Of a DNA stretch of 64,000 nucleotides, positions 1 through 64,000 are shown one piece after another. The DNA lies in IMG/VR virus record IMGVR_UViG_3300032030_002018; one strand, given 5' to 3'. The position numbers and the translations under genes are program-made. Position 1 is the stretch's first letter. Every line of letters begins with the position of its first letter. This DNA comes from a virus (Duplodnaviria; Caudoviricetes). The notes beneath the pieces are model-generated. The model was not told the DNA's origin and ran no database searches. It saw nothing but the letters and a program-made list of their open reading frames with translations.

Positions 1-1722
1 GTTGATGTCTTGTTCGTTAAGATTGTACACGCCTGAATCAATGGCAAAATTAATCATTTTATTCAGAATCTCACTTGTTGTTCCATCTTTCGCAAGGATG
101 CTTCCACTTGCAAGGAATAGAAGAGTGTGAAGTACATTCTCGCCAAACCCTTCTTGAACTGTAGCGTCAAATGTTGGATGCAAAGTAATCTTCTTGAACA
201 AATCAAACATAGTATTTGCTATTGCACCAAATATAGGGTAAGTATTCTTGTATTCCTCATTGACGTTGATTTCAGGCGTATCATCAATAAGTTTAATTGC
301 CTCTTCCTCTTTCTTCTCAATAATATACTTATGAATAAGTAACGATTTATTATTTACTTTAACATCAATAATGGAATTGATATCAAATTGTAGAGTATCC
401 TTACAGAAATCTGCCGCTTCTGTGCCACACAAAATCCTTCCATAGTTTGTAACAAGTCTGTTTACAACCGAACATTTGAAATCATCTTCAATAAGGTGAA
501 ATCCAACGATTGAATTTTCTTCAGTAAAGTCTTTGTCAAAGTCAAATATTAAATACAAATTACCAGTGTCGTTTAATAACTGCTTCATAAAACCACATTT
601 ACATATCGTTTCCATACAATGTGCGTTTCCAGTACTTACAACTAACTTGTTTCCTTCTTCGCTTAATATCTTGACTGGTTTTCCGTCAAAAAATTTCTTC
701 AATGATTCCTTATTCCATTCAAACTTGTCTTTCAAATTTTCTGTGAACAGATTTCCAAGTTTAAAACCAACTCTTTCAAGTGCGTCAAAAATGTTTATTG
801 CTTTTCCGCGATACTTAAACCCACTACCAATCATATTCATATTCTTGGTGCTATGAGCATTTGTAATACCAACACCGTCTTCAACTGTAAAACCAATATG
901 AGCCAATTCATCTGTTTCCGGCTTATTGAAGTTGAACAAGAAATATTGTGTTCTGTTGTCGTATGAAGTAACGTAAGAGTTAAAATACTGGTTTTCCCTT
1001 GTCAAACACCATCCAGTTCTACCCCCACCACACAGCTTATGACTTGACTTGAAGGATGGTACTTTTAGAACCAAGACATTGTTATTATCAAAGATAATAG
1101 AACAATCCTTTGCGTTCTTCTTAATGAATTCCATTGCTTCATCTTTGTTCCAAGCGTATGTCGGTTTAATTGCTTGCTCTACAGCAGCCAAAATGTCCTT
1201 GGCATTATCAAATGCTGAAGACAGACTGATAAATTTACCCTGACGGTCAGCAGGCAATTTTGACAACCCATTGAAAAGTTTGTACCAATTTTTAAATTCG
1301 CCATTATTATTCAGTGAAAGTGTTCCAAGAGATGAAACTGGTTCAAACAATTCCAAAAGCATATTCTTCTGCTTTGTGTTGAACTTCCTAATCATTTTCT
1401 TGACGATGTTGAGCTTGTTAATCGTGTTTGTTTCATCTTCCAACAAAGAGAAATCTTCCGCATTTTTATATGCAACTATGTTTTGTTTTGAAAGGTCTTT
1501 GATGAATTCCCTATTGTTGTTAATCCATCTTGAAATTTTCGCAACACGATGAGGAACAATGCCTTGTACAAGCATCATAACAGCTGCCCAAACCTGATAA
1601 TTTGGCTTATTGTTCAAAATATCCATCACCGATAAGAAGTACTTATTATCTTCAAATGATGGAGTCAACCCAGCATTGGTCACAATTTGTGAAATCTGTT
1701 TTTTTGGATAATTTACTGACAT
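1..1722 (-). CDS. Partial ORF (runs off left edge, missing from ORF track); paralog of 1802..4123 with duplicated WC-containing (PcfJ-like?) domain and C-terminal ankyrin-like repeats
   Basis: Hand translation from ATG at 1722: MSVNYPKKQISQ...FNTKQKNML...YAWNKDEAMEFI...TGWCLTRENQYFNSYV...QYFLFNFNKPETDELAHIGFTVEDGVGITNAH...VQEGFGENVLHTL...YNLNEQDIN, open to position 1. Upstream TATATTTG at 1751-1758. Confidence 0.8.
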   Translation of the reverse strand, partial: MSVNYPKKQISQIVTNAGLTPSFEDNKYFLSVMDILNNKPNYQVWAAVMMLVQGIVPHRVAKISRWINNNREFIKDLSKQNIVAYKNAEDFSLLEDETNTINKLNIVKKMIRKFNTKQKNMLLELFEPVSSLGTLSLNNNGEFKNWYKLFNGLSKLPADRQGKFISLSSAFDNAKDILAAVEQAIKPTYAWNKDEAMEFIKKNAKDCSIIFDNNNVLVLKVPSFKSSHKLCGGGRTGWCLTRENQYFNSYVTSYDNRTQYFLFNFNKPETDELAHIGFTVEDGVGITNAHSTKNMNMIGSGFKYRGKAINIFDALERVGFKLGNLFTENLKDKFEWNKESLKKFFDGKPVKILSEEGNKLVVSTGNAHCMETICKCGFMKQLLNDTGNLYLIFDFDKDFTEENSIVGFHLIEDDFKCSVVNRLVTNYGRILCGTEAADFCKDTLQFDINSIIDVKVNNKSLLIHKYIIEKKEEEAIKLIDDTPEINVNEEYKNTYPIFGAIANTMFDLFKKITLHPTFDATVQEGFGENVLHTLLFLASGSILAKDGTTSEILNKMINFAIDSGVYNLNEQDIN

Positions 1723-1801
1723 TTTATCTTTATTTTTTTATTTAACAATGCAAATATATACGCAATATTCAAAAAACAAAAATATTAAAAGTTAAATGAT
1801 G

Positions 1802-4123
1802 TTAACAAGATGAAGATGATGTGGATGGACTGAATTTTGCTAATAAACGGATTCTTTCGTCTTTTAGTAAATGAGGGTAATTACACAATAATAGCAAACA
1901 CTCCTGTACGACGTTATTGGTATAATCATCTTTTTTAGCCTTGTTTAGAATCTTACTCAACAAATATTCAAACATACATTGTCTTGGTCTACCTATATAA
2001 GAAGAGAAATTATTCACCAATCCTTCAAATACGGAAAGATTATTCTCATTGTTCAATATTGTTTCTGTTATAATATAAAGTGCGACTTTATATGCGTTAT
2101 CAATGGAAAGAGTTCCGTTATTGAAATCTGTGAGTTCTTCATCACAAGGAATTCTATTTGTCATACCAAAAAACCTATTAACCACCTCACATATCAAAGA
2201 CCTTACAATCTGCTTATTGACGAATATATCATATAATGTAATTCCGTGCTTATATAACACATTAAGCATATCAATTGAAATGACGTTTGTGATTTCTGTA
2301 ATCAAAGCGTCGTATATTCTATCGTCGTTTCTTCCATTTTGCTGAACAACATACTTTATGAAATCGTCTTTTATGCTTTCATTAGATAGCATTTTATCAA
2401 CCATAATATGGTTATGACTGCACATATAATCAATAACGCGTTTTCCATTGTTGCAAATTCTACAAATTACATCGTAAGACAACCCATACTCCTCCAACAA
2501 AGTATCAAAATAAGAACTACTTTCTGTGTGGAAAAACTCATTACATACCAGCATTGGCATTTCCTCAAATCCGTCTTTTTCAATAAATGCAATGAATAAA
2601 CGCTTTGATTTTTCATCTTTTTTATTGAAATCAGCAAACATTATAACACTGCAATTATCAAAATATTCATCAAAATGATTAGAATATCTCTCTCCAAAGA
2701 TATATTCCATAACGCCACCATTAATACGAACAACTAATTTGTTATCAGCATCCTTTATCGTCACGAAATCACATTGTTTACTTATGAACGACAACATACT
2801 TTCACGATTAAACTCAAAAGGAAGAACATCTACTTTCACAATTGAAGAAATATCAATATCATACTTCTTTATTATGTCGCTTATTGATACACTGCCATTG
2901 TATTTATTAATCAACGACACAATCGTGCCGACAGAGTTGTTTCTTTCCATAAGATTCTTATTGAAGAAATTATGCGCGTGTGTTATTCCGTGCGAACTGT
3001 CAATAGTGAACCCTATGATAGAATCAGCATCATTCTCGTTTTTGCTGAAATCAAATATTACAAACTGTCTTGCATCAGGGTTGTTTTCAACATAATCATT
3101 CCAATATTTCTTATTCTTTGAAATACACCAGTTTGTTGACTTTGTTAACCTCTTGATAGCCTCATAGTTCAAAATCTCAACAACAACGAACATCTTAGAC
3201 TCTTTGACTATATTATATGCAAGAGATTCAACGTTATTAAGATAATCAAGAAAAGATTCCTTGTTCCATCTAAAATGCACAACAACCAAATGTTTCATCG
3301 CGTCCATAATCTCGTTATAATCCTCAACCGTGGACATTTTTCTGACAAAGTTAACACATTTCTTCATATTGAGAAGACTGAACTTGTTTAGCGTATCAAT
3401 ATCCTCATCACTTTTGTCAGATGTTTTCAAAATCTTTTTTTGCGCAGTGTTGAATAAATTAATTGAATCATTAACTCTCTTATATTTTCTGATAACACGC
3501 ATTTCGTCAATAAGTTCGTTGACATCAGAATAAGCTGTGATAGTTTTCTTTGGCAAATTACTTGACAAACTTCCATATTTCTCATTCCACATCATAACCT
3601 GACGTATTGTCCATACTGATACCCTTCTACTGAATATCTGATTCAATGCCCACACAAAGAAATTCGGTGATTCATTTGTAATAGCGTAAATGAATTGGCA
3701 CAATGGTTGCTTTATGTCCAGCCTATATTTATTTGAAACTGGGGTAATAATCTTCTTATTTGAGTTAATGAAATTGTCTAATTTCTGAGATATGTCATCA
3801 TATATGCCATATACATAACTGAAAAACCTATTATATGAATCTTTAGTTTTTGGACATTCAATTTCATATAAACAAAATTGACCGTATTTATCAAGAAGGG
3901 TCGTGTCAATAATGCTTTTTAATGACATTAATCTCTTGTTCCATACTTCATCCGAAAAATATCTGTTATAAATAATAAGGTATTTGCAACCTTCTTTCTC
4001 CACGGTTACAGCATATCCATCATATATTGCAGAATCCTGTGAGGTGGAAAACAAAATATGCATAGGTTTTGCTTGCGCCAATTTGTATAATTGCCTATAA
4101 GTTCTTATGTGCTGTAATAACAT
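1802..4123 (-). CDS. Large phage protein with duplicated WC-containing (PcfJ-like?) domain
   Basis: 773 aa ORF; TNWCISKNKKYWNDYV...QFVIFDFSK...IIGFTI...GITHAH aligns with the neighbouring partial ORF. Confidence 0.65.
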   Translation of the reverse strand: MLLQHIRTYRQLYKLAQAKPMHILFSTSQDSAIYDGYAVTVEKEGCKYLIIYNRYFSDEVWNKRLMSLKSIIDTTLLDKYGQFCLYEIECPKTKDSYNRFFSYVYGIYDDISQKLDNFINSNKKIITPVSNKYRLDIKQPLCQFIYAITNESPNFFVWALNQIFSRRVSVWTIRQVMMWNEKYGSLSSNLPKKTITAYSDVNELIDEMRVIRKYKRVNDSINLFNTAQKKILKTSDKSDEDIDTLNKFSLLNMKKCVNFVRKMSTVEDYNEIMDAMKHLVVVHFRWNKESFLDYLNNVESLAYNIVKESKMFVVVEILNYEAIKRLTKSTNWCISKNKKYWNDYVENNPDARQFVIFDFSKNENDADSIIGFTIDSSHGITHAHNFFNKNLMERNNSVGTIVSLINKYNGSVSISDIIKKYDIDISSIVKVDVLPFEFNRESMLSFISKQCDFVTIKDADNKLVVRINGGVMEYIFGERYSNHFDEYFDNCSVIMFADFNKKDEKSKRLFIAFIEKDGFEEMPMLVCNEFFHTESSSYFDTLLEEYGLSYDVICRICNNGKRVIDYMCSHNHIMVDKMLSNESIKDDFIKYVVQQNGRNDDRIYDALITEITNVISIDMLNVLYKHGITLYDIFVNKQIVRSLICEVVNRFFGMTNRIPCDEELTDFNNGTLSIDNAYKVALYIITETILNNENNLSVFEGLVNNFSSYIGRPRQCMFEYLLSKILNKAKKDDYTNNVVQECLLLLCNYPHLLKDERIRLLAKFSPSTSSSSC

Positions 4124-4126
4124 ATC

Positions 4127-5359
4127 TTAAAATTTAATTTCTGTTTCAAAAATGCTCTTGAAATTCTTGTCGTAGTCAATACCCATCATTTCACATTTAG
4201 CCTTTATCTCATCGGCAATGTTACTAATCCTCTTTTCATATACTGATACAATATACATCAATGTTTCATTGTTGCTACCATCAGACTTTGCTGACTTCGA
4301 TGTATTACTTAAGTTACTGTTAGTGGTTGACGAGTTTATATTTGCGCTATAATTATAGTAATTATAACTTGAATATCTGTTGTCATCCCCTAATGTGGCT
4401 AAATACTTGTCATCATCATTTTCATTACTGTGATATACACCATTCTCATCTTTCACCCAAGAAGTACCAGTAGATTTTATCTCGTGTCGTGTCCTTCCAA
4501 TTGTCTCAACAAGTTCAAGACCCATACCAAGAGCATTGTCAGTTTCCTCTGCAACAATATACTCTGACGATTGGTTATGTGCCTCATATCCTCCATTGCA
4601 GAAATTCATACACATAATGCCAGCCTTTTCAACAATATGTTTGACATCAGTATAAGGTTCTGAATAAAAACGAGTATAGCCAAATTTATCACATACAGGC
4701 TTCATATAAGTCTTATAGAAATCACCTGTGAACAATTTTGTACCACTACACTTCCAAGCAGAACGATTGTAATCAGGAGAGTCAAAACCAACAACATATC
4801 CAACATTATCAAAGAATGACTTGTTCAGGTTTGAACTACCCTTCATACCAACCTCCTCTTCAAGGAAGAACGCACCTTTTATCACATCAATCTTGTCAAT
4901 CATTGCCAACGATATGAATATAGCACCCTTATCATCAGCACCAATACCAATACCATCAACGTATAGTTCGTGCTTATTCTCCTTATTTAGCCTTGTTCTA
5001 ACATCCAAGTCAGCACCCGCCAATATAAAGGCTTTGTGCTTGTCCTGAACAGTGTCCAAATGCGCAGTCACACAAGGATAATACTCGCCCTCTTTCAGTT
5101 CACCTTTGGTGAAATACAGGTTTCCGTAATTATCAAACTCATACTGAACATTGTGCTTCCTTGCCCACATTACAAGATAAGTCACCATACGATACTCATA
5201 TCCGCTCAAAGAAGGAACGGACATAACCTCATACAACATCTTCTTGTCAGCATATTTGAGTCCGAAATCATCGTTCCTCAATTCAGCCTCAGTCTTTTCA
5301 ATTACAAGTTCTCCCGTCTCAGTATCAACTTGCTCTTTCTGATTCAATTGTACTACCAT
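4127..5359 (-). CDS. M28/M20-like zinc metallopeptidase/hydrolase
   Basis: AHLDTV, GIGADDKGA, EEEVG..GS and late H (EAHN) metal-ligand pattern. Confidence 0.8.
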   Translation of the reverse strand: MVVQLNQKEQVDTETGELVIEKTEAELRNDDFGLKYADKKMLYEVMSVPSLSGYEYRMVTYLVMWARKHNVQYEFDNYGNLYFTKGELKEGEYYPCVTAHLDTVQDKHKAFILAGADLDVRTRLNKENKHELYVDGIGIGADDKGAIFISLAMIDKIDVIKGAFFLEEEVGMKGSSNLNKSFFDNVGYVVGFDSPDYNRSAWKCSGTKLFTGDFYKTYMKPVCDKFGYTRFYSEPYTDVKHIVEKAGIMCMNFCNGGYEAHNQSSEYIVAEETDNALGMGLELVETIGRTRHEIKSTGTSWVKDENGVYHSNENDDDKYLATLGDDNRYSSYNYYNYSANINSSTTNSNLSNTSKSAKSDGSNNETLMYIVSVYEKRISNIADEIKAKCEMMGIDYDKNFKSIFETEIKF

Positions 5360-5468
5360 TTAATATTATTACTTTAATTTTTTTGTTCTTTTTGTGGCAA
5401 ATATATATGCAAAAAAAATAAAAACAAAACGATTTAATAATTTTTAACACAAAAAATTGGAAGCCTAA

Positions 5469-5762
5469 TCAGCAATGATTGACTATTAAGCTTCCAAGAA
5501 TAATCCTATTTTCTTCAATATCAGATAATAACGATATTTTACGAATGTTATCATCATATATGTGACTGTACATTGTCTCACTTATATCATCACTATTATG
5601 CAAATCTGAAAATGATAATACCTCATTATTATCTGAACCAATAAAAGACACCGTAAAATCTTTACAATCACCAATTTTCTTTAAGTTATTGGCAATCCAA
5701 GACTCTGATAATGCCTTTAAATTATACATTATCTCTTCTTTACTTGCACTCATACTAATCAA
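5469..5762 (-). CDS. Hypothetical protein
   Basis: 97 aa ORF overlapping the stop of the upstream OmpA-domain gene. Confidence 0.55.
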   Translation of the reverse strand: MISMSASKEEIMYNLKALSESWIANNLKKIGDCKDFTVSFIGSDNNEVLSFSDLHNSDDISETMYSHIYDDNIRKISLLSDIEENRIILGSLIVNHC

Positions 5763-6490
5763 TACTTTACCATCTCAATGATTACACATCTGTTGAAATT
5801 GTTTACAGAATACCTCTGTGAATTAGAACCATTGGCAATAATCTCTATCTTTGTAGGACTTATACCATATTCATTTACAAGTTTGTTGTAAACTGTAATA
5901 CATCTGTTCTTAGACAAATTCATATTCAATACTGGATTTCCAGTTTGAGCATCAGCATATCCATACAATGTTATCTTTGAATTTGGATAACGGTACACAT
6001 AATCCCTCACATTCATAAGATTCGTATGAGCATCATTATTTGTTATAATACTGTATGAATTCCTTTCAAAGTTTATAGTCCAAGCTGTATATACAGGACT
6101 TTGTTGCACATACATATCATCCTCAATAACCTCCCTCTCGTCCTCTCTGACAATATAATTGTAATTGTTCGTTACATTCTTTTCAACAACAACAGGATAC
6201 TCCGTTTCATATTTAACTGAAATCGAAGGAACTACAACTATACCACCATAAGGAACATAATTTCTGCTAATTAAAACCTCACCTTGGTAATAATAAGGAT
6301 AATGCCTGGTTATTACATTAGCACCATATCCAACTGGTCTGTAAACTGGTCTTGGTCGTACATCTCTACGAGTTGCCACAACTCGTCTGTGACTAACAAC
6401 TCTACCTCCACCACCACTTCCATAACGATATTGTCCGAAAGAAGATAAAGAGATAAGTAAAAAAGTAATTAAAAACAATAATTTTCTCAT
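5759..6490 (-). CDS. Secreted protein with C-terminal OmpA-like peptidoglycan-binding domain
   Basis: Signal peptide MRKLLFLITFLLISLSSFG; INFERNS...GYADAQTGNPVLNMNLSKNRC...NRCV (Bacteroidales-style OmpA_C). Confidence 0.85.
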   Translation of the reverse strand: MRKLLFLITFLLISLSSFGQYRYGSGGGGRVVSHRRVVATRRDVRPRPVYRPVGYGANVITRHYPYYYQGEVLISRNYVPYGGIVVVPSISVKYETEYPVVVEKNVTNNYNYIVREDEREVIEDDMYVQQSPVYTAWTINFERNSYSIITNNDAHTNLMNVRDYVYRYPNSKITLYGYADAQTGNPVLNMNLSKNRCITVYNKLVNEYGISPTKIEIIANGSNSQRYSVNNFNRCVIIEMVKY

Positions 6491-6625
6491 AATACTACAA
6501 TTTTAATTAATAATTTATGCTCCAAATATATATCTTTTACTTAAATAATACAAATATATCTATATATTTTTTTGTATTTTTAAAATATTATATATATATT
6601 TAACCAAATTTTATATATAAATATA

Positions 6626-8296
6626 ATGGAATATAATTGGTCAAAATATCAAAGGGACATATTTGATTTCGTTGAACACGGTGTTGGTAACTGTGTTGTC
6701 GAAGCTTGCGCTGGGAGCGGAAAAAGTACGACAATGATAAAATGTATAGATTTAATCCCAAAAGGTCACACAGTGCTTCTCACAGCCTTTAATAAGGATA
6801 TTGTTGACGCATTGTCCTCAAAGTTGGAGAGAAAGGATAACGTCAGAACTATGACAATACATAGCATAGGACTTAAAATGCTAATCAATAACCTTAAAGA
6901 CTCAAAACTCAAATTGGACGAATTCAAATATCGCACATATATCAATTCAAATATATCTGACATATCAGAAACATATAATAATTACAATCAACGCAATAAA
7001 GATAAGTATATAAAGAACATCAATAAATTCGTGGATTTCGGAAGACTATACCTATGTCAAACAGTAAAAGACCTATCTATGATTGAAAACAGATATGGAA
7101 TACAAGTTCTTTCAGACGAAAAAGATATTGCTGTAGATGTAATGAAGTGGGGTAAGAACAACACGGACATTATAGATTATACAGATATGATATGGCTTCC
7201 AAATGTGCTGTATTTGCAACCCTGGGGATTCAGGTTTGACTGGGTTATGGTTGACGAATGCCAAGACCTCAACAGAGCGCAAAGGGAACTTATTCTAAAA
7301 TGCAATAAGATTAACACAAGAATACTCGCATTCGGAGATGAGAAACAGTGCATATACTCATTCTCAGGTTCTGACCCTGAATCATTCAATGAACTCAGGA
7401 AAATGCCAAACACTATAACCCTTCCATTGTCAATAACATATAGATGCGCTGACAAGATTGTCGAACTTGCAAGAACTATAACTGATGTAATAGAGCCAAA
7501 TGACTTCGGTAATAAAGGTATAATACTATACGATACCAAATTGGAAGACATTGAGAATGGAGATATGGTATTGTGCAGAAATAACTCACCATTAGTACAA
7601 GCTTATTCATACCTTGTTAATTCAGGTAAGAAATGCTTTATAAGAGGTCGTGATTTCGGTATTGAACTGATAAGCATAATAAAATCAACCAAATGTGATT
7701 ATATCAACAAAGACTTGTCATCTGACGGTGTAATACCAAGATTATACGCAGACTTAATAGAATCAATCAATACATTAAAAGAAAAGTCAAACATAACTGA
7801 TGATGAGGCTCTTGACTCTGAATATATATTAAATAAGGTTGACATTATCAAAATAATTGAGATATTGTCAACAGATTTGAACAGTGCTGAAGAACTCATA
7901 AATAAGATTGACAGCATTTTCTCTGATAAATGGACTGATGGCATTATGCTTTCAACAATACATAAGGCAAAAGGACTTGAATCAAAGAACGTGCATATAC
8001 TTTGCAGGTCATTGATGCCATCAAAAAACGCAACAGAAGAATGGGAGAAAGAACAAGAAATGAACCTAATGTACGTCGCTTATACCAGAGCAATAAACAA
8101 GCTTTGCTTTGTTAAGGAAAACGGATTCCAAAATATATTCAACACGGAAAAAATCAGCCCTTTGAAAATAAGAACAATTGAACAAATAATCAATAAGATA
8201 ATTATAAACGAAAATAACACCAATGATAACAATACAGTACAAACAACTGTTAAAACATTGGTAAAACCAAAAGTGAATATAAAAATATTAAAATAA
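6626..8296 (+). CDS. UvrD/Rep-like SF1 helicase
   Basis: ACAGSGKST, VDECQD, GDEKQCIYSF, TYRC, STIHKAKGLE, YVAYTRA. Confidence 0.95.
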   Translation: MEYNWSKYQRDIFDFVEHGVGNCVVEACAGSGKSTTMIKCIDLIPKGHTVLLTAFNKDIVDALSSKLERKDNVRTMTIHSIGLKMLINNLKDSKLKLDEFKYRTYINSNISDISETYNNYNQRNKDKYIKNINKFVDFGRLYLCQTVKDLSMIENRYGIQVLSDEKDIAVDVMKWGKNNTDIIDYTDMIWLPNVLYLQPWGFRFDWVMVDECQDLNRAQRELILKCNKINTRILAFGDEKQCIYSFSGSDPESFNELRKMPNTITLPLSITYRCADKIVELARTITDVIEPNDFGNKGIILYDTKLEDIENGDMVLCRNNSPLVQAYSYLVNSGKKCFIRGRDFGIELISIIKSTKCDYINKDLSSDGVIPRLYADLIESINTLKEKSNITDDEALDSEYILNKVDIIKIIEILSTDLNSAEELINKIDSIFSDKWTDGIMLSTIHKAKGLESKNVHILCRSLMPSKNATEEWEKEQEMNLMYVAYTRAINKLCFVKENGFQNIFNTEKISPLKIRTIEQIINKIIINENNTNDNNTVQTTVKTLVKPKVNIKILK

Positions 8297-8305
8297 AATA
8301 ATATA

Positions 8306-8599
8306 ATGAGTAAATTAAAAACTGTAATTGACACATATTCAGATAGTTATTATATGTGTAAAGTGTATGGTAAAACATTCGATAATGTGAGTAATATGGA
8401 ATGTTATTCAAATATAGAATTCAGAAAAGTAAATCTCTCTGATGAAGAGAATTGGGATTTAATTGAACAATACGGAATAAGAAAGGTTCCTTCAACATTG
8501 TTCTTGGATAATAACGGAGTCTTATTGATAATACTTTCAGGTTTACAAACAGAAGATAAATTGATTGAAACAATTAATACATTGATTGATAATGAGTAA
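8306..8599 (+). CDS. Thioredoxin-fold protein, degenerate active site (YxxC)
   Basis: DTYSDSYYMCK at the WCxxCK position; YGIRKVPSTLF cis-Pro motif. Confidence 0.7.
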   Translation: MSKLKTVIDTYSDSYYMCKVYGKTFDNVSNMECYSNIEFRKVNLSDEENWDLIEQYGIRKVPSTLFLDNNGVLLIILSGLQTEDKLIETINTLIDNE

Positions 8600-9455
8600 C
8601 AATATAATATCATTAGCTGGTAGATTGCGTAGCGGAAAGGGTGAACTGTCAAAGATATTGGAGAGAAAAGGATATGAGCCAATATATTTTGCAATTCCAC
8701 TAAAGAAAATGTGTGGAGAATTACTTGGTGTTGATTTTGAAACACTTGAAAGGATGAAGAACAACAATGAGCATATTGATTTTGAATTCACCAAAGACGA
8801 TTGCAAATATATATCAGAAAAGACTGAAATACCTGAGGAATATATCTGTGAGAAACTATATGGCTCAAATGTTGATAATGTTCGTGGTATGTTACAATAT
8901 GTAGGTACAAATGTCATAAGGGAATATAATCCTGATTGGCACGTCAATGAGATTAAAAAAATGATAGACCCTAATAAGAAATATGTCTTCAATGACACAA
9001 GGTTTCCAAATGAAACCAAGATGGTTGAGGATATGGGTGGAGATAACTGGTTTATTGTAAGACCTTACATTAAGGAATTGTCACACCATATATCAGAAGA
9101 ATCGCTTAAATGGCAAATGTTTGGATATAACACAATACTTAGCGAGAAACTTGAAGAACTGTCAGAACAATGGGATATGTTCACAGATAATTATGAAGAG
9201 AATAAAAAACTTAGGAATAAAAGAATTGAAGAACTGAAATCAAATCCAACAGATATAAGTGACGGCATTATGGGTGATGATTGGAAATTGTTGATAAACA
9301 GATATATGTTTGAATACAAACCAATTGAGTTTAATAAGAACAATATTGAATCATATGCTTGTGAAAATGATGTATTATCAATATTGAATAAATACGGAAG
9401 TATTGAAATTATTGATAATCCATATAATATTGAGGATTTTAAAATATTTGCATAG
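8586..9455 (+). CDS. Deoxynucleoside monophosphate kinase (T4 gp1-like)
   Basis: GRLRSGKG P-loop, FAIPLK, RGMLQYVGT, DTRFPNE, HISE. Confidence 0.88.
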   Translation: MIMSNNIISLAGRLRSGKGELSKILERKGYEPIYFAIPLKKMCGELLGVDFETLERMKNNNEHIDFEFTKDDCKYISEKTEIPEEYICEKLYGSNVDNVRGMLQYVGTNVIREYNPDWHVNEIKKMIDPNKKYVFNDTRFPNETKMVEDMGGDNWFIVRPYIKELSHHISEESLKWQMFGYNTILSEKLEELSEQWDMFTDNYEENKKLRNKRIEELKSNPTDISDGIMGDDWKLLINRYMFEYKPIEFNKNNIESYACENDVLSILNKYGSIEIIDNPYNIEDFKIFA

Positions 9456-9460
9456 ATATT

Positions 9461-9498
9461 AAAAAAGCGTGACATTGTATTTTTGCCACGCTTTTTTT
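9461..9498. terminator. Bidirectional intrinsic terminator
   Basis: AAAAAAGCGTG...CACGCTTTTTT between convergent genes. Confidence 0.8.
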
Positions 9499-9516
9499 AT
9501 TTGAATATTCTAAAAT

Positions 9517-10500
9517 CTAACTTATAGATAATATATCACTTGCATAATCGCTCCAACTCGTTGCAGACTTATAAGTCTCAACACTTTCTGACGGAACATA
9601 AAACTTTCTGCCAGAAGCATTATTATTAAATACTACATTACCTAATGATGGAGGTGTCGTGGCATAAATTGTTACGATTGTAAGACTAGTGCAATAAGTG
9701 AATGCAGAAGATGCAATACTTGTAACACTGTTTCCAATTGTTACACTTGTAAGACTACTACAACCACCGAATGCCCAACTTCCAATACTTGTAACGCTAT
9801 CAGGTATGTTTATACTTGTAAGACCTTTACAATTACGGAATGACTCCGTTCCAATAGTTGTAACACCATTTCCAATTGTTACACTTGTAAGGCCACTACA
9901 ATTATAGAATGTTTGGCTACCAATACTTGTAACACCAGTTGGTATTGTTACGCTTGTAAGACTAGCACAATAAGTGAATGCATAATCTCCGATACTTGTA
10001 ACACCAGTTCCAATTGTTACACTTGTAAGGCCACTACAATCTTGGAATGCACTTGTACCAATACTTGTAACACTATCAGGTATATTTATACTTGTAAGGC
10101 CACTACAACTTGAGAATGCACTTGTACCAATACTTGTAACACTATTTGGAATTTCGACTTTAGTTACTGTACTTGCAGAATAAAAAGCATATGTACCTAC
10201 AGTTGTAACATCATCTGCAAACGTTATTGTTCCAACACCATCCTCAAAGTCGTGCGAAGATATTGTTGTATTGAATGCATTAGTGTGCAATCCACCGGTT
10301 TTCGTCGATGTGGTTTCTGTTAGTTTAGCTGGGGCATAGTACATTATAACATTTGTTGGAACAACAGGCTCATCACCCTTTTTATTGAAATGTACTTCGT
10401 TTTCTGTTTCGCAGAGGCTCACGTTAGGTAGCACAGCTGTATCACCTGTTATATAGGACTCATAGTCCGTGTGGTTCAAGAATTTCTTTAAGTATATCAT
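9517..10500 (-). CDS. BspA-type leucine-rich repeat (LRR_5) protein, copy 1
   Basis: About 7-8 repeats of 23 aa, TSIGxxAFxxCxxLTS(I/V)xIxxxV; C-cap ATTPP...FYVPSESVETYKSA..W. Confidence 0.93.
   Translation of the reverse strand: MIYLKKFLNHTDYESYITGDTAVLPNVSLCETENEVHFNKKGDEPVVPTNVIMYYAPAKLTETTSTKTGGLHTNAFNTTISSHDFEDGVGTITFADDVTTVGTYAFYSASTVTKVEIPNSVTSIGTSAFSSCSGLTSINIPDSVTSIGTSAFQDCSGLTSVTIGTGVTSIGDYAFTYCASLTSVTIPTGVTSIGSQTFYNCSGLTSVTIGNGVTTIGTESFRNCKGLTSINIPDSVTSIGSWAFGGCSSLTSVTIGNSVTSIASSAFTYCTSLTIVTIYATTPPSLGNVVFNNNASGRKFYVPSESVETYKSATSWSDYASDILSIS
9700..10140 (-). repeat. 69-bp tandem repeat array encoding BspA LRRs (copy 1)
   Basis: (C)CAATACTTGTAAC recurs at ~69-bp spacing (~9715, 9782, 9851, 9920, 9990, 10058, 10127). 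Confidence 0.85.
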
Positions 10501-10513
10501 ATATATAATTTTT

Positions 10514-11074
10514 TTAATGATTATCCCAATATTGTTCGATAAACGATAACATATCAGATGTTGTTATCCCGTATTCTTTTAGTGCCTTTGGTATTTTTAC
10601 CATTGGCTTGTTGCATACTTTATTGATTGTTTCGATATCTTGATTTAATGATACTTGAAAAGACATATAACGCCATCCATTAATAGTTGTCTCAACAGCA
10701 GAGGCTATTTTAAATCCGTCAACCAAAACATCATTGTTGTCACATCTAACACTAGATAGATTATATATTTCCTTCAAATGGTTTGCAAAATCCTTGGTGA
10801 ATACATCGCCGTATGATTCTTTTCCTAGAGATTTGCGCTTGATATTTACAAAAATATTTCCACTTACACCTATTATACACCCACCGCCTTGCGGCATTTT
10901 TGCATATGGTATCCCATTTTCTTGACAATATTTAATGTTACACGAACCTTCCTCACAATATATAGCTTCTGTCCTGTTTAAAACAACAATAACAGTTTCT
11001 TCTTGTGGTGAATCAATAAATTCTTTTTCTTTTTTTAGGAATTCAACTTGTGATGTATATCGATTTGTTTCCAT
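10514..11074 (-). CDS. Lipoate-protein ligase A/BPL-fold catalytic domain protein
   Basis: GIPYAKMPQGGGCII..GNI resembles RRxSGGGAVYHDxGN; NDVLVDGFKIASA resembles NDxxxxGxKxxGxA. Start moved to METNRY (11074), behind ATATTTAT. Confidence 0.75.
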   Translation of the reverse strand: METNRYTSQVEFLKKEKEFIDSPQEETVIVVLNRTEAIYCEEGSCNIKYCQENGIPYAKMPQGGGCIIGVSGNIFVNIKRKSLGKESYGDVFTKDFANHLKEIYNLSSVRCDNNDVLVDGFKIASAVETTINGWRYMSFQVSLNQDIETINKVCNKPMVKIPKALKEYGITTSDMLSFIEQYWDNH

Positions 11075-11189
11075 AATATAATTCCAGTTTTTTGAATTTA
11101 ATAATAAATATCTAAATAAAACCATTTTGAACTTAAAATACTAATTTACTTTTGATTATTCTTTAATATTTTTTAAAGAAAGTTGATAT

Positions 11190-11924
11190 ATGTTGGAACT
11201 GAATAAGATATACAATATTGATGTGCTTGAAGGTTTGAAATCATTGGATGATAAATCCATTGACCTTATCATAACGTCTCCTCCTTATAACAAGAATGGT
11301 TTTAACAAGGTGAAAAAGAATAGAAAAGGGATATGGAATGGTTCGATTGACTACAATGGCGATACTATGAATGATTATATGGATGAGGAAGAGTATGAGA
11401 AATGGCAGATTGATATACTGAATGAATGTTTCAGGGTATTGAAGGACGACGGCAGTATGTTCTACAATCACAAGTTAAGGGTTAAGAATAATGAGGCTTC
11501 TTTCCCTCTTGATTGGATACACAAAAGCGATTTCATATTCAAGCAATTGATTATTTGGAATAGGACAGCAAGTCCAAATGTCAATTACTGTATGTATATA
11601 CCAGTTCACGAATATCTGTTTTGGCTGATAAAAAGGAATAAGAATCCAAGATTCAGAAGAGGTCAGGATATACCTTTCAAAACTGATGTATGGACACTTG
11701 TACCTGAGAAAAATACTGAACATCCTGCACCATTCCCAATTGAAATACCTGATAATATAATACCAAATGTAGCACAAGGAGAAAGAATAACAGTACTAGA
11801 CCCGTTTATGGGAAGTGGAACTGTGGCTGTATCAGCGATAAAAAATGGATGTGACTACATAGGATTTGAAAAATATCAAGAATATGTAGATATGGCTGAA
11901 AAAAGAATAAAAGAGATTAAATAG
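11190..11924 (+). CDS. Beta-class N4-C/N6-A DNA methyltransferase
   Basis: ITSPPY, HPAPFP, DPFMGSGT. Confidence 0.93.
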   Translation: MLELNKIYNIDVLEGLKSLDDKSIDLIITSPPYNKNGFNKVKKNRKGIWNGSIDYNGDTMNDYMDEEEYEKWQIDILNECFRVLKDDGSMFYNHKLRVKNNEASFPLDWIHKSDFIFKQLIIWNRTASPNVNYCMYIPVHEYLFWLIKRNKNPRFRRGQDIPFKTDVWTLVPEKNTEHPAPFPIEIPDNIIPNVAQGERITVLDPFMGSGTVAVSAIKNGCDYIGFEKYQEYVDMAEKRIKEIK

Positions 11925-11957
11925 AAAAAAAGCGTCCCATTAACGAGACGCTTTTTT
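11925..11957. terminator. Bidirectional intrinsic terminator
   Basis: AAAAAAAGCGTC...GACGCTTTTTT; stem related to the one at 9461. Confidence 0.8.
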
Positions 11958-11962
11958 GTTTA

Positions 11963-13156
11963 TTATGATATTGGCAAAATATAATTTGCGTATGAACTCC
12001 AATATTGTGCTGATTTATATGTTTCAACACTTCCTGAAGGCACATAAAACTTTCTACCAGATGCGTTGTCTTTAAACACATAGGTATCTTCTAATGTTGG
12101 CGGAGTCGTAGAGTAAATTGTCGCATTTAATAGATTTTCACAATAATCAAATGCTCTAGTTCCAATACTTGTAACTCCACTTCCGATTGTTACACTTATA
12201 AGACTACTACATCCATAGAATACATAAGCACCAATAAGTGCAACACTATCAGGTATGTTTATTGTTGTAAGACTATATCCAGAATAAAATGCACTTTCTC
12301 CAATACTTGTAACACTATTAGGTATTGTTATGCTTGTGAGACTTGAACAATCTTGGAATGCACTTTTTCCAATACTTGTAACACTATTAGGTATTGTTAT
12401 GCTTGTGAGTCTTGAACAATTTTGGAATACCTGATTTCCAATACTTGTAATACCGCTTCCAATATTAACGTTTGTAAGGCCTCTACAATAACCGAATGCA
12501 GAATTACCAATACTTGTAACACTATCTGGTATATTTATACTTGTAAGACCACTACAATTATAGAATGCACTTGTACCAATACTTGTAATACCGCTTCCTA
12601 ATGTTACACTTGTCAAACCACTACAATTACCGAATGTAGAATTACCAATACTTGTAACACTATTTGGTATATTTATACTTGTAAGACTTTTACAACCATT
12701 GAATGCACTACTTTCAATACTAGTAACACCACTTCCTAATGTTACACTTGTCAAACCACTACAATCTTGGAATGCACTTTCTCCAATACTTGTAACACTA
12801 TTTGGCATTTCGACTTTAGTTACAGTATTTGCAGAAAAAAAAGCATAGTTGCCAACAGTTGTAACATCATCAGCAAACGTTATTGTTCCAACACCATCCT
12901 CAAAGTCGTGTGAAGATATTGTTGTATTGAATGCATTAGTGTGCAACCCACTAGTTTTCTGCGATGTGGTTTCGTCTAATTTTGACGGTGCATAATATAT
13001 TATAACATTTGTTGGTACGACAGGTTCATCACCCTTTTTATTGAAATGTACTTCGTTTTCTGTTTCGCAGAGGCTCACGTTAGGTAGCACAGCTGTATCA
13101 CCTGTTATATAGGATTCATAATCCTGATGATTTAAGAATTTCTTTAAGTATTTCAT
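11963..13156 (-). CDS. BspA-type LRR_5 protein, copy 2
   Basis: About 10-11 repeats; N-terminal ~125 aa nearly identical to copy 1. Confidence 0.93.
   Translation of the reverse strand: MKYLKKFLNHQDYESYITGDTAVLPNVSLCETENEVHFNKKGDEPVVPTNVIIYYAPSKLDETTSQKTSGLHTNAFNTTISSHDFEDGVGTITFADDVTTVGNYAFFSANTVTKVEMPNSVTSIGESAFQDCSGLTSVTLGSGVTSIESSAFNGCKSLTSINIPNSVTSIGNSTFGNCSGLTSVTLGSGITSIGTSAFYNCSGLTSINIPDSVTSIGNSAFGYCRGLTNVNIGSGITSIGNQVFQNCSRLTSITIPNSVTSIGKSAFQDCSSLTSITIPNSVTSIGESAFYSGYSLTTINIPDSVALIGAYVFYGCSSLISVTIGSGVTSIGTRAFDYCENLLNATIYSTTPPTLEDTYVFKDNASGRKFYVPSGSVETYKSAQYWSSYANYILPIS
12150..12800 (-). repeat. 69-bp tandem repeat array encoding BspA LRRs (copy 2)
   Basis: CCAATACTTGTAA recurs at ~69-bp spacing. 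Confidence 0.85.
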
Positions 13157-13174
13157 TTTCTTATAATTAATTTT

Positions 13175-13615
13175 TTACATTATAACAATTTCATCGTGTT
13201 TGATTGTTGTATATATCACTGATACAGTAGTATTTCTTGACGGCATTGTTCCTTTTACAACAGCCATTGATGGTTTATAACCTTCTATGATTGGGGATGG
13301 TACAGTATATCCCTGTCCATATTGATAATCTCCGTTGTAAGGTTGAGCGGCTTTAGCACCATTCATATGTCGGTAATTAATCGTCAACTTATATGTGTTC
13401 TTTGTGTACATTACCGTAACTGTAACACTTCTTCTTGGCATAATGCCTTTCACCTTTGTCTTGGCTGAAGAATATCCGGCGACTGTTGGTGACATTACAT
13501 CATAAGAAGACCCATATTCGTATTCTCCTGTAAATGGGTCAATGAGCGGTTTTCCTGTTTCCGCATTGATGTAGTTTATTTTCAATTTGTAAGTTTTAAC
13601 ACTATTTTTTTCCAT
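13175..13615 (-). CDS. Two-repeat MucBP-like protein
   Basis: TYKLKINY...GEYEYGSSYDVMSPTVAGY...VTVMY and TYKLTINY...GDYQYGQGYTVPSPIIEGY...VSVIY. Start moved to MEKNSV (13615). Confidence 0.75.
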   Translation of the reverse strand: MEKNSVKTYKLKINYINAETGKPLIDPFTGEYEYGSSYDVMSPTVAGYSSAKTKVKGIMPRRSVTVTVMYTKNTYKLTINYRHMNGAKAAQPYNGDYQYGQGYTVPSPIIEGYKPSMAVVKGTMPSRNTTVSVIYTTIKHDEIVIM

Positions 13616-13709
13616 AATCTTTTTTTGTTTTTTCTTTATAAATATAATGATATTTTTGTTTTTTCTAATATCTGAATATTTATTGGGTGTAAATTTTTTC
13701 GTAAATATT

Positions 13710-16700
13710 ATGGATGAAATAAGATTGAGGAATATTGAGAATAATAGTGTTTTTTGTAAATACAATGTTGAAATATTGAATGACCCAAGTTGGATAAGTC
13801 TCGACCAAAATGAACACGTATCATACAGTAGTGTGACATCTGAAGATGTTCAGACTATAACTGTATATTGTGACAAGAACAATGAGATTGGTCCGAATGG
13901 TTTGATAAATGAGCGTCAAGCTACCATAAGGTTTGAACAGGTTGACAAGTGTTCAGAGAAATTCGATGTTCTTGTCAAACAGTCTGGCGCTACTATAATA
14001 AGCAAATACACAATCCTCAATGAGAATATGACAATGGGAATAGATTTCATTGAGGGAGGATACGGTGATGTATCAAAAAAGCGTGACACAGAGCCGGGTG
14101 GTACTGGCGAAGATGAGATGTGGTTGTCTTTTGATAATGACAATGTAAGCCATATCATTGAGGTGAAACCAAGATATGAGATAACATTGAGGGAGACATT
14201 ATATGCTGATTATGGCAATGGAACACAAGCTGAAGAGATACGTGTTGTTGGCGACACAACTTTTTCATACGACAAATGGGATGATTTCAACTATAGGTTG
14301 GAAGATATGAACAATGAGGGTCAGTACAAATATGAAACCCCATTGAAGCCTTGTGTTATACCAGAACATTTAAAAATGGATACGCCTAATATTAAATATA
14401 TTGGGTATGGAAGATATAAACTCTATTCAAAAGCTGACAGTAGAAATCCAAGTGCGTATGAAATGGGTGACAAGTCTTTCAGAATAATGGCACAGGTGTT
14501 GGAAGGAATAAGGTTCAGACTTGCTGAAAGATACCACTTACAGGCTTGTCCTGATAGTGGTGGAACTGATTGTGTGTCTTCAACAACAAAGATTGGGTGT
14601 GACGAAACTGCAATACTGTGTCTTGTTGATGAAAAACACGTTCAAAGCGTTAGTTATGAATTTTATTTCACAAGTGGTTCTGATGCTAATGTTCAGCCAG
14701 AAGGTGAAACAAACCATCCTATCACAATAGTTTCTAATAAGGTTGTTGACGGAGTTAAAACGCCATTATCCACAATAACAACCTCAATATCATCAAGTAA
14801 TATTGTAACATTGCATTATAATGGATATTCGGACAATGAATTCAAATATGCTTTTGATTGTTCAGAAAATCCGACAGATACAAATAGGGAAGTCACAATA
14901 ACATTCATACAAACTGACGGTGGTACTGATACAGGAAAGAATCCTTTGATATATACTGTAAGGCAAACATATACTGCTGAATATGTTTTCACAATGTCAA
15001 ATGTTGAGATACCTGCTGACAGATGTGGTGGTGTGAAGAATTACACTTATAATGTATATTGCAATAATAATATTATTGCAAGGAACATACCTAATACTGT
15101 TTATGTTACAAGAAATGATTCAACAATAACAAGGCGTTTTGACAACGCGTTATATTTCTTAAAGCCTTTGACGAAGGATAATCTTATTTCAACATTACCA
15201 AATAGAGATGCGATATGGGAAGCTGTTGTTGCGCAAAAATATGATAGATACGACAACATACACATAACACAAAGTGGTCTTTCTGATGTTGAAGACGAAT
15301 ACGAAAATGTCGAGTTTGTTATAGATTTAAAGAAACCGGAAGAAACAGTTAATTACATTTATCAGAATGATACCGATATAATTGGATATTTTGTATGTGA
15401 TAATGTTGATGAATGTATATCGAATTGCCTTGTTGACAATAGAACGGAAAAAATATATCCTGTAGTACGAGACGATAATTATAGAAAAGATGGTGCTGTA
15501 AAGGACGGCTCTCACGGCGCAATTGGTGTGGACGAAGGAAACATAAGGATGACAGGTGGAACTGGTTATTTAAGTATAATGTTTTTGAAAAGGGTTAGAA
15601 AGGGAGATAATTGGTATTTCTCGCTTCCCTCTATGACATTTGCAAATGAAAATGATGAAGACCGTATAACTATAACATATCCTGAGGTGTTTATTTCAAA
15701 GGGTAGTTTGGATTTCATAGAAACAGACCCTGAAGACAACCATATAAGATATGTGGTTAAGAATGATTATATAAAATCATACAACAATGATGATTTCTCA
15801 TATGATTATAAACTTGGAATATATGGAGAGAGATTTGTAAACCCAAACAAAGAATATATGTTCATTGTTGACTACAATCCTTCTGACAAATATGAGTCAC
15901 AGAATAGTAATGTTGATTTTTTGGAGCAAATGAAGGTACAAGGTAGAAAATTCTTCTCCATAACTAACGATGGGTGTTTTGAACTTTCTCTTTCGGTAAA
16001 TGCAAACTATTCAATTGAAAGCGATTTGAAACTTTCACCTTCTCAAATACAATCTGATAACAGTAAGACTTTATCCGCAAATTCTGGATATAACTATACT
16101 TTCTGGGAAGAAACATATAATAATGAATTTATAAGCGGTTCAACTCCTTGTCCAAGAGGTGTGGTAACAGTACCTAATATTTGGGGTATGCCTTATGAGG
16201 TAAAGGTATATGCTTGCATAAAGGAAGAAGACGATAATTCTGAATGGATGCAAGTAAGAATGGGTGACGACAATTACTCAATATGGCAAGACATTATGGG
16301 AAGTACATTTCCATTCACATCAGGTCATACATACGAGATAAGCATAAACGAGGGTGAGGTCAACAAACCTATAGTTGAATACTATTGCGTTAGTAAAACA
16401 CAGCCGTCAAGTAGTTCTCCTGATTGGCAAACAACAGCACCATCTCAACCTGTTTGGCAAGAAGGTATGGAACACGATGGAAAAATATGGTGGTGTTATA
16501 GTACTGTTGGCGATACTTCTTCCAAATATAATATAACTGAACTTTGTGATTGTTATATTGAAGACGGTGATAGATATGATAATTTTGTCGGTTTCTCCGG
16601 TAACAATTATTATATAATGTCAAGCAATAATACAACACCTCAAAGCGGAGATTCAAGATGGTCTGAAACAATACCTCCTATAACATCAACGAACAAATAC

Positions 16701-18746
16701 CTTTTCATTAGAAAAAGGGTTAGATATTATGAGGGCGGACCAAATTATAGGCACAGAACTAAAATAGTGGGAACTAACGAATTGGAATATACAAATCCAA
16801 TAACAACCTACTATTTAGCGTCATCACAGAATACGGGTATAACAACAGCGTCAACAGGTTGGAATGATAGCATACCGTCATCATTCAGTTTAAATAACAG
16901 ATACCTATGGAGTTATAATGAGATTGTATTCGGTGATGGAACAATAGAAAAAACCTATCCTACAATAATTACAGAATACACAAAACCTATCAGAGAAATA
17001 TCAATATATCTTCTTGCATCTGAATTAAGCGACGGAGTAACAACAGGTGATACAGGGTGGGTTAATAATACAATTCCATCCATATCTGAATCAACATCTT
17101 ATATATGGCAATATTGTAAAATAACATATAATGATTCTAAAACTGCCACAACTACACCATTTGTATCATTATACTTGGGCGGCGTGACAATTATGATGGA
17201 TTTGGCTAACGATTGGAAACATCCTTCATATCCAAGTGAACGTCTGAATGGAAATTTTGATGCTGTTATAACACCAATTAATAACACATTGTTAGGTAAA
17301 TTCATAGTATTTGAAAATGGAAAGAAAGGTTATTATGAAGAAACATACGATACATTATTTGACGCTGTAAATGTTAGAGGGAAAAATAGCGTTTTATCAA
17401 CATTCGTGCAAAGTCAATCTGATAATCAAACAATCGGAAGACCCGCAAATTTCAGCGAAAAATATTGGCATCATTATTTCAATTTGGGTGATAATAAAGT
17501 TAAAATGTTGTCAATTAAAAAGTTATCAACAAATGCATTTAATCCGTTGGTTTTTTCAAACAACACGTTCACAAGAAATAAGGAGATGAATTTCATAACC
17601 ACGAACGATACTGGCGCAACTGTATATTCTTATGAAAATGTATTTAATGGTAATACTATATATGATACAGGATTTGCTGCATTTGATGATGGTGAGGAAA
17701 AGGATTTCGGAAGCTTTCCTTATTCAGATTCAGCAACAGATGAAATAAAGATTAATATTGTGTCTGCCATTACTGGATATAAAGTTGATGGAAGTTATGC
17801 AGACCCGTATGAAAACCAATCAAATGAGGTGTATGCATTGAGCAGAAATGTAGCCGTTGTTGAGAATTATCCTGTTATGATTGTTGAATATCAGAATAAT
17901 ATTAATAAATCATCAATATTATTCAACAAGTCTCCATTATTTAATGAAGACAGTAATTATAGAACATTGAGATTTGATGTAAATTATGGCATAAGTGGGG
18001 CTATGTGGGCTGGTAATGTATGTAAATTACATATTGATAGAAACAACGGACAAGGTAAATTTGACCCAAATGCGCCTCAATTCCAACAAACAAAGGAAGT
18101 AGGGTTGTATTCCAGAAGTTGTGGTAACGTTAGAATTATTGCAAACACTTTCTTTAACAATAATACAGGTTCAAATAGAACCCCAAGAAGTATCATAATT
18201 GACAACTACAACGACAATGACAGGAAGGTCTCAATAGACAGTGGAGCATTTTCAGGACTTTCGGCATTAACCTATGTTGAAATAAAGGCTGACGTGTCAG
18301 ATAGAATTGGAGACAGTGTATTTAAAGGATGCACCGGTTTGTCAAATGTAATAATTAACAGTAATAACATTCCATCAAACACATTCTCAGGTTGTTCAAC
18401 ACTTGAATATGTTATACTTGGTCACGATGTGTTTGTTAATAAGTCTTATCAAGGTATTGATATAACTGAATATACTGGATATGTTAATTCAAACCTTACA
18501 GATGAAGAGGGCAGCATTGGTGAAAATGCATTCTATGGCTGTCCAAACCTTAAAACATTAGTGCTTGCTGTTAACAATAAGGTTTCATTTAATTCTGCAT
18601 CATTTGGAAATAGAAGTAATCTGAACAAGATAACAATATTGGTTCCGAAGAAGATACTAAATAAGTATAGCGGAAACGAATATAAGAACTTCAATATTGT
18701 TGGATTTGAGGAAACTTACTTCGGAGGTAGAAAAGAAACGCTTTAA
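13710..18746 (+). CDS. Large modular adhesin/tail fibre: BACON-like domains, four antireceptor-like repeats, C-terminal BspA-like LRR
   Basis: PSWISL...ERQATIRFEQ and ENPTDTNREVTITFIQ (BACON-like); YxxSxxxxxxxxxxxW...P....YLW repeats; IGDSVFKGCTGLSNV, IGENAFYGCPNLKTL. Start moved to MDEIRL (13710). Confidence 0.75.
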   Translation: MDEIRLRNIENNSVFCKYNVEILNDPSWISLDQNEHVSYSSVTSEDVQTITVYCDKNNEIGPNGLINERQATIRFEQVDKCSEKFDVLVKQSGATIISKYTILNENMTMGIDFIEGGYGDVSKKRDTEPGGTGEDEMWLSFDNDNVSHIIEVKPRYEITLRETLYADYGNGTQAEEIRVVGDTTFSYDKWDDFNYRLEDMNNEGQYKYETPLKPCVIPEHLKMDTPNIKYIGYGRYKLYSKADSRNPSAYEMGDKSFRIMAQVLEGIRFRLAERYHLQACPDSGGTDCVSSTTKIGCDETAILCLVDEKHVQSVSYEFYFTSGSDANVQPEGETNHPITIVSNKVVDGVKTPLSTITTSISSSNIVTLHYNGYSDNEFKYAFDCSENPTDTNREVTITFIQTDGGTDTGKNPLIYTVRQTYTAEYVFTMSNVEIPADRCGGVKNYTYNVYCNNNIIARNIPNTVYVTRNDSTITRRFDNALYFLKPLTKDNLISTLPNRDAIWEAVVAQKYDRYDNIHITQSGLSDVEDEYENVEFVIDLKKPEETVNYIYQNDTDIIGYFVCDNVDECISNCLVDNRTEKIYPVVRDDNYRKDGAVKDGSHGAIGVDEGNIRMTGGTGYLSIMFLKRVRKGDNWYFSLPSMTFANENDEDRITITYPEVFISKGSLDFIETDPEDNHIRYVVKNDYIKSYNNDDFSYDYKLGIYGERFVNPNKEYMFIVDYNPSDKYESQNSNVDFLEQMKVQGRKFFSITNDGCFELSLSVNANYSIESDLKLSPSQIQSDNSKTLSANSGYNYTFWEETYNNEFISGSTPCPRGVVTVPNIWGMPYEVKVYACIKEEDDNSEWMQVRMGDDNYSIWQDIMGSTFPFTSGHTYEISINEGEVNKPIVEYYCVSKTQPSSSSPDWQTTAPSQPVWQEGMEHDGKIWWCYSTVGDTSSKYNITELCDCYIEDGDRYDNFVGFSGNNYYIMSSNNTTPQSGDSRWSETIPPITSTNKYLFIRKRVRYYEGGPNYRHRTKIVGTNELEYTNPITTYYLASSQNTGITTASTGWNDSIPSSFSLNNRYLWSYNEIVFGDGTIEKTYPTIITEYTKPIREISIYLLASELSDGVTTGDTGWVNNTIPSISESTSYIWQYCKITYNDSKTATTTPFVSLYLGGVTIMMDLANDWKHPSYPSERLNGNFDAVITPINNTLLGKFIVFENGKKGYYEETYDTLFDAVNVRGKNSVLSTFVQSQSDNQTIGRPANFSEKYWHHYFNLGDNKVKMLSIKKLSTNAFNPLVFSNNTFTRNKEMNFITTNDTGATVYSYENVFNGNTIYDTGFAAFDDGEEKDFGSFPYSDSATDEIKINIVSAITGYKVDGSYADPYENQSNEVYALSRNVAVVENYPVMIVEYQNNINKSSILFNKSPLFNEDSNYRTLRFDVNYGISGAMWAGNVCKLHIDRNNGQGKFDPNAPQFQQTKEVGLYSRSCGNVRIIANTFFNNNTGSNRTPRSIIIDNYNDNDRKVSIDSGAFSGLSALTYVEIKADVSDRIGDSVFKGCTGLSNVIINSNNIPSNTFSGCSTLEYVILGHDVFVNKSYQGIDITEYTGYVNSNLTDEEGSIGENAFYGCPNLKTLVLAVNNKVSFNSASFGNRSNLNKITILVPKKILNKYSGNEYKNFNIVGFEETYFGGRKETL

Positions 18747-18785
18747 TCAGATATTTATAAAATAAAAAAATAAAATTTAAATAAA

Positions 18786-19115
18786 ATGGAAACATTAGCA
18801 TCTTTCTTTACAGAGAATTTTTGGGCAGCAGTATCACTCATAGCTGCAATCACAGTGCCTGTGGCATCTTTTATTAACACCAAGTTCGAACCATCCAAGA
18901 TATGGAAACAAGTTATTTCCTGGGGAGTTGGTTTCGTGCTTACAGTTGTATGCTACTTCCTTAATATGATTAACCTTGGAGAACCATTGTGGGTATCAAT
19001 ACTACTTACAGGTTTTGTTTCAGGGCTTTCATCTAACGGTCTGTACGATATACCAACAATTAAATCCAAAGTTAATAACTGGATGGTCATATTACTAAGA
19101 AAACAATTGAAATAA
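18786..19115 (+). CDS. Putative holin (3 TM)
   Basis: Three hydrophobic segments; GFVSGLSSNGLYD resembles the GLASxGLYD holin motif; behind ATATTTAT. Confidence 0.7.
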   Translation: METLASFFTENFWAAVSLIAAITVPVASFINTKFEPSKIWKQVISWGVGFVLTVVCYFLNMINLGEPLWVSILLTGFVSGLSSNGLYDIPTIKSKVNNWMVILLRKQLK

Positions 19116-19150
19116 AATGGAATTGAAACTAAATTTCTTATAAACAAATT

Positions 19151-19191
19151 GAATCCTGTCAGGAATGTAAAACTGACAGGATTCTCTTTTT
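19151..19191. terminator. Hairpin terminator
   Basis: GAATCCTGTCAG...CTGACAGGATTC followed by a T-tract. Confidence 0.75.
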
Positions 19192-19234
19192 CGGTAAAAT
19201 ACCGAAGGGTTACAAACTTAAAAAGTGAAAAAAA

Positions 19235-20284
19235 TTATTCAACCACACGAACCTCAACTACACGTTGTGATTCGGGTTTATCTGCGCCAAACCACTCGAC
19301 TTTTCTAATCTTAACTCCCTTGCTCCTCAAATAATCAGCAACAGCATTTGCACGTTTCTCTGATACTGCACGGTTGTACTTGCTATGAACATCCCTTTCA
19401 AATGATGCATAACCATTGATATCTACCACCTTATCTGTTCCACCAACAGCAGAAACAACCTCATCCAATCTATGAATAGCAAATGATGTCAATGTAGCAC
19501 CTCTCAATGTAAATGGGATGCTGAATACTCCATTATTCTCCTTTACAAATACCTTCTTTTCTACTGTCTTCTCAACAACCTTTGGTTTCTTTGCCAATTC
19601 TTCATTCAACCTTGTAATCCTGGCTTCATATTCGCCAATATCATATGCCTTGAAATTATGTGTACCATTGCTTGTCTTGAACTTGTGAATTAAACCAATT
19701 TGTACACCAAGTTGTGCATTACGCTTGTCCATCTTAATCTTTCCTCCATTGTCAAGACCCCACCATACACAAGGCTCAATTAAAAGGATATTAGCCTTAT
19801 TCTTTCCAAGATTGAACATAAAGTCAAGACCTGTTTTAGCAGTCAATAGATTGGTGTCCTTTGCGTCCTTATTGAATATGTGACCCCAACCAAGACCACC
19901 TGTCAATCCAAGTTCAAATGTACGAGGCTTTCCATTATATCCCGCCAATGCATTTGTGATGTTGAAAGTACCATTCAATCCAACATTCAATCCTCGGAAA
20001 GTGTAATGCTTCAACGCGTCAAACCTAAACTGTTCATCTGTTGCGCTTCCAAGCCATCCAGAACCTTCGACATTAACTCCAAAGATAGGTGTGAAATCCT
20101 TACCAAGCCTCAAACCAACTGTTGGGTTAACTGGGAATACACTGTTAAACGAAAGCGGTGTTGTAACACCATTTAACAAACCAATACTTGTGTTGTCAAA
20201 CAACTTTGCGGCTTCATAAGCCTTCTGTGCGTTAACGTTCACTGCAAGAACCGTTAACATAATCATCAAAATAAACTTTTTCAT
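19235..20284 (-). CDS. ompA: Bacteroidales-type OmpA family outer membrane protein (beta-barrel + OmpA_C)
   Basis: Signal peptide MKKFILMIMLTVLAVNVNA; GLRLGKDFTPIFG, YNGKPRTFE, GLIHKFKTSNGTH, GYASFE...NRAVSEKRANAVADYL. Confidence 0.9.
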   Translation of the reverse strand: MKKFILMIMLTVLAVNVNAQKAYEAAKLFDNTSIGLLNGVTTPLSFNSVFPVNPTVGLRLGKDFTPIFGVNVEGSGWLGSATDEQFRFDALKHYTFRGLNVGLNGTFNITNALAGYNGKPRTFELGLTGGLGWGHIFNKDAKDTNLLTAKTGLDFMFNLGKNKANILLIEPCVWWGLDNGGKIKMDKRNAQLGVQIGLIHKFKTSNGTHNFKAYDIGEYEARITRLNEELAKKPKVVEKTVEKKVFVKENNGVFSIPFTLRGATLTSFAIHRLDEVVSAVGGTDKVVDINGYASFERDVHSKYNRAVSEKRANAVADYLRSKGVKIRKVEWFGADKPESQRVVEVRVVE

Positions 20285-20321
20285 TTCTCTCTGTAAAAAT
20301 ATAAAATGTTTTAAAAAATTA

Positions 20322-20708
20322 TTACTCTTCAATATATCCAGTACTATTCGCTACGGCATATATACATTCGTGTGGAGTCCACCCAAATATATCTCCTTGA
20401 GTCGTTCCTATCTGAAACCAAGTTCCTTTATTCTCATCCTTAACTACATCAGTAACTCTGTGTATCATCATATGTCCGCTTATTGAACAGAATACAGCAT
20501 CACCATTCTTTACTTCCTTTGCAGCATTCTTCACTGGTACTAATTTGCAATATTCTCTATCAAACAATATAGGAAACATTGACATACCATCCTCAAACAT
20601 ACAACAAGGATTGTCTTCTTTAAGTTCTTCCATAACTTCGTTATAGTTATGGACAACTTTTATCCCTTCAATCCGCGAGGGTTTGCTTACTATTTTCAGA
20701 TTTAACAT
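20322..20708 (-). CDS. S24/S26 peptidase-like protein
   Basis: GMSMFPIL...GDAVF...IHRV (Ser/His dyad pattern). Confidence 0.7.
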   Translation of the reverse strand: MLNLKIVSKPSRIEGIKVVHNYNEVMEELKEDNPCCMFEDGMSMFPILFDREYCKLVPVKNAAKEVKNGDAVFCSISGHMMIHRVTDVVKDENKGTWFQIGTTQGDIFGWTPHECIYAVANSTGYIEE

Positions 20709-20904
20709 TGTCTCTCAAATAAAGATTCACCATAGGTCGCATTAACATATCCGTTGTTTTGGAATACCATTCAACATAAGCGTTCCAATTGAAAATCTCC
20801 TTAATACAATGAACAATAGCCCAAATTGGAAATGATATTGTTATTGTTATAATTGCAATTATAACCGCAATAGTATTCCTACATATAAGTTTTTTATTCA
20901 TCAT
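20668..20904 (-). CDS. Hypothetical membrane protein
   Basis: 78 aa, one TM segment. Confidence 0.55.
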   Translation of the reverse strand: MMNKKLICRNTIAVIIAIITITISFPIWAIVHCIKEIFNWNAYVEWYSKTTDMLMRPMVNLYLRDNVKSENSKQTLAD

Positions 20905-20913
20905 TCAAACAAT

Positions 20914-21360
20914 TTAGAATGGCAAATCATCTTCAGGTTCTGATGTAACAACAGGTGGTTCTTCCTTTTTCTTTGTCTTAGGCTCTTTCAACTTACCAGT
21001 TGTGACTGGTATCTCTTCAGTTGCCGTACTTGTAGTCTGAGTTTGACCACTGTTTCCACTACTAACAAAATCAACGGTAAAAGCATTGATATCCCTTGAT
21101 ATCTGTGTGCTTCCTGACTTATCAGTATAGAGGCTCAATGTCTCAGTACCACACACGTTAACCAACCTTCCCTTCTTCAGCCATTCTGCCATTTTGATTG
21201 CTCTTTCCCCATTAAAAGCAACCCTAAACCAAGATGTTGTTTTCTCTCCACCCTTGAAATCATCAGTCGCAAGACTGAATGAAAGGAACTTTCCGTTCTT
21301 ACCGTCAATGACTTCGGAATCATTTCCGAGTCTTCCAATAACATTAATTAATACACTCAT
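20914..21360 (-). CDS. ssb: Single-stranded DNA-binding protein
   Basis: IGRLGND, FSLAT, TSWFRV, LKKG, acidic tail DDLPF. Confidence 0.95.
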   Translation of the reverse strand: MSVLINVIGRLGNDSEVIDGKNGKFLSFSLATDDFKGGEKTTSWFRVAFNGERAIKMAEWLKKGRLVNVCGTETLSLYTDKSGSTQISRDINAFTVDFVSSGNSGQTQTTSTATEEIPVTTGKLKEPKTKKKEEPPVVTSEPEDDLPF

Positions 21361-21638
21361 ATTTTCCTAATTAACTTTTTTTCATTCTTGTTATATTCCC
21401 AACCTTTCATAAACAAGTCTGTAATGTCATTCCTATTTAAATCAGATGATAATAACCTATCATAATCAATACCATAAAAATATAACATATTATCCCTGTC
21501 CATTTCAAGGTCAACTTGAATTTTCTCGTTTAATTTAAGCAAATCATATGATGTGAAATCATCATTATAAGATATGGTGTTAGATAACACATCATCCAAT
21601 TCAAACTTATTCATTATCTTTTTTGCAAATATACACAA
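21357..21638 (-). CDS. Hypothetical protein (start probably MNKFEL, 21614)
   Basis: Overlaps ssb start; promoter-like site 21626-21633 favours the later ATG. Confidence 0.6.
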   Translation of the reverse strand: MCIFAKKIMNKFELDDVLSNTISYNDDFTSYDLLKLNEKIQVDLEMDRDNMLYFYGIDYDRLLSSDLNRNDITDLFMKGWEYNKNEKKLIRKI

Positions 21639-21664
21639 ATTATTTTATTAAGCCAAATATTTCA

Positions 21665-22975
21665 TCAACTTTTTTCACGTTCTGTAACAAATAATGCATA
21701 TTTTTTTCCGCGACCAACCACAATATACTTTCTGTTAATGAAGTCATCTCCACTAATCTGATATGAAGCGTCAGACACCTTTTCTTTATTCAATGTTATT
21801 CCACCAGATTTAGCCATCTTCCTGAACTCACTTTTTGAACAAAGTTTGCCAACCGTACAAACCAATTCTGTAAGATTAATACCATTTAACAGTTCAACTT
21901 CTGATACAACAAAATGAGGAACATCCTTGAATACAGACAATAAAGTTTTTTGGTCAAGATTCATCAAGTTCTCTTTTGTTGACTTCCCAAACAATATTTC
22001 AGAAGCAGACACTGCATTGTTATAATCCTCCTCAGAATGTACCAATGTAGTCATATACTTTGCAAGTTCCTTCTGCAATACACGGGAACTTGGATTCAAA
22101 TCGTGCTTTGCAATAAGCTCATCAATCTCTTCCTTTGATTTAAGAGTGAACATTTTAATGAACTTCTTGGAATCTTCGTCAGACTGATTAATCCAAAACT
22201 GATAGAAATCATACGGACTTGTCCTATCAGGGTCCAGCCATACAGCATTACCCTCTGTCTTACCAAACTTCCTGCCGTCAGCACAAGTAAGCAAATCCCA
22301 AGATATACTGCCAACATCGTCCTTTCCCAACATCTTATGGATTAGTTCAATACCAGTACAGATGTTACCAATATTATCAGTGCCACTTATCTGTATCTGG
22401 CATCCATAGTTCTTATACAAATGCACAAAATCATACCCTTGAAGCAATCCGTAACTGAACTCTTGAAATGAAATTCCAGTACCTTCTCTTTCAAGTCTCT
22501 TCTTGACATTCTCCTTTGCCATCATATAATTGACAGTGATTTTCTTTCCGACATCACGAATGAAATCAAGGAATGAATACCCTCCAAGCCAATCAAGGTT
22601 ATTTACCATAATAGCTGCGTTTGGTGCGTCAGAATTGAAATCAAGAAATTTCTCAATTTGTTTCATAACACATTTTGTATTATGAGCAACTTCTTCCTTG
22701 CTGATTGATTTTCTTTCCTCACTCTTACCACTTGGGTCTCCAATTGATGATGTTGCCTCACCAACAAGAATAATTGGTCTATGACCATACTTCTGCAATA
22801 CTCTTGCAGCCATCAAACCTACAGTGTGATGTACACCCAAAGACGATGCCGTTGGGTCAATTCCAATGTAAAATGACGTCGGCTTACTGAGAATTGAAAT
22901 AAGGTCACCTGATACTTGGGAATAAAAACCCCTCCATTTCAACTCATTGGTTAAATCTCTAGAATTATTTTCCAT
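21665..22975 (-). CDS. tyrS: Tyrosyl-tRNA synthetase (divergent HIGH motif)
   Basis: YIGIDPTASSL, GDPSGKSEER, EFSYxLLQGYDF, KFGKTEG, C-terminal S4 domain. Confidence 0.95.
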   Translation of the reverse strand: MENNSRDLTNELKWRGFYSQVSGDLISILSKPTSFYIGIDPTASSLGVHHTVGLMAARVLQKYGHRPIILVGEATSSIGDPSGKSEERKSISKEEVAHNTKCVMKQIEKFLDFNSDAPNAAIMVNNLDWLGGYSFLDFIRDVGKKITVNYMMAKENVKKRLEREGTGISFQEFSYGLLQGYDFVHLYKNYGCQIQISGTDNIGNICTGIELIHKMLGKDDVGSISWDLLTCADGRKFGKTEGNAVWLDPDRTSPYDFYQFWINQSDEDSKKFIKMFTLKSKEEIDELIAKHDLNPSSRVLQKELAKYMTTLVHSEEDYNNAVSASEILFGKSTKENLMNLDQKTLLSVFKDVPHFVVSEVELLNGINLTELVCTVGKLCSKSEFRKMAKSGGITLNKEKVSDASYQISGDDFINRKYIVVGRGKKYALFVTEREKS

Positions 22976-23065
22976 TTATTATGTTTTGATATTAAGTGAA
23001 ATTTTTAGCAAATATATACCAAATATATTGAAATCACAAATATTAAATGTTAAAAAAAATATAAA

Positions 23066-23100
23066 AAACCACTGGTATGTATATATCGTACCAGTGGTTT
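23066..23100 (-). terminator. Terminator of the DUF2828 gene
   Basis: AAACCACTGGTA...TACCAGTGGTTT with A-tract on the plus strand. Confidence 0.75.
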
Positions 23101-23121
23101 CACAAACAACCAACTCAACAA

Positions 23122-24717
23122 TTACACTTCGACATTCAAAAGGATGTCTTGTGTTAGTGCTTTATTAAGAACCTCTTCCATTGTTGGATTCTTCTTCTCA
23201 ACATTATCCTTCTCTTCAACCTCTGTTCCCAACAGTTGTGAGATAATTGAGCCATCGAAGCCTGAGAAGAAATAGCAACCGTCATCCTCCATTGTAGCAG
23301 GAGCGTCTTCCCTTCTACCAATACAATCCCACCAAATGAACTTCATATCGTTTACAAAGTCCTCTGGGAACGCTTCAAGCAATTTGTTCTTCATTGCCTC
23401 ATAGTTGGTTTGATATCCGCCAACTGGGTTGAATTGCATATCACTTACAACCAAAATGGTCTTTGGGAAATCCTCCAATGGAATGTCTGTGCGAGTCTTC
23501 CTAACGCGTACAATCTCATCAATCAAACTTTGAAAGTTTGTACTACCAAAAGCTGTAGATTGTGCTGAAATTTCATCAACCATCTCTGTGAATATTCCAC
23601 TAAGTTGAAGCAATCTTGAATGGTTGTCAAACATCGCCACATTCTTGTGGAATGCTCCCTTGTTTAAAGTTGAGAAGAACACACCAAGAGACACACATAC
23701 ATCGTATGCTGATACTTTAGTGCCTGGCACACTAATACTCATAGAACCACTTGTATCGAGTGCGCAAAGAACGTTTCCGCTTATCTTTCCGTCTGCTTCT
23801 GCCTTACTTATAAGTTCATCAAACTGCTTATTGATAAGCAAGTTCTTGTACTTTAAGTTTTTACCGTATCTATTTGCACGATAATCTTTCAGTAACTCAA
23901 ACACATAACCAGTAAACTTTGCGGTTGGTTGTTCCATAATCCACCTAATGAAACTTTCCTCCAAACCGTGATTTTCAAGGAACTTTCCATTGACAAGGTT
24001 GGAAAGGGCTTTTCCTGGAATCTTCTTCCAAGAGATTTCGCTATACCTACCAGCACTAATCTGTTGTTGGAACTCGTGTGCCATTCCGCTCGACTTAATC
24101 TTGTTGTACTCTTGGTAGGTTAACCCGCAATGCTTGGCATAATGTTTTGCCAAAGAATTGGAAACCTTACCCCATAAGGTAGTACACTTTGAGTTGGATT
24201 TGATTCTTGGCATAAACTTGCGTACAAGGTCTGTCTGTGAGGCGTCCTTTAATCCTTGTGAGATGATATCGAAAATCTCGTCATCATCGATTGCGTGTAC
24301 GCCAAACTGCTTGTCGTAGTACATCAATACCCACAAGTCCTTCCAAGAACCAATTATTGGAAGAAGCCATATGTTGCTGTAGAAAACCTCACTGTGGTTC
24401 TTTGCCACCCAAAGAAGGCGTTTTAACACTTCATCCTTCAATCCTTGCCCCTTCTGTACGGTATCTGTTGTTTCGCTTTCAGATACCTTTACTTTACGAG
24501 TGATAAGGCGAAGGTAAAATACAAACCTCAATGCGTCCAATGGAGACTCGTTCCAAATCTTGTCCATATCGTTGAACACGTCGTTAATGTCGCGTCCGAT
24601 ATAGCATCCAGCCTTGCCAAATTGGTCAACAAGGTCAGAACCAGTGGTTTTGTAACTCAATGCTCCATTCTCTGTGTATGCAACATTTGCCATAGCGTCT
24701 AAAAATTGGTTTGCCAT
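23122..24717 (-). CDS. DUF2828 family protein (helical N-terminus + VWA, TROVE/Ro60-like architecture)
   Basis: YTENGA, GSWKDL, LDTSGSM (MIDAS), STNFQ, VSDMQF, SGF. Confidence 0.88.
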   Translation of the reverse strand: MANQFLDAMANVAYTENGALSYKTTGSDLVDQFGKAGCYIGRDINDVFNDMDKIWNESPLDALRFVFYLRLITRKVKVSESETTDTVQKGQGLKDEVLKRLLWVAKNHSEVFYSNIWLLPIIGSWKDLWVLMYYDKQFGVHAIDDDEIFDIISQGLKDASQTDLVRKFMPRIKSNSKCTTLWGKVSNSLAKHYAKHCGLTYQEYNKIKSSGMAHEFQQQISAGRYSEISWKKIPGKALSNLVNGKFLENHGLEESFIRWIMEQPTAKFTGYVFELLKDYRANRYGKNLKYKNLLINKQFDELISKAEADGKISGNVLCALDTSGSMSISVPGTKVSAYDVCVSLGVFFSTLNKGAFHKNVAMFDNHSRLLQLSGIFTEMVDEISAQSTAFGSTNFQSLIDEIVRVRKTRTDIPLEDFPKTILVVSDMQFNPVGGYQTNYEAMKNKLLEAFPEDFVNDMKFIWWDCIGRREDAPATMEDDGCYFFSGFDGSIISQLLGTEVEEKDNVEKKNPTMEEVLNKALTQDILLNVEV

Positions 24718-24771
24718 ATCGTTTCTCTTTTTTTGTGGTTGTTTATATCTGTTTTTTTGTTTCTAAAAGAA

Positions 24772-24833
24772 AGGGGACTTTTAAATGAAATCCTGATTAT
24801 TTTATGAATAAAGAGTATTGCTGTGAGTCCCCT
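24772..24833 (-). ncRNA. Candidate structured RNA in the DUF2828 leader
   Basis: Minus strand AGGGGACU-CACAGCAAUAC...-AGUCCCCU: 8-bp GC-rich stem closing a 46-nt loop, between the promoter at 24873-24880 and the start at 24717. Confidence 0.5.
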
Positions 24834-24964
24834 AATTTTTGTTATTACTTTATGTCTTAATTTCAAACATTGCAAATGTACACAATTTATTTTATTAAAC
24901 CAAATTTTTTCCAAGAAAAATGACAATTTTAACGCGCTTTAACTATTTATTATAAAAAATCATT

Positions 24965-25366
24965 ATGATAAGTAGGATTATATCAGAAGAAATAGACAAT
25001 TACGTATATAATATCATCCTTGAGAAGAAAAAGAAATCAAAGAAAAAGAAGGAAGATAAAGATATATGGACGAACGCTTTGAAAGCCGTTGGTGGTAGGA
25101 GAAAGAACTACAACCATAAATTAGATAAAATGACCAACCCGAATATGAACAAGTCTGATGAGGACGCAATCACTAACGTGTTGGATAATGATGCTATCAA
25201 CCTTGCAGCTGTTGCAAGAAGGGTTTATCCTGACCTTACACCAGCCGGCGCCCAATCTAAATTGAGAAAAAAGGTTAAGGGTGAAAAGAGTGATAGTGGT
25301 AGCGTGTATAAGATAAAGAAAAAAGAGGCTAATAAGATAGATAAGATACTTTCAGATTTGTTGTAA
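24965..25366 (+). CDS. Basic protein with xxE-type leader and possible HTH
   Basis: MISRIISEEI...IILE; INLAAVARRVYP...SKLRKKVKG; CTATTTAT upstream. Confidence 0.65.
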   Translation: MISRIISEEIDNYVYNIILEKKKKSKKKKEDKDIWTNALKAVGGRRKNYNHKLDKMTNPNMNKSDEDAITNVLDNDAINLAAVARRVYPDLTPAGAQSKLRKKVKGEKSDSGSVYKIKKKEANKIDKILSDLL

Positions 25367-25367
25367 T

Positions 25368-25634
25368 ATGAGAATAACGGATAGAATGATTAGAAATGCT
25401 GTCAGAAGAACAATAAATGAAGCATCTTTTAACTTTAAAACTTATAATGATGACAAACAACTGTCAGAAGAGGCGATGAAACAGCTTCAGATTGCCCACG
25501 ATGCATTAGGTTCGCTTCAAATGACACTGTTTATGAATCCAAATAGCCAATTGGCTAAAACCATATCAGACGGAATCAAGTCAATTAATGATGAGATTAT
25601 AAATATGAGAAATTATTTGACATTTAATAGATAA
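25368..25634 (+). CDS. Leader-family protein
   Basis: MRITDRMIRNAVRRTINE. Confidence 0.7.
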   Translation: MRITDRMIRNAVRRTINEASFNFKTYNDDKQLSEEAMKQLQIAHDALGSLQMTLFMNPNSQLAKTISDGIKSINDEIINMRNYLTFNR

Positions 25635-25635
25635 T

Positions 25636-25956
25636 ATGAAAAGACGAGTTAGATTAACTGAATCAGACTTACGAAGAATAGTAAACGAGTCTGTAAGAAG
25701 AGTTTTAAGAGAAATGGATGGCGATTCAGAAACAAGAGCGTCAATAGAGGCAGCAAGAAATGCCGCTATTGCCGCTGCGATGCCTTGTATTTGCCCTTAT
25801 CCAGATAATTACGATCCAGACAGATATAAAAATACGACTACTTCACGACACTTAAGTCCAGAAGAAGAGGATGAATATATTAAACGAAGTCAGAGGCGTG
25901 TAATAAACGCTGCAAGAAAAGCTGCAATAAATGCAGCAAAAGGCTATGATATCTAA
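25636..25956 (+). CDS. Leader-family protein
   Basis: MKRRVRLTESDLRRIVNESVRRVLRE; internal repeat IEAARNAAIAAA / INAARKAAINAA. Confidence 0.75.
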   Translation: MKRRVRLTESDLRRIVNESVRRVLREMDGDSETRASIEAARNAAIAAAMPCICPYPDNYDPDRYKNTTTSRHLSPEEEDEYIKRSQRRVINAARKAAINAAKGYDI

Positions 25957-25964
25957 CATTTTAT

Positions 25965-26000
25965 AAAAATAGGAAACCATATTTCAGGTTTCCTATTTTT
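25965..26000. terminator. Bidirectional terminator
   Basis: AAAAATAGGAAACC...GGTTTCCTATTTTT. Confidence 0.8.
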
Positions 26001-26008
26001 GTTTTTTT

Positions 26009-27256
26009 TCACCCAAAAATTGCAGAACGAATTGGCTGATATTGTGGCAATTGTTTCATAAATGCATCAACAGTGTCTCTTTTACCTGTATATTTTCCAA
26101 CGTCTTCTGACAGTTTACAGGTATCGTTATAGAAATTCCAATCAGGTGATTCCTTTATTGCAACAAGTTTTATTACAACATTCATTGGTTTCACATCGTC
26201 AGCAATTCCACTCCAATCATTTGTGAAATGTGTTCCAATACCAAAACTTGGTTTGCATAATTTACAAGCTTCGTTATGTATTTCAATTGCGGTATCAGTG
26301 TCCAATGCGTTTGAGAAAATGACTTGTTTTGTCTTTGGGTCTATTCCGTAATCATTATATAGTTTGACGATTTTATTCAATTGCTCTATATTGTCACCGC
26401 TGTCAATCCTCAATCCCTTGAATTGGTTTGCATAAGCTTCTGTTATATTCAATTTGAATATGTCAAAACCATAACTATCATATAGATATATGCCTAATGC
26501 GCCATTATAAGCCTTGTCCCAGGCATCCATTGCCATTTTGTTCGCGTTGATTGGACCGCCATTCATACCTGCAATTCCACATACGAATTCGTGCGCCATT
26601 GTGCCAATTGGCGTTAGGTTGTATTTCATTGCAAGATAAGGATTACTTGTTCCAACGAATTTCCCGCATAGGCAATCGTATTTCTTTGAGCAGTCAACAA
26701 AAGCCTTTACGGCTACGTCTTGTGTTTGGAATGAACTTCTTCTTCTTGTTCCGAAATCAGAGAAGGTACAAAAATTGTTGAGTAATTTCTCTGCCTTTTT
26801 ATATGACTTCTCATAATATTCGTGGTAATCAAACTTAATGTCTTGTTCTGTCATTATATAATATAATTCAGAAACAATAGCCAATATCTTGACCTCCAAC
26901 AATATCGTATTCCACCAAGGCCCTTCAATGGTAATGTCTAGTGTGCCATCTTCGTTTTGGCTTGCTGAAGCATATTCTGAATGGTATCTAAATCCTCTTA
27001 AGAAGGTATAGAACCATTCAGGAAGATAATAGCATTTAAGTTTCAAGAAAGAAATTTCTTCTTCTGTAATCCTCAAATCCTCCAACATCTTTATTTGTTT
27101 GTTAACCTCTTCTGCGAATCCTTTTGGATATACTGTCTTATTTCTGTCAACAAACTTATAAATAACCCAAGCTTTAGGAAAATTAACAAGTACAGCCAAA
27201 CACATTGTCAACTTATACAAGTCGTCGTCTAAGAAATGATTTATAATTCTTTTCAT
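26009..27256 (-). CDS. pncB: Nicotinate phosphoribosyltransferase
   Basis: DDDLYKLTM, DFGTRRR, GTSN, GTMAHE, RIDSGD, FGIGT, KLSEDVGK. Confidence 0.95.
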   Translation of the reverse strand: MKRIINHFLDDDLYKLTMCLAVLVNFPKAWVIYKFVDRNKTVYPKGFAEEVNKQIKMLEDLRITEEEISFLKLKCYYLPEWFYTFLRGFRYHSEYASASQNEDGTLDITIEGPWWNTILLEVKILAIVSELYYIMTEQDIKFDYHEYYEKSYKKAEKLLNNFCTFSDFGTRRRSSFQTQDVAVKAFVDCSKKYDCLCGKFVGTSNPYLAMKYNLTPIGTMAHEFVCGIAGMNGGPINANKMAMDAWDKAYNGALGIYLYDSYGFDIFKLNITEAYANQFKGLRIDSGDNIEQLNKIVKLYNDYGIDPKTKQVIFSNALDTDTAIEIHNEACKLCKPSFGIGTHFTNDWSGIADDVKPMNVVIKLVAIKESPDWNFYNDTCKLSEDVGKYTGKRDTVDAFMKQLPQYQPIRSAIFG

Positions 27257-27822
27257 ATTACAATAACATTTTCTGTGTTTCCAATATATTCTGTAAATCC
27301 ACTTTCAGTTCCATCCGGTATTGCAGGACAAAAATCCTTTATAACATTGAATTTAACGCCTTCAAGAACATTCACGCCGTCTTTCACCGTGTCAGCAACG
27401 CAATAATTATAGGCAATACCAACAACATCAATCTCTTGAATATTGTTCGACAGTACTAAATCTTTAAATTTTGTGCAAGACTCCTCGTTCTTGAAAATTG
27501 AATATTCCTCCTTATTAGGATTAGTTCCTTTTGTGAGGATTATTGCGTTATTACCTTTAATAGCATTCAATAATGGTTCATATATTGCTGACCCTTTAGA
27601 ATATTGAAGACAATGTTCCGGCCATACGCCTAAATTATTAAAAAAAGAGCAGTGATTCACTGGATGAAAATCAACAGTACATACAACAAAATCATACTTG
27701 TCTTTGTTCCTATTAATATAGTCAACAAGATTATCCATTGTTTTTGTTGAACCTTTAACACCCAACTTACCGCCATCCATAAAATCGTATTGGCAATCAA
27801 TACAAAGAAGCATTTTTTTCAT
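27253..27822 (-). CDS. pncA: Nicotinamidase
   Basis: IDCQYDF, DFHP.NH.SF, WPEHC, KG...YS.F, GIAYNYCV. Confidence 0.93.
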   Translation of the reverse strand: MKKMLLCIDCQYDFMDGGKLGVKGSTKTMDNLVDYINRNKDKYDFVVCTVDFHPVNHCSFFNNLGVWPEHCLQYSKGSAIYEPLLNAIKGNNAIILTKGTNPNKEEYSIFKNEESCTKFKDLVLSNNIQEIDVVGIAYNYCVADTVKDGVNVLEGVKFNVIKDFCPAIPDGTESGFTEYIGNTENVIVI

Positions 27823-28787
27823 ATTCTCACTTTTTCGTTTTTAAGTTTCCTTAATATTTCATTTTTCATTTGCCTAACCCTTTCTGTTGTAAGGTTTAGT
27901 TTCTCTGCTATTTCCTGTAGTTTATATTCTCTGTCAACCCCAATTCCGAACGACATTGATATAATTTCCCTTTCTCTTGGTTTTAATTTATTCATCATTA
28001 ACCCTACAATTCTTTGGTTAGCCTGTTGTTCTGCTTCTTCCTCATAAGAGTTAAATGATGCCGTATGTGAGTTATAGTTTCTACTCTCTCCGCTTGTTCT
28101 GTTCTCATCGTCATCAGAAGACGACATAGCATCAATTGAAGATACTTGCATATTGATTACGTCAATGTTCTTTACCTCAATACCCATCTTTTCATACAGA
28201 TATTCCTTGATTTCCTCTGTTGAAGGATTTCTGTGATACTCTTGCACAAACATATCTGTAGCCTTTGCGAGAGTGCTATATGTCTTTGTGATGTTACTCT
28301 TTCGTATAATTCCGTCAGTCTTTGCAAGATATAAATTAAGGTTTCTCCTAATATAATGAACTGCAAATGTAATGAACGAATTGGTATATTCCAGTGGATT
28401 GAAATTATCAATAGCCTCAAACAATGCCAGATTTCCCTCATCAATCAGGTCTTCGATATTGCTTTCATTACCCATTGCCCTTGCTGCTGAAATAACAAAC
28501 CTTTGGTTAGAAAGGACAATATTATTTCTAATTGACTCCAATTCGTTGATGTCAATTCCGTACTTTTGCTTTCCAATCCTCTTAACTTCTTCATTGGTTG
28601 GTTGGAATTTGTGTTCGTTGAAATAGGATGAACGTATCTTATCATACTTTTTCTTGATTTGATACATTCTCTCAAGCATACTCTTCTCTTCCTCCTTTGA
28701 GAGCATCTTGATAGTTTTAACATCACGAAAATAAGAGATGATAGTCTCGTTGTAAGCACAAACTTTTTTCTGTAAATTAATGACCAT
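27819..28787 (-). CDS. Sigma70-family RNA polymerase sigma factor (regions 1.2-4)
   Basis: SYFRDV..LSKEEE, SNQRFVISAAR, DLIDEGN, FITFAVHYIRR, LQEIAEKLNLTTERVRQ. Start moved to MVINLQ (28787). Confidence 0.92.
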   Translation of the reverse strand: MVINLQKKVCAYNETIISYFRDVKTIKMLSKEEEKSMLERMYQIKKKYDKIRSSYFNEHKFQPTNEEVKRIGKQKYGIDINELESIRNNIVLSNQRFVISAARAMGNESNIEDLIDEGNLALFEAIDNFNPLEYTNSFITFAVHYIRRNLNLYLAKTDGIIRKSNITKTYSTLAKATDMFVQEYHRNPSTEEIKEYLYEKMGIEVKNIDVINMQVSSIDAMSSSDDDENRTSGESRNYNSHTASFNSYEEEAEQQANQRIVGLMMNKLKPREREIISMSFGIGVDREYKLQEIAEKLNLTTERVRQMKNEILRKLKNEKVRI

Positions 28788-29301
28788 TCTTTTTAGGTTT
28801 AAGTATAACAATCGTTCTGTTTCCCTCATCCTTCGGCATAGACTCAGGTACAGAAACATCTTCAAGCATAGTTATGAATTCAAGGATAGATTTCTTATTC
28901 TCTTCCCTTCTTGACAATTCCCTTCCTTTCATAGTAAGAACCACCTTAACTTTCTTGTTCTCCTCAATGAACTTCCTTGCGTGGTTAGACTTTGTTTTCA
29001 AGTCATTACTTGCTATATTGACACTTAATTGTATCTCCTTTATCTGATTGGAAGGGTTTGGTTTCTTTTTTTCGTTTTTCTTTTGATTATATAGGAATTT
29101 GTCAAACTGACATATCCTTATTATAGGCATATCATTATTACGACCAATCTCCACCAAGTCCATTTCCATAGACTCTGCAATCTTTTTAGCCTCATATAAT
29201 GACACTACCTTGCTTTCAATTCCTTCTCCCACAATTCTGACATCTCCCTTGAATCTGATGTCATCATTGACTCTGTATTTTTTGTCTGCCAATTTATCCA
29301 A
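28777..29301 (-). CDS. infC: Translation initiation factor IF-3
   Basis: RVNDDI..VRIVG, DLVEI, KFLY.QKK, KEIQLS.NI...DL.TK, KVKV...KGRE. Confidence 0.93.
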   Translation of the reverse strand: MDKLADKKYRVNDDIRFKGDVRIVGEGIESKVVSLYEAKKIAESMEMDLVEIGRNNDMPIIRICQFDKFLYNQKKNEKKKPNPSNQIKEIQLSVNIASNDLKTKSNHARKFIEENKKVKVVLTMKGRELSRREENKKSILEFITMLEDVSVPESMPKDEGNRTIVILKPKKNGH

Positions 29302-29362
29302 TGTTTTTACAGTTGCAAATGTAAGTTATTTATTTGATATAACCAAATATATTAACATATTT

Positions 29363-29728
29363 TTATACTTTTTCCCAAATAAGTTCATTATCCTTGCATT
29401 TATATGTTCCTTCTGTTATACCGCCATTTATAACAAATTGATGTATTAATGATTCAATATAATACAGATTATCAACAATATACTTATGCAATTCAAGCAT
29501 ATGCTTCTCAATATCATCGGGGAACGCTCTTCCATTTTCATTCTCCTCTGTTCCTTTAATGGCACTGTCACTATATCCCAATATCAATGCCATATCCTCT
29601 AACAAATGACTACCTATATTATATAAGTTTGTCCTGTCAACATAAATCTTGTTGTCACCTTCCTCCTGCAAGAAGAAAAAAGGTATTAGTTTAATGTGTT
29701 CCTTTGTGAGTTCAAGTTTCTTAATCAT
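29363..29728 (-). CDS. Hypothetical protein
   Basis: 121 aa ORF in operon. Confidence 0.7.
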   Translation of the reverse strand: MIKKLELTKEHIKLIPFFFLQEEGDNKIYVDRTNLYNIGSHLLEDMALILGYSDSAIKGTEENENGRAFPDDIEKHMLELHKYIVDNLYYIESLIHQFVINGGITEGTYKCKDNELIWEKV

Positions 29729-30332
29729 ATCCAGTATGTCCGTTTATTTCTTTTATTTTCTTTGCTCTTTCTTTTCTCTTCCTTACCATTTCACGATATA
29801 AACCGTAATCCTTCTTCTTTGTTTCCATTTCCAATCTTAATTTTTTTATTTCTCTCTCCGCAAGAGACAACGGTTCATAATCGTATAAAGTTATATCTAT
29901 ATCATTGCAAGTGTTGTTGAATATTTCTATAATCCTTTCCTTGTCTCCATTACCGTCAAACCTTGTTGCTCCAAGCAATGTTGAGCCAACTTTCTTTCCT
30001 TTATATATCACATTAACAAGTTTCAAACATTTCTCCAAAGCCTCGTAAGACAGATAGTCCTTCTCTACGTGCGGTCTGAACCTGTTGCCCTTGGTTATGA
30101 AACATATGATAAATGTAGGTTGTTCCTCCTTCTTACACTCCAATATCGTTCCCAATTTATTGATATCGCCATACCTACTGTTCAAGTTAGCCTCAAATAC
30201 ATAAGGATACATTGCCATAACCTTTCTTTGGAAACCCTCGCTCATAATAGCGTAAAGATTAGTACCGACTAGGATTACATCATATTTATCCAACTCATCA
30301 ATCAATTTGTCAGATTTAATTATATTAACCAT
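29721..30332 (-). CDS. Macrodomain protein (Poa1p/TARG1/DarG-like)
   Basis: DVILVGTN...[14 protein letters not shown]...KLGTI...YEALEKCL...[16 protein letters not shown]...ITLYDY. Confidence 0.7.
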
Positions 30333-31395
30333 TAACCTTAAATGATTCAGATTCTTTTAATTTATTTATCATTTCAAGTTCTTCATCAGTCAATTTCTTC
30401 GGCATCTTAGACTTTACAACACCAATCATCGACCCAACAATATTCTGACCATATGTTGGAAGACCTTTTCCCCTATACCTTATCTGATACCCATCCTCTG
30501 TACCACTTGGTATAACTGCTTCCATCTTATTTCCGTCAAGGTCATACACATCAACCTTACAACCAGTTATTGCATCAAGTACAGGTATCTCAATAAGGAA
30601 ATACAAATCACTTCCATTCCGCTCAAATTTGTCGTGACTCAATACTTCTATCTCAACAATCAAATCACCATTCACACCATCAGGTCCTGCATAGTTACCC
30701 TTTCCACTTACAACAAACTGCATACCGGTATATAATCCCTTTGGAACATCTATATCGCACTCTTGCTTACCTTCGACCATTCCGACGCCGTGACAATCAG
30801 GACAAGGATTGGTAACAAACTTTCCGCTTCCATTACAATAAGGACACTCTTCAATCCTCTGCATCGTCATCATACCATTCCTCTGTGTCTTGACAATCTT
30901 TCCGGTACCGTGACAATGCTGACAAACACGTTCCTCACTTCTGCTAGTTTTTCCTGTTCCATTACAAGTAGCACAAGGCACAATACACTTATACCTTATC
31001 TTCTTTTTTAGACCGTTCTTTACATCCTCAATCGTAATTCCAAGTTTCACCTTAACATCAGAACCTCTTTTCTGATGTTCTCTCTCACTGAACATATCCT
31101 CAAATGGGTTGAATCCAAATCCACCCATTCCTCCGTGGAAATGATTCATAAAATCATTTAAATCAAAGTCAAAAGAACCATTGAAAGCCGGATTGTCATA
31201 TTGCTTGCGCTTTTCTTCATCAGAAAGAACACTGTAAGCTTCATTGACTTCCTTGAATTTCTCCTCTGCTTCTTTATCTCCTTGATTTTTGTCAGGGTGA
31301 TACTTTATTGCAAGTTTCTTATAAGCTTTCTTTATTTCTTCCTGACTTGCATTTTTATTAACGCCTAATATACTATAATAATCTTTCTTCTCCAT
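30325..31395 (-). CDS. dnaJ: Chaperone DnaJ
   Basis: J domain with HPD, G/F region, four CxxCxGxG motifs. Start MEKKDYY (31395). Confidence 0.97.
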
Positions 31396-31403
31396 AGTTA
31401 AAA

Positions 31404-31433
31404 TGGTTGGGGAATATTGTTTTCCCCCAACCA
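31404..31433 (-). other. Intergenic hairpin between dnaK and dnaJ
   Basis: TGGTTGGGG...CCCCAACCA. Confidence 0.6.
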
Positions 31434-31444
31434 ATTATTTAATG

Positions 31445-33283
31445 TTAAACTGTTTCAACGTCTTCCGCTCCACCACTATTTGAAGTGTTATAAGCCTTGG
31501 CAGATATCTCATTCCAAACAGATAAATTCTCCTTTTCAAGTTCATCTATCTTTTCAATGTCTTGATTCTTAACGGCTTCCTTTATCTTTTCATTTATTTC
31601 AGATACCTTTTTCTTGTCTTCATCAGTGAGTTTATCCTTCATATCTTCCATAAGGTTCTCATTATTGAATACCATACTATCAGCCTTGTTAAGTTTATCA
31701 GCCTTCTCTTTCTCCTTGGCATCATTATCAGCATTCTCTTCTGCCTCTCGTTTCATCCTTTCAATCTCTTCCTTACTCAATCCTGATGAAGCCTCAATCC
31801 TTATTGACTGTTCCTTACCTGTTGCTGAATCCTTTGCACTTACATTTAGAATGCCATTTGCGTCAATATCGAATGTAACCTCAATCTTTGGTACGCCACG
31901 TCTTGCTGGCATAATACCAGTCAATGCAAACATTCCAACAGACTTATTTTGTGAAGCCATAGGTCTCTCACCCTGCAAAATATGTATTGTTACCTCCACC
32001 TGATTGTCTTGGGCAGTAGAGAAAGTCTCCGTCTTCTTACAAGGTATTGTCGTATTGGCATCAATAAGTCTTGTCATAACACCACCCAAAGTCTCAATTC
32101 CTAAAGACAAAGGAGTTACATCAAGCAACACTATATCCCCAACATTTTCATCCTTGTTCAATATTGCACCTTGAATTGCAGCACCCAATGCAACAGCTTC
32201 GTCTGGATTAACACCCTTTGAAGGCTCTTTGTCAAATACTGTCTTAGCCGCTTCTATAACCTTTGGAATCCTTGTCGAACCACCAACAAGAATTATCTCA
32301 TCAATATCCTTCTTATCAAGTTTTGATAATGACAAAGCATCTTCGCATAACTTAACCAACTTATTATATAGGTGAGAAGTCAACTGCTCAAACTTTGCTC
32401 TTGTCAAAGTAAGGTTCAAATGTCTTGGAACATCTCCTACAGGACATAGATAAGGAAGACTTATGTCTGTTGACAGTGTTGACGACAACTCAATCTTTGC
32501 TTTTTCAGCCGCTTCCCTTATCCTCTGCATTGCCATCGCGTCAGAACTTATATCAACACCATTCTCATTCTTGAATTCATCAACCATCCAATTAACAATG
32601 CACTGGTCAAAATCATCACCACCAAGATGAGAATCTCCATTCGTTGAAATAACTTCAAACACACCACTTCCAAAATTCAATATTGATACATCACTTGTAC
32701 CACCACCGATGTCGTACACCACGACATTCATATCCTTATCTGACTTGTCAATTCCATATGCAAGTGCGGCTGCTGTTGGTTCATTGACAATCCTCAACAC
32801 ATTCAATCCGGCAATTTCACCAGCTTCCTTTGTTGCTTGCCTCTGTGAATCAGAGAAATATGCAGGTACAGTAATAACAGCATCCTTTACTTCTTCTCCA
32901 AGATAATCCTCTGCTGTTTTCTTCATCTTTTGAAGAATCATTGCACTAATCTCCTGAGGTGTGTAAGTTCTGTCACCAATTGACACACGAGGATACCCGC
33001 TCTCATTGATAACCTTGAAGGTTACTCTTTCAGCTTCATCCTTTACTTGTTCAAACGTTTCACCCATAAACCTCTTTATAGAATAAACTGTGTTTACAGG
33101 ATTCATTACAGCTTGTCTCTTACCAGACTCACCAACTTTTCTTTCACCTTCGCTAGTGAAACCAACGATTGAAGGGGTTGTTCTCCTTCCCTCACTGTTA
33201 ACAATGACCACAGGCTCACCACCCTCATATACAGATACACAAGAGTTGGTTGTACCAAGGTCAATACCAATTACTTTTTTCAT
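31445..33283 (-). CDS. dnaK: Chaperone DnaK (Hsp70)
   Basis: [42 protein letters not shown]. Confidence 0.99.
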
Positions 33284-33341
33284 TTTAACAATCTCCTTAT
33301 TTTATAAAATAATATTTTTTTTATTTACTACATTTAATACA

Positions 33342-33357
33342 ACAAAAACCGTGCCAA
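33342..33357 (-). promoter_or_regulatory. Sigma54 (-24/-12)-like element upstream of dnaK
   Basis: Minus strand TTGGCACGGTTTTTGT versus consensus YTGGCACGNNNNTTGC, about 60 bp upstream of the ATG. Confidence 0.55.
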
Positions 33358-33377
33358 AGTAGCAAAAAAATACGATT

Positions 33378-33989
33378 TTATTCAATAATTTTCAATTTTT
33401 CTTTATTTTTTATATAAACTACAATCCATCCAAGGTCGTCTATTATGCATCCTGTTCCCCATAGGAACAGTGCGAGTTTAAGTGATGGAAGGAACAGCAT
33501 TGCCATCAGGAATCCTGTGATACTGAATATACCGTCGGCAATTGATATATTATTCTCATATATTTCCCTTGCTCTTTCGTTCCATAATTTTGTTCTGAAA
33601 TACATAACGCATTTTGCAACAAATTGGCATACAAGGTTTGTATATATCAAAGACACTATTGCGTATATCCATACATTATATTGAACAAAACATAAGTATA
33701 ATGCCAATAAAAAGCCACATATTGATTCTGTTATGCAGAATATAAGGAAATATTTGATTACATTATATCTTACTTTTCCTTTCCATATAAGTCCGATTAT
33801 AAATCCAACAATTGATGTGAACAATGCTTGGAACGCAATCCATTGCGCAGGTAATGATGAATATATTTCCTTAACGAGTGTTGGACTCACATATGTTATT
33901 ATAAGGCAACTTACGCACATACTACCCAGAATCCATTTTTGATTGGAATCTGGGTGTAAGTTCAGAAATTTAAGTATTTTTCTCAGCAT
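33378..33989 (-). CDS. Multi-pass membrane protein (half-MFS-like, ~6 TM)
   Basis: About six hydrophobic segments. Confidence 0.7.
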   Translation of the reverse strand: MLRKILKFLNLHPDSNQKWILGSMCVSCLIITYVSPTLVKEIYSSLPAQWIAFQALFTSIVGFIIGLIWKGKVRYNVIKYFLIFCITESICGFLLALYLCFVQYNVWIYAIVSLIYTNLVCQFVAKCVMYFRTKLWNERAREIYENNISIADGIFSITGFLMAMLFLPSLKLALFLWGTGCIIDDLGWIVVYIKNKEKLKIIE

Positions 33990-33991
33990 TA

Positions 33992-34405
33992 TTATTTCTT
34001 ACCAATATACTTGTCAATATTTTTAGCAATATAGCTTATCTTTCCAAGTAGTTCATAATAACAAAGGTCTTCTGTTAGCATTGTCACGTTATTAGTCATA
34101 ACGCTTCCAATATCATCGCCTTTCTCAATTCGCTTTTTAGCAATCTCAATTCCCTTTTCCTCATTGAATTCATCTTCAGGGCTGCATATTGCATAAGCAA
34201 CCGTGAATTTACGTTCAAGAGTCCGTTTCTTGAATGACAATTCTCCCCTAACAAATCTACCTTCGTAGATTTCAACTGGAACATCTTCCTTGATTTCCTC
34301 CTTTATATACTTCTGTTCCCACTTTCCAACAACCGTGATGGTATGTTTTTCCTTATTGGAATCATAAGCATCAAGAGTTAAATGATAATACCTGATTTTT
34401 GACAT
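33992..34405 (-). CDS. Conserved phage protein (gp49/66-like C-terminal motif)
   Basis: AICSPEDEFNEEKGIEIAKKR. Confidence 0.6.
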   Translation of the reverse strand: MSKIRYYHLTLDAYDSNKEKHTITVVGKWEQKYIKEEIKEDVPVEIYEGRFVRGELSFKKRTLERKFTVAYAICSPEDEFNEEKGIEIAKKRIEKGDDIGSVMTNNVTMLTEDLCYYELLGKISYIAKNIDKYIGKK

Positions 34406-34410
34406 AATCT

Positions 34411-34620
34411 TTAAACTTTATTTTCTATTATTTTTTTCTTCGTAAGATACTCTTCACAAATTTCTTTGTTGTTAATGATTTCCCTAAGTAGTTTTGCATA
34501 AGCTGGTAATACCATTCCACCATTGAAATAAATGGTTTGCCTTACCTCTCTTATAGTACTACCTTTTTCGATTGTTCCCATATCACAAGTATATGGTTTC
34601 TTAAAAATGTACTCAATCAT
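34411..34620 (-). CDS. Hypothetical protein
   Basis: 69 aa ORF in operon. Confidence 0.6.
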   Translation of the reverse strand: MIEYIFKKPYTCDMGTIEKGSTIREVRQTIYFNGGMVLPAYAKLLREIINNKEICEEYLTKKKIIENKV

Positions 34621-34643
34621 AATGTATGTATTTATTTCTTTTT

Positions 34644-34742
34644 TTATAAGCAGAATATATTATACCCAGCGTATATAAGTGCTGACATAATGAACATCCC
34701 GAATAATGTTATTGATATTGTCTCGATTTTACTTCTGTGCAT
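34644..34742 (-). CDS. Possible 32-aa single-TM peptide (not in ORF track)
   Basis: MHRSKIETISITLFGMFIMSALIYAGYNIFCL; fills the gap in the operon. Confidence 0.35.
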   Translation of the reverse strand: MHRSKIETISITLFGMFIMSALIYAGYNIFCL

Positions 34743-35227
34743 ATCTCATTAAGTATTGGTGACATAATCTCATCTATCTTTTTCCAATCAACATATGGTC
34801 TTTTTCCTTCCTCGCATATCATTGGTGTGCCGACATTCTTATCATCTATATCAAACACAGAGAATATTTTGCAGGACAAATCTTCCTTATCTTCTTGTGT
34901 TGGATTCCTTCCAATGCCATAAAACTCTATCCCTTTGTCCTTTATTACATTGACAGCCTTTGATAAATTATCTCCACACCTCATAGTGTTCAATATAAAA
35001 CCAACATTATAGTTTTTTTTCCACTTTTTCATAACATCTATACAGTCATCATTCACATCAATATGACCACTAATCCAATCAGACGCCGATGTTATTGTGA
35101 AATCAAAATCAATTGATATGGGTATCACATATCTACCGTCAGATGTTTTTTCTGAATAGTAAATTATCTCATTTACAATTGGTTTTACATTGATTATTTT
35201 ATCATCCATATATGTTATATTTTTCAA
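34709..35227 (-). CDS. HAD-superfamily hydrolase (BT0820-like)
   Basis: IDFDFTI, ILNTMR, K...IDDKNVG. Confidence 0.8.
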   Translation of the reverse strand: MKNITYMDDKIINVKPIVNEIIYYSEKTSDGRYVIPISIDFDFTITSASDWISGHIDVNDDCIDVMKKWKKNYNVGFILNTMRCGDNLSKAVNVIKDKGIEFYGIGRNPTQEDKEDLSCKIFSVFDIDDKNVGTPMICEEGKRPYVDWKKIDEIMSPILNEICTEVKSRQYQ

Positions 35228-35690
35228 TAAACGCTCTTTTCAACCCAATCAAAACTGCAATATTAGCAGTCCAAAACACATCCAAATTATCTTCATAAAA
35301 CTTTGGGTAGCATTCTTTTATAAATCTACCAACAGCCCTAGACCTTGAAACACCGGCTCGACAATGTATGTAGAAATCTTTTCCAATGTTACCATCAACA
35401 AATTCCAATACCTCCTTACATTGTTCAGGTGTTATTGCTCTTGCCTTTATTCCTTTAAATTCAATATCTTCACTAACATCATCAAATTCAAGATTAAGGA
35501 CATTTGTATGATTTGTCCTGAAATAATGTTGTGTATCAGGTTCATCCAAATATTTTTCAATAATGTCTTTTGTTCCTATGATAGATATAAACGCTTTATT
35601 ATCAAGCTTTTCAACATTATCATCATTTATACCGTTATTAACACAGTATTCATCAAATGCTTCGTGTGAGAATATCTTTATTTCCGCCAT
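35202..35690 (-). CDS. Protein-tyrosine/dual-specificity phosphatase-like
   Basis: HCRAGVSRS (CX5R); FDD. Confidence 0.88.
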   Translation of the reverse strand: MAEIKIFSHEAFDEYCVNNGINDDNVEKLDNKAFISIIGTKDIIEKYLDEPDTQHYFRTNHTNVLNLEFDDVSEDIEFKGIKARAITPEQCKEVLEFVDGNIGKDFYIHCRAGVSRSRAVGRFIKECYPKFYEDNLDVFWTANIAVLIGLKRAFIEKYNIYG

Positions 35691-36526
35691 AATACTTTCC
35701 TTAATTGTCGTGTTACATCTTGTACTGGTATTAATATATAATCGCCAGTATCCCTAACCCATACTATTCTCCTCGCTATTACTTTCAATCCTATATCTTC
35801 AAGTGGTATCTGATATGCCGAAAGTTGCAATGTGTACATAGACTTCGGTTCATCATAGAAATCATCAAATGGTGGCAACAGCATTTTATCAACGCTCCTT
35901 GAATATTCCTTCTCTATTTCCTTGTTTGTCTTCCAATCAAATATTACAAGTCCGCTCTTACTGTCGTCATTCGGATGTTTATAATAGAACAATATGTCGA
36001 ATGTACCTGCATAATCCTGTTCAAGGTCTGTAAGTATCTTGTTTTTGCCAGTATAAACTTTAGTCTCTGCAAGTACAAAATGTAAGTTGGGGTCAAGATT
36101 ATCGTAGAACTTAACCATCGCCTCTTCCTTCTTTCTAGTTGGAACAAGCCAACCCTTATCAGGTATGTACTTGCATTTGTTGTCAGGCGTTATAAGTTCA
36201 GGGTGACCATTCCTTAACCACCCCAATGATTCTCCGAATGAATGACACAATGTACCCTTTATGGTTGCCATAAGGTTTGTCATCTTCCACTTGTCAAGCC
36301 AATATTCTTTTGTTTCCCCGTGCTTTTCAGCATATCTCTCAGCTTCTAATTCAGAATTGAATTCTGTTGCGAACTGATGTGTAACGTGTGACACAGATGG
36401 AAGATTGATACCGTTCAGCGTATATAAGTGTCTTTCCTCTTCAAACTGTAAGTCAGCAAACGCGTCTAATATCTTCCTCCTAATTTCAGTTACTTCATTT
36501 GGTTCTCCATTGATTACTATATCCAT
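35678..36526 (-). CDS. PD-(D/E)xK exonuclease
   Basis: LPSVS, GT..H, AETKV, AGTFD, DWKT, LQLSAY. Confidence 0.85.
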   Translation of the reverse strand: MDIVINGEPNEVTEIRRKILDAFADLQFEEERHLYTLNGINLPSVSHVTHQFATEFNSELEAERYAEKHGETKEYWLDKWKMTNLMATIKGTLCHSFGESLGWLRNGHPELITPDNKCKYIPDKGWLVPTRKKEEAMVKFYDNLDPNLHFVLAETKVYTGKNKILTDLEQDYAGTFDILFYYKHPNDDSKSGLVIFDWKTNKEIEKEYSRSVDKMLLPPFDDFYDEPKSMYTLQLSAYQIPLEDIGLKVIARRIVWVRDTGDYILIPVQDVTRQLRKVLWRK

Positions 36527-36604
36527 TTATTTTTTTTCTTTGTGACAAATATATATAATTTTTTATTGATTTCAAAATTTTTAAGAATATTTTTTCTAAA
36601 AAAA

Positions 36605-36916
36605 GTGGGAAATATATATTTGATTAGGGAAAATAATGAATCGAGCAATTATAAAATTGGCTCAACAAGACATAATGACATATCAAGGAGATTAAAAGGA
36701 TTACAAACAGGTAATCCAAATGAATTGATGTTAGTTAAGTCATTTAGTACAAATGAACAGTTTAAATTGGAGCATATGTTACATAGACATTATAAATATA
36801 AAAGAGAAAATGGAGAATGGTTTATATTAAATGAAGATGATGTCAAACATTTTGATGACGTATGCAAAAAATATCAAAGAGTAATTGATTCTTTGAAAAA
36901 TAATCCTTTTTGGTAA
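36605..36916 (+). CDS. GIY-YIG T5orf172/MUG113-domain protein
   Basis: IYLI...YKIG.T...RRL..LQTGNP...LE..LH......GEWF; probable GTG start at 36605. Confidence 0.88.
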   Translation: MGNIYLIRENNESSNYKIGSTRHNDISRRLKGLQTGNPNELMLVKSFSTNEQFKLEHMLHRHYKYKRENGEWFILNEDDVKHFDDVCKKYQRVIDSLKNNPFW

Positions 36917-36945
36917 TTTGGTTATATTTATATTAAAAAAAAGTT

Positions 36946-37215
36946 ATGATATATCAATTAAATGAAAATAAGTTAAGAAAAGTAATTAACAGTTCAATTA
37001 AACAGGTTTTAAATGAAAGCATTAACCCAGATTTATTGAAATCAATAGAAAACATTATGATTTGTAGTCAAGATGCTTATAAATTGGCGCAAAAAGACAA
37101 TATTGATGTATGGAAAGGACAGATTGCACGTCTACTTAAAGACATCAGGTTTTATCTTGATAAAATTGACTCTAAATTTTCTGGCATATCACAATCGATT
37201 GAAAGTGAATATTAA
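36946..37215 (+). CDS. Leader-family protein
   Basis: MIYQLNENKLRKVINSSIKQVLNE; ATATTTAT at 36924-36931. Confidence 0.7.
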   Translation: MIYQLNENKLRKVINSSIKQVLNESINPDLLKSIENIMICSQDAYKLAQKDNIDVWKGQIARLLKDIRFYLDKIDSKFSGISQSIESEY

Positions 37216-37256
37216 AAAAACACACAGTCAAGTCATCATTGACTGTGTGTTTTTTT
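37214..37256. terminator. Bidirectional terminator
   Basis: AAAAAAACACACAGTCAA...TTGACTGTGTGTTTTTTT. Confidence 0.85.
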
Positions 37257-37273
37257 CTTTCATTAATTTATTT

Positions 37274-38131
37274 TTAGTAGTTTGTTATCAGTACCTCGTC
37301 ACTTTTAGACACTTTGTCTTTAGTGTGATAATTGCAATTGCTATATGTATAATCAAGGTGATTCACGTTGTATTTTTCAGACCATTCAATCAATATATCA
37401 TTAGCCTTTCCTTTGCTTTCCAATACATTGGATAATGCGAATTTTATATGATTGTCATTTAATCTATCTAGAATTGACAGTAATGACTTCTCCTCATTCT
37501 CATTCCAACCGTCCCTTTCATTATAAGACGCACAGGTAATTAAATACGGAGGGTCACAATATATAAAATCATTGTATGACAGTTTGTCTATTTTTATTTC
37601 CTTGAAATCATAGTTTGTAAATATGATATTCTTTTCCGTAATGGCTTTATGGAAGTTTATCAAGTTTCCTTTCATCCTGTCAGTAAACATACTCCTGTCC
37701 TTTCCAAACGGCATATTATATTCACCTTTTGAATTAAACCTAATCTGATTGTTGAATGAATAACATATCAATACATATAATAAGATACTCTTAAATTTAT
37801 CATTGTTATGTGTGGCGTTATAATCATTCCTTAATTTCAAGAAACCTTCACTGTTGGTTTTTGACAAATCATATTTATTTATAACATCATTTATATCACT
37901 TATTAAATCATCTACATTCTCAAATCCTTGAAACATTTTATATATATTAATGACTTCACTGGAAAAATCATTTGCTATGATTCTATCAGCGTCAACATTG
38001 ACAGCGACATTGCCGCCACCTGTAAATAAATCAACAAATGTTCCAATATCTTTCGGAAACAACGGTAGTATTTGACTCAATAACTTGAATTTACCACCTG
38101 TATAATTCATTGGAGATTTAACAAAATCCAT
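37274..38131 (-). CDS. D12-class (Dam-family) DNA adenine methyltransferase
   Basis: NYTGGK, DLFTGGG, RFNSKG.YN.PFG, DPPY, EVLITNY. Confidence 0.93.
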   Translation of the reverse strand: MDFVKSPMNYTGGKFKLLSQILPLFPKDIGTFVDLFTGGGNVAVNVDADRIIANDFSSEVINIYKMFQGFENVDDLISDINDVINKYDLSKTNSEGFLKLRNDYNATHNNDKFKSILLYVLICYSFNNQIRFNSKGEYNMPFGKDRSMFTDRMKGNLINFHKAITEKNIIFTNYDFKEIKIDKLSYNDFIYCDPPYLITCASYNERDGWNENEEKSLLSILDRLNDNHIKFALSNVLESKGKANDILIEWSEKYNVNHLDYTYSNCNYHTKDKVSKSDEVLITNY

Positions 38132-38147
38132 AAAATACTTTTAAAAT

Positions 38148-38519
38148 CTAATGTTCTTTTTTTCTTTCCTTAATTAATCTCTTTTGCAACTCCTCAGCAA
38201 TCACATCACCGTGACAGGGTAATGGTTTACAGAAACATTGTAGATAAACATCCTCTCCGCTCTTATAGGCTTCATATATCCTGTCAAAAGCGTCTGTAAG
38301 TTCCTTGTTCTTACCATAAGACTGCTCAAAGTATAACCTGTAAGCCTCTATTGCTTCCTCTCTTGTCTTAAAAGACAATTTGGCAAGGCTCGTCTTGACA
38401 CCATTGTGAGTAAATGGGTTGCCCAAAGGATTTCCATCCTTCGACCTTCCTATGTAAAAATTGTTTTTCTCATTTGTATGGTCTTCATTCTTAACATTAT
38501 AGACAATAATACGCCCCAT
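38148..38519 (-). CDS. DUF4326 domain protein
   Basis: YIGR...GNPF...REEAI..Y...L.CFCKP.PCHGDV. Confidence 0.88.
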   Translation of the reverse strand: MGRIIVYNVKNEDHTNEKNNFYIGRSKDGNPLGNPFTHNGVKTSLAKLSFKTREEAIEAYRLYFEQSYGKNKELTDAFDRIYEAYKSGEDVYLQCFCKPLPCHGDVIAEELQKRLIKERKKEH

Positions 38520-38531
38520 TATAAAAATGTT

Positions 38532-38720
38532 TTACATAATTCCACTTTCATTAATATCATCACGTATTTTTTCCAGACCTTTTAGCAAATCACAAAGCTG
38601 GTCCTTACGGACATTCACTTCTTCCTCGTAATGCCCGTGCAAATCATAAAACACAATAGTGTAACCACCTTTGTCTGATTTTACTAATGTAATCCCTTCA
38701 GTATCTACTATATATTCCAT
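38532..38720 (-). CDS. Hypothetical protein
   Basis: 62 aa ORF. Confidence 0.55.
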   Translation of the reverse strand: MEYIVDTEGITLVKSDKGGYTIVFYDLHGHYEEEVNVRKDQLCDLLKGLEKIRDDINESGIM

Positions 38721-38777
38721 TACTCAACATATTTTCTTTATAATTACGTCGTAATAATGGAAAAGTTAAAATATACC

Positions 38778-38912
38778 TCAATATATTTCTCTTCTTATAA
38801 TCCTCCTACTAACAAGACCATTCTTCTTTGGTGGAACTTTCGTTACAGTTTTTGCCTTTGGTATAGAATTACTACTTACATTCTGTGTCTTGTTCTTACA
38901 GCTACATCCCAT
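38778..38912 (-). CDS. 44-aa basic MGCxCK peptide (not in ORF track)
   Basis: MGCSCKNKTQNVSSNSIPKAKTVTKVPPKKNGLVSRRIIRREIY; ATATTTAT at 38935-38942. Confidence 0.65.
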   Translation of the reverse strand: MGCSCKNKTQNVSSNSIPKAKTVTKVPPKKNGLVSRRIIRREIY

Positions 38913-38956
38913 TTTTTCCTATATATTTTTCTTTATAAATATATCATCGTCCAAAA

Positions 38957-39751
38957 TTATTCACTTGGTTCAGAACATATTGTAAGTTCTTCAATCCTAT
39001 CCCTGGACATTTTGCAATATTCCTCACTTATGTCTATGCCTATATAATTGCGTTTCATATCAATACAAACAAGTGCCGTTGTACCGCTTCCAATAAACGG
39101 GTCTAATACTATGTCACCTTTATTTGTCCAAGTCTTTATGTGGTCTAATACAACATCATATGGATAGACAGCAGGATGACCGCTCTTGTTTTGAGCAACA
39201 GCGAAATCCCATACATTACCTTTTACTTTCTTCTCACTGACATTATAGTAAACCTTTCTCCTACCACTCTCGCCTCCAATCATCTTGGCTGTTGACTTGT
39301 ACAATTTTCCTGCATTCTTGCAATCAACCATAATTGGATTGAATGTCTTCGGTTTTCCCTTGCTGAATACCATCATATAGTCAAATGTATCAGTGTATCT
39401 GGGTTGTGCGACAACAGGACAAGGATTCGTCTTGTTCCAAATCATAACATCATTTACATTAAAACCAATTTCATTGAAATACAAAGCCTGCTTAAAACTG
39501 GTCAATGTCTTACTGCCTTTCATTGTTCTGTCATTTACAATCCATACAACAACACCACCTGGTTTTATTACCCTATATAATTCATCAGCCACTCCTTTGA
39601 ACACATCGAAATTCCAAGGATTATCAGGATTATTATAAGTCCTGAGATTATCATATGGCGGACTTGTGATGACCATATCAACACTTTCATCGTCAATATC
39701 CTTCATCACAAGCCTCGCATCACCACAGTATATGTTATTCAATTCAAGCAT
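38957..39751 (-). CDS. Beta-class N4-C/N6-A DNA methyltransferase
   Basis: ITSPPY, HPAVYP, DPFIGSGTT; start MLELNNIY (39751). Confidence 0.93.
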   Translation of the reverse strand: MLELNNIYCGDARLVMKDIDDESVDMVITSPPYDNLRTYNNPDNPWNFDVFKGVADELYRVIKPGGVVVWIVNDRTMKGSKTLTSFKQALYFNEIGFNVNDVMIWNKTNPCPVVAQPRYTDTFDYMMVFSKGKPKTFNPIMVDCKNAGKLYKSTAKMIGGESGRRKVYYNVSEKKVKGNVWDFAVAQNKSGHPAVYPYDVVLDHIKTWTNKGDIVLDPFIGSGTTALVCIDMKRNYIGIDISEEYCKMSRDRIEELTICSEPSE

Positions 39752-40211
39752 TCTTATTCTTTCTTTTGGATTCTTTTTCAGCAAGTTTATGCTCCTTCTC
39801 CTCTTCCTCTATCTCTTCCATTACAATCTTAGCCGTTTCAATAAGGTTGATATATTTATCGCCATACTTACTACGCATCCTTAATAACTCACCATATTGG
39901 GAAGAATCTACATTTATCTTGTCCTTCTCACTGTCATACGATACATTGGATAAAGCACCTTCAAGAATCATATTCTTGTATTCATCACTCAGCCTGTCAA
40001 AGGCTTCCTCATATAGGAACATATGAATTGTGTCTTGTTCCTTTGTCAAAAACTCTGTTGTAGCACTTGCCTTACTTACCTTTGCAATAGTGTTAGCCTT
40101 TGTAAGTGACATAACCTTTAGCCTAATTCCGACCTGTGCTAATCCAGTATTCTCAAAAATAAGGTCTGCCAACTTTACATTGGCTTCATCAGTCTTAAAA
40201 ATCTTTGCCAT
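39744..40211 (-). CDS. Phage metallopeptidase-like protein lacking HExxH
   Basis: MFLYEEAFDRLSDEYKNMILEGALSNV resembles ...L+DEQ+.AL+DHEL.H without the histidines. Confidence 0.45.
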   Translation of the reverse strand: MAKIFKTDEANVKLADLIFENTGLAQVGIRLKVMSLTKANTIAKVSKASATTEFLTKEQDTIHMFLYEEAFDRLSDEYKNMILEGALSNVSYDSEKDKINVDSSQYGELLRMRSKYGDKYINLIETAKIVMEEIEEEEKEHKLAEKESKRKNKNA

Positions 40212-40282
40212 AACTTCTAATATTTTTTTAACAAATATATATTTATTTTAGTAGAAAACCAAATAAATCATTAGGAAAAATT

Positions 40283-40969
40283 ATGTCTAAACCAAAGAAA
40301 ATGCTGTATCACATAATCTTGACAAGTTTTGGAAAACAAAAGGAAGATTTATGTTGGGCGGCTTCAGAGAAAAGCATATACAAGAAATTGGACAAGATAA
40401 CAGAACAATGCGGTAAAGTTGTATTCCCATTGAAATATGTAAACACAAAAGCAATAAAACCAGCTGATTTTGAATTACTTGTAATTAAATATAAGGATGA
40501 TGCCAATCAAGTTTCAGAGGTTAAAGATGATTATGGGAGATATGTGAAATACGAATCCAACAGTCCTAATTGGGAAATCATAGACAGAAGACCCTATGAA
40601 AAAGAGGAAACATTCTGGGTATATGGATACAATCCAATACATCAAAGGAAAAACTTTATGTGGATATATAACGAATTTGTCAAGAAGGAGTCTGAAAACA
40701 AATATAACTTCAAAGAGGTTCTTATATTGAAGAATAAGGTTATATTTCACAATGCAGGACATATAGATATGGTCTTATGCAAATGCAAGGAAGACGCAAT
40801 AAGAATGTACAACCTGATTGAGAAAATGGCAACAGAAGACGGAATAAAATATATCGTCTTCAACGGTGAGATAAAACAAGGAAAAATGAGATATAACTGG
40901 TATAGGAAACTAATGGACTTTACAGGTTGGAATCTACGTAAAGTTACAAGATATTGTCTTAGACCATAA
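40283..40969 (+). CDS. Hypothetical protein
   Basis: 228 aa ORF. Confidence 0.7.
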   Translation: MSKPKKMLYHIILTSFGKQKEDLCWAASEKSIYKKLDKITEQCGKVVFPLKYVNTKAIKPADFELLVIKYKDDANQVSEVKDDYGRYVKYESNSPNWEIIDRRPYEKEETFWVYGYNPIHQRKNFMWIYNEFVKKESENKYNFKEVLILKNKVIFHNAGHIDMVLCKCKEDAIRMYNLIEKMATEDGIKYIVFNGEIKQGKMRYNWYRKLMDFTGWNLRKVTRYCLRP

Positions 40970-40986
40970 AACGATACAAAAAAATT

Positions 40987-41100
40987 ATGAATATTAATAA
41001 CATTAACATAATAAGAATTATACGACAAGTCATCAACGAATCAATCATACTTAACGAAGGTGACACCAGATTGAACCAAGTATATAAAATTAGGCGTTAA
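40987..41100 (+). CDS. 37-aa leader-only mini-ORF or remnant (not in ORF track)
   Basis: MNINNINIIRIIRQVINESIILNEGDTRLNQVYKIRR. Confidence 0.45.
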   Translation: MNINNINIIRIIRQVINESIILNEGDTRLNQVYKIRR

Positions 41101-41118
41101 ATTAAAATAACGCCTTTT
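41092..41118 (+). terminator. Hairpin terminator
   Basis: AGGCGTTA...TAACGCCT followed by TTT. Confidence 0.6.
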
Positions 41119-41941
41119 AATAGTTCAATATGATTTCCTTATCATTTGTTATATCCTCTGAATCATTTATCTCTATTTTATATATACCGTAATCTGTGTC
41201 AATATCAACAAACTCAAATGATTTATCCTGAATATTCCATACAACAAATCCGTGTTGTGTTACCTTCTCTCCCATATTCTGCTGTATCAATGACCCAGGA
41301 TATACAATATCTGTATCACCTCTTTTTAGATGCTGTCTCTTATGAATATGTCCAGCCATAACAACATCACACCCTTCAAAGAAATCATCATCAGTACCGG
41401 CATCCAATATGATACCAGAATTTAATGTAGCACCTTTAACTATTCCGTGATATAACCCTACTGTAACATTGTCAGGGTTTTCCCTTATTACATCCTTTAT
41501 ATACGGTCTGTTATATTCGTCGTGTATTGAATACAATACCCAAGTAATATTGTCGTCAATAACCACACCACTTTTGTAATCAAGGAATTTGTCAAGGAAT
41601 ATGGAATTATCAAACTGTGCTGTTTCAAACAACGCGCTTATGGTATCAGTTCTATTGTTGTTATTAACAAGCATATCGTGATTACCACTTATCACGAGAA
41701 CCTTACAGATTTCTTCAAGTCTTCTTATGAAATTACCCATTATGACAAATAGTTCATTTGACACTGTTGTCTTCTGATGCGCAATATCACCACATACGAC
41801 AATTCTCATTTCATCCTTATCATACCCTTGTGACAATTCCTTAATCTTTTCTATTGTCTTACAAATCTGTTCCTCATACTCTTCGTGACGTTGTACATTC
41901 CTTATATGAACGTCACTTATTTGAAAAACCCTCTTTATCAT
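41117..41941 (-). CDS. SbcD/Mre11 (T4 gp47-like) nuclease
   Basis: SDVH, GD..H, GNHD, HG, GHIH, YPGSLIQ. Confidence 0.9.
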   Translation of the reverse strand: MIKRVFQISDVHIRNVQRHEEYEEQICKTIEKIKELSQGYDKDEMRIVVCGDIAHQKTTVSNELFVIMGNFIRRLEEICKVLVISGNHDMLVNNNNRTDTISALFETAQFDNSIFLDKFLDYKSGVVIDDNITWVLYSIHDEYNRPYIKDVIRENPDNVTVGLYHGIVKGATLNSGIILDAGTDDDFFEGCDVVMAGHIHKRQHLKRGDTDIVYPGSLIQQNMGEKVTQHGFVVWNIQDKSFEFVDIDTDYGIYKIEINDSEDITNDKEIILNY

Positions 41942-42945
41942 AGCAAACTCTCTCTAATTTTTGTTGATTTACTCATATGTTCCAATATCAATTTCCTTCC
42001 ACCAATCTCATATATCTTTGACGGGTCAAGTTCATTATCTACTGGAATATATCTTATTTTACCATACAACCTATCACTGTTTAATGTCTTATATAATGTC
42101 TTAACGCTCTCATAAGCGTCTCCGTCAAGGAATATGTTTACATTAGATGAAGCCATCTTTCTTATCTGCCAAAGAAGATAAAACTCATCATTCAGAACCT
42201 TTCCTAATAACGGTATTGAATTTGGAACTACTATATGGTCAAAAGGTCCTTCAACCAGTGTTATATCAGCATCCCACTCAACTTTATTCTCGTTGAATAT
42301 TATGTTTTTCCTCTCAACTTTTGGATTGTAATACTTTTGTCTTTTCTTAATTCCTGTATAATCCCTACCAGTCCAATAATTCAATTCACAACACTTGTCA
42401 TAAGACGGTATCACTATCCTGTTCGACAATATCCTTTTATCTGTATCCTCTCCTATGAACCCAATATCATACTTCTCTATAATATCACGTCCTACACCCC
42501 TGTCAGTAAGATATTTCAAAGCTTTATCATTGTTGTGTTCACTAAATGACTTGAACCCATTTGGAAGCGTTATTTTCTCATTATCAAGGATAATATCGTC
42601 CTTATCAAAGAACATATCATATAACCTACTCTCTTTCAACGACTTGATATTCTCATCAAATTCTCTTAAATGATTTTGATTTCCATATGTTTTTATAAGT
42701 TTCCTTACATTGCCTTTCATATTGGAATCACATTCAGCACTGCATTTCCAACAGTTGAATATCATTCTTCTCAATGATATTGACAGGTTGTATTTGGCGA
42801 TTTCTCCCTGTCCATATTTTTCAATACAGGAAGGGCAAGGATATTCAAGTTGCAATGTGTCGTCAATATCTTGTTTGGGGCTACCCAATATTTCGTCAAG
42901 TATGTTCTTTATCCTAGTAATCTCTATTGGAATCATAGTACGCAA
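41938..42945 (-). CDS. DNA primase (zinc finger + TOPRIM)
   Basis: CPSC...CWKC, YL..RG, RIVIP, GR, KYYNP, VEGPFD, LDGD, DP. Confidence 0.9.
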   Translation of the reverse strand: MRTMIPIEITRIKNILDEILGSPKQDIDDTLQLEYPCPSCIEKYGQGEIAKYNLSISLRRMIFNCWKCSAECDSNMKGNVRKLIKTYGNQNHLREFDENIKSLKESRLYDMFFDKDDIILDNEKITLPNGFKSFSEHNNDKALKYLTDRGVGRDIIEKYDIGFIGEDTDKRILSNRIVIPSYDKCCELNYWTGRDYTGIKKRQKYYNPKVERKNIIFNENKVEWDADITLVEGPFDHIVVPNSIPLLGKVLNDEFYLLWQIRKMASSNVNIFLDGDAYESVKTLYKTLNSDRLYGKIRYIPVDNELDPSKIYEIGGRKLILEHMSKSTKIRESLL

Positions 42946-43151
42946 TGTCCTAATATAACTGAAACATACAGTATTAACATACCAAGAATGAAATAGAACA
43001 ATAACCCTGTATAAACTGACTGTATAAACACTGTTATTATTTTCTCATAATTCTTAAAAGCGAATTTTTTGTCTTTTTCTTTAAAAAATAATAGAAAAAA
43101 ACATTGTATAATTGCAAAAACAGCAAAAAATGTTATAAAAATTTTCATCAT
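42933..43151 (-). CDS. Small membrane protein
   Basis: Two TM segments. Confidence 0.5.
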   Translation of the reverse strand: MMKIFITFFAVFAIIQCFFLLFFKEKDKKFAFKNYEKIITVFIQSVYTGLLFYFILGMLILYVSVILGHCVL

Positions 43152-43221
43152 AATATTTTTTGTTTAAAGATATATTTTTATTTTCTAAAAACCAAACTAT
43201 TTATATTAAAAAAACATAGAT

Positions 43222-43434
43222 ATGGATGAAAAAAAGAAAATATATGACAGTGATTTACTATATATGATGATAGAACGCATTGACCACGATATATTTGCGT
43301 GGGGACAATGCGCTCGCTATGCGATAAGGGAAGGCTATCTTGTAGAAAATGATGGCTTCACTATTGATTTGAAGGAAATTGAAGAGAAAAACAACTGTCC
43401 TGAACCGGATGGTATGTGGATGGCTGAAATTTAA
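43222..43434 (+). CDS. Hypothetical protein
   Basis: 70 aa; CTATTTAT upstream. Confidence 0.6.
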   Translation: MDEKKKIYDSDLLYMMIERIDHDIFAWGQCARYAIREGYLVENDGFTIDLKEIEEKNNCPEPDGMWMAEI

Positions 43435-44195
43435 AAGAACATTTTTCTGTTAATCTTATTGTTCCAGAAGGTAACTTCGAATTCAACAAATTCTTCTTTC
43501 TCATTTATATTCAGCGATTTGAATTTCGGCTCTCCGTTTTTCTCTTTATGTATTTCACCAAGGCAAGCTACGTATGCGTCAACCGCATCGTAGTTTTCCT
43601 TTTTTAATTCCCCTGACTTATCATAAAGCCAAGGTATCTCAGGGAATATCTTCGCAACTTTCTGTTGGAGTATTGTTTTCTTGTCGGTACACCAAGGATA
43701 TTCTCCGAACAAAACAAATTTGTTCTTTCTTATATTGTTGACAATTTTGTCTTTCGGATATTTCTCATCATCCCTGTGATATTTTCTTGGAGACATAAGC
43801 TCAGGGAACGAATACTTCCTGGCATCATAACTTGATATGTATATTGGAACAATATTCAATATGTCATATATACAGCTTGACACCATACCGTTGAATCGCA
43901 ATAAAGTTGACACAGTTACAGCGTTGTTGCTTTGTATCAAAGGTTCTTCTATTATAACCTTTGTTATACCCATATCCTTGTACTTGGATATGAATTCCTC
44001 AAATATCTTTTTCTTGACAAATAACTGTTCATTTACATCCTTGATTTTATTAGGTACTTTTGGCTTAATATGAGTCAATTCTATAATCTTACCGTACTCA
44101 GAACCGTCATCGTATAACAAACAAACACCAATACACGATGTACTAACGTCTAGTCCTAAGTATATATTATTGTTATTCTTAATATTATCCATCAT
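43431..44195 (-). CDS. RuvC-like Holliday junction resolvase
   Basis: LGLDVSTSCIG, IIEEP, YDAVDAY. Confidence 0.8.
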   Translation of the reverse strand: MMDNIKNNNNIYLGLDVSTSCIGVCLLYDDGSEYGKIIELTHIKPKVPNKIKDVNEQLFVKKKIFEEFISKYKDMGITKVIIEEPLIQSNNAVTVSTLLRFNGMVSSCIYDILNIVPIYISSYDARKYSFPELMSPRKYHRDDEKYPKDKIVNNIRKNKFVLFGEYPWCTDKKTILQQKVAKIFPEIPWLYDKSGELKKENYDAVDAYVACLGEIHKEKNGEPKFKSLNINEKEEFVEFEVTFWNNKINRKMFF

Positions 44196-44333
44196 ATATA
44201 TTATTAATATTGTTATTCCGGTTAATATTATCCGGACGTTTTATATAAAATATATTATTATATGTAAAAAAGTGAATGAAATTTTTGGTTTTTTAAAATA
44301 TTTTATATATATTTCTTAAAATTTCTAAAAATA

Positions 44334-44657
44334 ATGAAAAATTTAGATGAATTAATTAAGGAATATTGTTCATTGAATAATCTGAAATACCGTGAGTTTA
44401 AGGAAAAATGCCTTGAAACTGGATTTAACATAATAAGATTCGGAAATTCTCCAATAGAGAAATTCAGGATGGAAAAAATGATTGAGAGAAATGATACAGA
44501 AGAAAAACCTAGAACAGTTGTTAAAGTCGAGGAAAGAACAGAAGACAACAAAGATATCGGAAAAAAAGAAGAAGAAATCAAACGAGTTGAAAAAGATGAT
44601 GTCAAGGTAAAAGAAGATAACAAACCAAAAAAGAGAGTCAGAATACTGAAAAAATAA
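44334..44657 (+). CDS. Hypothetical charged protein
   Basis: 107 aa; stop abuts the sbcC-like start (TAATG). Confidence 0.65.
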   Translation: MKNLDELIKEYCSLNNLKYREFKEKCLETGFNIIRFGNSPIEKFRMEKMIERNDTEEKPRTVVKVEERTEDNKDIGKKEEEIKRVEKDDVKVKEDNKPKKRVRILKK

Positions 44658-47038
44658 TGAAGAAACTAAAAGATAAATCAAAGGCAATAATATGTTGGAA
44701 TGTATCTCCATATGACTATTCCAACGACAAGGTGCGTGATATCATATCAATAGCTTCATCAAAATACGGATTACCAAAATCATCAATCAAGGTGATACCT
44801 CAATTCACAACACAAGACAAGGATGGAAAGGATGTCACAATAACAAGCGATATAACGTCAAATATACAAAATCCTGATTTCCAAAAGAAGTTGTTTAGAG
44901 AATACATTGATATTAATAAAATTGAGGGGTATGATTGGGATTTGATATGCGGTATTGACGATGATATCAATAACAATATAAATTATTCTGTATACGATAA
45001 ATACAGGAGATATAAGATTAAATGGGTAAAATGGAGTAATTTCCTTTCATATGGAAGTGATAATTTCCTTGATTTCTCCAATATGAGAGGTCTTGTATTG
45101 CTTAATGGTAGAAATCAAAGTGGAAAGACAACACTCGCATTAGACTTGATTAGATTCCTGTTATTCGGCAGTATAACGAAATACCAAACACAGGACAAGA
45201 TATTCAACAAGTTTATACCAGAGGCAACATCAGTAACTGTTGAGGGGTGTATATGCGTTGACGATGAGGATTATGTCATTAAAAGGACGTTATCGAGACC
45301 TTCTCTTAATAAGAGAACAGCAAAGAGCAGGGTGAGTCAGAAAGTTGAGTATTTCAAGATTGTAGGTGATAATGTTGAGGAACTTGAAGACTACACTGAA
45401 AATAAACAGGAAGATTCAACGAAAAATACAAATAAGAGAATAAAGGAAGTTATTGGTATTGAAGACGATTTCGACCTTGTTATGTCTGTAACAGACGCAT
45501 CACTTGATTCATTGATAGAAAAGAAAGATACTGAGAGAGGTAGATTATTCTCACGATGGATTGGGTTATTACCAATAGAAGAAAAGGGTGTCATCGCAAG
45601 AGAGAAATTCAATCAATCAATAAAACCTTCATTGTTGTCAAACAAATACAACATAGAAGACCTGAATAACGAAATAACAACAATAGCAACCAACATTAAT
45701 GATATTCTTGAACGTAACAGTGTAATACATAATAAGATAAACAATATAACAAAGGAAATCAATAAATTAGAAAGGAAGAAGGAAAAACTTCTTTTATCAA
45801 AACAAAACATTGATAATGAATTACTTAAAATTGATATTACAACTCTTAACAGGTCTATTGAAGATGTAACGGCATTAGGCAAGAGAAAGAAAGAGGAATT
45901 GGATGCTGTTGTAAAAGAGATTGATTATATTGGCGATATTGATTTCTCAATTGAAGACTATGACAATATCATATCAAAGACAAATGATATGAATGTCGAT
46001 AAGAGTGTTATGGCAGAGAAATACAAGTTGTTGTCTATGAGTATCAATGAATTGAAGAACAGCGAATACTGTCCTACTTGTGGAAGGAAATTCGATAATA
46101 TTGACAACAGTAAGAAAATATCAGAAATAGAGGCTGAATTGGAAACAATCAAAAATAAAGGAATTGAGTTAAAGAAACAGATTGATTCAAATAATTCCCT
46201 GATTGAGTCTATGAAAGTAAAGAGGGAACAGTATTACAGGAAAGGAAACCTTACAGTTCAAAAGTCCGCGTATGAACTTAATATTGAACAACTTAGGAAC
46301 AGACTGATTGAACTAAGGAATACCCTAAAAGAATACAATAAGAATAGTGACGCTATTGATGCCAACAATAAACTTGATATTGAAATTGCAAATGTTGATA
46401 TATTATTAAACAACAAAAGAGAAGAAAAAACACTCAATGAAAAATATATAATAAACAATGAGTCCACAATATCATTGTATAAAGAAGAAATATCAAGGAG
46501 GGAAGATATTATCAATGAAATAAACAAGGAGGTAGAATTAGTCAAGAACTGGAAAATTTACCTTGATATGGTTGGAAAGAACGGTATATCTAAGATGGTT
46601 TTAAGAAAGACATTGCCAATTATAAACGCAAGGTTATCACAACTTCTTAATGATGTATGCGACTTTGATGTTGAGGTAAGGATGAATGACAAGAATGAGG
46701 TGTCGTTCAATATAATCAAGGATGGTGTTCTTTCTGATTTAAGTGGTGGTAGTGGATTTGAGAAAACAGCGTCTTCATTGGCTTTAAGAGCTGTGTTGGC
46801 TGATATATCCACAATACCAAAATCGTCATTCATACTGTTTGATGAGATACTTGGAAGAGTTGATGAGGAGAATTACGATAATATGCATAACTTATTCAAC
46901 AAGATACTCACAGGATATGATTTCATAATATCAGTGAACCATATAAAGGAATGTAAGGACTGGTTCAATAAGATTATAAATGTTACAAAGAAAGACAACA
47001 TATCGGTTGTTGAGATAGATAATAGAGAAAATGTTTAA
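44657..47038 (+). CDS. SbcC/Rad50 (T4 gp46-like) ATPase
   Basis: WSNFLSYG, GRNQSGKTT, coiled coil with CPTC zinc hook, SGFE, FDE, NH. Confidence 0.93.
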   Translation: MKKLKDKSKAIICWNVSPYDYSNDKVRDIISIASSKYGLPKSSIKVIPQFTTQDKDGKDVTITSDITSNIQNPDFQKKLFREYIDINKIEGYDWDLICGIDDDINNNINYSVYDKYRRYKIKWVKWSNFLSYGSDNFLDFSNMRGLVLLNGRNQSGKTTLALDLIRFLLFGSITKYQTQDKIFNKFIPEATSVTVEGCICVDDEDYVIKRTLSRPSLNKRTAKSRVSQKVEYFKIVGDNVEELEDYTENKQEDSTKNTNKRIKEVIGIEDDFDLVMSVTDASLDSLIEKKDTERGRLFSRWIGLLPIEEKGVIAREKFNQSIKPSLLSNKYNIEDLNNEITTIATNINDILERNSVIHNKINNITKEINKLERKKEKLLLSKQNIDNELLKIDITTLNRSIEDVTALGKRKKEELDAVVKEIDYIGDIDFSIEDYDNIISKTNDMNVDKSVMAEKYKLLSMSINELKNSEYCPTCGRKFDNIDNSKKISEIEAELETIKNKGIELKKQIDSNNSLIESMKVKREQYYRKGNLTVQKSAYELNIEQLRNRLIELRNTLKEYNKNSDAIDANNKLDIEIANVDILLNNKREEKTLNEKYIINNESTISLYKEEISRREDIINEINKEVELVKNWKIYLDMVGKNGISKMVLRKTLPIINARLSQLLNDVCDFDVEVRMNDKNEVSFNIIKDGVLSDLSGGSGFEKTASSLALRAVLADISTIPKSSFILFDEILGRVDEENYDNMHNLFNKILTGYDFIISVNHIKECKDWFNKIINVTKKDNISVVEIDNRENV

Positions 47039-47046
47039 CCTTTTAA

Positions 47047-47769
47047 ATGAGCGATTATGTAAATGATTTCAATGAATGTGTAAAATATTATTTCGAAGAA
47101 TTGAAGAAATACAAGCCGTTGAAACGAGAGGAAGAGAGAGAATTTATAATAAAGGCTAAAAATGGGGATATTGAAGCAAGGAATAAAGTGATATCATCGA
47201 ACCTGAGGTTTGTTTTTGAAATGGCTAAAAGATACAAGGGTTCAGGAATATCAATAGACGAACTTATTGCAGAAGGCAATCTTGGAATGATGAAAGCAAT
47301 TGATAAGTTCAATGTTGACTATGATATAAAATTCTACTCATATGCCGTATGGTGGATTAAGCAGTATATGAAATCAGCCATAAAGAAGAATATGGAGAAA
47401 AGCAACATTGAAGGCAATGAAGACGAAATTGCTCACAGTATCATAAGCAATACAATTCCTGATGATGAAGACGAAAAAGTCAACAAGTCAGAAACCATAA
47501 TGTCAAATGAAGAAGACGAATACAACGCTGAATTAGAAGCGAACAAAAAGGTTGTTGTTGAGAATTTATTGGTGAAACTTGATGATAGAGAAAGAGTCAT
47601 AATAGAAAATTATTATGGAATAAACGGCAAAAAAGAAAAAAACCTTGAAGAAATAGGAGTTATGTTAGACATAAGCAAAGAGAGGGTAAGACAAATAAAA
47701 ATGTCTTCAATAAAGAAAATGAGATGCGAGATACTCACTATGGACAAGGCTGAATTTATGTTTACCTGA
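47047..47769 (+). CDS. Second sigma70-family factor (short region 3)
   Basis: SNLRFV, ELIAEGNLG, KFYSYAVWWIKQ, LEEIG...SKERVRQI. Confidence 0.93.
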   Translation: MSDYVNDFNECVKYYFEELKKYKPLKREEEREFIIKAKNGDIEARNKVISSNLRFVFEMAKRYKGSGISIDELIAEGNLGMMKAIDKFNVDYDIKFYSYAVWWIKQYMKSAIKKNMEKSNIEGNEDEIAHSIISNTIPDDEDEKVNKSETIMSNEEDEYNAELEANKKVVVENLLVKLDDRERVIIENYYGINGKKEKNLEEIGVMLDISKERVRQIKMSSIKKMRCEILTMDKAEFMFT

Positions 47770-47791
47770 TATTTATATTTAAAATAATCAT

Positions 47792-48157
47792 ATGGAAGAG
47801 AAAAAGAAACCTGGAAGACCAAAAAAGAATGCTGACAAGAAGAAAACAGTAAAAGTGTCAGCGAAAAAGAATGTGGTAGTAAAAGAAACAAATGTTGAAC
47901 CAATATCACTTTCAACAAGCGAAGTTGAAGAAATAAAGAATGAATCCACAGGAAAAACACTTGAAACAAATCCTGTATATAATTCATTAGTATCAAAAGA
48001 AGAAGAAACAGTTAAAGTTGAGAGTGAAGTAAATGAAATATCTGGGGAAAATAAAACTGAGCCAGATAAAAAAGAAGAAATAAATGAAATAAGCCATAAA
48101 AACAAGAGAGTGTATTTCACTTCTGTTTGGAATGGCATTGAAATGGATTCATATTAA
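47792..48157 (+). CDS. Hypothetical K/E-rich protein
   Basis: KKKPGRPKK AT-hook-like start; ATATTTAT upstream. Confidence 0.65.
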   Translation: MEEKKKPGRPKKNADKKKTVKVSAKKNVVVKETNVEPISLSTSEVEEIKNESTGKTLETNPVYNSLVSKEEETVKVESEVNEISGENKTEPDKKEEINEISHKNKRVYFTSVWNGIEMDSY

Positions 48158-48160
48158 AAA

Positions 48161-49459
48161 ATGGCAATCAAGAAGAAAAACAATATCGACTTTACAAGGA
48201 AAATGTTAGAAAGAATAAGGTTAGTCAATGAAGTGAAATTCACTAACAGTCCTTTACTAACAGAGGAAAATGGTTTCGTTATAAAGAAAAACGACACTAA
48301 ATTTGGTAATATACGACAATCACAGGAAGAACAGTTGCGACAAACCATTGGAGACGTTGAACTTGATGATGATGGTGTTGTGTTTTTCCCTGATAACAGC
48401 AATATCGTGCTTAACGGTTATATCAAGGGTATGAATGTTAAGTTCCAATTTAAATATAACGACCAGTCAGGTGATGGATGTTATATAACTGGCGCAGATG
48501 TGCAAATGACAGACTCAAATACAAAGACATTGCAAAAGATTAGGGCGGCTTATGAGAATTGGAAAACATCATTAGACCAAGACGCTACGATTATCAGAGA
48601 CCTTGAAAACGCTGTTAAAAATAATAATAACAACGTTTCAGAATCATCAATTGATAATAGACGAATTATTAAAGAGGAATTTAGGAGGAGACACAGTAAA
48701 GCGCATTCAATTAAAGAAGATGTTATGGCAAGATTTTACAACATCACTACAAACAGAAATAAACCTGTTTTAGTTGAAGGTGTTACTATAGACCGAATAA
48801 TAAAGAAACACGGAGATAAAGGACTTGTAATTGTTAGTGCCAACAGAAGCGATATGGATAGTGATTATAATGACAATAAAACCAGGGAATTAATTCACGA
48901 TATAAAAGATTCAGGATATTCGTATTTACCAGTATATGGCGGCTACCGTGGAACTGATGGAGTTGAAGACGATTACGAACCTTCATTTATAATATTCAAT
49001 TACGACAATAATGGAGATGAAAGAGATTTTGATGAATTACGTGATTTTGCTTTATATTGCTGTGGTAAATTCAACCAAAATTCAGTATTGATTAAAGCAC
49101 CGTCAACGCCTCCAATATATGTTAACAAAGAAGGAAACAAGGTGAATTCTAAAGAAAGCGATGAAGTTATAAAGAATGACCCAAAACAGCAATTTTTTTC
49201 TTCTCTAAAATCAAAAGAAGATGTTGACAACGAAATAAGAGAAAAACTTATGGGAAAGTACAAGACATTTTGCCATATAAGTAATATACCTGTAACTAAA
49301 AGCGGATTTGAGAAATTTTGCAAAGAAAACCTTACTAATATTGATAGTATCGGTAAAAGATGGACTTATGACATACAGTTTGAATGTTACGTCAATCCAA
49401 TGCCTTGCCAATTATCAGAAAGAATGAGGAGAAAAGGCGAGATTATGATTTGGGATTAA
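48161..49459 (+). CDS. Two-domain phage protein (C-terminal domain DUF3293-like)
   Basis: LVNE / LTEE / LVE sites; poly-N linker; IVSANR...L..DI...GY...GGY....E.SF...GKFNQNSVL. Confidence 0.6.
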   Translation: MAIKKKNNIDFTRKMLERIRLVNEVKFTNSPLLTEENGFVIKKNDTKFGNIRQSQEEQLRQTIGDVELDDDGVVFFPDNSNIVLNGYIKGMNVKFQFKYNDQSGDGCYITGADVQMTDSNTKTLQKIRAAYENWKTSLDQDATIIRDLENAVKNNNNNVSESSIDNRRIIKEEFRRRHSKAHSIKEDVMARFYNITTNRNKPVLVEGVTIDRIIKKHGDKGLVIVSANRSDMDSDYNDNKTRELIHDIKDSGYSYLPVYGGYRGTDGVEDDYEPSFIIFNYDNNGDERDFDELRDFALYCCGKFNQNSVLIKAPSTPPIYVNKEGNKVNSKESDEVIKNDPKQQFFSSLKSKEDVDNEIREKLMGKYKTFCHISNIPVTKSGFEKFCKENLTNIDSIGKRWTYDIQFECYVNPMPCQLSERMRRKGEIMIWD

Positions 49460-49728
49460 ACATTATAATCTGTTGGTTTTCTTATATTTATAACCAAATT
49501 ATCAAACTTAACGATAATTACATTATCGGACGGTACGAATTCGTTACCGTCCTTTTTTTCATTTAATCTGTAAAACAAATCCTCATCTATTTTTGAAAAT
49601 GATTCATTGTCAACAGTTATTGATAATGTGTTCCCACTTGAATAAACCCCATCTGCCCTAAGTTTTTCTGAAACAAGTTTTCCAAGTTCATATATATTAT
49701 AAGCTGTCAATTTTAAATCGCTTTTCAT
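49456..49728 (-). CDS. Hypothetical protein
   Basis: 90 aa ORF. Confidence 0.6.
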   Translation of the reverse strand: MKSDLKLTAYNIYELGKLVSEKLRADGVYSSGNTLSITVDNESFSKIDEDLFYRLNEKKDGNEFVPSDNVIIVKFDNLVINIRKPTDYNV

Positions 49729-49731
49729 TTC

Positions 49732-49962
49732 TTAAAACATCCTTAATATCTTATCTATAAAATACCTTGTTCTCTCCCTTAAAGACAGTTTCACCTTTTT
49801 TCTTCCACTTAACACATCATCAATGTCGTTACCAAGTTCTCCCCTCAACCTTTCAGCATACATATTCCTGGTTGATTCCAACATCTTCTTGGATATGTTT
49901 CTGTCACTCTTTAAAAGTTCAAGTTCAACTCCAACTGTTGCTCCTTCTTGTAATTCCTCCAT
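49732..49962 (-). CDS. Hypothetical protein
   Basis: 76 aa ORF. Confidence 0.6.
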   Translation of the reverse strand: MEELQEGATVGVELELLKSDRNISKKMLESTRNMYAERLRGELGNDIDDVLSGRKKVKLSLRERTRYFIDKILRMF

Positions 49963-50762
49963 AATGTCTCTATCTTTTCCGTTGAATTGTTTTTAGTGTC
50001 ATATACGTGAGATGTAAATTGATATTTCTCAAATCCGTTGTCTGTCAGTATTTTGTATCTGTCACAATCATATCCGCTTATCAAAATCTTCGCCTTGCTG
50101 TTTATTACAGCATCAAGAAACTCATCCTGTTTGTCACCATCCATATCAACAGCGTATCTTGTACTGGTTCTTGTACTCCAATCATAAGGCGGGTCGCAAT
50201 AGAAAAACACTTTCTCATCATCATATTTCTTTATCAACTCAACAGCATCACGGTTCAATACAATCGTCTTTGACAACCTGTCGTGAAGTTCTGGTAACCT
50301 TTCAACTGCTGAAAGAAAATCTGACACACTCTTTGACATACCCCTTCTAACAGAATATCCATTTATAGAAATACCGCCTATAGAATTACGGCTAGTTCTG
50401 TTCACATAGAAATACATAAAAGCACGGTCAACAATAGATATACTGTCATCATCTTTCCTTAATACATTTATATATTCTTTCCTTAAGTCCTCACTATAAT
50501 AAGTCAATTCACATTTTTTTCTGAATTCATCAAATAACTCACTATCATTCAATACTTTATAAAAAGAATACACATTTTTGTACAAATCATTGTATATTTC
50601 TATTTCTGGTATATATTCCATACCAAGACCTACGCCATAAGAACCCCCGAATGGTTCAATATATGTTGTATAACTACCTTTGTCAGGAAATAGTTCATAT
50701 ATCTTGTTTCTCATCACATTCTTGCCTCCGAAATATTTAATAGGTGCTAATAGTTTTCTCAT
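49911..50762 (-). CDS. D12-class DNA adenine methyltransferase
   Basis: YFGGK, EPFGG, YND, DPPY, SGY, ETLWRNY. Confidence 0.93.
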   Translation of the reverse strand: MRKLLAPIKYFGGKNVMRNKIYELFPDKGSYTTYIEPFGGSYGVGLGMEYIPEIEIYNDLYKNVYSFYKVLNDSELFDEFRKKCELTYYSEDLRKEYINVLRKDDDSISIVDRAFMYFYVNRTSRNSIGGISINGYSVRRGMSKSVSDFLSAVERLPELHDRLSKTIVLNRDAVELIKKYDDEKVFFYCDPPYDWSTRTSTRYAVDMDGDKQDEFLDAVINSKAKILISGYDCDRYKILTDNGFEKYQFTSHVYDTKNNSTEKIETLWRNYKKEQQLELNLNF

Positions 50763-51112
50763 TCCCTACCCTCTATATTGTTTTGTATTGTGTCAATTAG
50801 ATATACAGATGAAGCTGTTGCTACCATATCCAACATTGTTATGTACACAACATTAAGTTCCCCTCCATACAACATATGAAAAGGTGTTACATTTGTTCCG
50901 AAAATATTGTCAATAATTGATAATCCAAAACCAACCCAGGTTGGCGTGCAGAACATACAGGAAAGCATTTCCTCAAAATGCGGATGTATCTTCGGCGCAT
51001 ATTTCCTTATTTTCTCAAATATATGGAATGGACCGTTGGAATACACAAGCATAAATGAAATTCCATACGCGACAAGTATATATACAATAAGCCTAACCCA
51101 CATTGTCAACAA
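50759..51112 (-). CDS. DUF1360-like membrane protein
   Basis: GPFHIFEKIR...LSCMFCTPTWVG. Confidence 0.75.
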   Translation of the reverse strand: MLTMWVRLIVYILVAYGISFMLVYSNGPFHIFEKIRKYAPKIHPHFEEMLSCMFCTPTWVGFGLSIIDNIFGTNVTPFHMLYGGELNVVYITMLDMVATASSVYLIDTIQNNIEGRE

Positions 51113-51527
51113 CCTCTACTGTATTATTTACTTCAACAGATTTCTTCTTCCTTGGTTTCTTTGCTTTCTTCTTTGGCTCATCAATAACGAATTGAAGATT
51201 GTATAAACTTTCAATCGGTGTGGTTGAGAACAACTCCTTCAATTCCTCAATCTTAACCTTCAGAAGCTCTATTTTCAAAGCAACATTCTTGTTTGTTGAA
51301 ATCGTGTCGTTAATCAAATCAAACACTTCTTCAAGTGTGACACCCTGTTCTGAATCACCATAGTAGAATATAAAACCATCATCAGACTTCGCAGGCTTAA
51401 CCATACCATTATCAGAAGGATACACTTTCCACCCCTGTGGGAACTTAACCTTTACAATCAAAGCCTTTCCATAATATTCAATTGACTGAAAATACTCTGA
51501 TATCTTTAAAATCTCATCCTGTAACAT
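51093..51527 (-). CDS. Hypothetical protein
   Basis: 144 aa ORF. Confidence 0.7.
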   Translation of the reverse strand: MLQDEILKISEYFQSIEYYGKALIVKVKFPQGWKVYPSDNGMVKPAKSDDGFIFYYGDSEQGVTLEEVFDLINDTISTNKNVALKIELLKVKIEELKELFSTTPIESLYNLQFVIDEPKKKAKKPRKKKSVEVNNTVEVVDNVG

Positions 51528-51535
51528 AGTGTGAT

Positions 51536-51721
51536 TTAAATAATTAAAACAGTTATAATATATGATATGGCAAGACCAATTGACAATGTTGTCAATAAAC
51601 TTGTATCTACCTTACCCTCACGCAACCTTATCACCTTAATAAAGTTAAACAACCTGTTCAATAAGAACAATATACAGAAAATGAAAACAAAAGTTTTCAA
51701 ACCAATTAAAAACGTAAACAT
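51536..51721 (-). CDS. Small two-TM protein
   Basis: 61 aa, hydrophobic. Confidence 0.6.
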   Translation of the reverse strand: MFTFLIGLKTFVFIFCILFLLNRLFNFIKVIRLREGKVDTSLLTTLSIGLAISYIITVLII

Positions 51722-51790
51722 TTTTATTAAAAAATAGTGTTAAAATGTTTTAAATAAAGAATTAACAAAGGTTCAAAAAAATAATCTAAT

Positions 51791-51820
51791 AAAAAAACCA
51801 CAAATTTCAATTTGTGGTTT
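51791..51820 (-). terminator. Terminator
   Basis: AAAAAAACCACAAATT...AATTTGTGGTTT. Confidence 0.7.
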
Positions 51821-51825
51821 GTTCA

Positions 51826-52218
51826 CTACTGTTGCATTTTGTACTTGTTGTATTCGTCTTCAAGTTCTTTGATACTCATACAGGGTTTTGTAATTATTTC
51901 ACCTGTATCGTAGTTTTTGAGTACCATCACAGAACCGTCTCCATTCGGATAATATATACCGATATTATTGTTTCTCCCTAATTTATCATTGCGATATTTC
52001 AAAAATCTCTCACCTTGCAAGTATTTCTTACCGTGCGGTGAATCAAAAGGTATTTCATTTGATGGTTCATATTTTCCAAAACCTTCTCTACCAATACTAT
52101 AAGCCTTATTCGCAGCTCTGTCAGCCAAGTCTGCCGATATTTCATTCAATACTCTATTTACAGATTTATTCACAATCCTGTGCAAGTCACTCTCTGTTAA
52201 TCTAATTCTCGTTTTCAT
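51826..52218 (-). CDS. Leader-family protein
   Basis: MKTRIRLTESDLHRIVNKSVNRVLNE; ATATTTAT at 52243-52250. Confidence 0.78.
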   Translation of the reverse strand: MKTRIRLTESDLHRIVNKSVNRVLNEISADLADRAANKAYSIGREGFGKYEPSNEIPFDSPHGKKYLQGERFLKYRNDKLGRNNNIGIYYPNGDGSVMVLKNYDTGEIITKPCMSIKELEDEYNKYKMQQ

Positions 52219-52310
52219 ATTATATTTTCTTATTTTTTCTTTATAAATATCACGATATTTTTGCTTTTGTCAAAATATTTGTGTATATTTGTTAAAAAAA
52301 TAATTATGCT

Positions 52311-52919
52311 ATGTGTGTTCTTGGGTATATATACAGTAATAAGAATATAAAGGGTATAAACAAATATATATCGTTAATAAACGACATATCTGATTATAAT
52401 GGCGATAAGCCGTTATTGATAATAGGCTTGGAGAATGCAAGAAAATATTCTGCAAAATTCTCAATATTGAACAAAAGAATAAGTCAAAATGTATTTTGGA
52501 CATTCGATAAAAGCGAGAACCGGGAAGATTATGATAACGACATAAATAAATTTCACAAATTTGTCATATCCAACATATCAAGCCAAATTAAATATTATTA
52601 TGTTAATTTCATTGGTATAAGTTTGAAGAGGATAAAGCATTTCATTAATATGATGAATGACAATACGATGAAATACGCGTATATCAATAACAGTATGGCT
52701 TATATAATGTATGGTAGTGATGTGTTTGGGATATCATTTGATATATTGGATTATTGTGGGATATCAAGGGATAAAATAATAGATAAAATCATAAAGAACA
52801 AAAAGATAAGGATACAGTTTGAAAACAAGGAAATAAGGGATAAAATCAAATATGAATATAATGGAAATAATAAAATAATACCATATTTAATATCGCAAAT
52901 AAATGAATACAGAAATTGA
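52311..52919 (+). CDS. Hypothetical protein
   Basis: 202 aa; TTTG-N20-TATATTTG upstream. Confidence 0.65.
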   Translation: MCVLGYIYSNKNIKGINKYISLINDISDYNGDKPLLIIGLENARKYSAKFSILNKRISQNVFWTFDKSENREDYDNDINKFHKFVISNISSQIKYYYVNFIGISLKRIKHFINMMNDNTMKYAYINNSMAYIMYGSDVFGISFDILDYCGISRDKIIDKIIKNKKIRIQFENKEIRDKIKYEYNGNNKIIPYLISQINEYRN

Positions 52920-53199
52920 AATACTGATAAGAAGGCTATTAAAATCTTTGGTGAAAAATATAAAATCAAAATATCCATACGTTGAAACAAACGAAGAAGA
53001 TATAACGTTTTTTTTAGAAAGGACAAGAAGGAATTATTCAGTTACAATGGATTGTCACGATTTTTTCAATACATTTTTCTGTCCAATAAAAGATATTGAA
53101 TTTATTGAAAGTTTCTCAGGAAATCCATTTTTAAAGATGATTCTAAAATTGTTGGCTGTTGACAACCCAAAAAAAATAGAAGATTTAGGATTGTATTAA
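52903..53199 (+). CDS. Hypothetical protein
   Basis: 98 aa ORF. Confidence 0.6.
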   Translation: MNTEIEILIRRLLKSLVKNIKSKYPYVETNEEDITFFLERTRRNYSVTMDCHDFFNTFFCPIKDIEFIESFSGNPFLKMILKLLAVDNPKKIEDLGLY

Positions 53200-53206
53200 T
53201 ACAACA

Positions 53207-53240
53207 AATGAGGAGCCGATTTGACTCCTCATTCTCTTTT
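53207..53240 (+). terminator. Terminator
   Basis: AATGAGGAG...CTCCTCATT followed by CTCTTTT. Confidence 0.7.
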
Positions 53241-54002
53241 TCACCTTTCAAGGTTAAGATGTTCGGTAAGTTTGTATTTTTCAGAAGGATTGTAATTCAT
53301 AAGTGACTTAACCCTGTCAAGTTGTTCGTTTATTACCTTTGAACCTAATCTCTTCTGTATGTCTGGTTTTTCTAAATCGTGCCATTCAACAAAATACTTT
53401 GTCTTATCAGCATCCTCCATTATAAACCTACACCCTTCGTACTTATACATATCTGGTACCTTGGAAAGCATATGGTTTTCAGACAGGAATTTCAAATGCT
53501 TGAACCTTATTCTGTCAATGTTTCTTGATTCTCCGTACATAGTCTTCTTTCCATAAGACTTCTTGTCATAATGCTGCGATACAAGACCTTGGAATTGCAT
53601 ATCCTTCTTTATCTTATTTGAATCAACAGCGTGCTTCTTGAAATAAGGTGAAATACCGAAATCAGCGTTTCCAAACTCATCGTTTTTGTGGTTTTTCTTT
53701 GCCAATGCAGATGTCCACCCTTCTGCTTGCGCTTGAAGACGCTCAGTGTCTGGGTCATTGTCATAACGTATGTCAGACATACCCTGATTCTCTTCTGGTG
53801 TTACAGGACCAGTTTTCTTGTCGTCACCATCCTTAATTCCTTTGTAAACGGACTTGACTTCTTTCTCAATATCAGAATAAGCCTTGCCGTTTATATCCTT
53901 GTTCTTTTCGTTGCCAACAACTGGTTTGAATTCATTCTTCTCGTTAATGAATCTCCTTAATTCTCCAACCTTGAAAGTTCTTTCCATTGTAATTATTGCC
54001 AT
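53241..54002 (-). CDS. Probable virion-associated protein with xxE sites
   Basis: LRRFINE...YGES...LSEN...VINEQLDRVKSLMNY...LTE. Confidence 0.6.
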   Translation of the reverse strand: MAIITMERTFKVGELRRFINEKNEFKPVVGNEKNKDINGKAYSDIEKEVKSVYKGIKDGDDKKTGPVTPEENQGMSDIRYDNDPDTERLQAQAEGWTSALAKKNHKNDEFGNADFGISPYFKKHAVDSNKIKKDMQFQGLVSQHYDKKSYGKKTMYGESRNIDRIRFKHLKFLSENHMLSKVPDMYKYEGCRFIMEDADKTKYFVEWHDLEKPDIQKRLGSKVINEQLDRVKSLMNYNPSEKYKLTEHLNLER

Positions 54003-54176
54003 TTAATATAGTGGATATTGAGATAAGTACAACCCTCTAAGTAATTGTTCAAACCTCAATTTTGTTATTTTATTCTTGTCGATTTTCTCTTTACCAATTT
54101 CTTCTTTGAGCATATTGTCAACCTCAATTACACTTTTGATGTTCTCATTCTGCTCTTGGTTAGCATAATCTATCAT
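54003..54176 (-). CDS. 57-aa hypothetical protein (not in ORF track)
   Basis: MIDYANQEQNENIKSVIEVDNMLKEEIGKEKIDKNKITKLRFEQLLRGLYLSQYPLY; overlaps the upstream stop and abuts the downstream start. Confidence 0.65.
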   Translation of the reverse strand: MIDYANQEQNENIKSVIEVDNMLKEEIGKEKIDKNKITKLRFEQLLRGLYLSQYPLY

Positions 54177-54457
54177 TTCTTTCTCTTGTTAACCTCATCA
54201 GTTCCTTCCTCATCAGCGTGCTTTGTGGTCATATTCTTCCTTCCCATAGCAGGAGCGTAGAAACCACGTGTAATTGGCTTTCCCTTGCTCATAGGAGCAT
54301 CATAGTAAGGATAACTGCCATCATTACCAAGACCACAGGTATTTGTAGCACCTCCGCCACCCATAGCACCTTCTCCTTCTTCTCTAATTATCCTCCTGAC
54401 ACTTTCCATTACCATACGGTGAATGTCACTCTCTGTTAATTTAATTCTTCTTTTCAT
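54173..54457 (-). CDS. Leader-family protein
   Basis: MKRRIKLTESDIHRMVMESVRRIIREE. Confidence 0.78.
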   Translation of the reverse strand: MKRRIKLTESDIHRMVMESVRRIIREEGEGAMGGGGATNTCGLGNDGSYPYYDAPMSKGKPITRGFYAPAMGRKNMTTKHADEEGTDEVNKRKK

Positions 54458-54801
54458 TTGAAATAATCATATAAACGATGCATCTTATCTTCAAAGTTCT
54501 TTGAGCATACGGTGTATTTAAGATGATGAATTGATTTCTTCTTCTTTGATTCAGCATCATATCTCTCATCGAACCCTTCTTTCTTTATGACAATACCCCT
54601 ATCAAGCATCCTGTTAAGTATGTCATTCCTACTTATGCCCCTTCCTTTAAGATAATCTGTTGTATCAGCATTGATAGGATTTGACAAAAGTTCCCTTAGG
54701 AATTTCTTGACCTCTGTTTGGAACTTGAAATAAGTCATCTCATCCTTGGAAGAAGACAGAACACCAATCTTATCCTCAGATATGTATATTCTCCTACCCA
54801 T
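54454..54801 (-). CDS. Hypothetical protein, short leader variant
   Basis: MGRRIYISEDKI. Confidence 0.65.
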   Translation of the reverse strand: MGRRIYISEDKIGVLSSSKDEMTYFKFQTEVKKFLRELLSNPINADTTDYLKGRGISRNDILNRMLDRGIVIKKEGFDERYDAESKKKKSIHHLKYTVCSKNFEDKMHRLYDYFK

Positions 54802-55003
54802 TCTTCAATGTGCTTGACCACATATTATCTTTCTGCCACAGAATCTTAAACAAATCCTTGATAACATCTGTGGTTATAGCCTTAACAGCCTTTTTGAAAT
54901 CACGTGAAGAATACATACTGTCAATCTCACTTGATACAACAGAACGCACATCAGACTTATTCAACTCCTCCCTAATTATACTACGTATTCTCCTATTATT
55001 CAT
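54794..55003 (-). CDS. Hypothetical protein, leader variant
   Basis: MNNRRIRSIIREE; ATATTTAT at 55025-55032. Confidence 0.65.
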   Translation of the reverse strand: MNNRRIRSIIREELNKSDVRSVVSSEIDSMYSSRDFKKAVKAITTDVIKDLFKILWQKDNMWSSTLKNG

Positions 55004-55042
55004 ATATAAAGACTATTTTTTAATATAAATATCACAATTATC

Positions 55043-56137
55043 CTAAAATGTGTAATTTACGACAATTTTTCTTTCTTTATCGTTTTTCAATATAACAGTT
55101 CCAAACTGTGTTTCCTCTTTAGTTTCCGCTATAAGTTGTATTTCACACATATCATTATGTAAATTCACTGAAACTTCATCAGGGTTGTAATAATCCACAC
55201 TATATCCGTATTCATCATTAGTTGTTATATTCCTTGACACTATATCAAGCATATATATAATGCCATCAGTGAATCCTGTTGAACAATCAGTGTATCCGTT
55301 GTCAAAATACCCATATTTACGTCCGTCAATGATACAATAGAACTCATCATATTCAACATCGTCGTATTCCTTTTCCAAAACAACATCAACAGCGTCATAA
55401 TCATTCTCTATTGTTATGACGCATTTATCAGTATTCAAATTAAACAACCCTACATTCAATGTGTCGTTATTAGGTTTTACAACCACTATATTATCCTTTG
55501 TTGAATACCTGAAATCAATAAACCTGTCATTTACAGACGATGTGACCTTAATAGTATATAAGTTCTTTCCACTATGTATTATAGATACAGATAAATATTG
55601 GCTGTTATCTTCCTCTTTCTGCCTTACGTATATCTTCTTGTCTTCCAACTCAGATGAAATTACAAAGTAATAAGAATCATCAGGACTACCAGAAAAATCA
55701 TAGCCAATTGTAAAATTACATTTTGAAACAACCATTATCTTATTATCTCCAATATCAAAAGCCGCGAACTTGTCAATAAAATAATTGGAAATCCTGTATT
55801 CAACATCAGCTGAAACAGATACAATATCAATAGTTCCGTCACCATACAAATCAACACTATCCCTGTCACACATTAATGACTTCTTACTTGATGAACCAAT
55901 ATAAATGACTTTTATACAGTTAGTTAAACCATAATAGAATGTAACGGAACCGGTTGTATATTTCAACAACCCGTCCGTTATCACATCTATTGTATCTGAT
56001 ATCAACTCACCATTTGATTGTGGTTCTCCACAGCCTTTGCTTAATCTGAAATTACCGTTTACGACAGCGTACCATTTAGTGTTTGTTGATATAGATATCA
56101 CACCATTATTATTATATGTAGCGTTAAAATATTCCAT
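55043..56137 (-). CDS. Beta-rich putative structural protein (BACON-like N-terminus)
   Basis: ISISTNTKW...; coupled to the 2235 aa gene. Confidence 0.6.
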   Translation of the reverse strand: MEYFNATYNNNGVISISTNTKWYAVVNGNFRLSKGCGEPQSNGELISDTIDVITDGLLKYTTGSVTFYYGLTNCIKVIYIGSSSKKSLMCDRDSVDLYGDGTIDIVSVSADVEYRISNYFIDKFAAFDIGDNKIMVVSKCNFTIGYDFSGSPDDSYYFVISSELEDKKIYVRQKEEDNSQYLSVSIIHSGKNLYTIKVTSSVNDRFIDFRYSTKDNIVVVKPNNDTLNVGLFNLNTDKCVITIENDYDAVDVVLEKEYDDVEYDEFYCIIDGRKYGYFDNGYTDCSTGFTDGIIYMLDIVSRNITTNDEYGYSVDYYNPDEVSVNLHNDMCEIQLIAETKEETQFGTVILKNDKERKIVVNYTF

Positions 56138-59100
56138 TAGTAATTGATTTGTAAGAATGGTCTTGCTCTTAAATGCTCAACCCTATCTTTTTTATGTATT
56201 CTACCGTGTTCAAAATCAACTGCCCAACAATGAGATTCATTTTTATCACGCCTCCAGTTTGGAGTTGATGTCCAATATTCACCTCCGTTAACATTAATCT
56301 GTGATTCAACTCCCTTTTCCTTGACTATTTGATTATTAATCAACAGCAAATTATATATAACACATCCCATCTCGCCAACACTCGGTAAGTACCAATCACC
56401 CTTCTTTGTGTTCTTTGTCTTATACTCGTGACAAGCTCGCAATGGATATATTTCATTTGCAAGTATTTCACGGCAAGAATCACCGTTGAATATTCTGTTG
56501 TCTTCTCTGCATTTTGAAGCGATACTTCCATCAATATGAGCAAGACAGTTATCCTCATCGACAATCCAATGATATTTTACCGAACCATTATTCTTGCATT
56601 CTTCATCGTTAAAATCAGAATCAGACCTTTGATAATGCTTTATATACCCATCATTTATCTTACCGTTAGACTTGAATGGAATTGGGGAGTTATTCGCCCC
56701 ACCATTATAGTAAATAGGAATGCCTCCTTCAGAACCTACATATGTCGTCATACCATAAGCTGGTGAACCTTTATGGCCTAAATGAGAACTTCCTTTACTT
56801 TCACGGTTTCCGTCTACTCCTGTACAAGTTTTAATATCACTACCTGTAATAGTTCCTATTACAAGACTGTAATCATATAATCCACCAACCATTGTATGCC
56901 AATCGTGGTCATTGTATCTTGAAGAAGTAAACTTTCCTACCACAGAATTATTATCATACCTTGCATCTTCAAGCGATACAACCCTTGCCTTTGAATCGCT
57001 GCTTATAGCACCCTGTGGTATTACAAGAATACCAACAGCACTCGCATTTGAAGGTGTGTCATCTCCATTTACCCTATCAACGAAGTATTGCGTAACTCCA
57101 TCATTTCCAACATAATATACGTCACCAATATTAGGCTCTACCTGTTCCTGTGTTATGAACAGTTTTATCTCCTTACCAGATTCATCCTGTTTAAATATAA
57201 CATATCCATTCCTTGTTCCCCTCTTGGTGTTCTTGTCAATGAACAATGTATAATATCCATTATCACTTGAAGGTGACGTTATACTTACCTTAATCCAATT
57301 TGCAGAAGTGCTTTTAACTTTGAATGATTGACGTTTGTCACCAAATTTACTTATAATCTTATACTCCTCAGTGCCATTGTTTTTGACTTGTTTTTCAGTC
57401 TTATGATAACTAATGCCGTCAATACTGCACTCGGTTATATTATCCCTAAATGTGAATGTGTAATCAGAAGGAGTCTGCCTTATCTCATACACAAATGAAC
57501 CGACATTGGCAAGACCGTCAAAAGCGGTGAATGTTATAAACCCAGTTCTCTTTGATTTGCTCTCGTTCTCTAAAACAACAATGTTGTATTGAGTTGAAGT
57601 CAAAGATGAAGAAACAACACTCTCATTAATCCAACTTAATCCCTGGTCACTGACAGTTACAGTTAGACCATTTATCACACTTCTCTCAACTCCCAATATT
57701 GAAGATTCATCATTGACTGGTATCGAAGTTGAATTAGCGTTCAATTCATAACTAACAGTAGTTTTCTGACGTATCACATTAATTTGCGCATTACCACCAT
57801 TATCATCAAAATCATATGAATACTCGTCGTCACCGTCAATCCTGAAATCATATGTAACGTCTCCTTCTATACCATCACCGTCAACAGTTGCTGTGATTGC
57901 ATCAGGTGCGTTGTAAGCCATTCTTGTGTATGTTATGACATATTCATTGCCTTCGTATTTATCCACTGTCAGAGTGCCTGTATCGCAATTATATGTATCA
58001 TTGTCAATATCTCCTGATGCTATCAGTGTATCGCCGTCTTTCAATTCAAATGTCCTTAATATGAAGTAATTCGTATTCAATGTGTAAGACACTGTTTCCT
58101 CATCGAACCTCTGTGCGAATTTGACGATATCTGAATTGTCTTCCGATGACACTTTGAATGTTGCGTATTTAAATCCTTGAAGTGTATTAGGACTTATATC
58201 AAACCTTATATCCCAATCATTCGTGCCAAGAATCCTTGATGGTTGATAATAATTCTCAACCATATTTTTATCGTCTTCAAGTACTTCAAGATAAGGTGTC
58301 GGACTAGTTACTGTTTCAATTGTCTCAAACACTATCTCACCGCCATTATGCACAATACCCGTTTCTGCATTGTTTGTCTTATACTGTGTCGTTGTTTTCT
58401 GTGAGTTAACAGTAACTGTAACTGTTCCTCCACTGTAATCAATATCAACGTATCGGTTGCTTCTGATATTAAGGTCTGATGCAGAAGATTCCTCTCCAAC
58501 CTTAACAACATAGCTTGGCTCTGCGTTCTTTTTGTCCATCTTCACCTTGCAAAAACCTTGTTCAATTCTACCCATAACTTTCCAACTGTCATTAATGAAG
58601 AACATAACTGGTTGGTCTTCACAACCTTCATCACCTTTAACGATGAATATGTACTCTTCTTGTCCTGCATATCTATATTCAACCTCGCATATTGCGTCTG
58701 ATGGAATCATCTGTTCAACATAAGGCATTACAATGGAATCAATATATTTTATTTCCTCCAATGAACCCTTGTCATAATGTGTATCAGGATTCTTTATATT
58801 GAACGTTATCTTCATTCTTTTTGTGTTGATTATTTGATTTGTAATGCCATCAACCTCTCTCTCTTCTCCAAACTTATTATAAGGTGGAATTACTTGGAGA
58901 TTGTACTTACTTGAATCATTGACATCAATATGCTCATTCTCATATTCATAATTAATGCCGTCAACACCAATTTTATTTCCGAAATAATGAGTCTTGGTAT
59001 CTTCAACAAGAAAATCATCATAGTTAACATTACATATGTCATCATTTATAATTCCCTTGAAACCAACGTCATATAATTCACTTACATCAATACCATAAGC

Positions 59101-62100
59101 ATTCAGATAATCATAATTGAACAAATCAGAGTCGTAAGAATGCCTGAACAATCGTCTGAAATATGTAAGATATTCGTGTCCGTTATCATAAGACATATTA
59201 CCCTTATGTGGATTGTTTCCAAGATTATCGTCTTGAACTGTATTCAACAGGTAATAGTAATAATCGCTGTCTGAAAGCTGTTGCCATCCGTTTGCGCTTA
59301 TCTCGTCAATATAGTCAATGCTGTTAAGTTTGAAATAATGTGTGTAATTATCTCCAGGCATATATTTACCATCCTTGAACAATGTGAATGTTGTTATTGA
59401 ATAAGCGTCAGAATATGCCTTTATGACATAATTGTCATTTTCTTCCATTATATAAACCCTTATGTCAATTCCATTGAAATCTCCGTTTCCTATGTTATAC
59501 CTTATCTCGCCGCTTGGTGAATAAGGCGTGCTGACAATTATGTAATCTTCGAACAACGCTTTTCCAATTGACACTGTATTGTAGTATGGAGTTATTGATA
59601 CATAATGATATACATAGTCATCAACAGTTTCCTCCTGTATGTCGTATACAATACCGTCTATTATTGCATAAGGTTTTGACAAGTCTTTGACATAATATAT
59701 GATATTATCGTGCAGTGATGAAGCGTATAGAGATAAAAGTTCATTTATTCCTTCAACACTTTTGATAGTATTGACCGTTTCCTTGTTGAGTGACCTGTTA
59801 TCTATGCTTTCCCTTGTAAGTATATTATTGTCATTATCAAACACGAAAGGCGTGGAACTAATCCATCCACCGTTCATCTGATAATACACATTGCCGTCGT
59901 ATATGTTGTATTGGTTGAAATCAGGGTATATATATCTTGTATGTACAGGATTACCATTTGATTTGTCAACATAAGCTTCTTCAGGGTCTGTTGTTGTACC
60001 TTCCCCATCGTTCTTATCATATTCTATGTCTGACAATCTGAAAGAAGCCATAAGACCCTGATATGGAACATATTCTCCATTCTTGCTCTCTATTGTGTCA
60101 TATGATATGGTTTTAGCCTTATTGCAGGAATCATATTCATAACCATTGATGAGGCTATTCCAGGGGTCTCTTATCCTGTGTGTGAATAATGTGTACTCAC
60201 TTATATCATAATCCCATTTACCATATGACAATGAATCGTATTTCTTCTTCTCATATTCAGGCAATGCGTCGTACCACCTCTTGCTCTTCATTCCGAACAT
60301 AGCGAGAATCATCTCAACACCTTCAATTGTTCCCTTATGTCTCAATATATATGGTGAATTTATTATAAGGCGTTTGTAGAACTCATTGTTTACATCATTC
60401 ATATTCCAATGCAAGTCGGAAGAATAGTTCTTTATCCTCTTTAGAATTCTCTTTTCGTGTGATGACTTCCTTCCGCATATTGGACATTCGTCAAACTTTT
60501 CCTTGTTGAAATACCCACACCAATTGCACTTATAATAATCAGACGTGTAATAATCTCCTTCAATATCTTTCTCAACACAATCACCGTCAATATCCACATA
60601 GTCCTTGTCAAACTTTATTATACCATATTCATCACTGCACACCAAACCAGAAGATGATTCCGACGGTATCACTATTGAAGATTGGTTTTGTCCACCAATG
60701 TTAATTGTCTGAATATCTTCGTTTACATCAAGTTTGCAGTCAACGCCTGATAAGTTGTGGCATCCATAGAAATATCCGTTTTTCCACACGTCAAGTTCCC
60801 TTGAATAAGGTTTCACTTCCAAGTCAGTCATTTGATAGAAATCCCTGTTCAGTTTCATCCCTTGGAAAGCGTTACTTTTCTCTTCTTCCTCTGTTGCACC
60901 AGATACCTCATTCTTATAATCACCTGCATATTCATACAATTTCAATGGGGTTACATTCCTCAAATCCCAACCGAAATCATCAAGTTTATCAGTAAAGAAG
61001 TAGTCAGGCAAGTTGTTTGAATTATCATATGTTATGGTATTGAAATGGGAAAGGCTGTCAGCATATCCCTTTATCTCATCGAATTCCCTTCCGAACAACC
61101 TTATTGTGTCAGTAATCTTTGAGTTTCCATAATATAGTTCCTCCTCTTCTGTATCAACCCTCTTTTCATATGTCCAGTCGAAATTCTTGATTGCCTCGTG
61201 AGTCAAGGAACGATAAAGGTTGTCTGAGAAACGCTCATCATAGAAAGAAGCCAATGAAGACAAACGTGAAACATACGTCTCAAACTCCATACCACTGCTT
61301 CCCAAGTTATACCCACCGTAAGAAGTAGGGAATGTAAACCTCTCTATTGTGTTCATATACCCTTCTTCATTCTCAACGGCAACATTGAAAAGAACAGTGT
61401 ATTTAGGTTCTGACTTGTCATTAAGGAGAACTTTCTCAAAAGAATCCAAACTATCAACAAACGCGTCGTAGAACTTTTCCTTTGGACGAGCGAAAGCAAT
61501 GTATTTCTTGGATATGTCACCTGCTGTTTCATAATCCATAAAGTACAGATATTCAGAACCTTCACCCTTATATACCTTTATGTTGAATTTATCCTCACTG
61601 GTCACTTCTGAAGAAGTTACATCAAGACTGAAATTTTCAGTACTGGCACTTATGTCAATTGACTGCGTTTCAGGAAATTCACAGGATGAGTCAATCACGC
61701 CAATACCAACTTCTCCAATCTTGTCACCAAGACAGGGAACAAAGTCAGCAGATATCATATCCACTAATGCTTCCAATGGTTCTACAACATATTCCTCACC
61801 AGGAGATAATACAACTGTTTTAACTCCTTCATAATGAACTTCATCGTTTCCTTCAACTGTGCCGTAGGATATGCTGTATTTTACAGATATAGGACTTGTA
61901 TGTGAAGAACCTGATATATGCCTTATTGTATTATTTTGTCTATCTATATCTATATATGATTCAGCGTTATCTAACGGTTTATAAGATATGTTATGTGTGT
62001 TTCCGCTGTTGTCTATCGCCTCATAGTTGTTAAAACCGACATTTGTGAAATACTTCAATGGATTTTTAGACGTAATCTCAGTTGAAATATCAACATCGTG

Positions 62101-62844
62101 TATGTTAATTCCAAAAGGATTTGAAACAAGACACAATCCACCATCTATCATAATCATACGCCCCTCATTGTCAATGATATATCCATAAGGAACTTCCCTT
62201 GTTCCGCCACTGAGTACAAATTGTTTATAGTCGTATGTCTTATGTATTCCACCTATTTCACCAAGGTTATGCCAATTTGTGTCACCTTCGTCGTATCCAT
62301 CCCTTATAGCGTCTTCTGTACTGTAGTAGTGTACTTCATCAGTATACAATCTTGGTTCTTCAGGATTGTCAGGGTTGTCGTATATTGCCTTTGTTATTGT
62401 ATGCGTATAAGCACTTTCTGTATTGTAATATATTGCAAGTTCCCCTGGAAATTTTGACAATATTCCATTTATAGAACCCCTTACAAGTTCAGAGCAAGAG
62501 CCGAAATACGCAAAATCAGTTATATTGTATATGTCTTTCTTTATCTCAATATCCTCATCAGAAGAAGAAACATTGTCCTTTACCTGTGACTTTATAATAT
62601 CATAGTTCCAAATCTCACCGCTATCATTCCTCTCCCATTGTGTTCCATTATATCTTTTTGCGAATTTCTCATTGTTATTTATAGTTATTACAAAGTTACC
62701 GCTCTGATATACTGGCACTTGCCCAGGGGCAAAGTTGTTTCTTCCGCCAATTGTTGTTATATCCCTTTCGAATATAGTTCCATTGACGGTGTTCTTATGT
62801 TTAGTTCTCTCAACGTAATTACTATATGACTTAATGTATGGCAT
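56137..62844 (-). CDS. Large virion protein: baseplate-wedge-like region, BACON-like repeats, C-terminal DUF1566/CLec-like domain
   Basis: YILRHKGTIEGVEMILAMFG; SWI...ENESKSKRTGFITF and NWI...NTKRGTRNGYVIFKQ; DWYLPSVGE...YWTST...WAVDF..G...RARPF. Confidence 0.72.
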   Translation of the reverse strand: MPYIKSYSNYVERTKHKNTVNGTIFERDITTIGGRNNFAPGQVPVYQSGNFVITINNNEKFAKRYNGTQWERNDSGEIWNYDIIKSQVKDNVSSSDEDIEIKKDIYNITDFAYFGSCSELVRGSINGILSKFPGELAIYYNTESAYTHTITKAIYDNPDNPEEPRLYTDEVHYYSTEDAIRDGYDEGDTNWHNLGEIGGIHKTYDYKQFVLSGGTREVPYGYIIDNEGRMIMIDGGLCLVSNPFGINIHDVDISTEITSKNPLKYFTNVGFNNYEAIDNSGNTHNISYKPLDNAESYIDIDRQNNTIRHISGSSHTSPISVKYSISYGTVEGNDEVHYEGVKTVVLSPGEEYVVEPLEALVDMISADFVPCLGDKIGEVGIGVIDSSCEFPETQSIDISASTENFSLDVTSSEVTSEDKFNIKVYKGEGSEYLYFMDYETAGDISKKYIAFARPKEKFYDAFVDSLDSFEKVLLNDKSEPKYTVLFNVAVENEEGYMNTIERFTFPTSYGGYNLGSSGMEFETYVSRLSSLASFYDERFSDNLYRSLTHEAIKNFDWTYEKRVDTEEEELYYGNSKITDTIRLFGREFDEIKGYADSLSHFNTITYDNSNNLPDYFFTDKLDDFGWDLRNVTPLKLYEYAGDYKNEVSGATEEEEKSNAFQGMKLNRDFYQMTDLEVKPYSRELDVWKNGYFYGCHNLSGVDCKLDVNEDIQTINIGGQNQSSIVIPSESSSGLVCSDEYGIIKFDKDYVDIDGDCVEKDIEGDYYTSDYYKCNWCGYFNKEKFDECPICGRKSSHEKRILKRIKNYSSDLHWNMNDVNNEFYKRLIINSPYILRHKGTIEGVEMILAMFGMKSKRWYDALPEYEKKKYDSLSYGKWDYDISEYTLFTHRIRDPWNSLINGYEYDSCNKAKTISYDTIESKNGEYVPYQGLMASFRLSDIEYDKNDGEGTTTDPEEAYVDKSNGNPVHTRYIYPDFNQYNIYDGNVYYQMNGGWISSTPFVFDNDNNILTRESIDNRSLNKETVNTIKSVEGINELLSLYASSLHDNIIYYVKDLSKPYAIIDGIVYDIQEETVDDYVYHYVSITPYYNTVSIGKALFEDYIIVSTPYSPSGEIRYNIGNGDFNGIDIRVYIMEENDNYVIKAYSDAYSITTFTLFKDGKYMPGDNYTHYFKLNSIDYIDEISANGWQQLSDSDYYYYLLNTVQDDNLGNNPHKGNMSYDNGHEYLTYFRRLFRHSYDSDLFNYDYLNAYGIDVSELYDVGFKGIINDDICNVNYDDFLVEDTKTHYFGNKIGVDGINYEYENEHIDVNDSSKYNLQVIPPYNKFGEEREVDGITNQIINTKRMKITFNIKNPDTHYDKGSLEEIKYIDSIVMPYVEQMIPSDAICEVEYRYAGQEEYIFIVKGDEGCEDQPVMFFINDSWKVMGRIEQGFCKVKMDKKNAEPSYVVKVGEESSASDLNIRSNRYVDIDYSGGTVTVTVNSQKTTTQYKTNNAETGIVHNGGEIVFETIETVTSPTPYLEVLEDDKNMVENYYQPSRILGTNDWDIRFDISPNTLQGFKYATFKVSSEDNSDIVKFAQRFDEETVSYTLNTNYFILRTFELKDGDTLIASGDIDNDTYNCDTGTLTVDKYEGNEYVITYTRMAYNAPDAITATVDGDGIEGDVTYDFRIDGDDEYSYDFDDNGGNAQINVIRQKTTVSYELNANSTSIPVNDESSILGVERSVINGLTVTVSDQGLSWINESVVSSSLTSTQYNIVVLENESKSKRTGFITFTAFDGLANVGSFVYEIRQTPSDYTFTFRDNITECSIDGISYHKTEKQVKNNGTEEYKIISKFGDKRQSFKVKSTSANWIKVSITSPSSDNGYYTLFIDKNTKRGTRNGYVIFKQDESGKEIKLFITQEQVEPNIGDVYYVGNDGVTQYFVDRVNGDDTPSNASAVGILVIPQGAISSDSKARVVSLEDARYDNNSVVGKFTSSRYNDHDWHTMVGGLYDYSLVIGTITGSDIKTCTGVDGNRESKGSSHLGHKGSPAYGMTTYVGSEGGIPIYYNGGANNSPIPFKSNGKINDGYIKHYQRSDSDFNDEECKNNGSVKYHWIVDEDNCLAHIDGSIASKCREDNRIFNGDSCREILANEIYPLRACHEYKTKNTKKGDWYLPSVGEMGCVIYNLLLINNQIVKEKGVESQINVNGGEYWTSTPNWRRDKNESHCWAVDFEHGRIHKKDRVEHLRARPFLQINY

Positions 62845-62855
62845 AAATCAAGATT

Positions 62856-63758
62856 TTAAATTTTGTCTTCAAGTGTTTGTGTATAATCAATATTGTTAAC
62901 TCTCTTGTTCTTAACCTCGTAAACAGGTCTTCCTGTTTCACTGTTCTTCAATGTGAAGTGTTCTGTCTGATGATATATCTCATTGTCGTCATTGTATGTT
63001 GTAACAATACCATTATCAAGATTTCTCAACTGGCTTCCTTCCAACATATTTGAGATTGTGTCAGCATCGTGGTCAACCATTTCAATGTCAAGCATAACTG
63101 GTTCAAAATCAGTGTTTACGAACAATATCCTCTGTGCTACGTTACCTATATAAGGAGAAGCACTTGCCTTGAAACTTGGTGCTGATGACGGTGTGAGCGT
63201 AATGAACACAAGTGATGAACTTTCGTTATACCTATATGTATATGACTTATTTGATGAGTTATCAGAAGCTTGTATCACAGGTTCACATTTATTGTTGCTG
63301 GTTACAAGTCTGAAATAATTCATTCTACTCCCAAAATTATCTATATATATGATTCTATATCCAACTAACGAGTTATTGCTCAATAACTTATTCCTGAATC
63401 CTTCGTCAGTTATAGTTGATGAATCAATAACAATACCCCTGACATTTGGATGAGCTGCAAGTGTGCTTACATCTCCAATAACAGCACTAACTTCCCTTGG
63501 TTTAATGTAAACAGTATAAAACCCCTTGTTATTGAAATAATTAAGAGGCAATTTAAGGTTATACAATCCTTCTATAACATTGTCAGTTGATTCTGTATTG
63601 TTATACAAAGCCTTTGATAGTATGTTTGAAGGCAGTTTTGTGAAAACTGACCTTTCAGTGCTATCACTGTTCCTTGTTTCGTGATAAGAATAATATATAT
63701 CAACCATAGAACTGTCAACAGTGCTAGGTATGTTCGTTCCGTATACTCCTACTCCCAT
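62856..63758 (-). CDS. Probable structural/baseplate-region protein
   Basis: 300 aa, co-oriented in the structural operon; GLYNLKLP..F..KGFYTVYIKP. Confidence 0.6.
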   Translation of the reverse strand: MGVGVYGTNIPSTVDSSMVDIYYSYHETRNSDSTERSVFTKLPSNILSKALYNNTESTDNVIEGLYNLKLPLNYFNNKGFYTVYIKPREVSAVIGDVSTLAAHPNVRGIVIDSSTITDEGFRNKLLSNNSLVGYRIIYIDNFGSRMNYFRLVTSNNKCEPVIQASDNSSNKSYTYRYNESSSLVFITLTPSSAPSFKASASPYIGNVAQRILFVNTDFEPVMLDIEMVDHDADTISNMLEGSQLRNLDNGIVTTYNDDNEIYHQTEHFTLKNSETGRPVYEVKNKRVNNIDYTQTLEDKI

Positions 63759-63774
63759 TTATATATTGTTTTTT

Positions 63775-64000
63775 TCATTCCATAATCTTAAAGCTTGAAT
63801 TTCCGTAATTCTCCAAAGCTTCCATTGTCATTATCTCTTGTAGTTTCAGGTGTTTGTCCAATGACTTGAAAATACCCCTGTCAACATAAATATCCGTATC
63901 TATTGTATTTGGGAACACAATACCGTTATTGTACTCCTCCCTGTATGTTGGAAGCATTGTGGTATTGTTGTCCTTGCTCATACCGTTTTCTTCATAATAT
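63775..64000 (-). CDS. 3' end of an ORF entering from the right edge
   Basis: Frame stays open upstream of 63981 (YYEENGMSKD...); C-terminus DIYVDRG...H.KL.EI.TME.LENYGN. Confidence 0.7.
   Translation of the reverse strand, partial: YYEENGMSKDNNTTMLPTYREEYNNGIVFPNTIDTDIYVDRGIFKSLDKHLKLQEIMTMEALENYGNSSFKIME

Follow-up and report, generated by a model that had tools for sequence, protein, structure and literature searches.

The head-packaged anti-restriction proteins of phages T4 (IPI*) and P1 (DarA and DarB) are injected with the DNA. In bacteria, the short and portable cargo-loading peptides of encapsulins, which can sit at either terminus of a protein, bring varied cargo into an HK97-fold nanocompartment. 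The nearest described counterpart of the peptide considered here is the capsid-targeting sequence (CTS) of T4, which is carried by IPI-III, Alt and gp24 until the prohead protease gp21 cleaves it off (Mullaney and Black, 1996, as summarised in PMC5694885). According to the same summary, the CTS is an N-terminal propeptide of 10-20 residues that is sufficient for loading, every T4-related protease cuts behind a Glu, and additional cut sites within propeptides are thought to aid clearance of the fragments (PMC5694885). Propeptides are also described for head and ejection proteins of giant phages, in phiKZ (gp175), 201phi2-1 and SPN3US (gp245) (PMC5694885; PMC10052503).

The window, by which we mean the whole 64,000-nt stretch of viral DNA that was analysed (Duplodnaviria; Caudoviricetes; IMG/VR record IMGVR_UViG_3300032030_002018), encodes three ORFs whose translations begin with a common 26-residue peptide, with starts at 25636 on the plus strand and at 52218 and 54457 on the minus strand. 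The first ORF encodes 106 aa (25636-25956, with the tag at 25636-25713, ending V-L-R-E), the second 130 aa (51826-52218, tag at 52141-52218, ending V-L-N-E; orthologues 50-84% identical), and the third 94 aa (54173-54457, tag at 54380-54457, ending I-I-R-E). A profile built from these three leaders and scanned against all six frames of the window scores them at 57-64 bits (57.6, 64 and 60.1 bits), and with a broader profile, for which 242 metagenomic copies were used, their scores are 44-49 bits (44.4 bits for the 106-aa ORF). The initial annotation had described the proteins behind the leader as unrelated, and indeed no blastp match between the bodies is found at E<=1e-3; the cargo of the 106-aa ORF matches only its own orthologue, P0067. 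The leader DNA is about 70% identical among copies and differs at synonymous positions (Ser10 is TCA once and AGT in the others); conservation of the leader acts at the protein level.

Ranking next in the six-frame scan with the three-leader profile are the N-termini of the ORFs at 36946 (8.9 bits) and 25368 (7.3 bits). The former, an 89-aa ORF (36946-37215, plus strand), carries a clear variant of the tag, in which profile positions 7-26 fall on 36958-37017 and end V-L-N-E, and which the broader profile scores at 12.9 bits (E 0.012); residues 6-43 of this protein also match phrog_15464 (unknown function) weakly in PHROGs (E 0.004). The latter, an 88-aa ORF (25368-25634, plus strand), possibly bears a short variant ending T-I-N-E, and at 3.7 bits (E 10) with the broader profile its tag is doubtful. 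Thus, of the five ORFs to which one peptide had been assigned, three carry it strongly and 36946 as a variant, but the assignment is insecure for 25368. Weaker variants had been proposed at 24965, 55003, 54801, 54002 and 48161, and here neither profile detects any within the window. In two related phages, G001 and G002, the proteins orthologous to 54002, 54801 and 55003 match the profile weakly and in part, in the same register (E 0.0015, 0.046 and 0.25; Z=76), which is suggestive only. These genes belong to a five-ORF operon on the minus strand (53241-55003, comprising 54794-55003, 54454-54801, 54173-54457, 54003-54176 and 53241-54002) that is syntenic with G002 and has a single ATATTTAT upstream. 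Three of its members have partial, degenerate tag-like N-termini, and the canonical 94-aa tag ORF lies inside it at a place where the G002 operon has no gene. The 133-aa ORF at 24965-25366 (plus strand), without a profile match, is the first gene of an operon in which 25368 is followed by the canonical 25636 as third gene. At 48161-49459 (plus strand), a 432-aa protein combines a conserved N-domain with a domain at residues 223-326 that Pfam identifies as S-AdoMet lyase (PF23780; 41.4 bits, cut-off 28), and the tag is not detectable by profile at its N-terminus, which ends L-V-N-E.

All ten of these listed ORFs do lie behind the motif (A/C)TATTTAT, or in an operon behind it, as had been noted from the sequence. 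The motif stands 21-31 nt before 24965, 36946, 47792, 52218 and 55003. Its copies are CTATTTAT at 24943-24950 (plus strand, 21 nt before the 24965 start), ATATTTAT at 36924-36931 (plus strand, 21 nt before the 36946 start), a copy at 47769-47776 (plus strand) that heads both 47792-48157 and 48161-49459, and, on the minus strand, ATATTTAT at 52243-52250, which belongs to the 130-aa tag ORF alone (31 nt before its start), and at 55025-55032 (28 nt before the 55003 start). Of the 39 TATTTAT copies in the window, 10 precede a same-strand start by 21-43 nt, where random placement would give 1.1. Five units without the leader are also headed by the motif, which is therefore not specific to leader genes. 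In G001, G002 and G004, ATATTTAT is found 21-54 nt before the genes for portal, terminase, capsid, scaffold and protease as well as before tag genes. Because it precedes the head genes of these relatives, it appears to be a general late promoter rather than part of a cassette, and the sharing of one motif between tag genes and head genes predicts late expression of the tag genes, a prediction made from the motif only. The suggestion that promoter and leader travel together as a cassette is not borne out, since the upstream regions align nowhere beyond the short motif and no cassette is found at the DNA level.

The consensus of the tag is M-K-K-x-I-R-L-T-E-S-D-L-H-R-I-V-K-E-S-V-N-R-V-L-N-E. Among 241 copies from outside the window, position 24 is Leu or Ile in 223 and position 26 is Glu in 224, while the sequence from position 27 onwards is variable, so that the proposed end of similarity at (L/I)xE is seen outside the window as well as within it. 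E9 is present in 232 of the 241, directly after L7-T8. Since L/I24 precedes E26 and L7-T8 precedes E9, the two best-conserved acidic residues both fall within L/I-x-E. As a tripeptide, [LI]xE is common and by itself weak evidence. In an AlphaFold2 model of the 130-aa ORF (pLDDT 88), the tag forms a helix at residues 9-24, followed by a non-helical break at 25-28 and a confident alpha/beta domain at 29-130; Foldseek alone found nothing matching this cargo fold in the PDB, and the ESM Atlas returned no usable match. The tag helix is rich in Arg and Lys and carries a heptad-like hydrophobic stripe (L12, I15/V16, V20, I23/L24). Charge extends throughout the tag, with 9-11 of its 26 residues being K, R, D or E in the three window copies, and it has no hydrophobic run such as Sec, Tat or lipoprotein signal peptides show (a core of at least 10 residues after a basic N-region). 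A ribbon-helix-helix (RHH) domain, with a strand, a helix A and a conserved helix B over about 45 residues, was considered and rejected: conservation ends after one helix, the model has a single helix and then a break, and the tag proteins match no RHH family.

We think it rather probable that the 26-residue peptide is a CTS-like head-targeting propeptide, as in T4, of a T4-related jumbo phage that uses it on a larger scale. The tagged genes would be transcribed late from the ATATTTAT promoter of the head genes, and the tag, in which a short basic stretch leads into an amphipathic helix, would make the proteins co-assemble with the scaffolding core inside the prohead. A gp21-type serine protease (Peptidase_S77) would then cut after the Glu of L/I-x-E, at E26 and probably at E9 too, and the cargo freed within the head would be ejected along with the DNA. 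The targeting, cleavage, packaging and ejection of the tagged proteins are steps that we infer. Like the T4 CTS, the tag is a short N-terminal peptide on otherwise unrelated proteins and ends in L/I-x-Glu; unlike the CTS, to which its sequence similarity is undetectable, it is 26 residues long, offers two candidate cut sites and also occurs in C-terminal and internal copies. The scale differs as well: a genome has 12-19 or more matches to the profile, and cargo clusters number in the thousands, where T4 has a handful. The phiKZ-like phages resemble the proposed system in being giant phages with many head proteins that are cut after Glu, at several sites per propeptide. However, their motif is A/S/G-x-E instead of L/I-x-E, their propeptides are heterogeneous and long, some exceeding 100 residues, and share no one portable tag, the kinship of their protease with gp21 is distant, and they have no recognisable gp22-type scaffold.

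The related phages provide the head genes against which this reading can be set. Their complete genomes measure 349-388 kb, with a helicase 41-48% identical to that of the window, and contain 12-19 tag-profile matches each, a count that had been proposed as a check on the leader. Peptidase_S77 is above the cut-off in 4 of 5 related contigs, and G001-G004 have PF03420 at 43-84 bits together with Portal_T4 and Gp23; the G001 protease has 3234 homologues. In G002 the protease gene is immediately followed by a tag gene. G004 has one two genes after the protease, in the interval that separates it from the scaffold, and in G001 one is found 1.2 kb upstream of the protease. In this respect the relatives are like T4, which shares the Peptidase_S77, the T4-type portal and capsid genes and, judged by the motif, the late timing, and in which genes 67, 68, 21 and 22 offer a comparable arrangement, a tagged gene lying between or beside protease and scaffold. 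The capsid proteins of G001, G002 and G004 have, around residue 60, L-(L/I)-x-E with Ala next to it, near the aligned site of T4 gp23, where L-T-E at residues 63-65 is the known cut site. The putative G002 scaffold contains 15 [LI]xE against 6.9 expected (z 3.5, compared with z 5.2 for T4 gp22), and no enrichment is found in the portal, the terminase or the G004 scaffold. A gp21-like protease in the window's own genome would be expected by analogy with these relatives. A 410-aa 'peptidase' at 4127-5359 was considered for this role and set aside, as it has no Pfam match; it matches phrog_4191 and bears a weak likeness to M42-type aminopeptidases (PDB, E 0.008). Mimicry of the scaffold, whose N-terminus in G002 resembles the end of the tag by eye, was likewise discarded: the tag profile has no match on the scaffold, nor on capsid, portal, terminase or protease. 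The 2235-aa window protein and the 2330-aa G001 protein, compared as a possible case of synteny, have no similarity.

In its position the tag departs from the T4 pattern. Among the 162 best matches, 85 carry 2-4 tag copies, some of them C-terminal or internal, and the tag is accordingly neither strictly N-terminal nor always single. A complete 667-aa multi-domain ORF of G002 is tagged at both ends, its C-terminal copy lying three residues before the stop codon. A cut at L-x-E would leave that copy on the protein, which counts against removal as the general purpose. Multi-copy and two-ended proteins are not predicted by a simple leader-removal model. Encapsulin peptides, with their use at either terminus, would accommodate C-terminal copies, but they serve a bacterial organelle rather than a virion, are not removed by a protease and have no sequence similarity to the tag. 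The initial proposal of a capsid-targeting leader cut by a gp21-like protease thus keeps the support of the S77, Portal_T4 and Gp23 genes of the relatives, the adjacency to the protease, the late motif and the L/I-x-E, but not its strictly N-terminal placement.

These same copies favour a different function, in which the tag is a permanent docking helix that stays uncut and anchors proteins to a common virion partner (a scaffold remnant, the inner capsid wall, the portal or the DNA), with L/I-x-E as the mere end of an amphipathic helix. For C-terminal and internal copies leader removal is senseless, the heptad-like stripe suits a helix-helix contact, and the late promoter and proximity to head genes are equally compatible with docking. 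We nevertheless regard a docking helix as rather unlikely, because it does not predict that conservation should end at one invariant Glu after Leu or Ile, or that a second L-T-E should occur at 7-9, and because the modelled helix breaks exactly at the junction and the accompanying protease family cuts after Glu.

The head-loading reading takes the tag to be portable, and the nature of the cargo bears on this. Against metagenomic proteins, the three-leader profile finds 4438 clusters (50% identity), with 189 reaching E<=1e-10. With the tag masked, blastp divides 167 proteins into 93 groups, 74 of which are singletons. The three canonical proteins have no Pfam match reaching the cut-off and no match in PHROGs, and none of 146 representatives has a known Pfam family over the tag. 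Most cargos lack a known domain, and they are short, with a hydrophilic composition (D 10%, N 8%, G 8%, Y 6%). Such proteins lose similarity fast, and this, with the failure to find a DNA-level cassette, would suit a single gene family that has kept its N-terminal helix while the remainder diverged past recognition, with no portable module at all. We find this very unlikely, as the tag is joined to clearly different domains (in another contig, L047, to S-AdoMet lyase, in G002 to WG_beta_rep) and stands at both ends of the 667-aa protein; moreover, P0027 has no tag within an otherwise tagged orthologous family, and the 94-aa tagged gene is inserted in an operon conserved with G002. A single family would concern the origin of the tag only and is compatible with a head-loading function.

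On the head-loading reading, the cargo is drawn from small hydrophilic proteins, an open repertoire with rapid turnover, in which S-AdoMet lyase is at least one recurring type. In L047 (1501-2286), a canonical-type tag is joined to the Pfam domain found in the 48161 protein, and the recurrence of this enzyme points to counter-defence on entry. The fusion invites comparison with T4 IPI* and P1 Dar as cargo that would be loaded for counter-defence; the cargo activities differ, and P1 has no shared tag. SAM lyase is also an enzyme that works in the cytoplasm, and a role of the tag within the infected cell, independent of the capsid, has to be weighed: it could be an oligomerisation, nucleic-acid-binding or host-factor helix on late proteins of takeover or counter-defence, such as one by which the phage's own DnaK/DnaJ take hold of them. 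The helix is suitably rich in Arg and Lys, Hsp70 and DnaJ are encoded in the window, and tag genes occur in a bacterial MAG with no obvious phage context, from a rumen member of the Bacteroidales, one of them in a low-GC island of a chromosomal contig, an occurrence that also speaks against head loading. We judge an in-cell role quite unlikely, since takeover and counter-defence proteins would be expected early whereas the tag genes carry the head-gene promoter motif and, in three related contigs, cluster with protease, scaffold, capsid and portal. Pfam gives no hit to a DNA-binding family or any other, and the second conserved helix of a ribbon-helix-helix fold is missing.

A tblastn search of GenBank phages did not find the tag, and hence no cultured representative, nor does the 2235-aa window protein have a relative there; the only match is 510 bp within the hsp70 gene in records of 735-kb phages (LR756501 and LR756503). 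The best relative of the window in the JGI metagenome set is 74% identical, and a literature search returned the string LTESDL in no paper. A more far-reaching account, which we hold to be unlikely, is that the tag serves as a general loading module, which can be repeated and functions at both protein termini, and that a large rumen and gut jumbo clade packs dozens of fast-turnover effectors with it, SAM lyase included, for co-injection. Multi-copy proteins would then be polyproteins cut into several cargos, and tag genes on Bacteroidales chromosomes or mobile elements would exploit the same address for entry into phage heads, by way of sabotage or hitch-hiking.

The principle of a head-loading address is already known from T4; the novelty would lie in the scale of its use, in how uniform the tag is, in copies that are multiple or C-terminal, and in the host group. 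If the tag is such an address, one 26-residue profile would list all packaged, and probably injected, proteins of a large uncultured jumbo clade of rumen and gut Bacteroidales, a set of thousands of clusters outside present domain libraries. It would also supply a tag that could be used as it stands to load foreign proteins into capsids. The cargo that giant phages carry into the cell would be readable from sequence alone, and the tag would be a pointer to new counter-defence proteins, of which SAM lyase would be the first example.

Three ORFs of the window, at 25636 (+), 52218 (-) and 54457 (-), open with the 26-residue peptides quoted in the initial annotation, as checked against the sequence, and 14 positions of this tag are invariant among the three strong copies. 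A profile built from them scores 57-64 bits on 25636, 52218 and 54457 in a six-frame scan, and next in rank across the window come the N-termini of the ORFs at 36946 (8.9 bits) and 25368 (7.3 bits). A broader profile, built from 242 distinct copies found outside the window, gives the three strong copies 44-49 bits and keeps 36946 as a variant (12.9 bits, E 0.012); this profile does not retain 25368, a doubtful leader. The "weaker variants" listed alongside them, at 24965, 55003, 54801, 54002 and 48161, are detected in the window by neither profile. Past the tag the three strong-copy proteins have nothing in common, as the description of their cargo as unrelated had it. The DNA copies of the tag diverge at synonymous sites (Ser10, for example, is TCA in one and AGT in another), which indicates that conservation acts at the protein level.

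The tag has a sharply defined end. Among 241 copies, position 24 is Leu or Ile in 223 and position 26 is Glu in 224, and from position 27 onward the top residue reaches a frequency of at most 15-20%; the observation that similarity ends at (L/I)xE thus extends to an abrupt break over the full set of copies. The most conserved residue is E9 (232/241), with L7-T8 just before it, so that each of the two conserved acidic residues stands at the end of an L/I-x-E tripeptide. Hydrophobic positions 12, 15/16, 20 and 23/24 make up one helix face. In an AlphaFold2 model of the window's 130-aa tag protein, made with 15 orthologues (mean pLDDT 88), a helix spans residues 9-24; after a break at 25-28 comes an alpha/beta domain modelled with confidence, for which no fold match was found in the PDB. 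The tag-terminal N-E is kept across the alignment of these 15 sequences, the Glu being invariant and the Asn present in at least 90%, and one orthologue, P0027, keeps it though the rest of its tag has been replaced.

Beyond the window, a search of 1.84 billion proteins with the leader profile gives 4438 clusters at E<=1e-3 (one representative per cluster, 50% identity), of which 189 pass E<=1e-10. In examples, a near-invariant core, I-R-L-T-E-S-D-L-H-R-I-V-K-E-S-V-N-R-V-L-N-E, precedes quite different sequences, and after masking of the tag blastp sorts 167 proteins into 93 groups, of which 74 have a single member. Such scatter might be left by a single fast-diverging family instead of a portable module, a reading to which we assign a low probability; it bears on origin only and is compatible with any other account of the tag. 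No Pfam family lies over the tag in the 146 representatives scanned, and essentially none in the cargo. The tag is without coverage in Pfam and PHROGs, was not found in GenBank phages, and as a string has no match in the literature searched.

In IMG/VR the tag profile finds 17 loci, including the related phage contigs G001 (387.5 kb) and G002 (348.7 kb, with terminal repeats), both estimated complete, which at E<=1 hold 12 and 19 matches, including several weak ones. The helicase of the window is 48% identical to those of G002 and a third contig, G003, and 41% identical to that of G001, which places all of them in the same broad clade and not in close kinship. Four of five contigs score above the cut-off for Peptidase_S77, to which the T4 prohead protease gp21 belongs; Gp23 is found in four, and G002 encodes Portal_T4 as well. 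The best-scoring tag gene of G002 lies directly downstream of the protease gene, more tag genes lie between portal and terminase and nearby, and a cluster at 44.7-56.5 kb carries the tag or a variant on eight genes. In G004 a tag-like gene sits between protease and scaffold, two genes downstream of the protease, and in G001 a tag gene is found upstream of the protease at a distance of 1.2 kb. The same neighbourhood is occupied in T4 by the prohead core genes 67, 68, 21 and 22. The G002 protease (L026:11809-13632) is itself split by an intein with a LAGLIDADG domain and is 607 aa long, against about 235-380 aa; many of 3234 homologues of the S77 protease have precomputed matches to the intein families PF14890, PF14528 and PF07591.

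The end of the tag would fit the specificity of the T4 protease. Residues 63-65 of T4 gp23 are L-T-E, its known maturation site, and the N-termini of gp24 and gp22 contain L-R-E and I-A-E. Near residue 60, the capsid proteins of G001, G002 and G004 have L-(L/I)-x-E with Ala immediately after it; in the alignment, the T4 site falls a few residues further on. T4 gp22, which is degraded by gp21, is strongly enriched in [LI]xE (16 versus 5.7 in shuffles, z 5.2), and the putative G002 scaffold is enriched too (15 versus 6.9, z 3.5); portal, terminase and the G004 scaffold show no enrichment. The T4 capsid-targeting sequence (CTS), an N-terminal propeptide of 10-20 residues, is enough by itself to load proteins and is cleaved off by gp21; cleavage after Glu is common to all T4-related proteases, and additional cut sites within propeptides are believed to help dispose of the fragments (PMC5694885). 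We consider it probable, with moderate confidence, that the tag is a head-targeting propeptide like the T4 CTS, as first proposed, and is cut by the S77 protease.

Many copies depart from a simple leader. Two to four tag copies are present in 85 of the 162 best matches, and they include internal copies as well as ones at the extreme C-terminus. A complete 667-aa ORF of G002 (L041:1762-3765) opens with the tag and has a further copy that ends three residues short of the stop codon, so the multi-copy pattern is not solely an artefact of gene calling; the gene that follows again opens with the tag. The helix may be a docking element that works at either end of a protein, with the N-terminal copies alone being removed; alternatively, such proteins are cut into pieces. 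Copies at the C-terminus would also suit a permanent docking helix; set beside the break in conservation after Glu26 and a protease family that cuts after Glu, we regard such a helix as unlikely.

Of 39 TATTTAT copies in the window, 10 have a same-strand start 21-43 nt downstream, against 1.1 expected from random placement of the motif; five of the ten head units that hold all ten ORFs initially assigned to the leader system, and five head other genes. In G002 this type of upstream motif, ATATTTAT, is found 29-54 nt ahead of every tag gene examined and of the genes for portal, large terminase, capsid, scaffold and protease, with the same picture around the protease in G004 and G001. Since it is common to head and tag genes, ATATTTAT is best read as the late (structural) promoter of the clade, and one of the two sigma-70-family factors of the window (27819-28859, -; 47047-47769, +) may read it. 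By inference from this shared motif, late expression of the leader genes is favoured over early expression, which the initial annotation had named as a refuting condition. The idea of a special promoter-plus-leader cassette falls away, because the motif is general to late genes and the regions upstream of the window's tag genes do not align with one another. The tag could also have an intracellular function unrelated to the head; with tag genes and head genes sharing both motif and neighbourhood, we hold this to be quite improbable.

The operon 55003->53241 is syntenic with an operon of G002 and in part with one of G001. N-termini of the orthologues look more like parts of the tag than the window copies do and give weak matches in register with it (E 0.0015, 0.046 and 0.25 in a set of 76); the weaker-variant proteins of this operon may carry decayed tags. 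The gene at 54173-54457, with a canonical tag, occupies a site where G002 has just a 135-nt spacer (L050:2434-2568). This indicates gene gain or loss within a conserved late operon, and shows directly that tagged genes turn over. Immediately upstream of this operon is a 2235-aa ORF (56137-62844, -) with no PHROG match and no relatives among GenBank phages, and it is unrelated to a protein of 2330 aa located close to the G001 protease.

The 432-aa protein encoded at 48161 contains a genuine S-AdoMet lyase domain, which scores 41 bits (cut-off 28); its gene belongs to a late-motif unit, and profile searches detect no tag at its N-terminus. It is tied to the tag system by contig 29 of the rumen Bacteroidales MAG RUG12632 (L047), where two adjacent genes have the tag or a short variant before an S-AdoMet-lyase-like domain (PF23780 on one of them, 36 bits, above the cut-off). 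Another tag gene of this MAG (L045:4500-6560) lies at the end of contig CACZHT010000001.1, within an island of 35-43% G+C; the rest of this chromosomal contig, which carries ribosomal protein genes and rpoA (rpsM-rpoA-rplQ region), has 52-60% G+C. These genes may represent a prophage remnant, a mobile element or a binning error, and hint at rumen Bacteroidales as hosts.

The window has 30-38% G+C and dense coding, and a contig of 334,726 bp is on record for one of its proteins, which makes the window a piece of a jumbo phage. Its replication and recombination genes comprise a helicase, a primase, an SbcCD-like nuclease and a RuvC-like resolvase; a 1699-aa ORF is tail-protein-like. Hsp70/DnaK (full-length, 612 aa, 812 bits) and a three-domain DnaJ are encoded at 30325-33283 (-), and a 510-bp stretch of hsp70 is 72% identical to the uncultured 735-kb phage records LR756501/LR756503. 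There are also a Tyr-tRNA ligase (21665-22975, -), a peptidase matching phrog_4191 with weak similarity to M42-type aminopeptidases (4127-5359, -) and two OmpA-domain proteins with signal-peptide-like N-termini (5759-6490 and 19235-20284, -). Two paralogues (9517-10500 and 11963-13156, -), near-identical over N-termini of about 45 residues and both matching PHROGs 35892 and 18805, may be interchangeable tail-fibre or receptor-binding proteins; a ATATTTAT motif lies upstream, at 13645.

Nicotinate phosphoribosyltransferase and an isochorismatase/nicotinamidase-like protein form an NAD-salvage pair (26009-27822, -) that may counter NAD-depleting defences. Three DNA methyltransferases have Pfam support (37274-38131, 38957-39751 and 49911-50762, -; two of the D12 class, one of N6_N4 type), and a candidate fourth (11190-11924, +), judged by its N-terminal sequence only, is a close paralogue of 38957-39751. 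Together with the S-AdoMet lyase domain at 48161 they make up a heavy anti-restriction load within one window. The principle of a head-targeting propeptide is already known; the tag system would be far larger in scale and more uniform than that of T4, with a predicted cargo set that is open, small and hydrophilic and that includes the SAM lyase.
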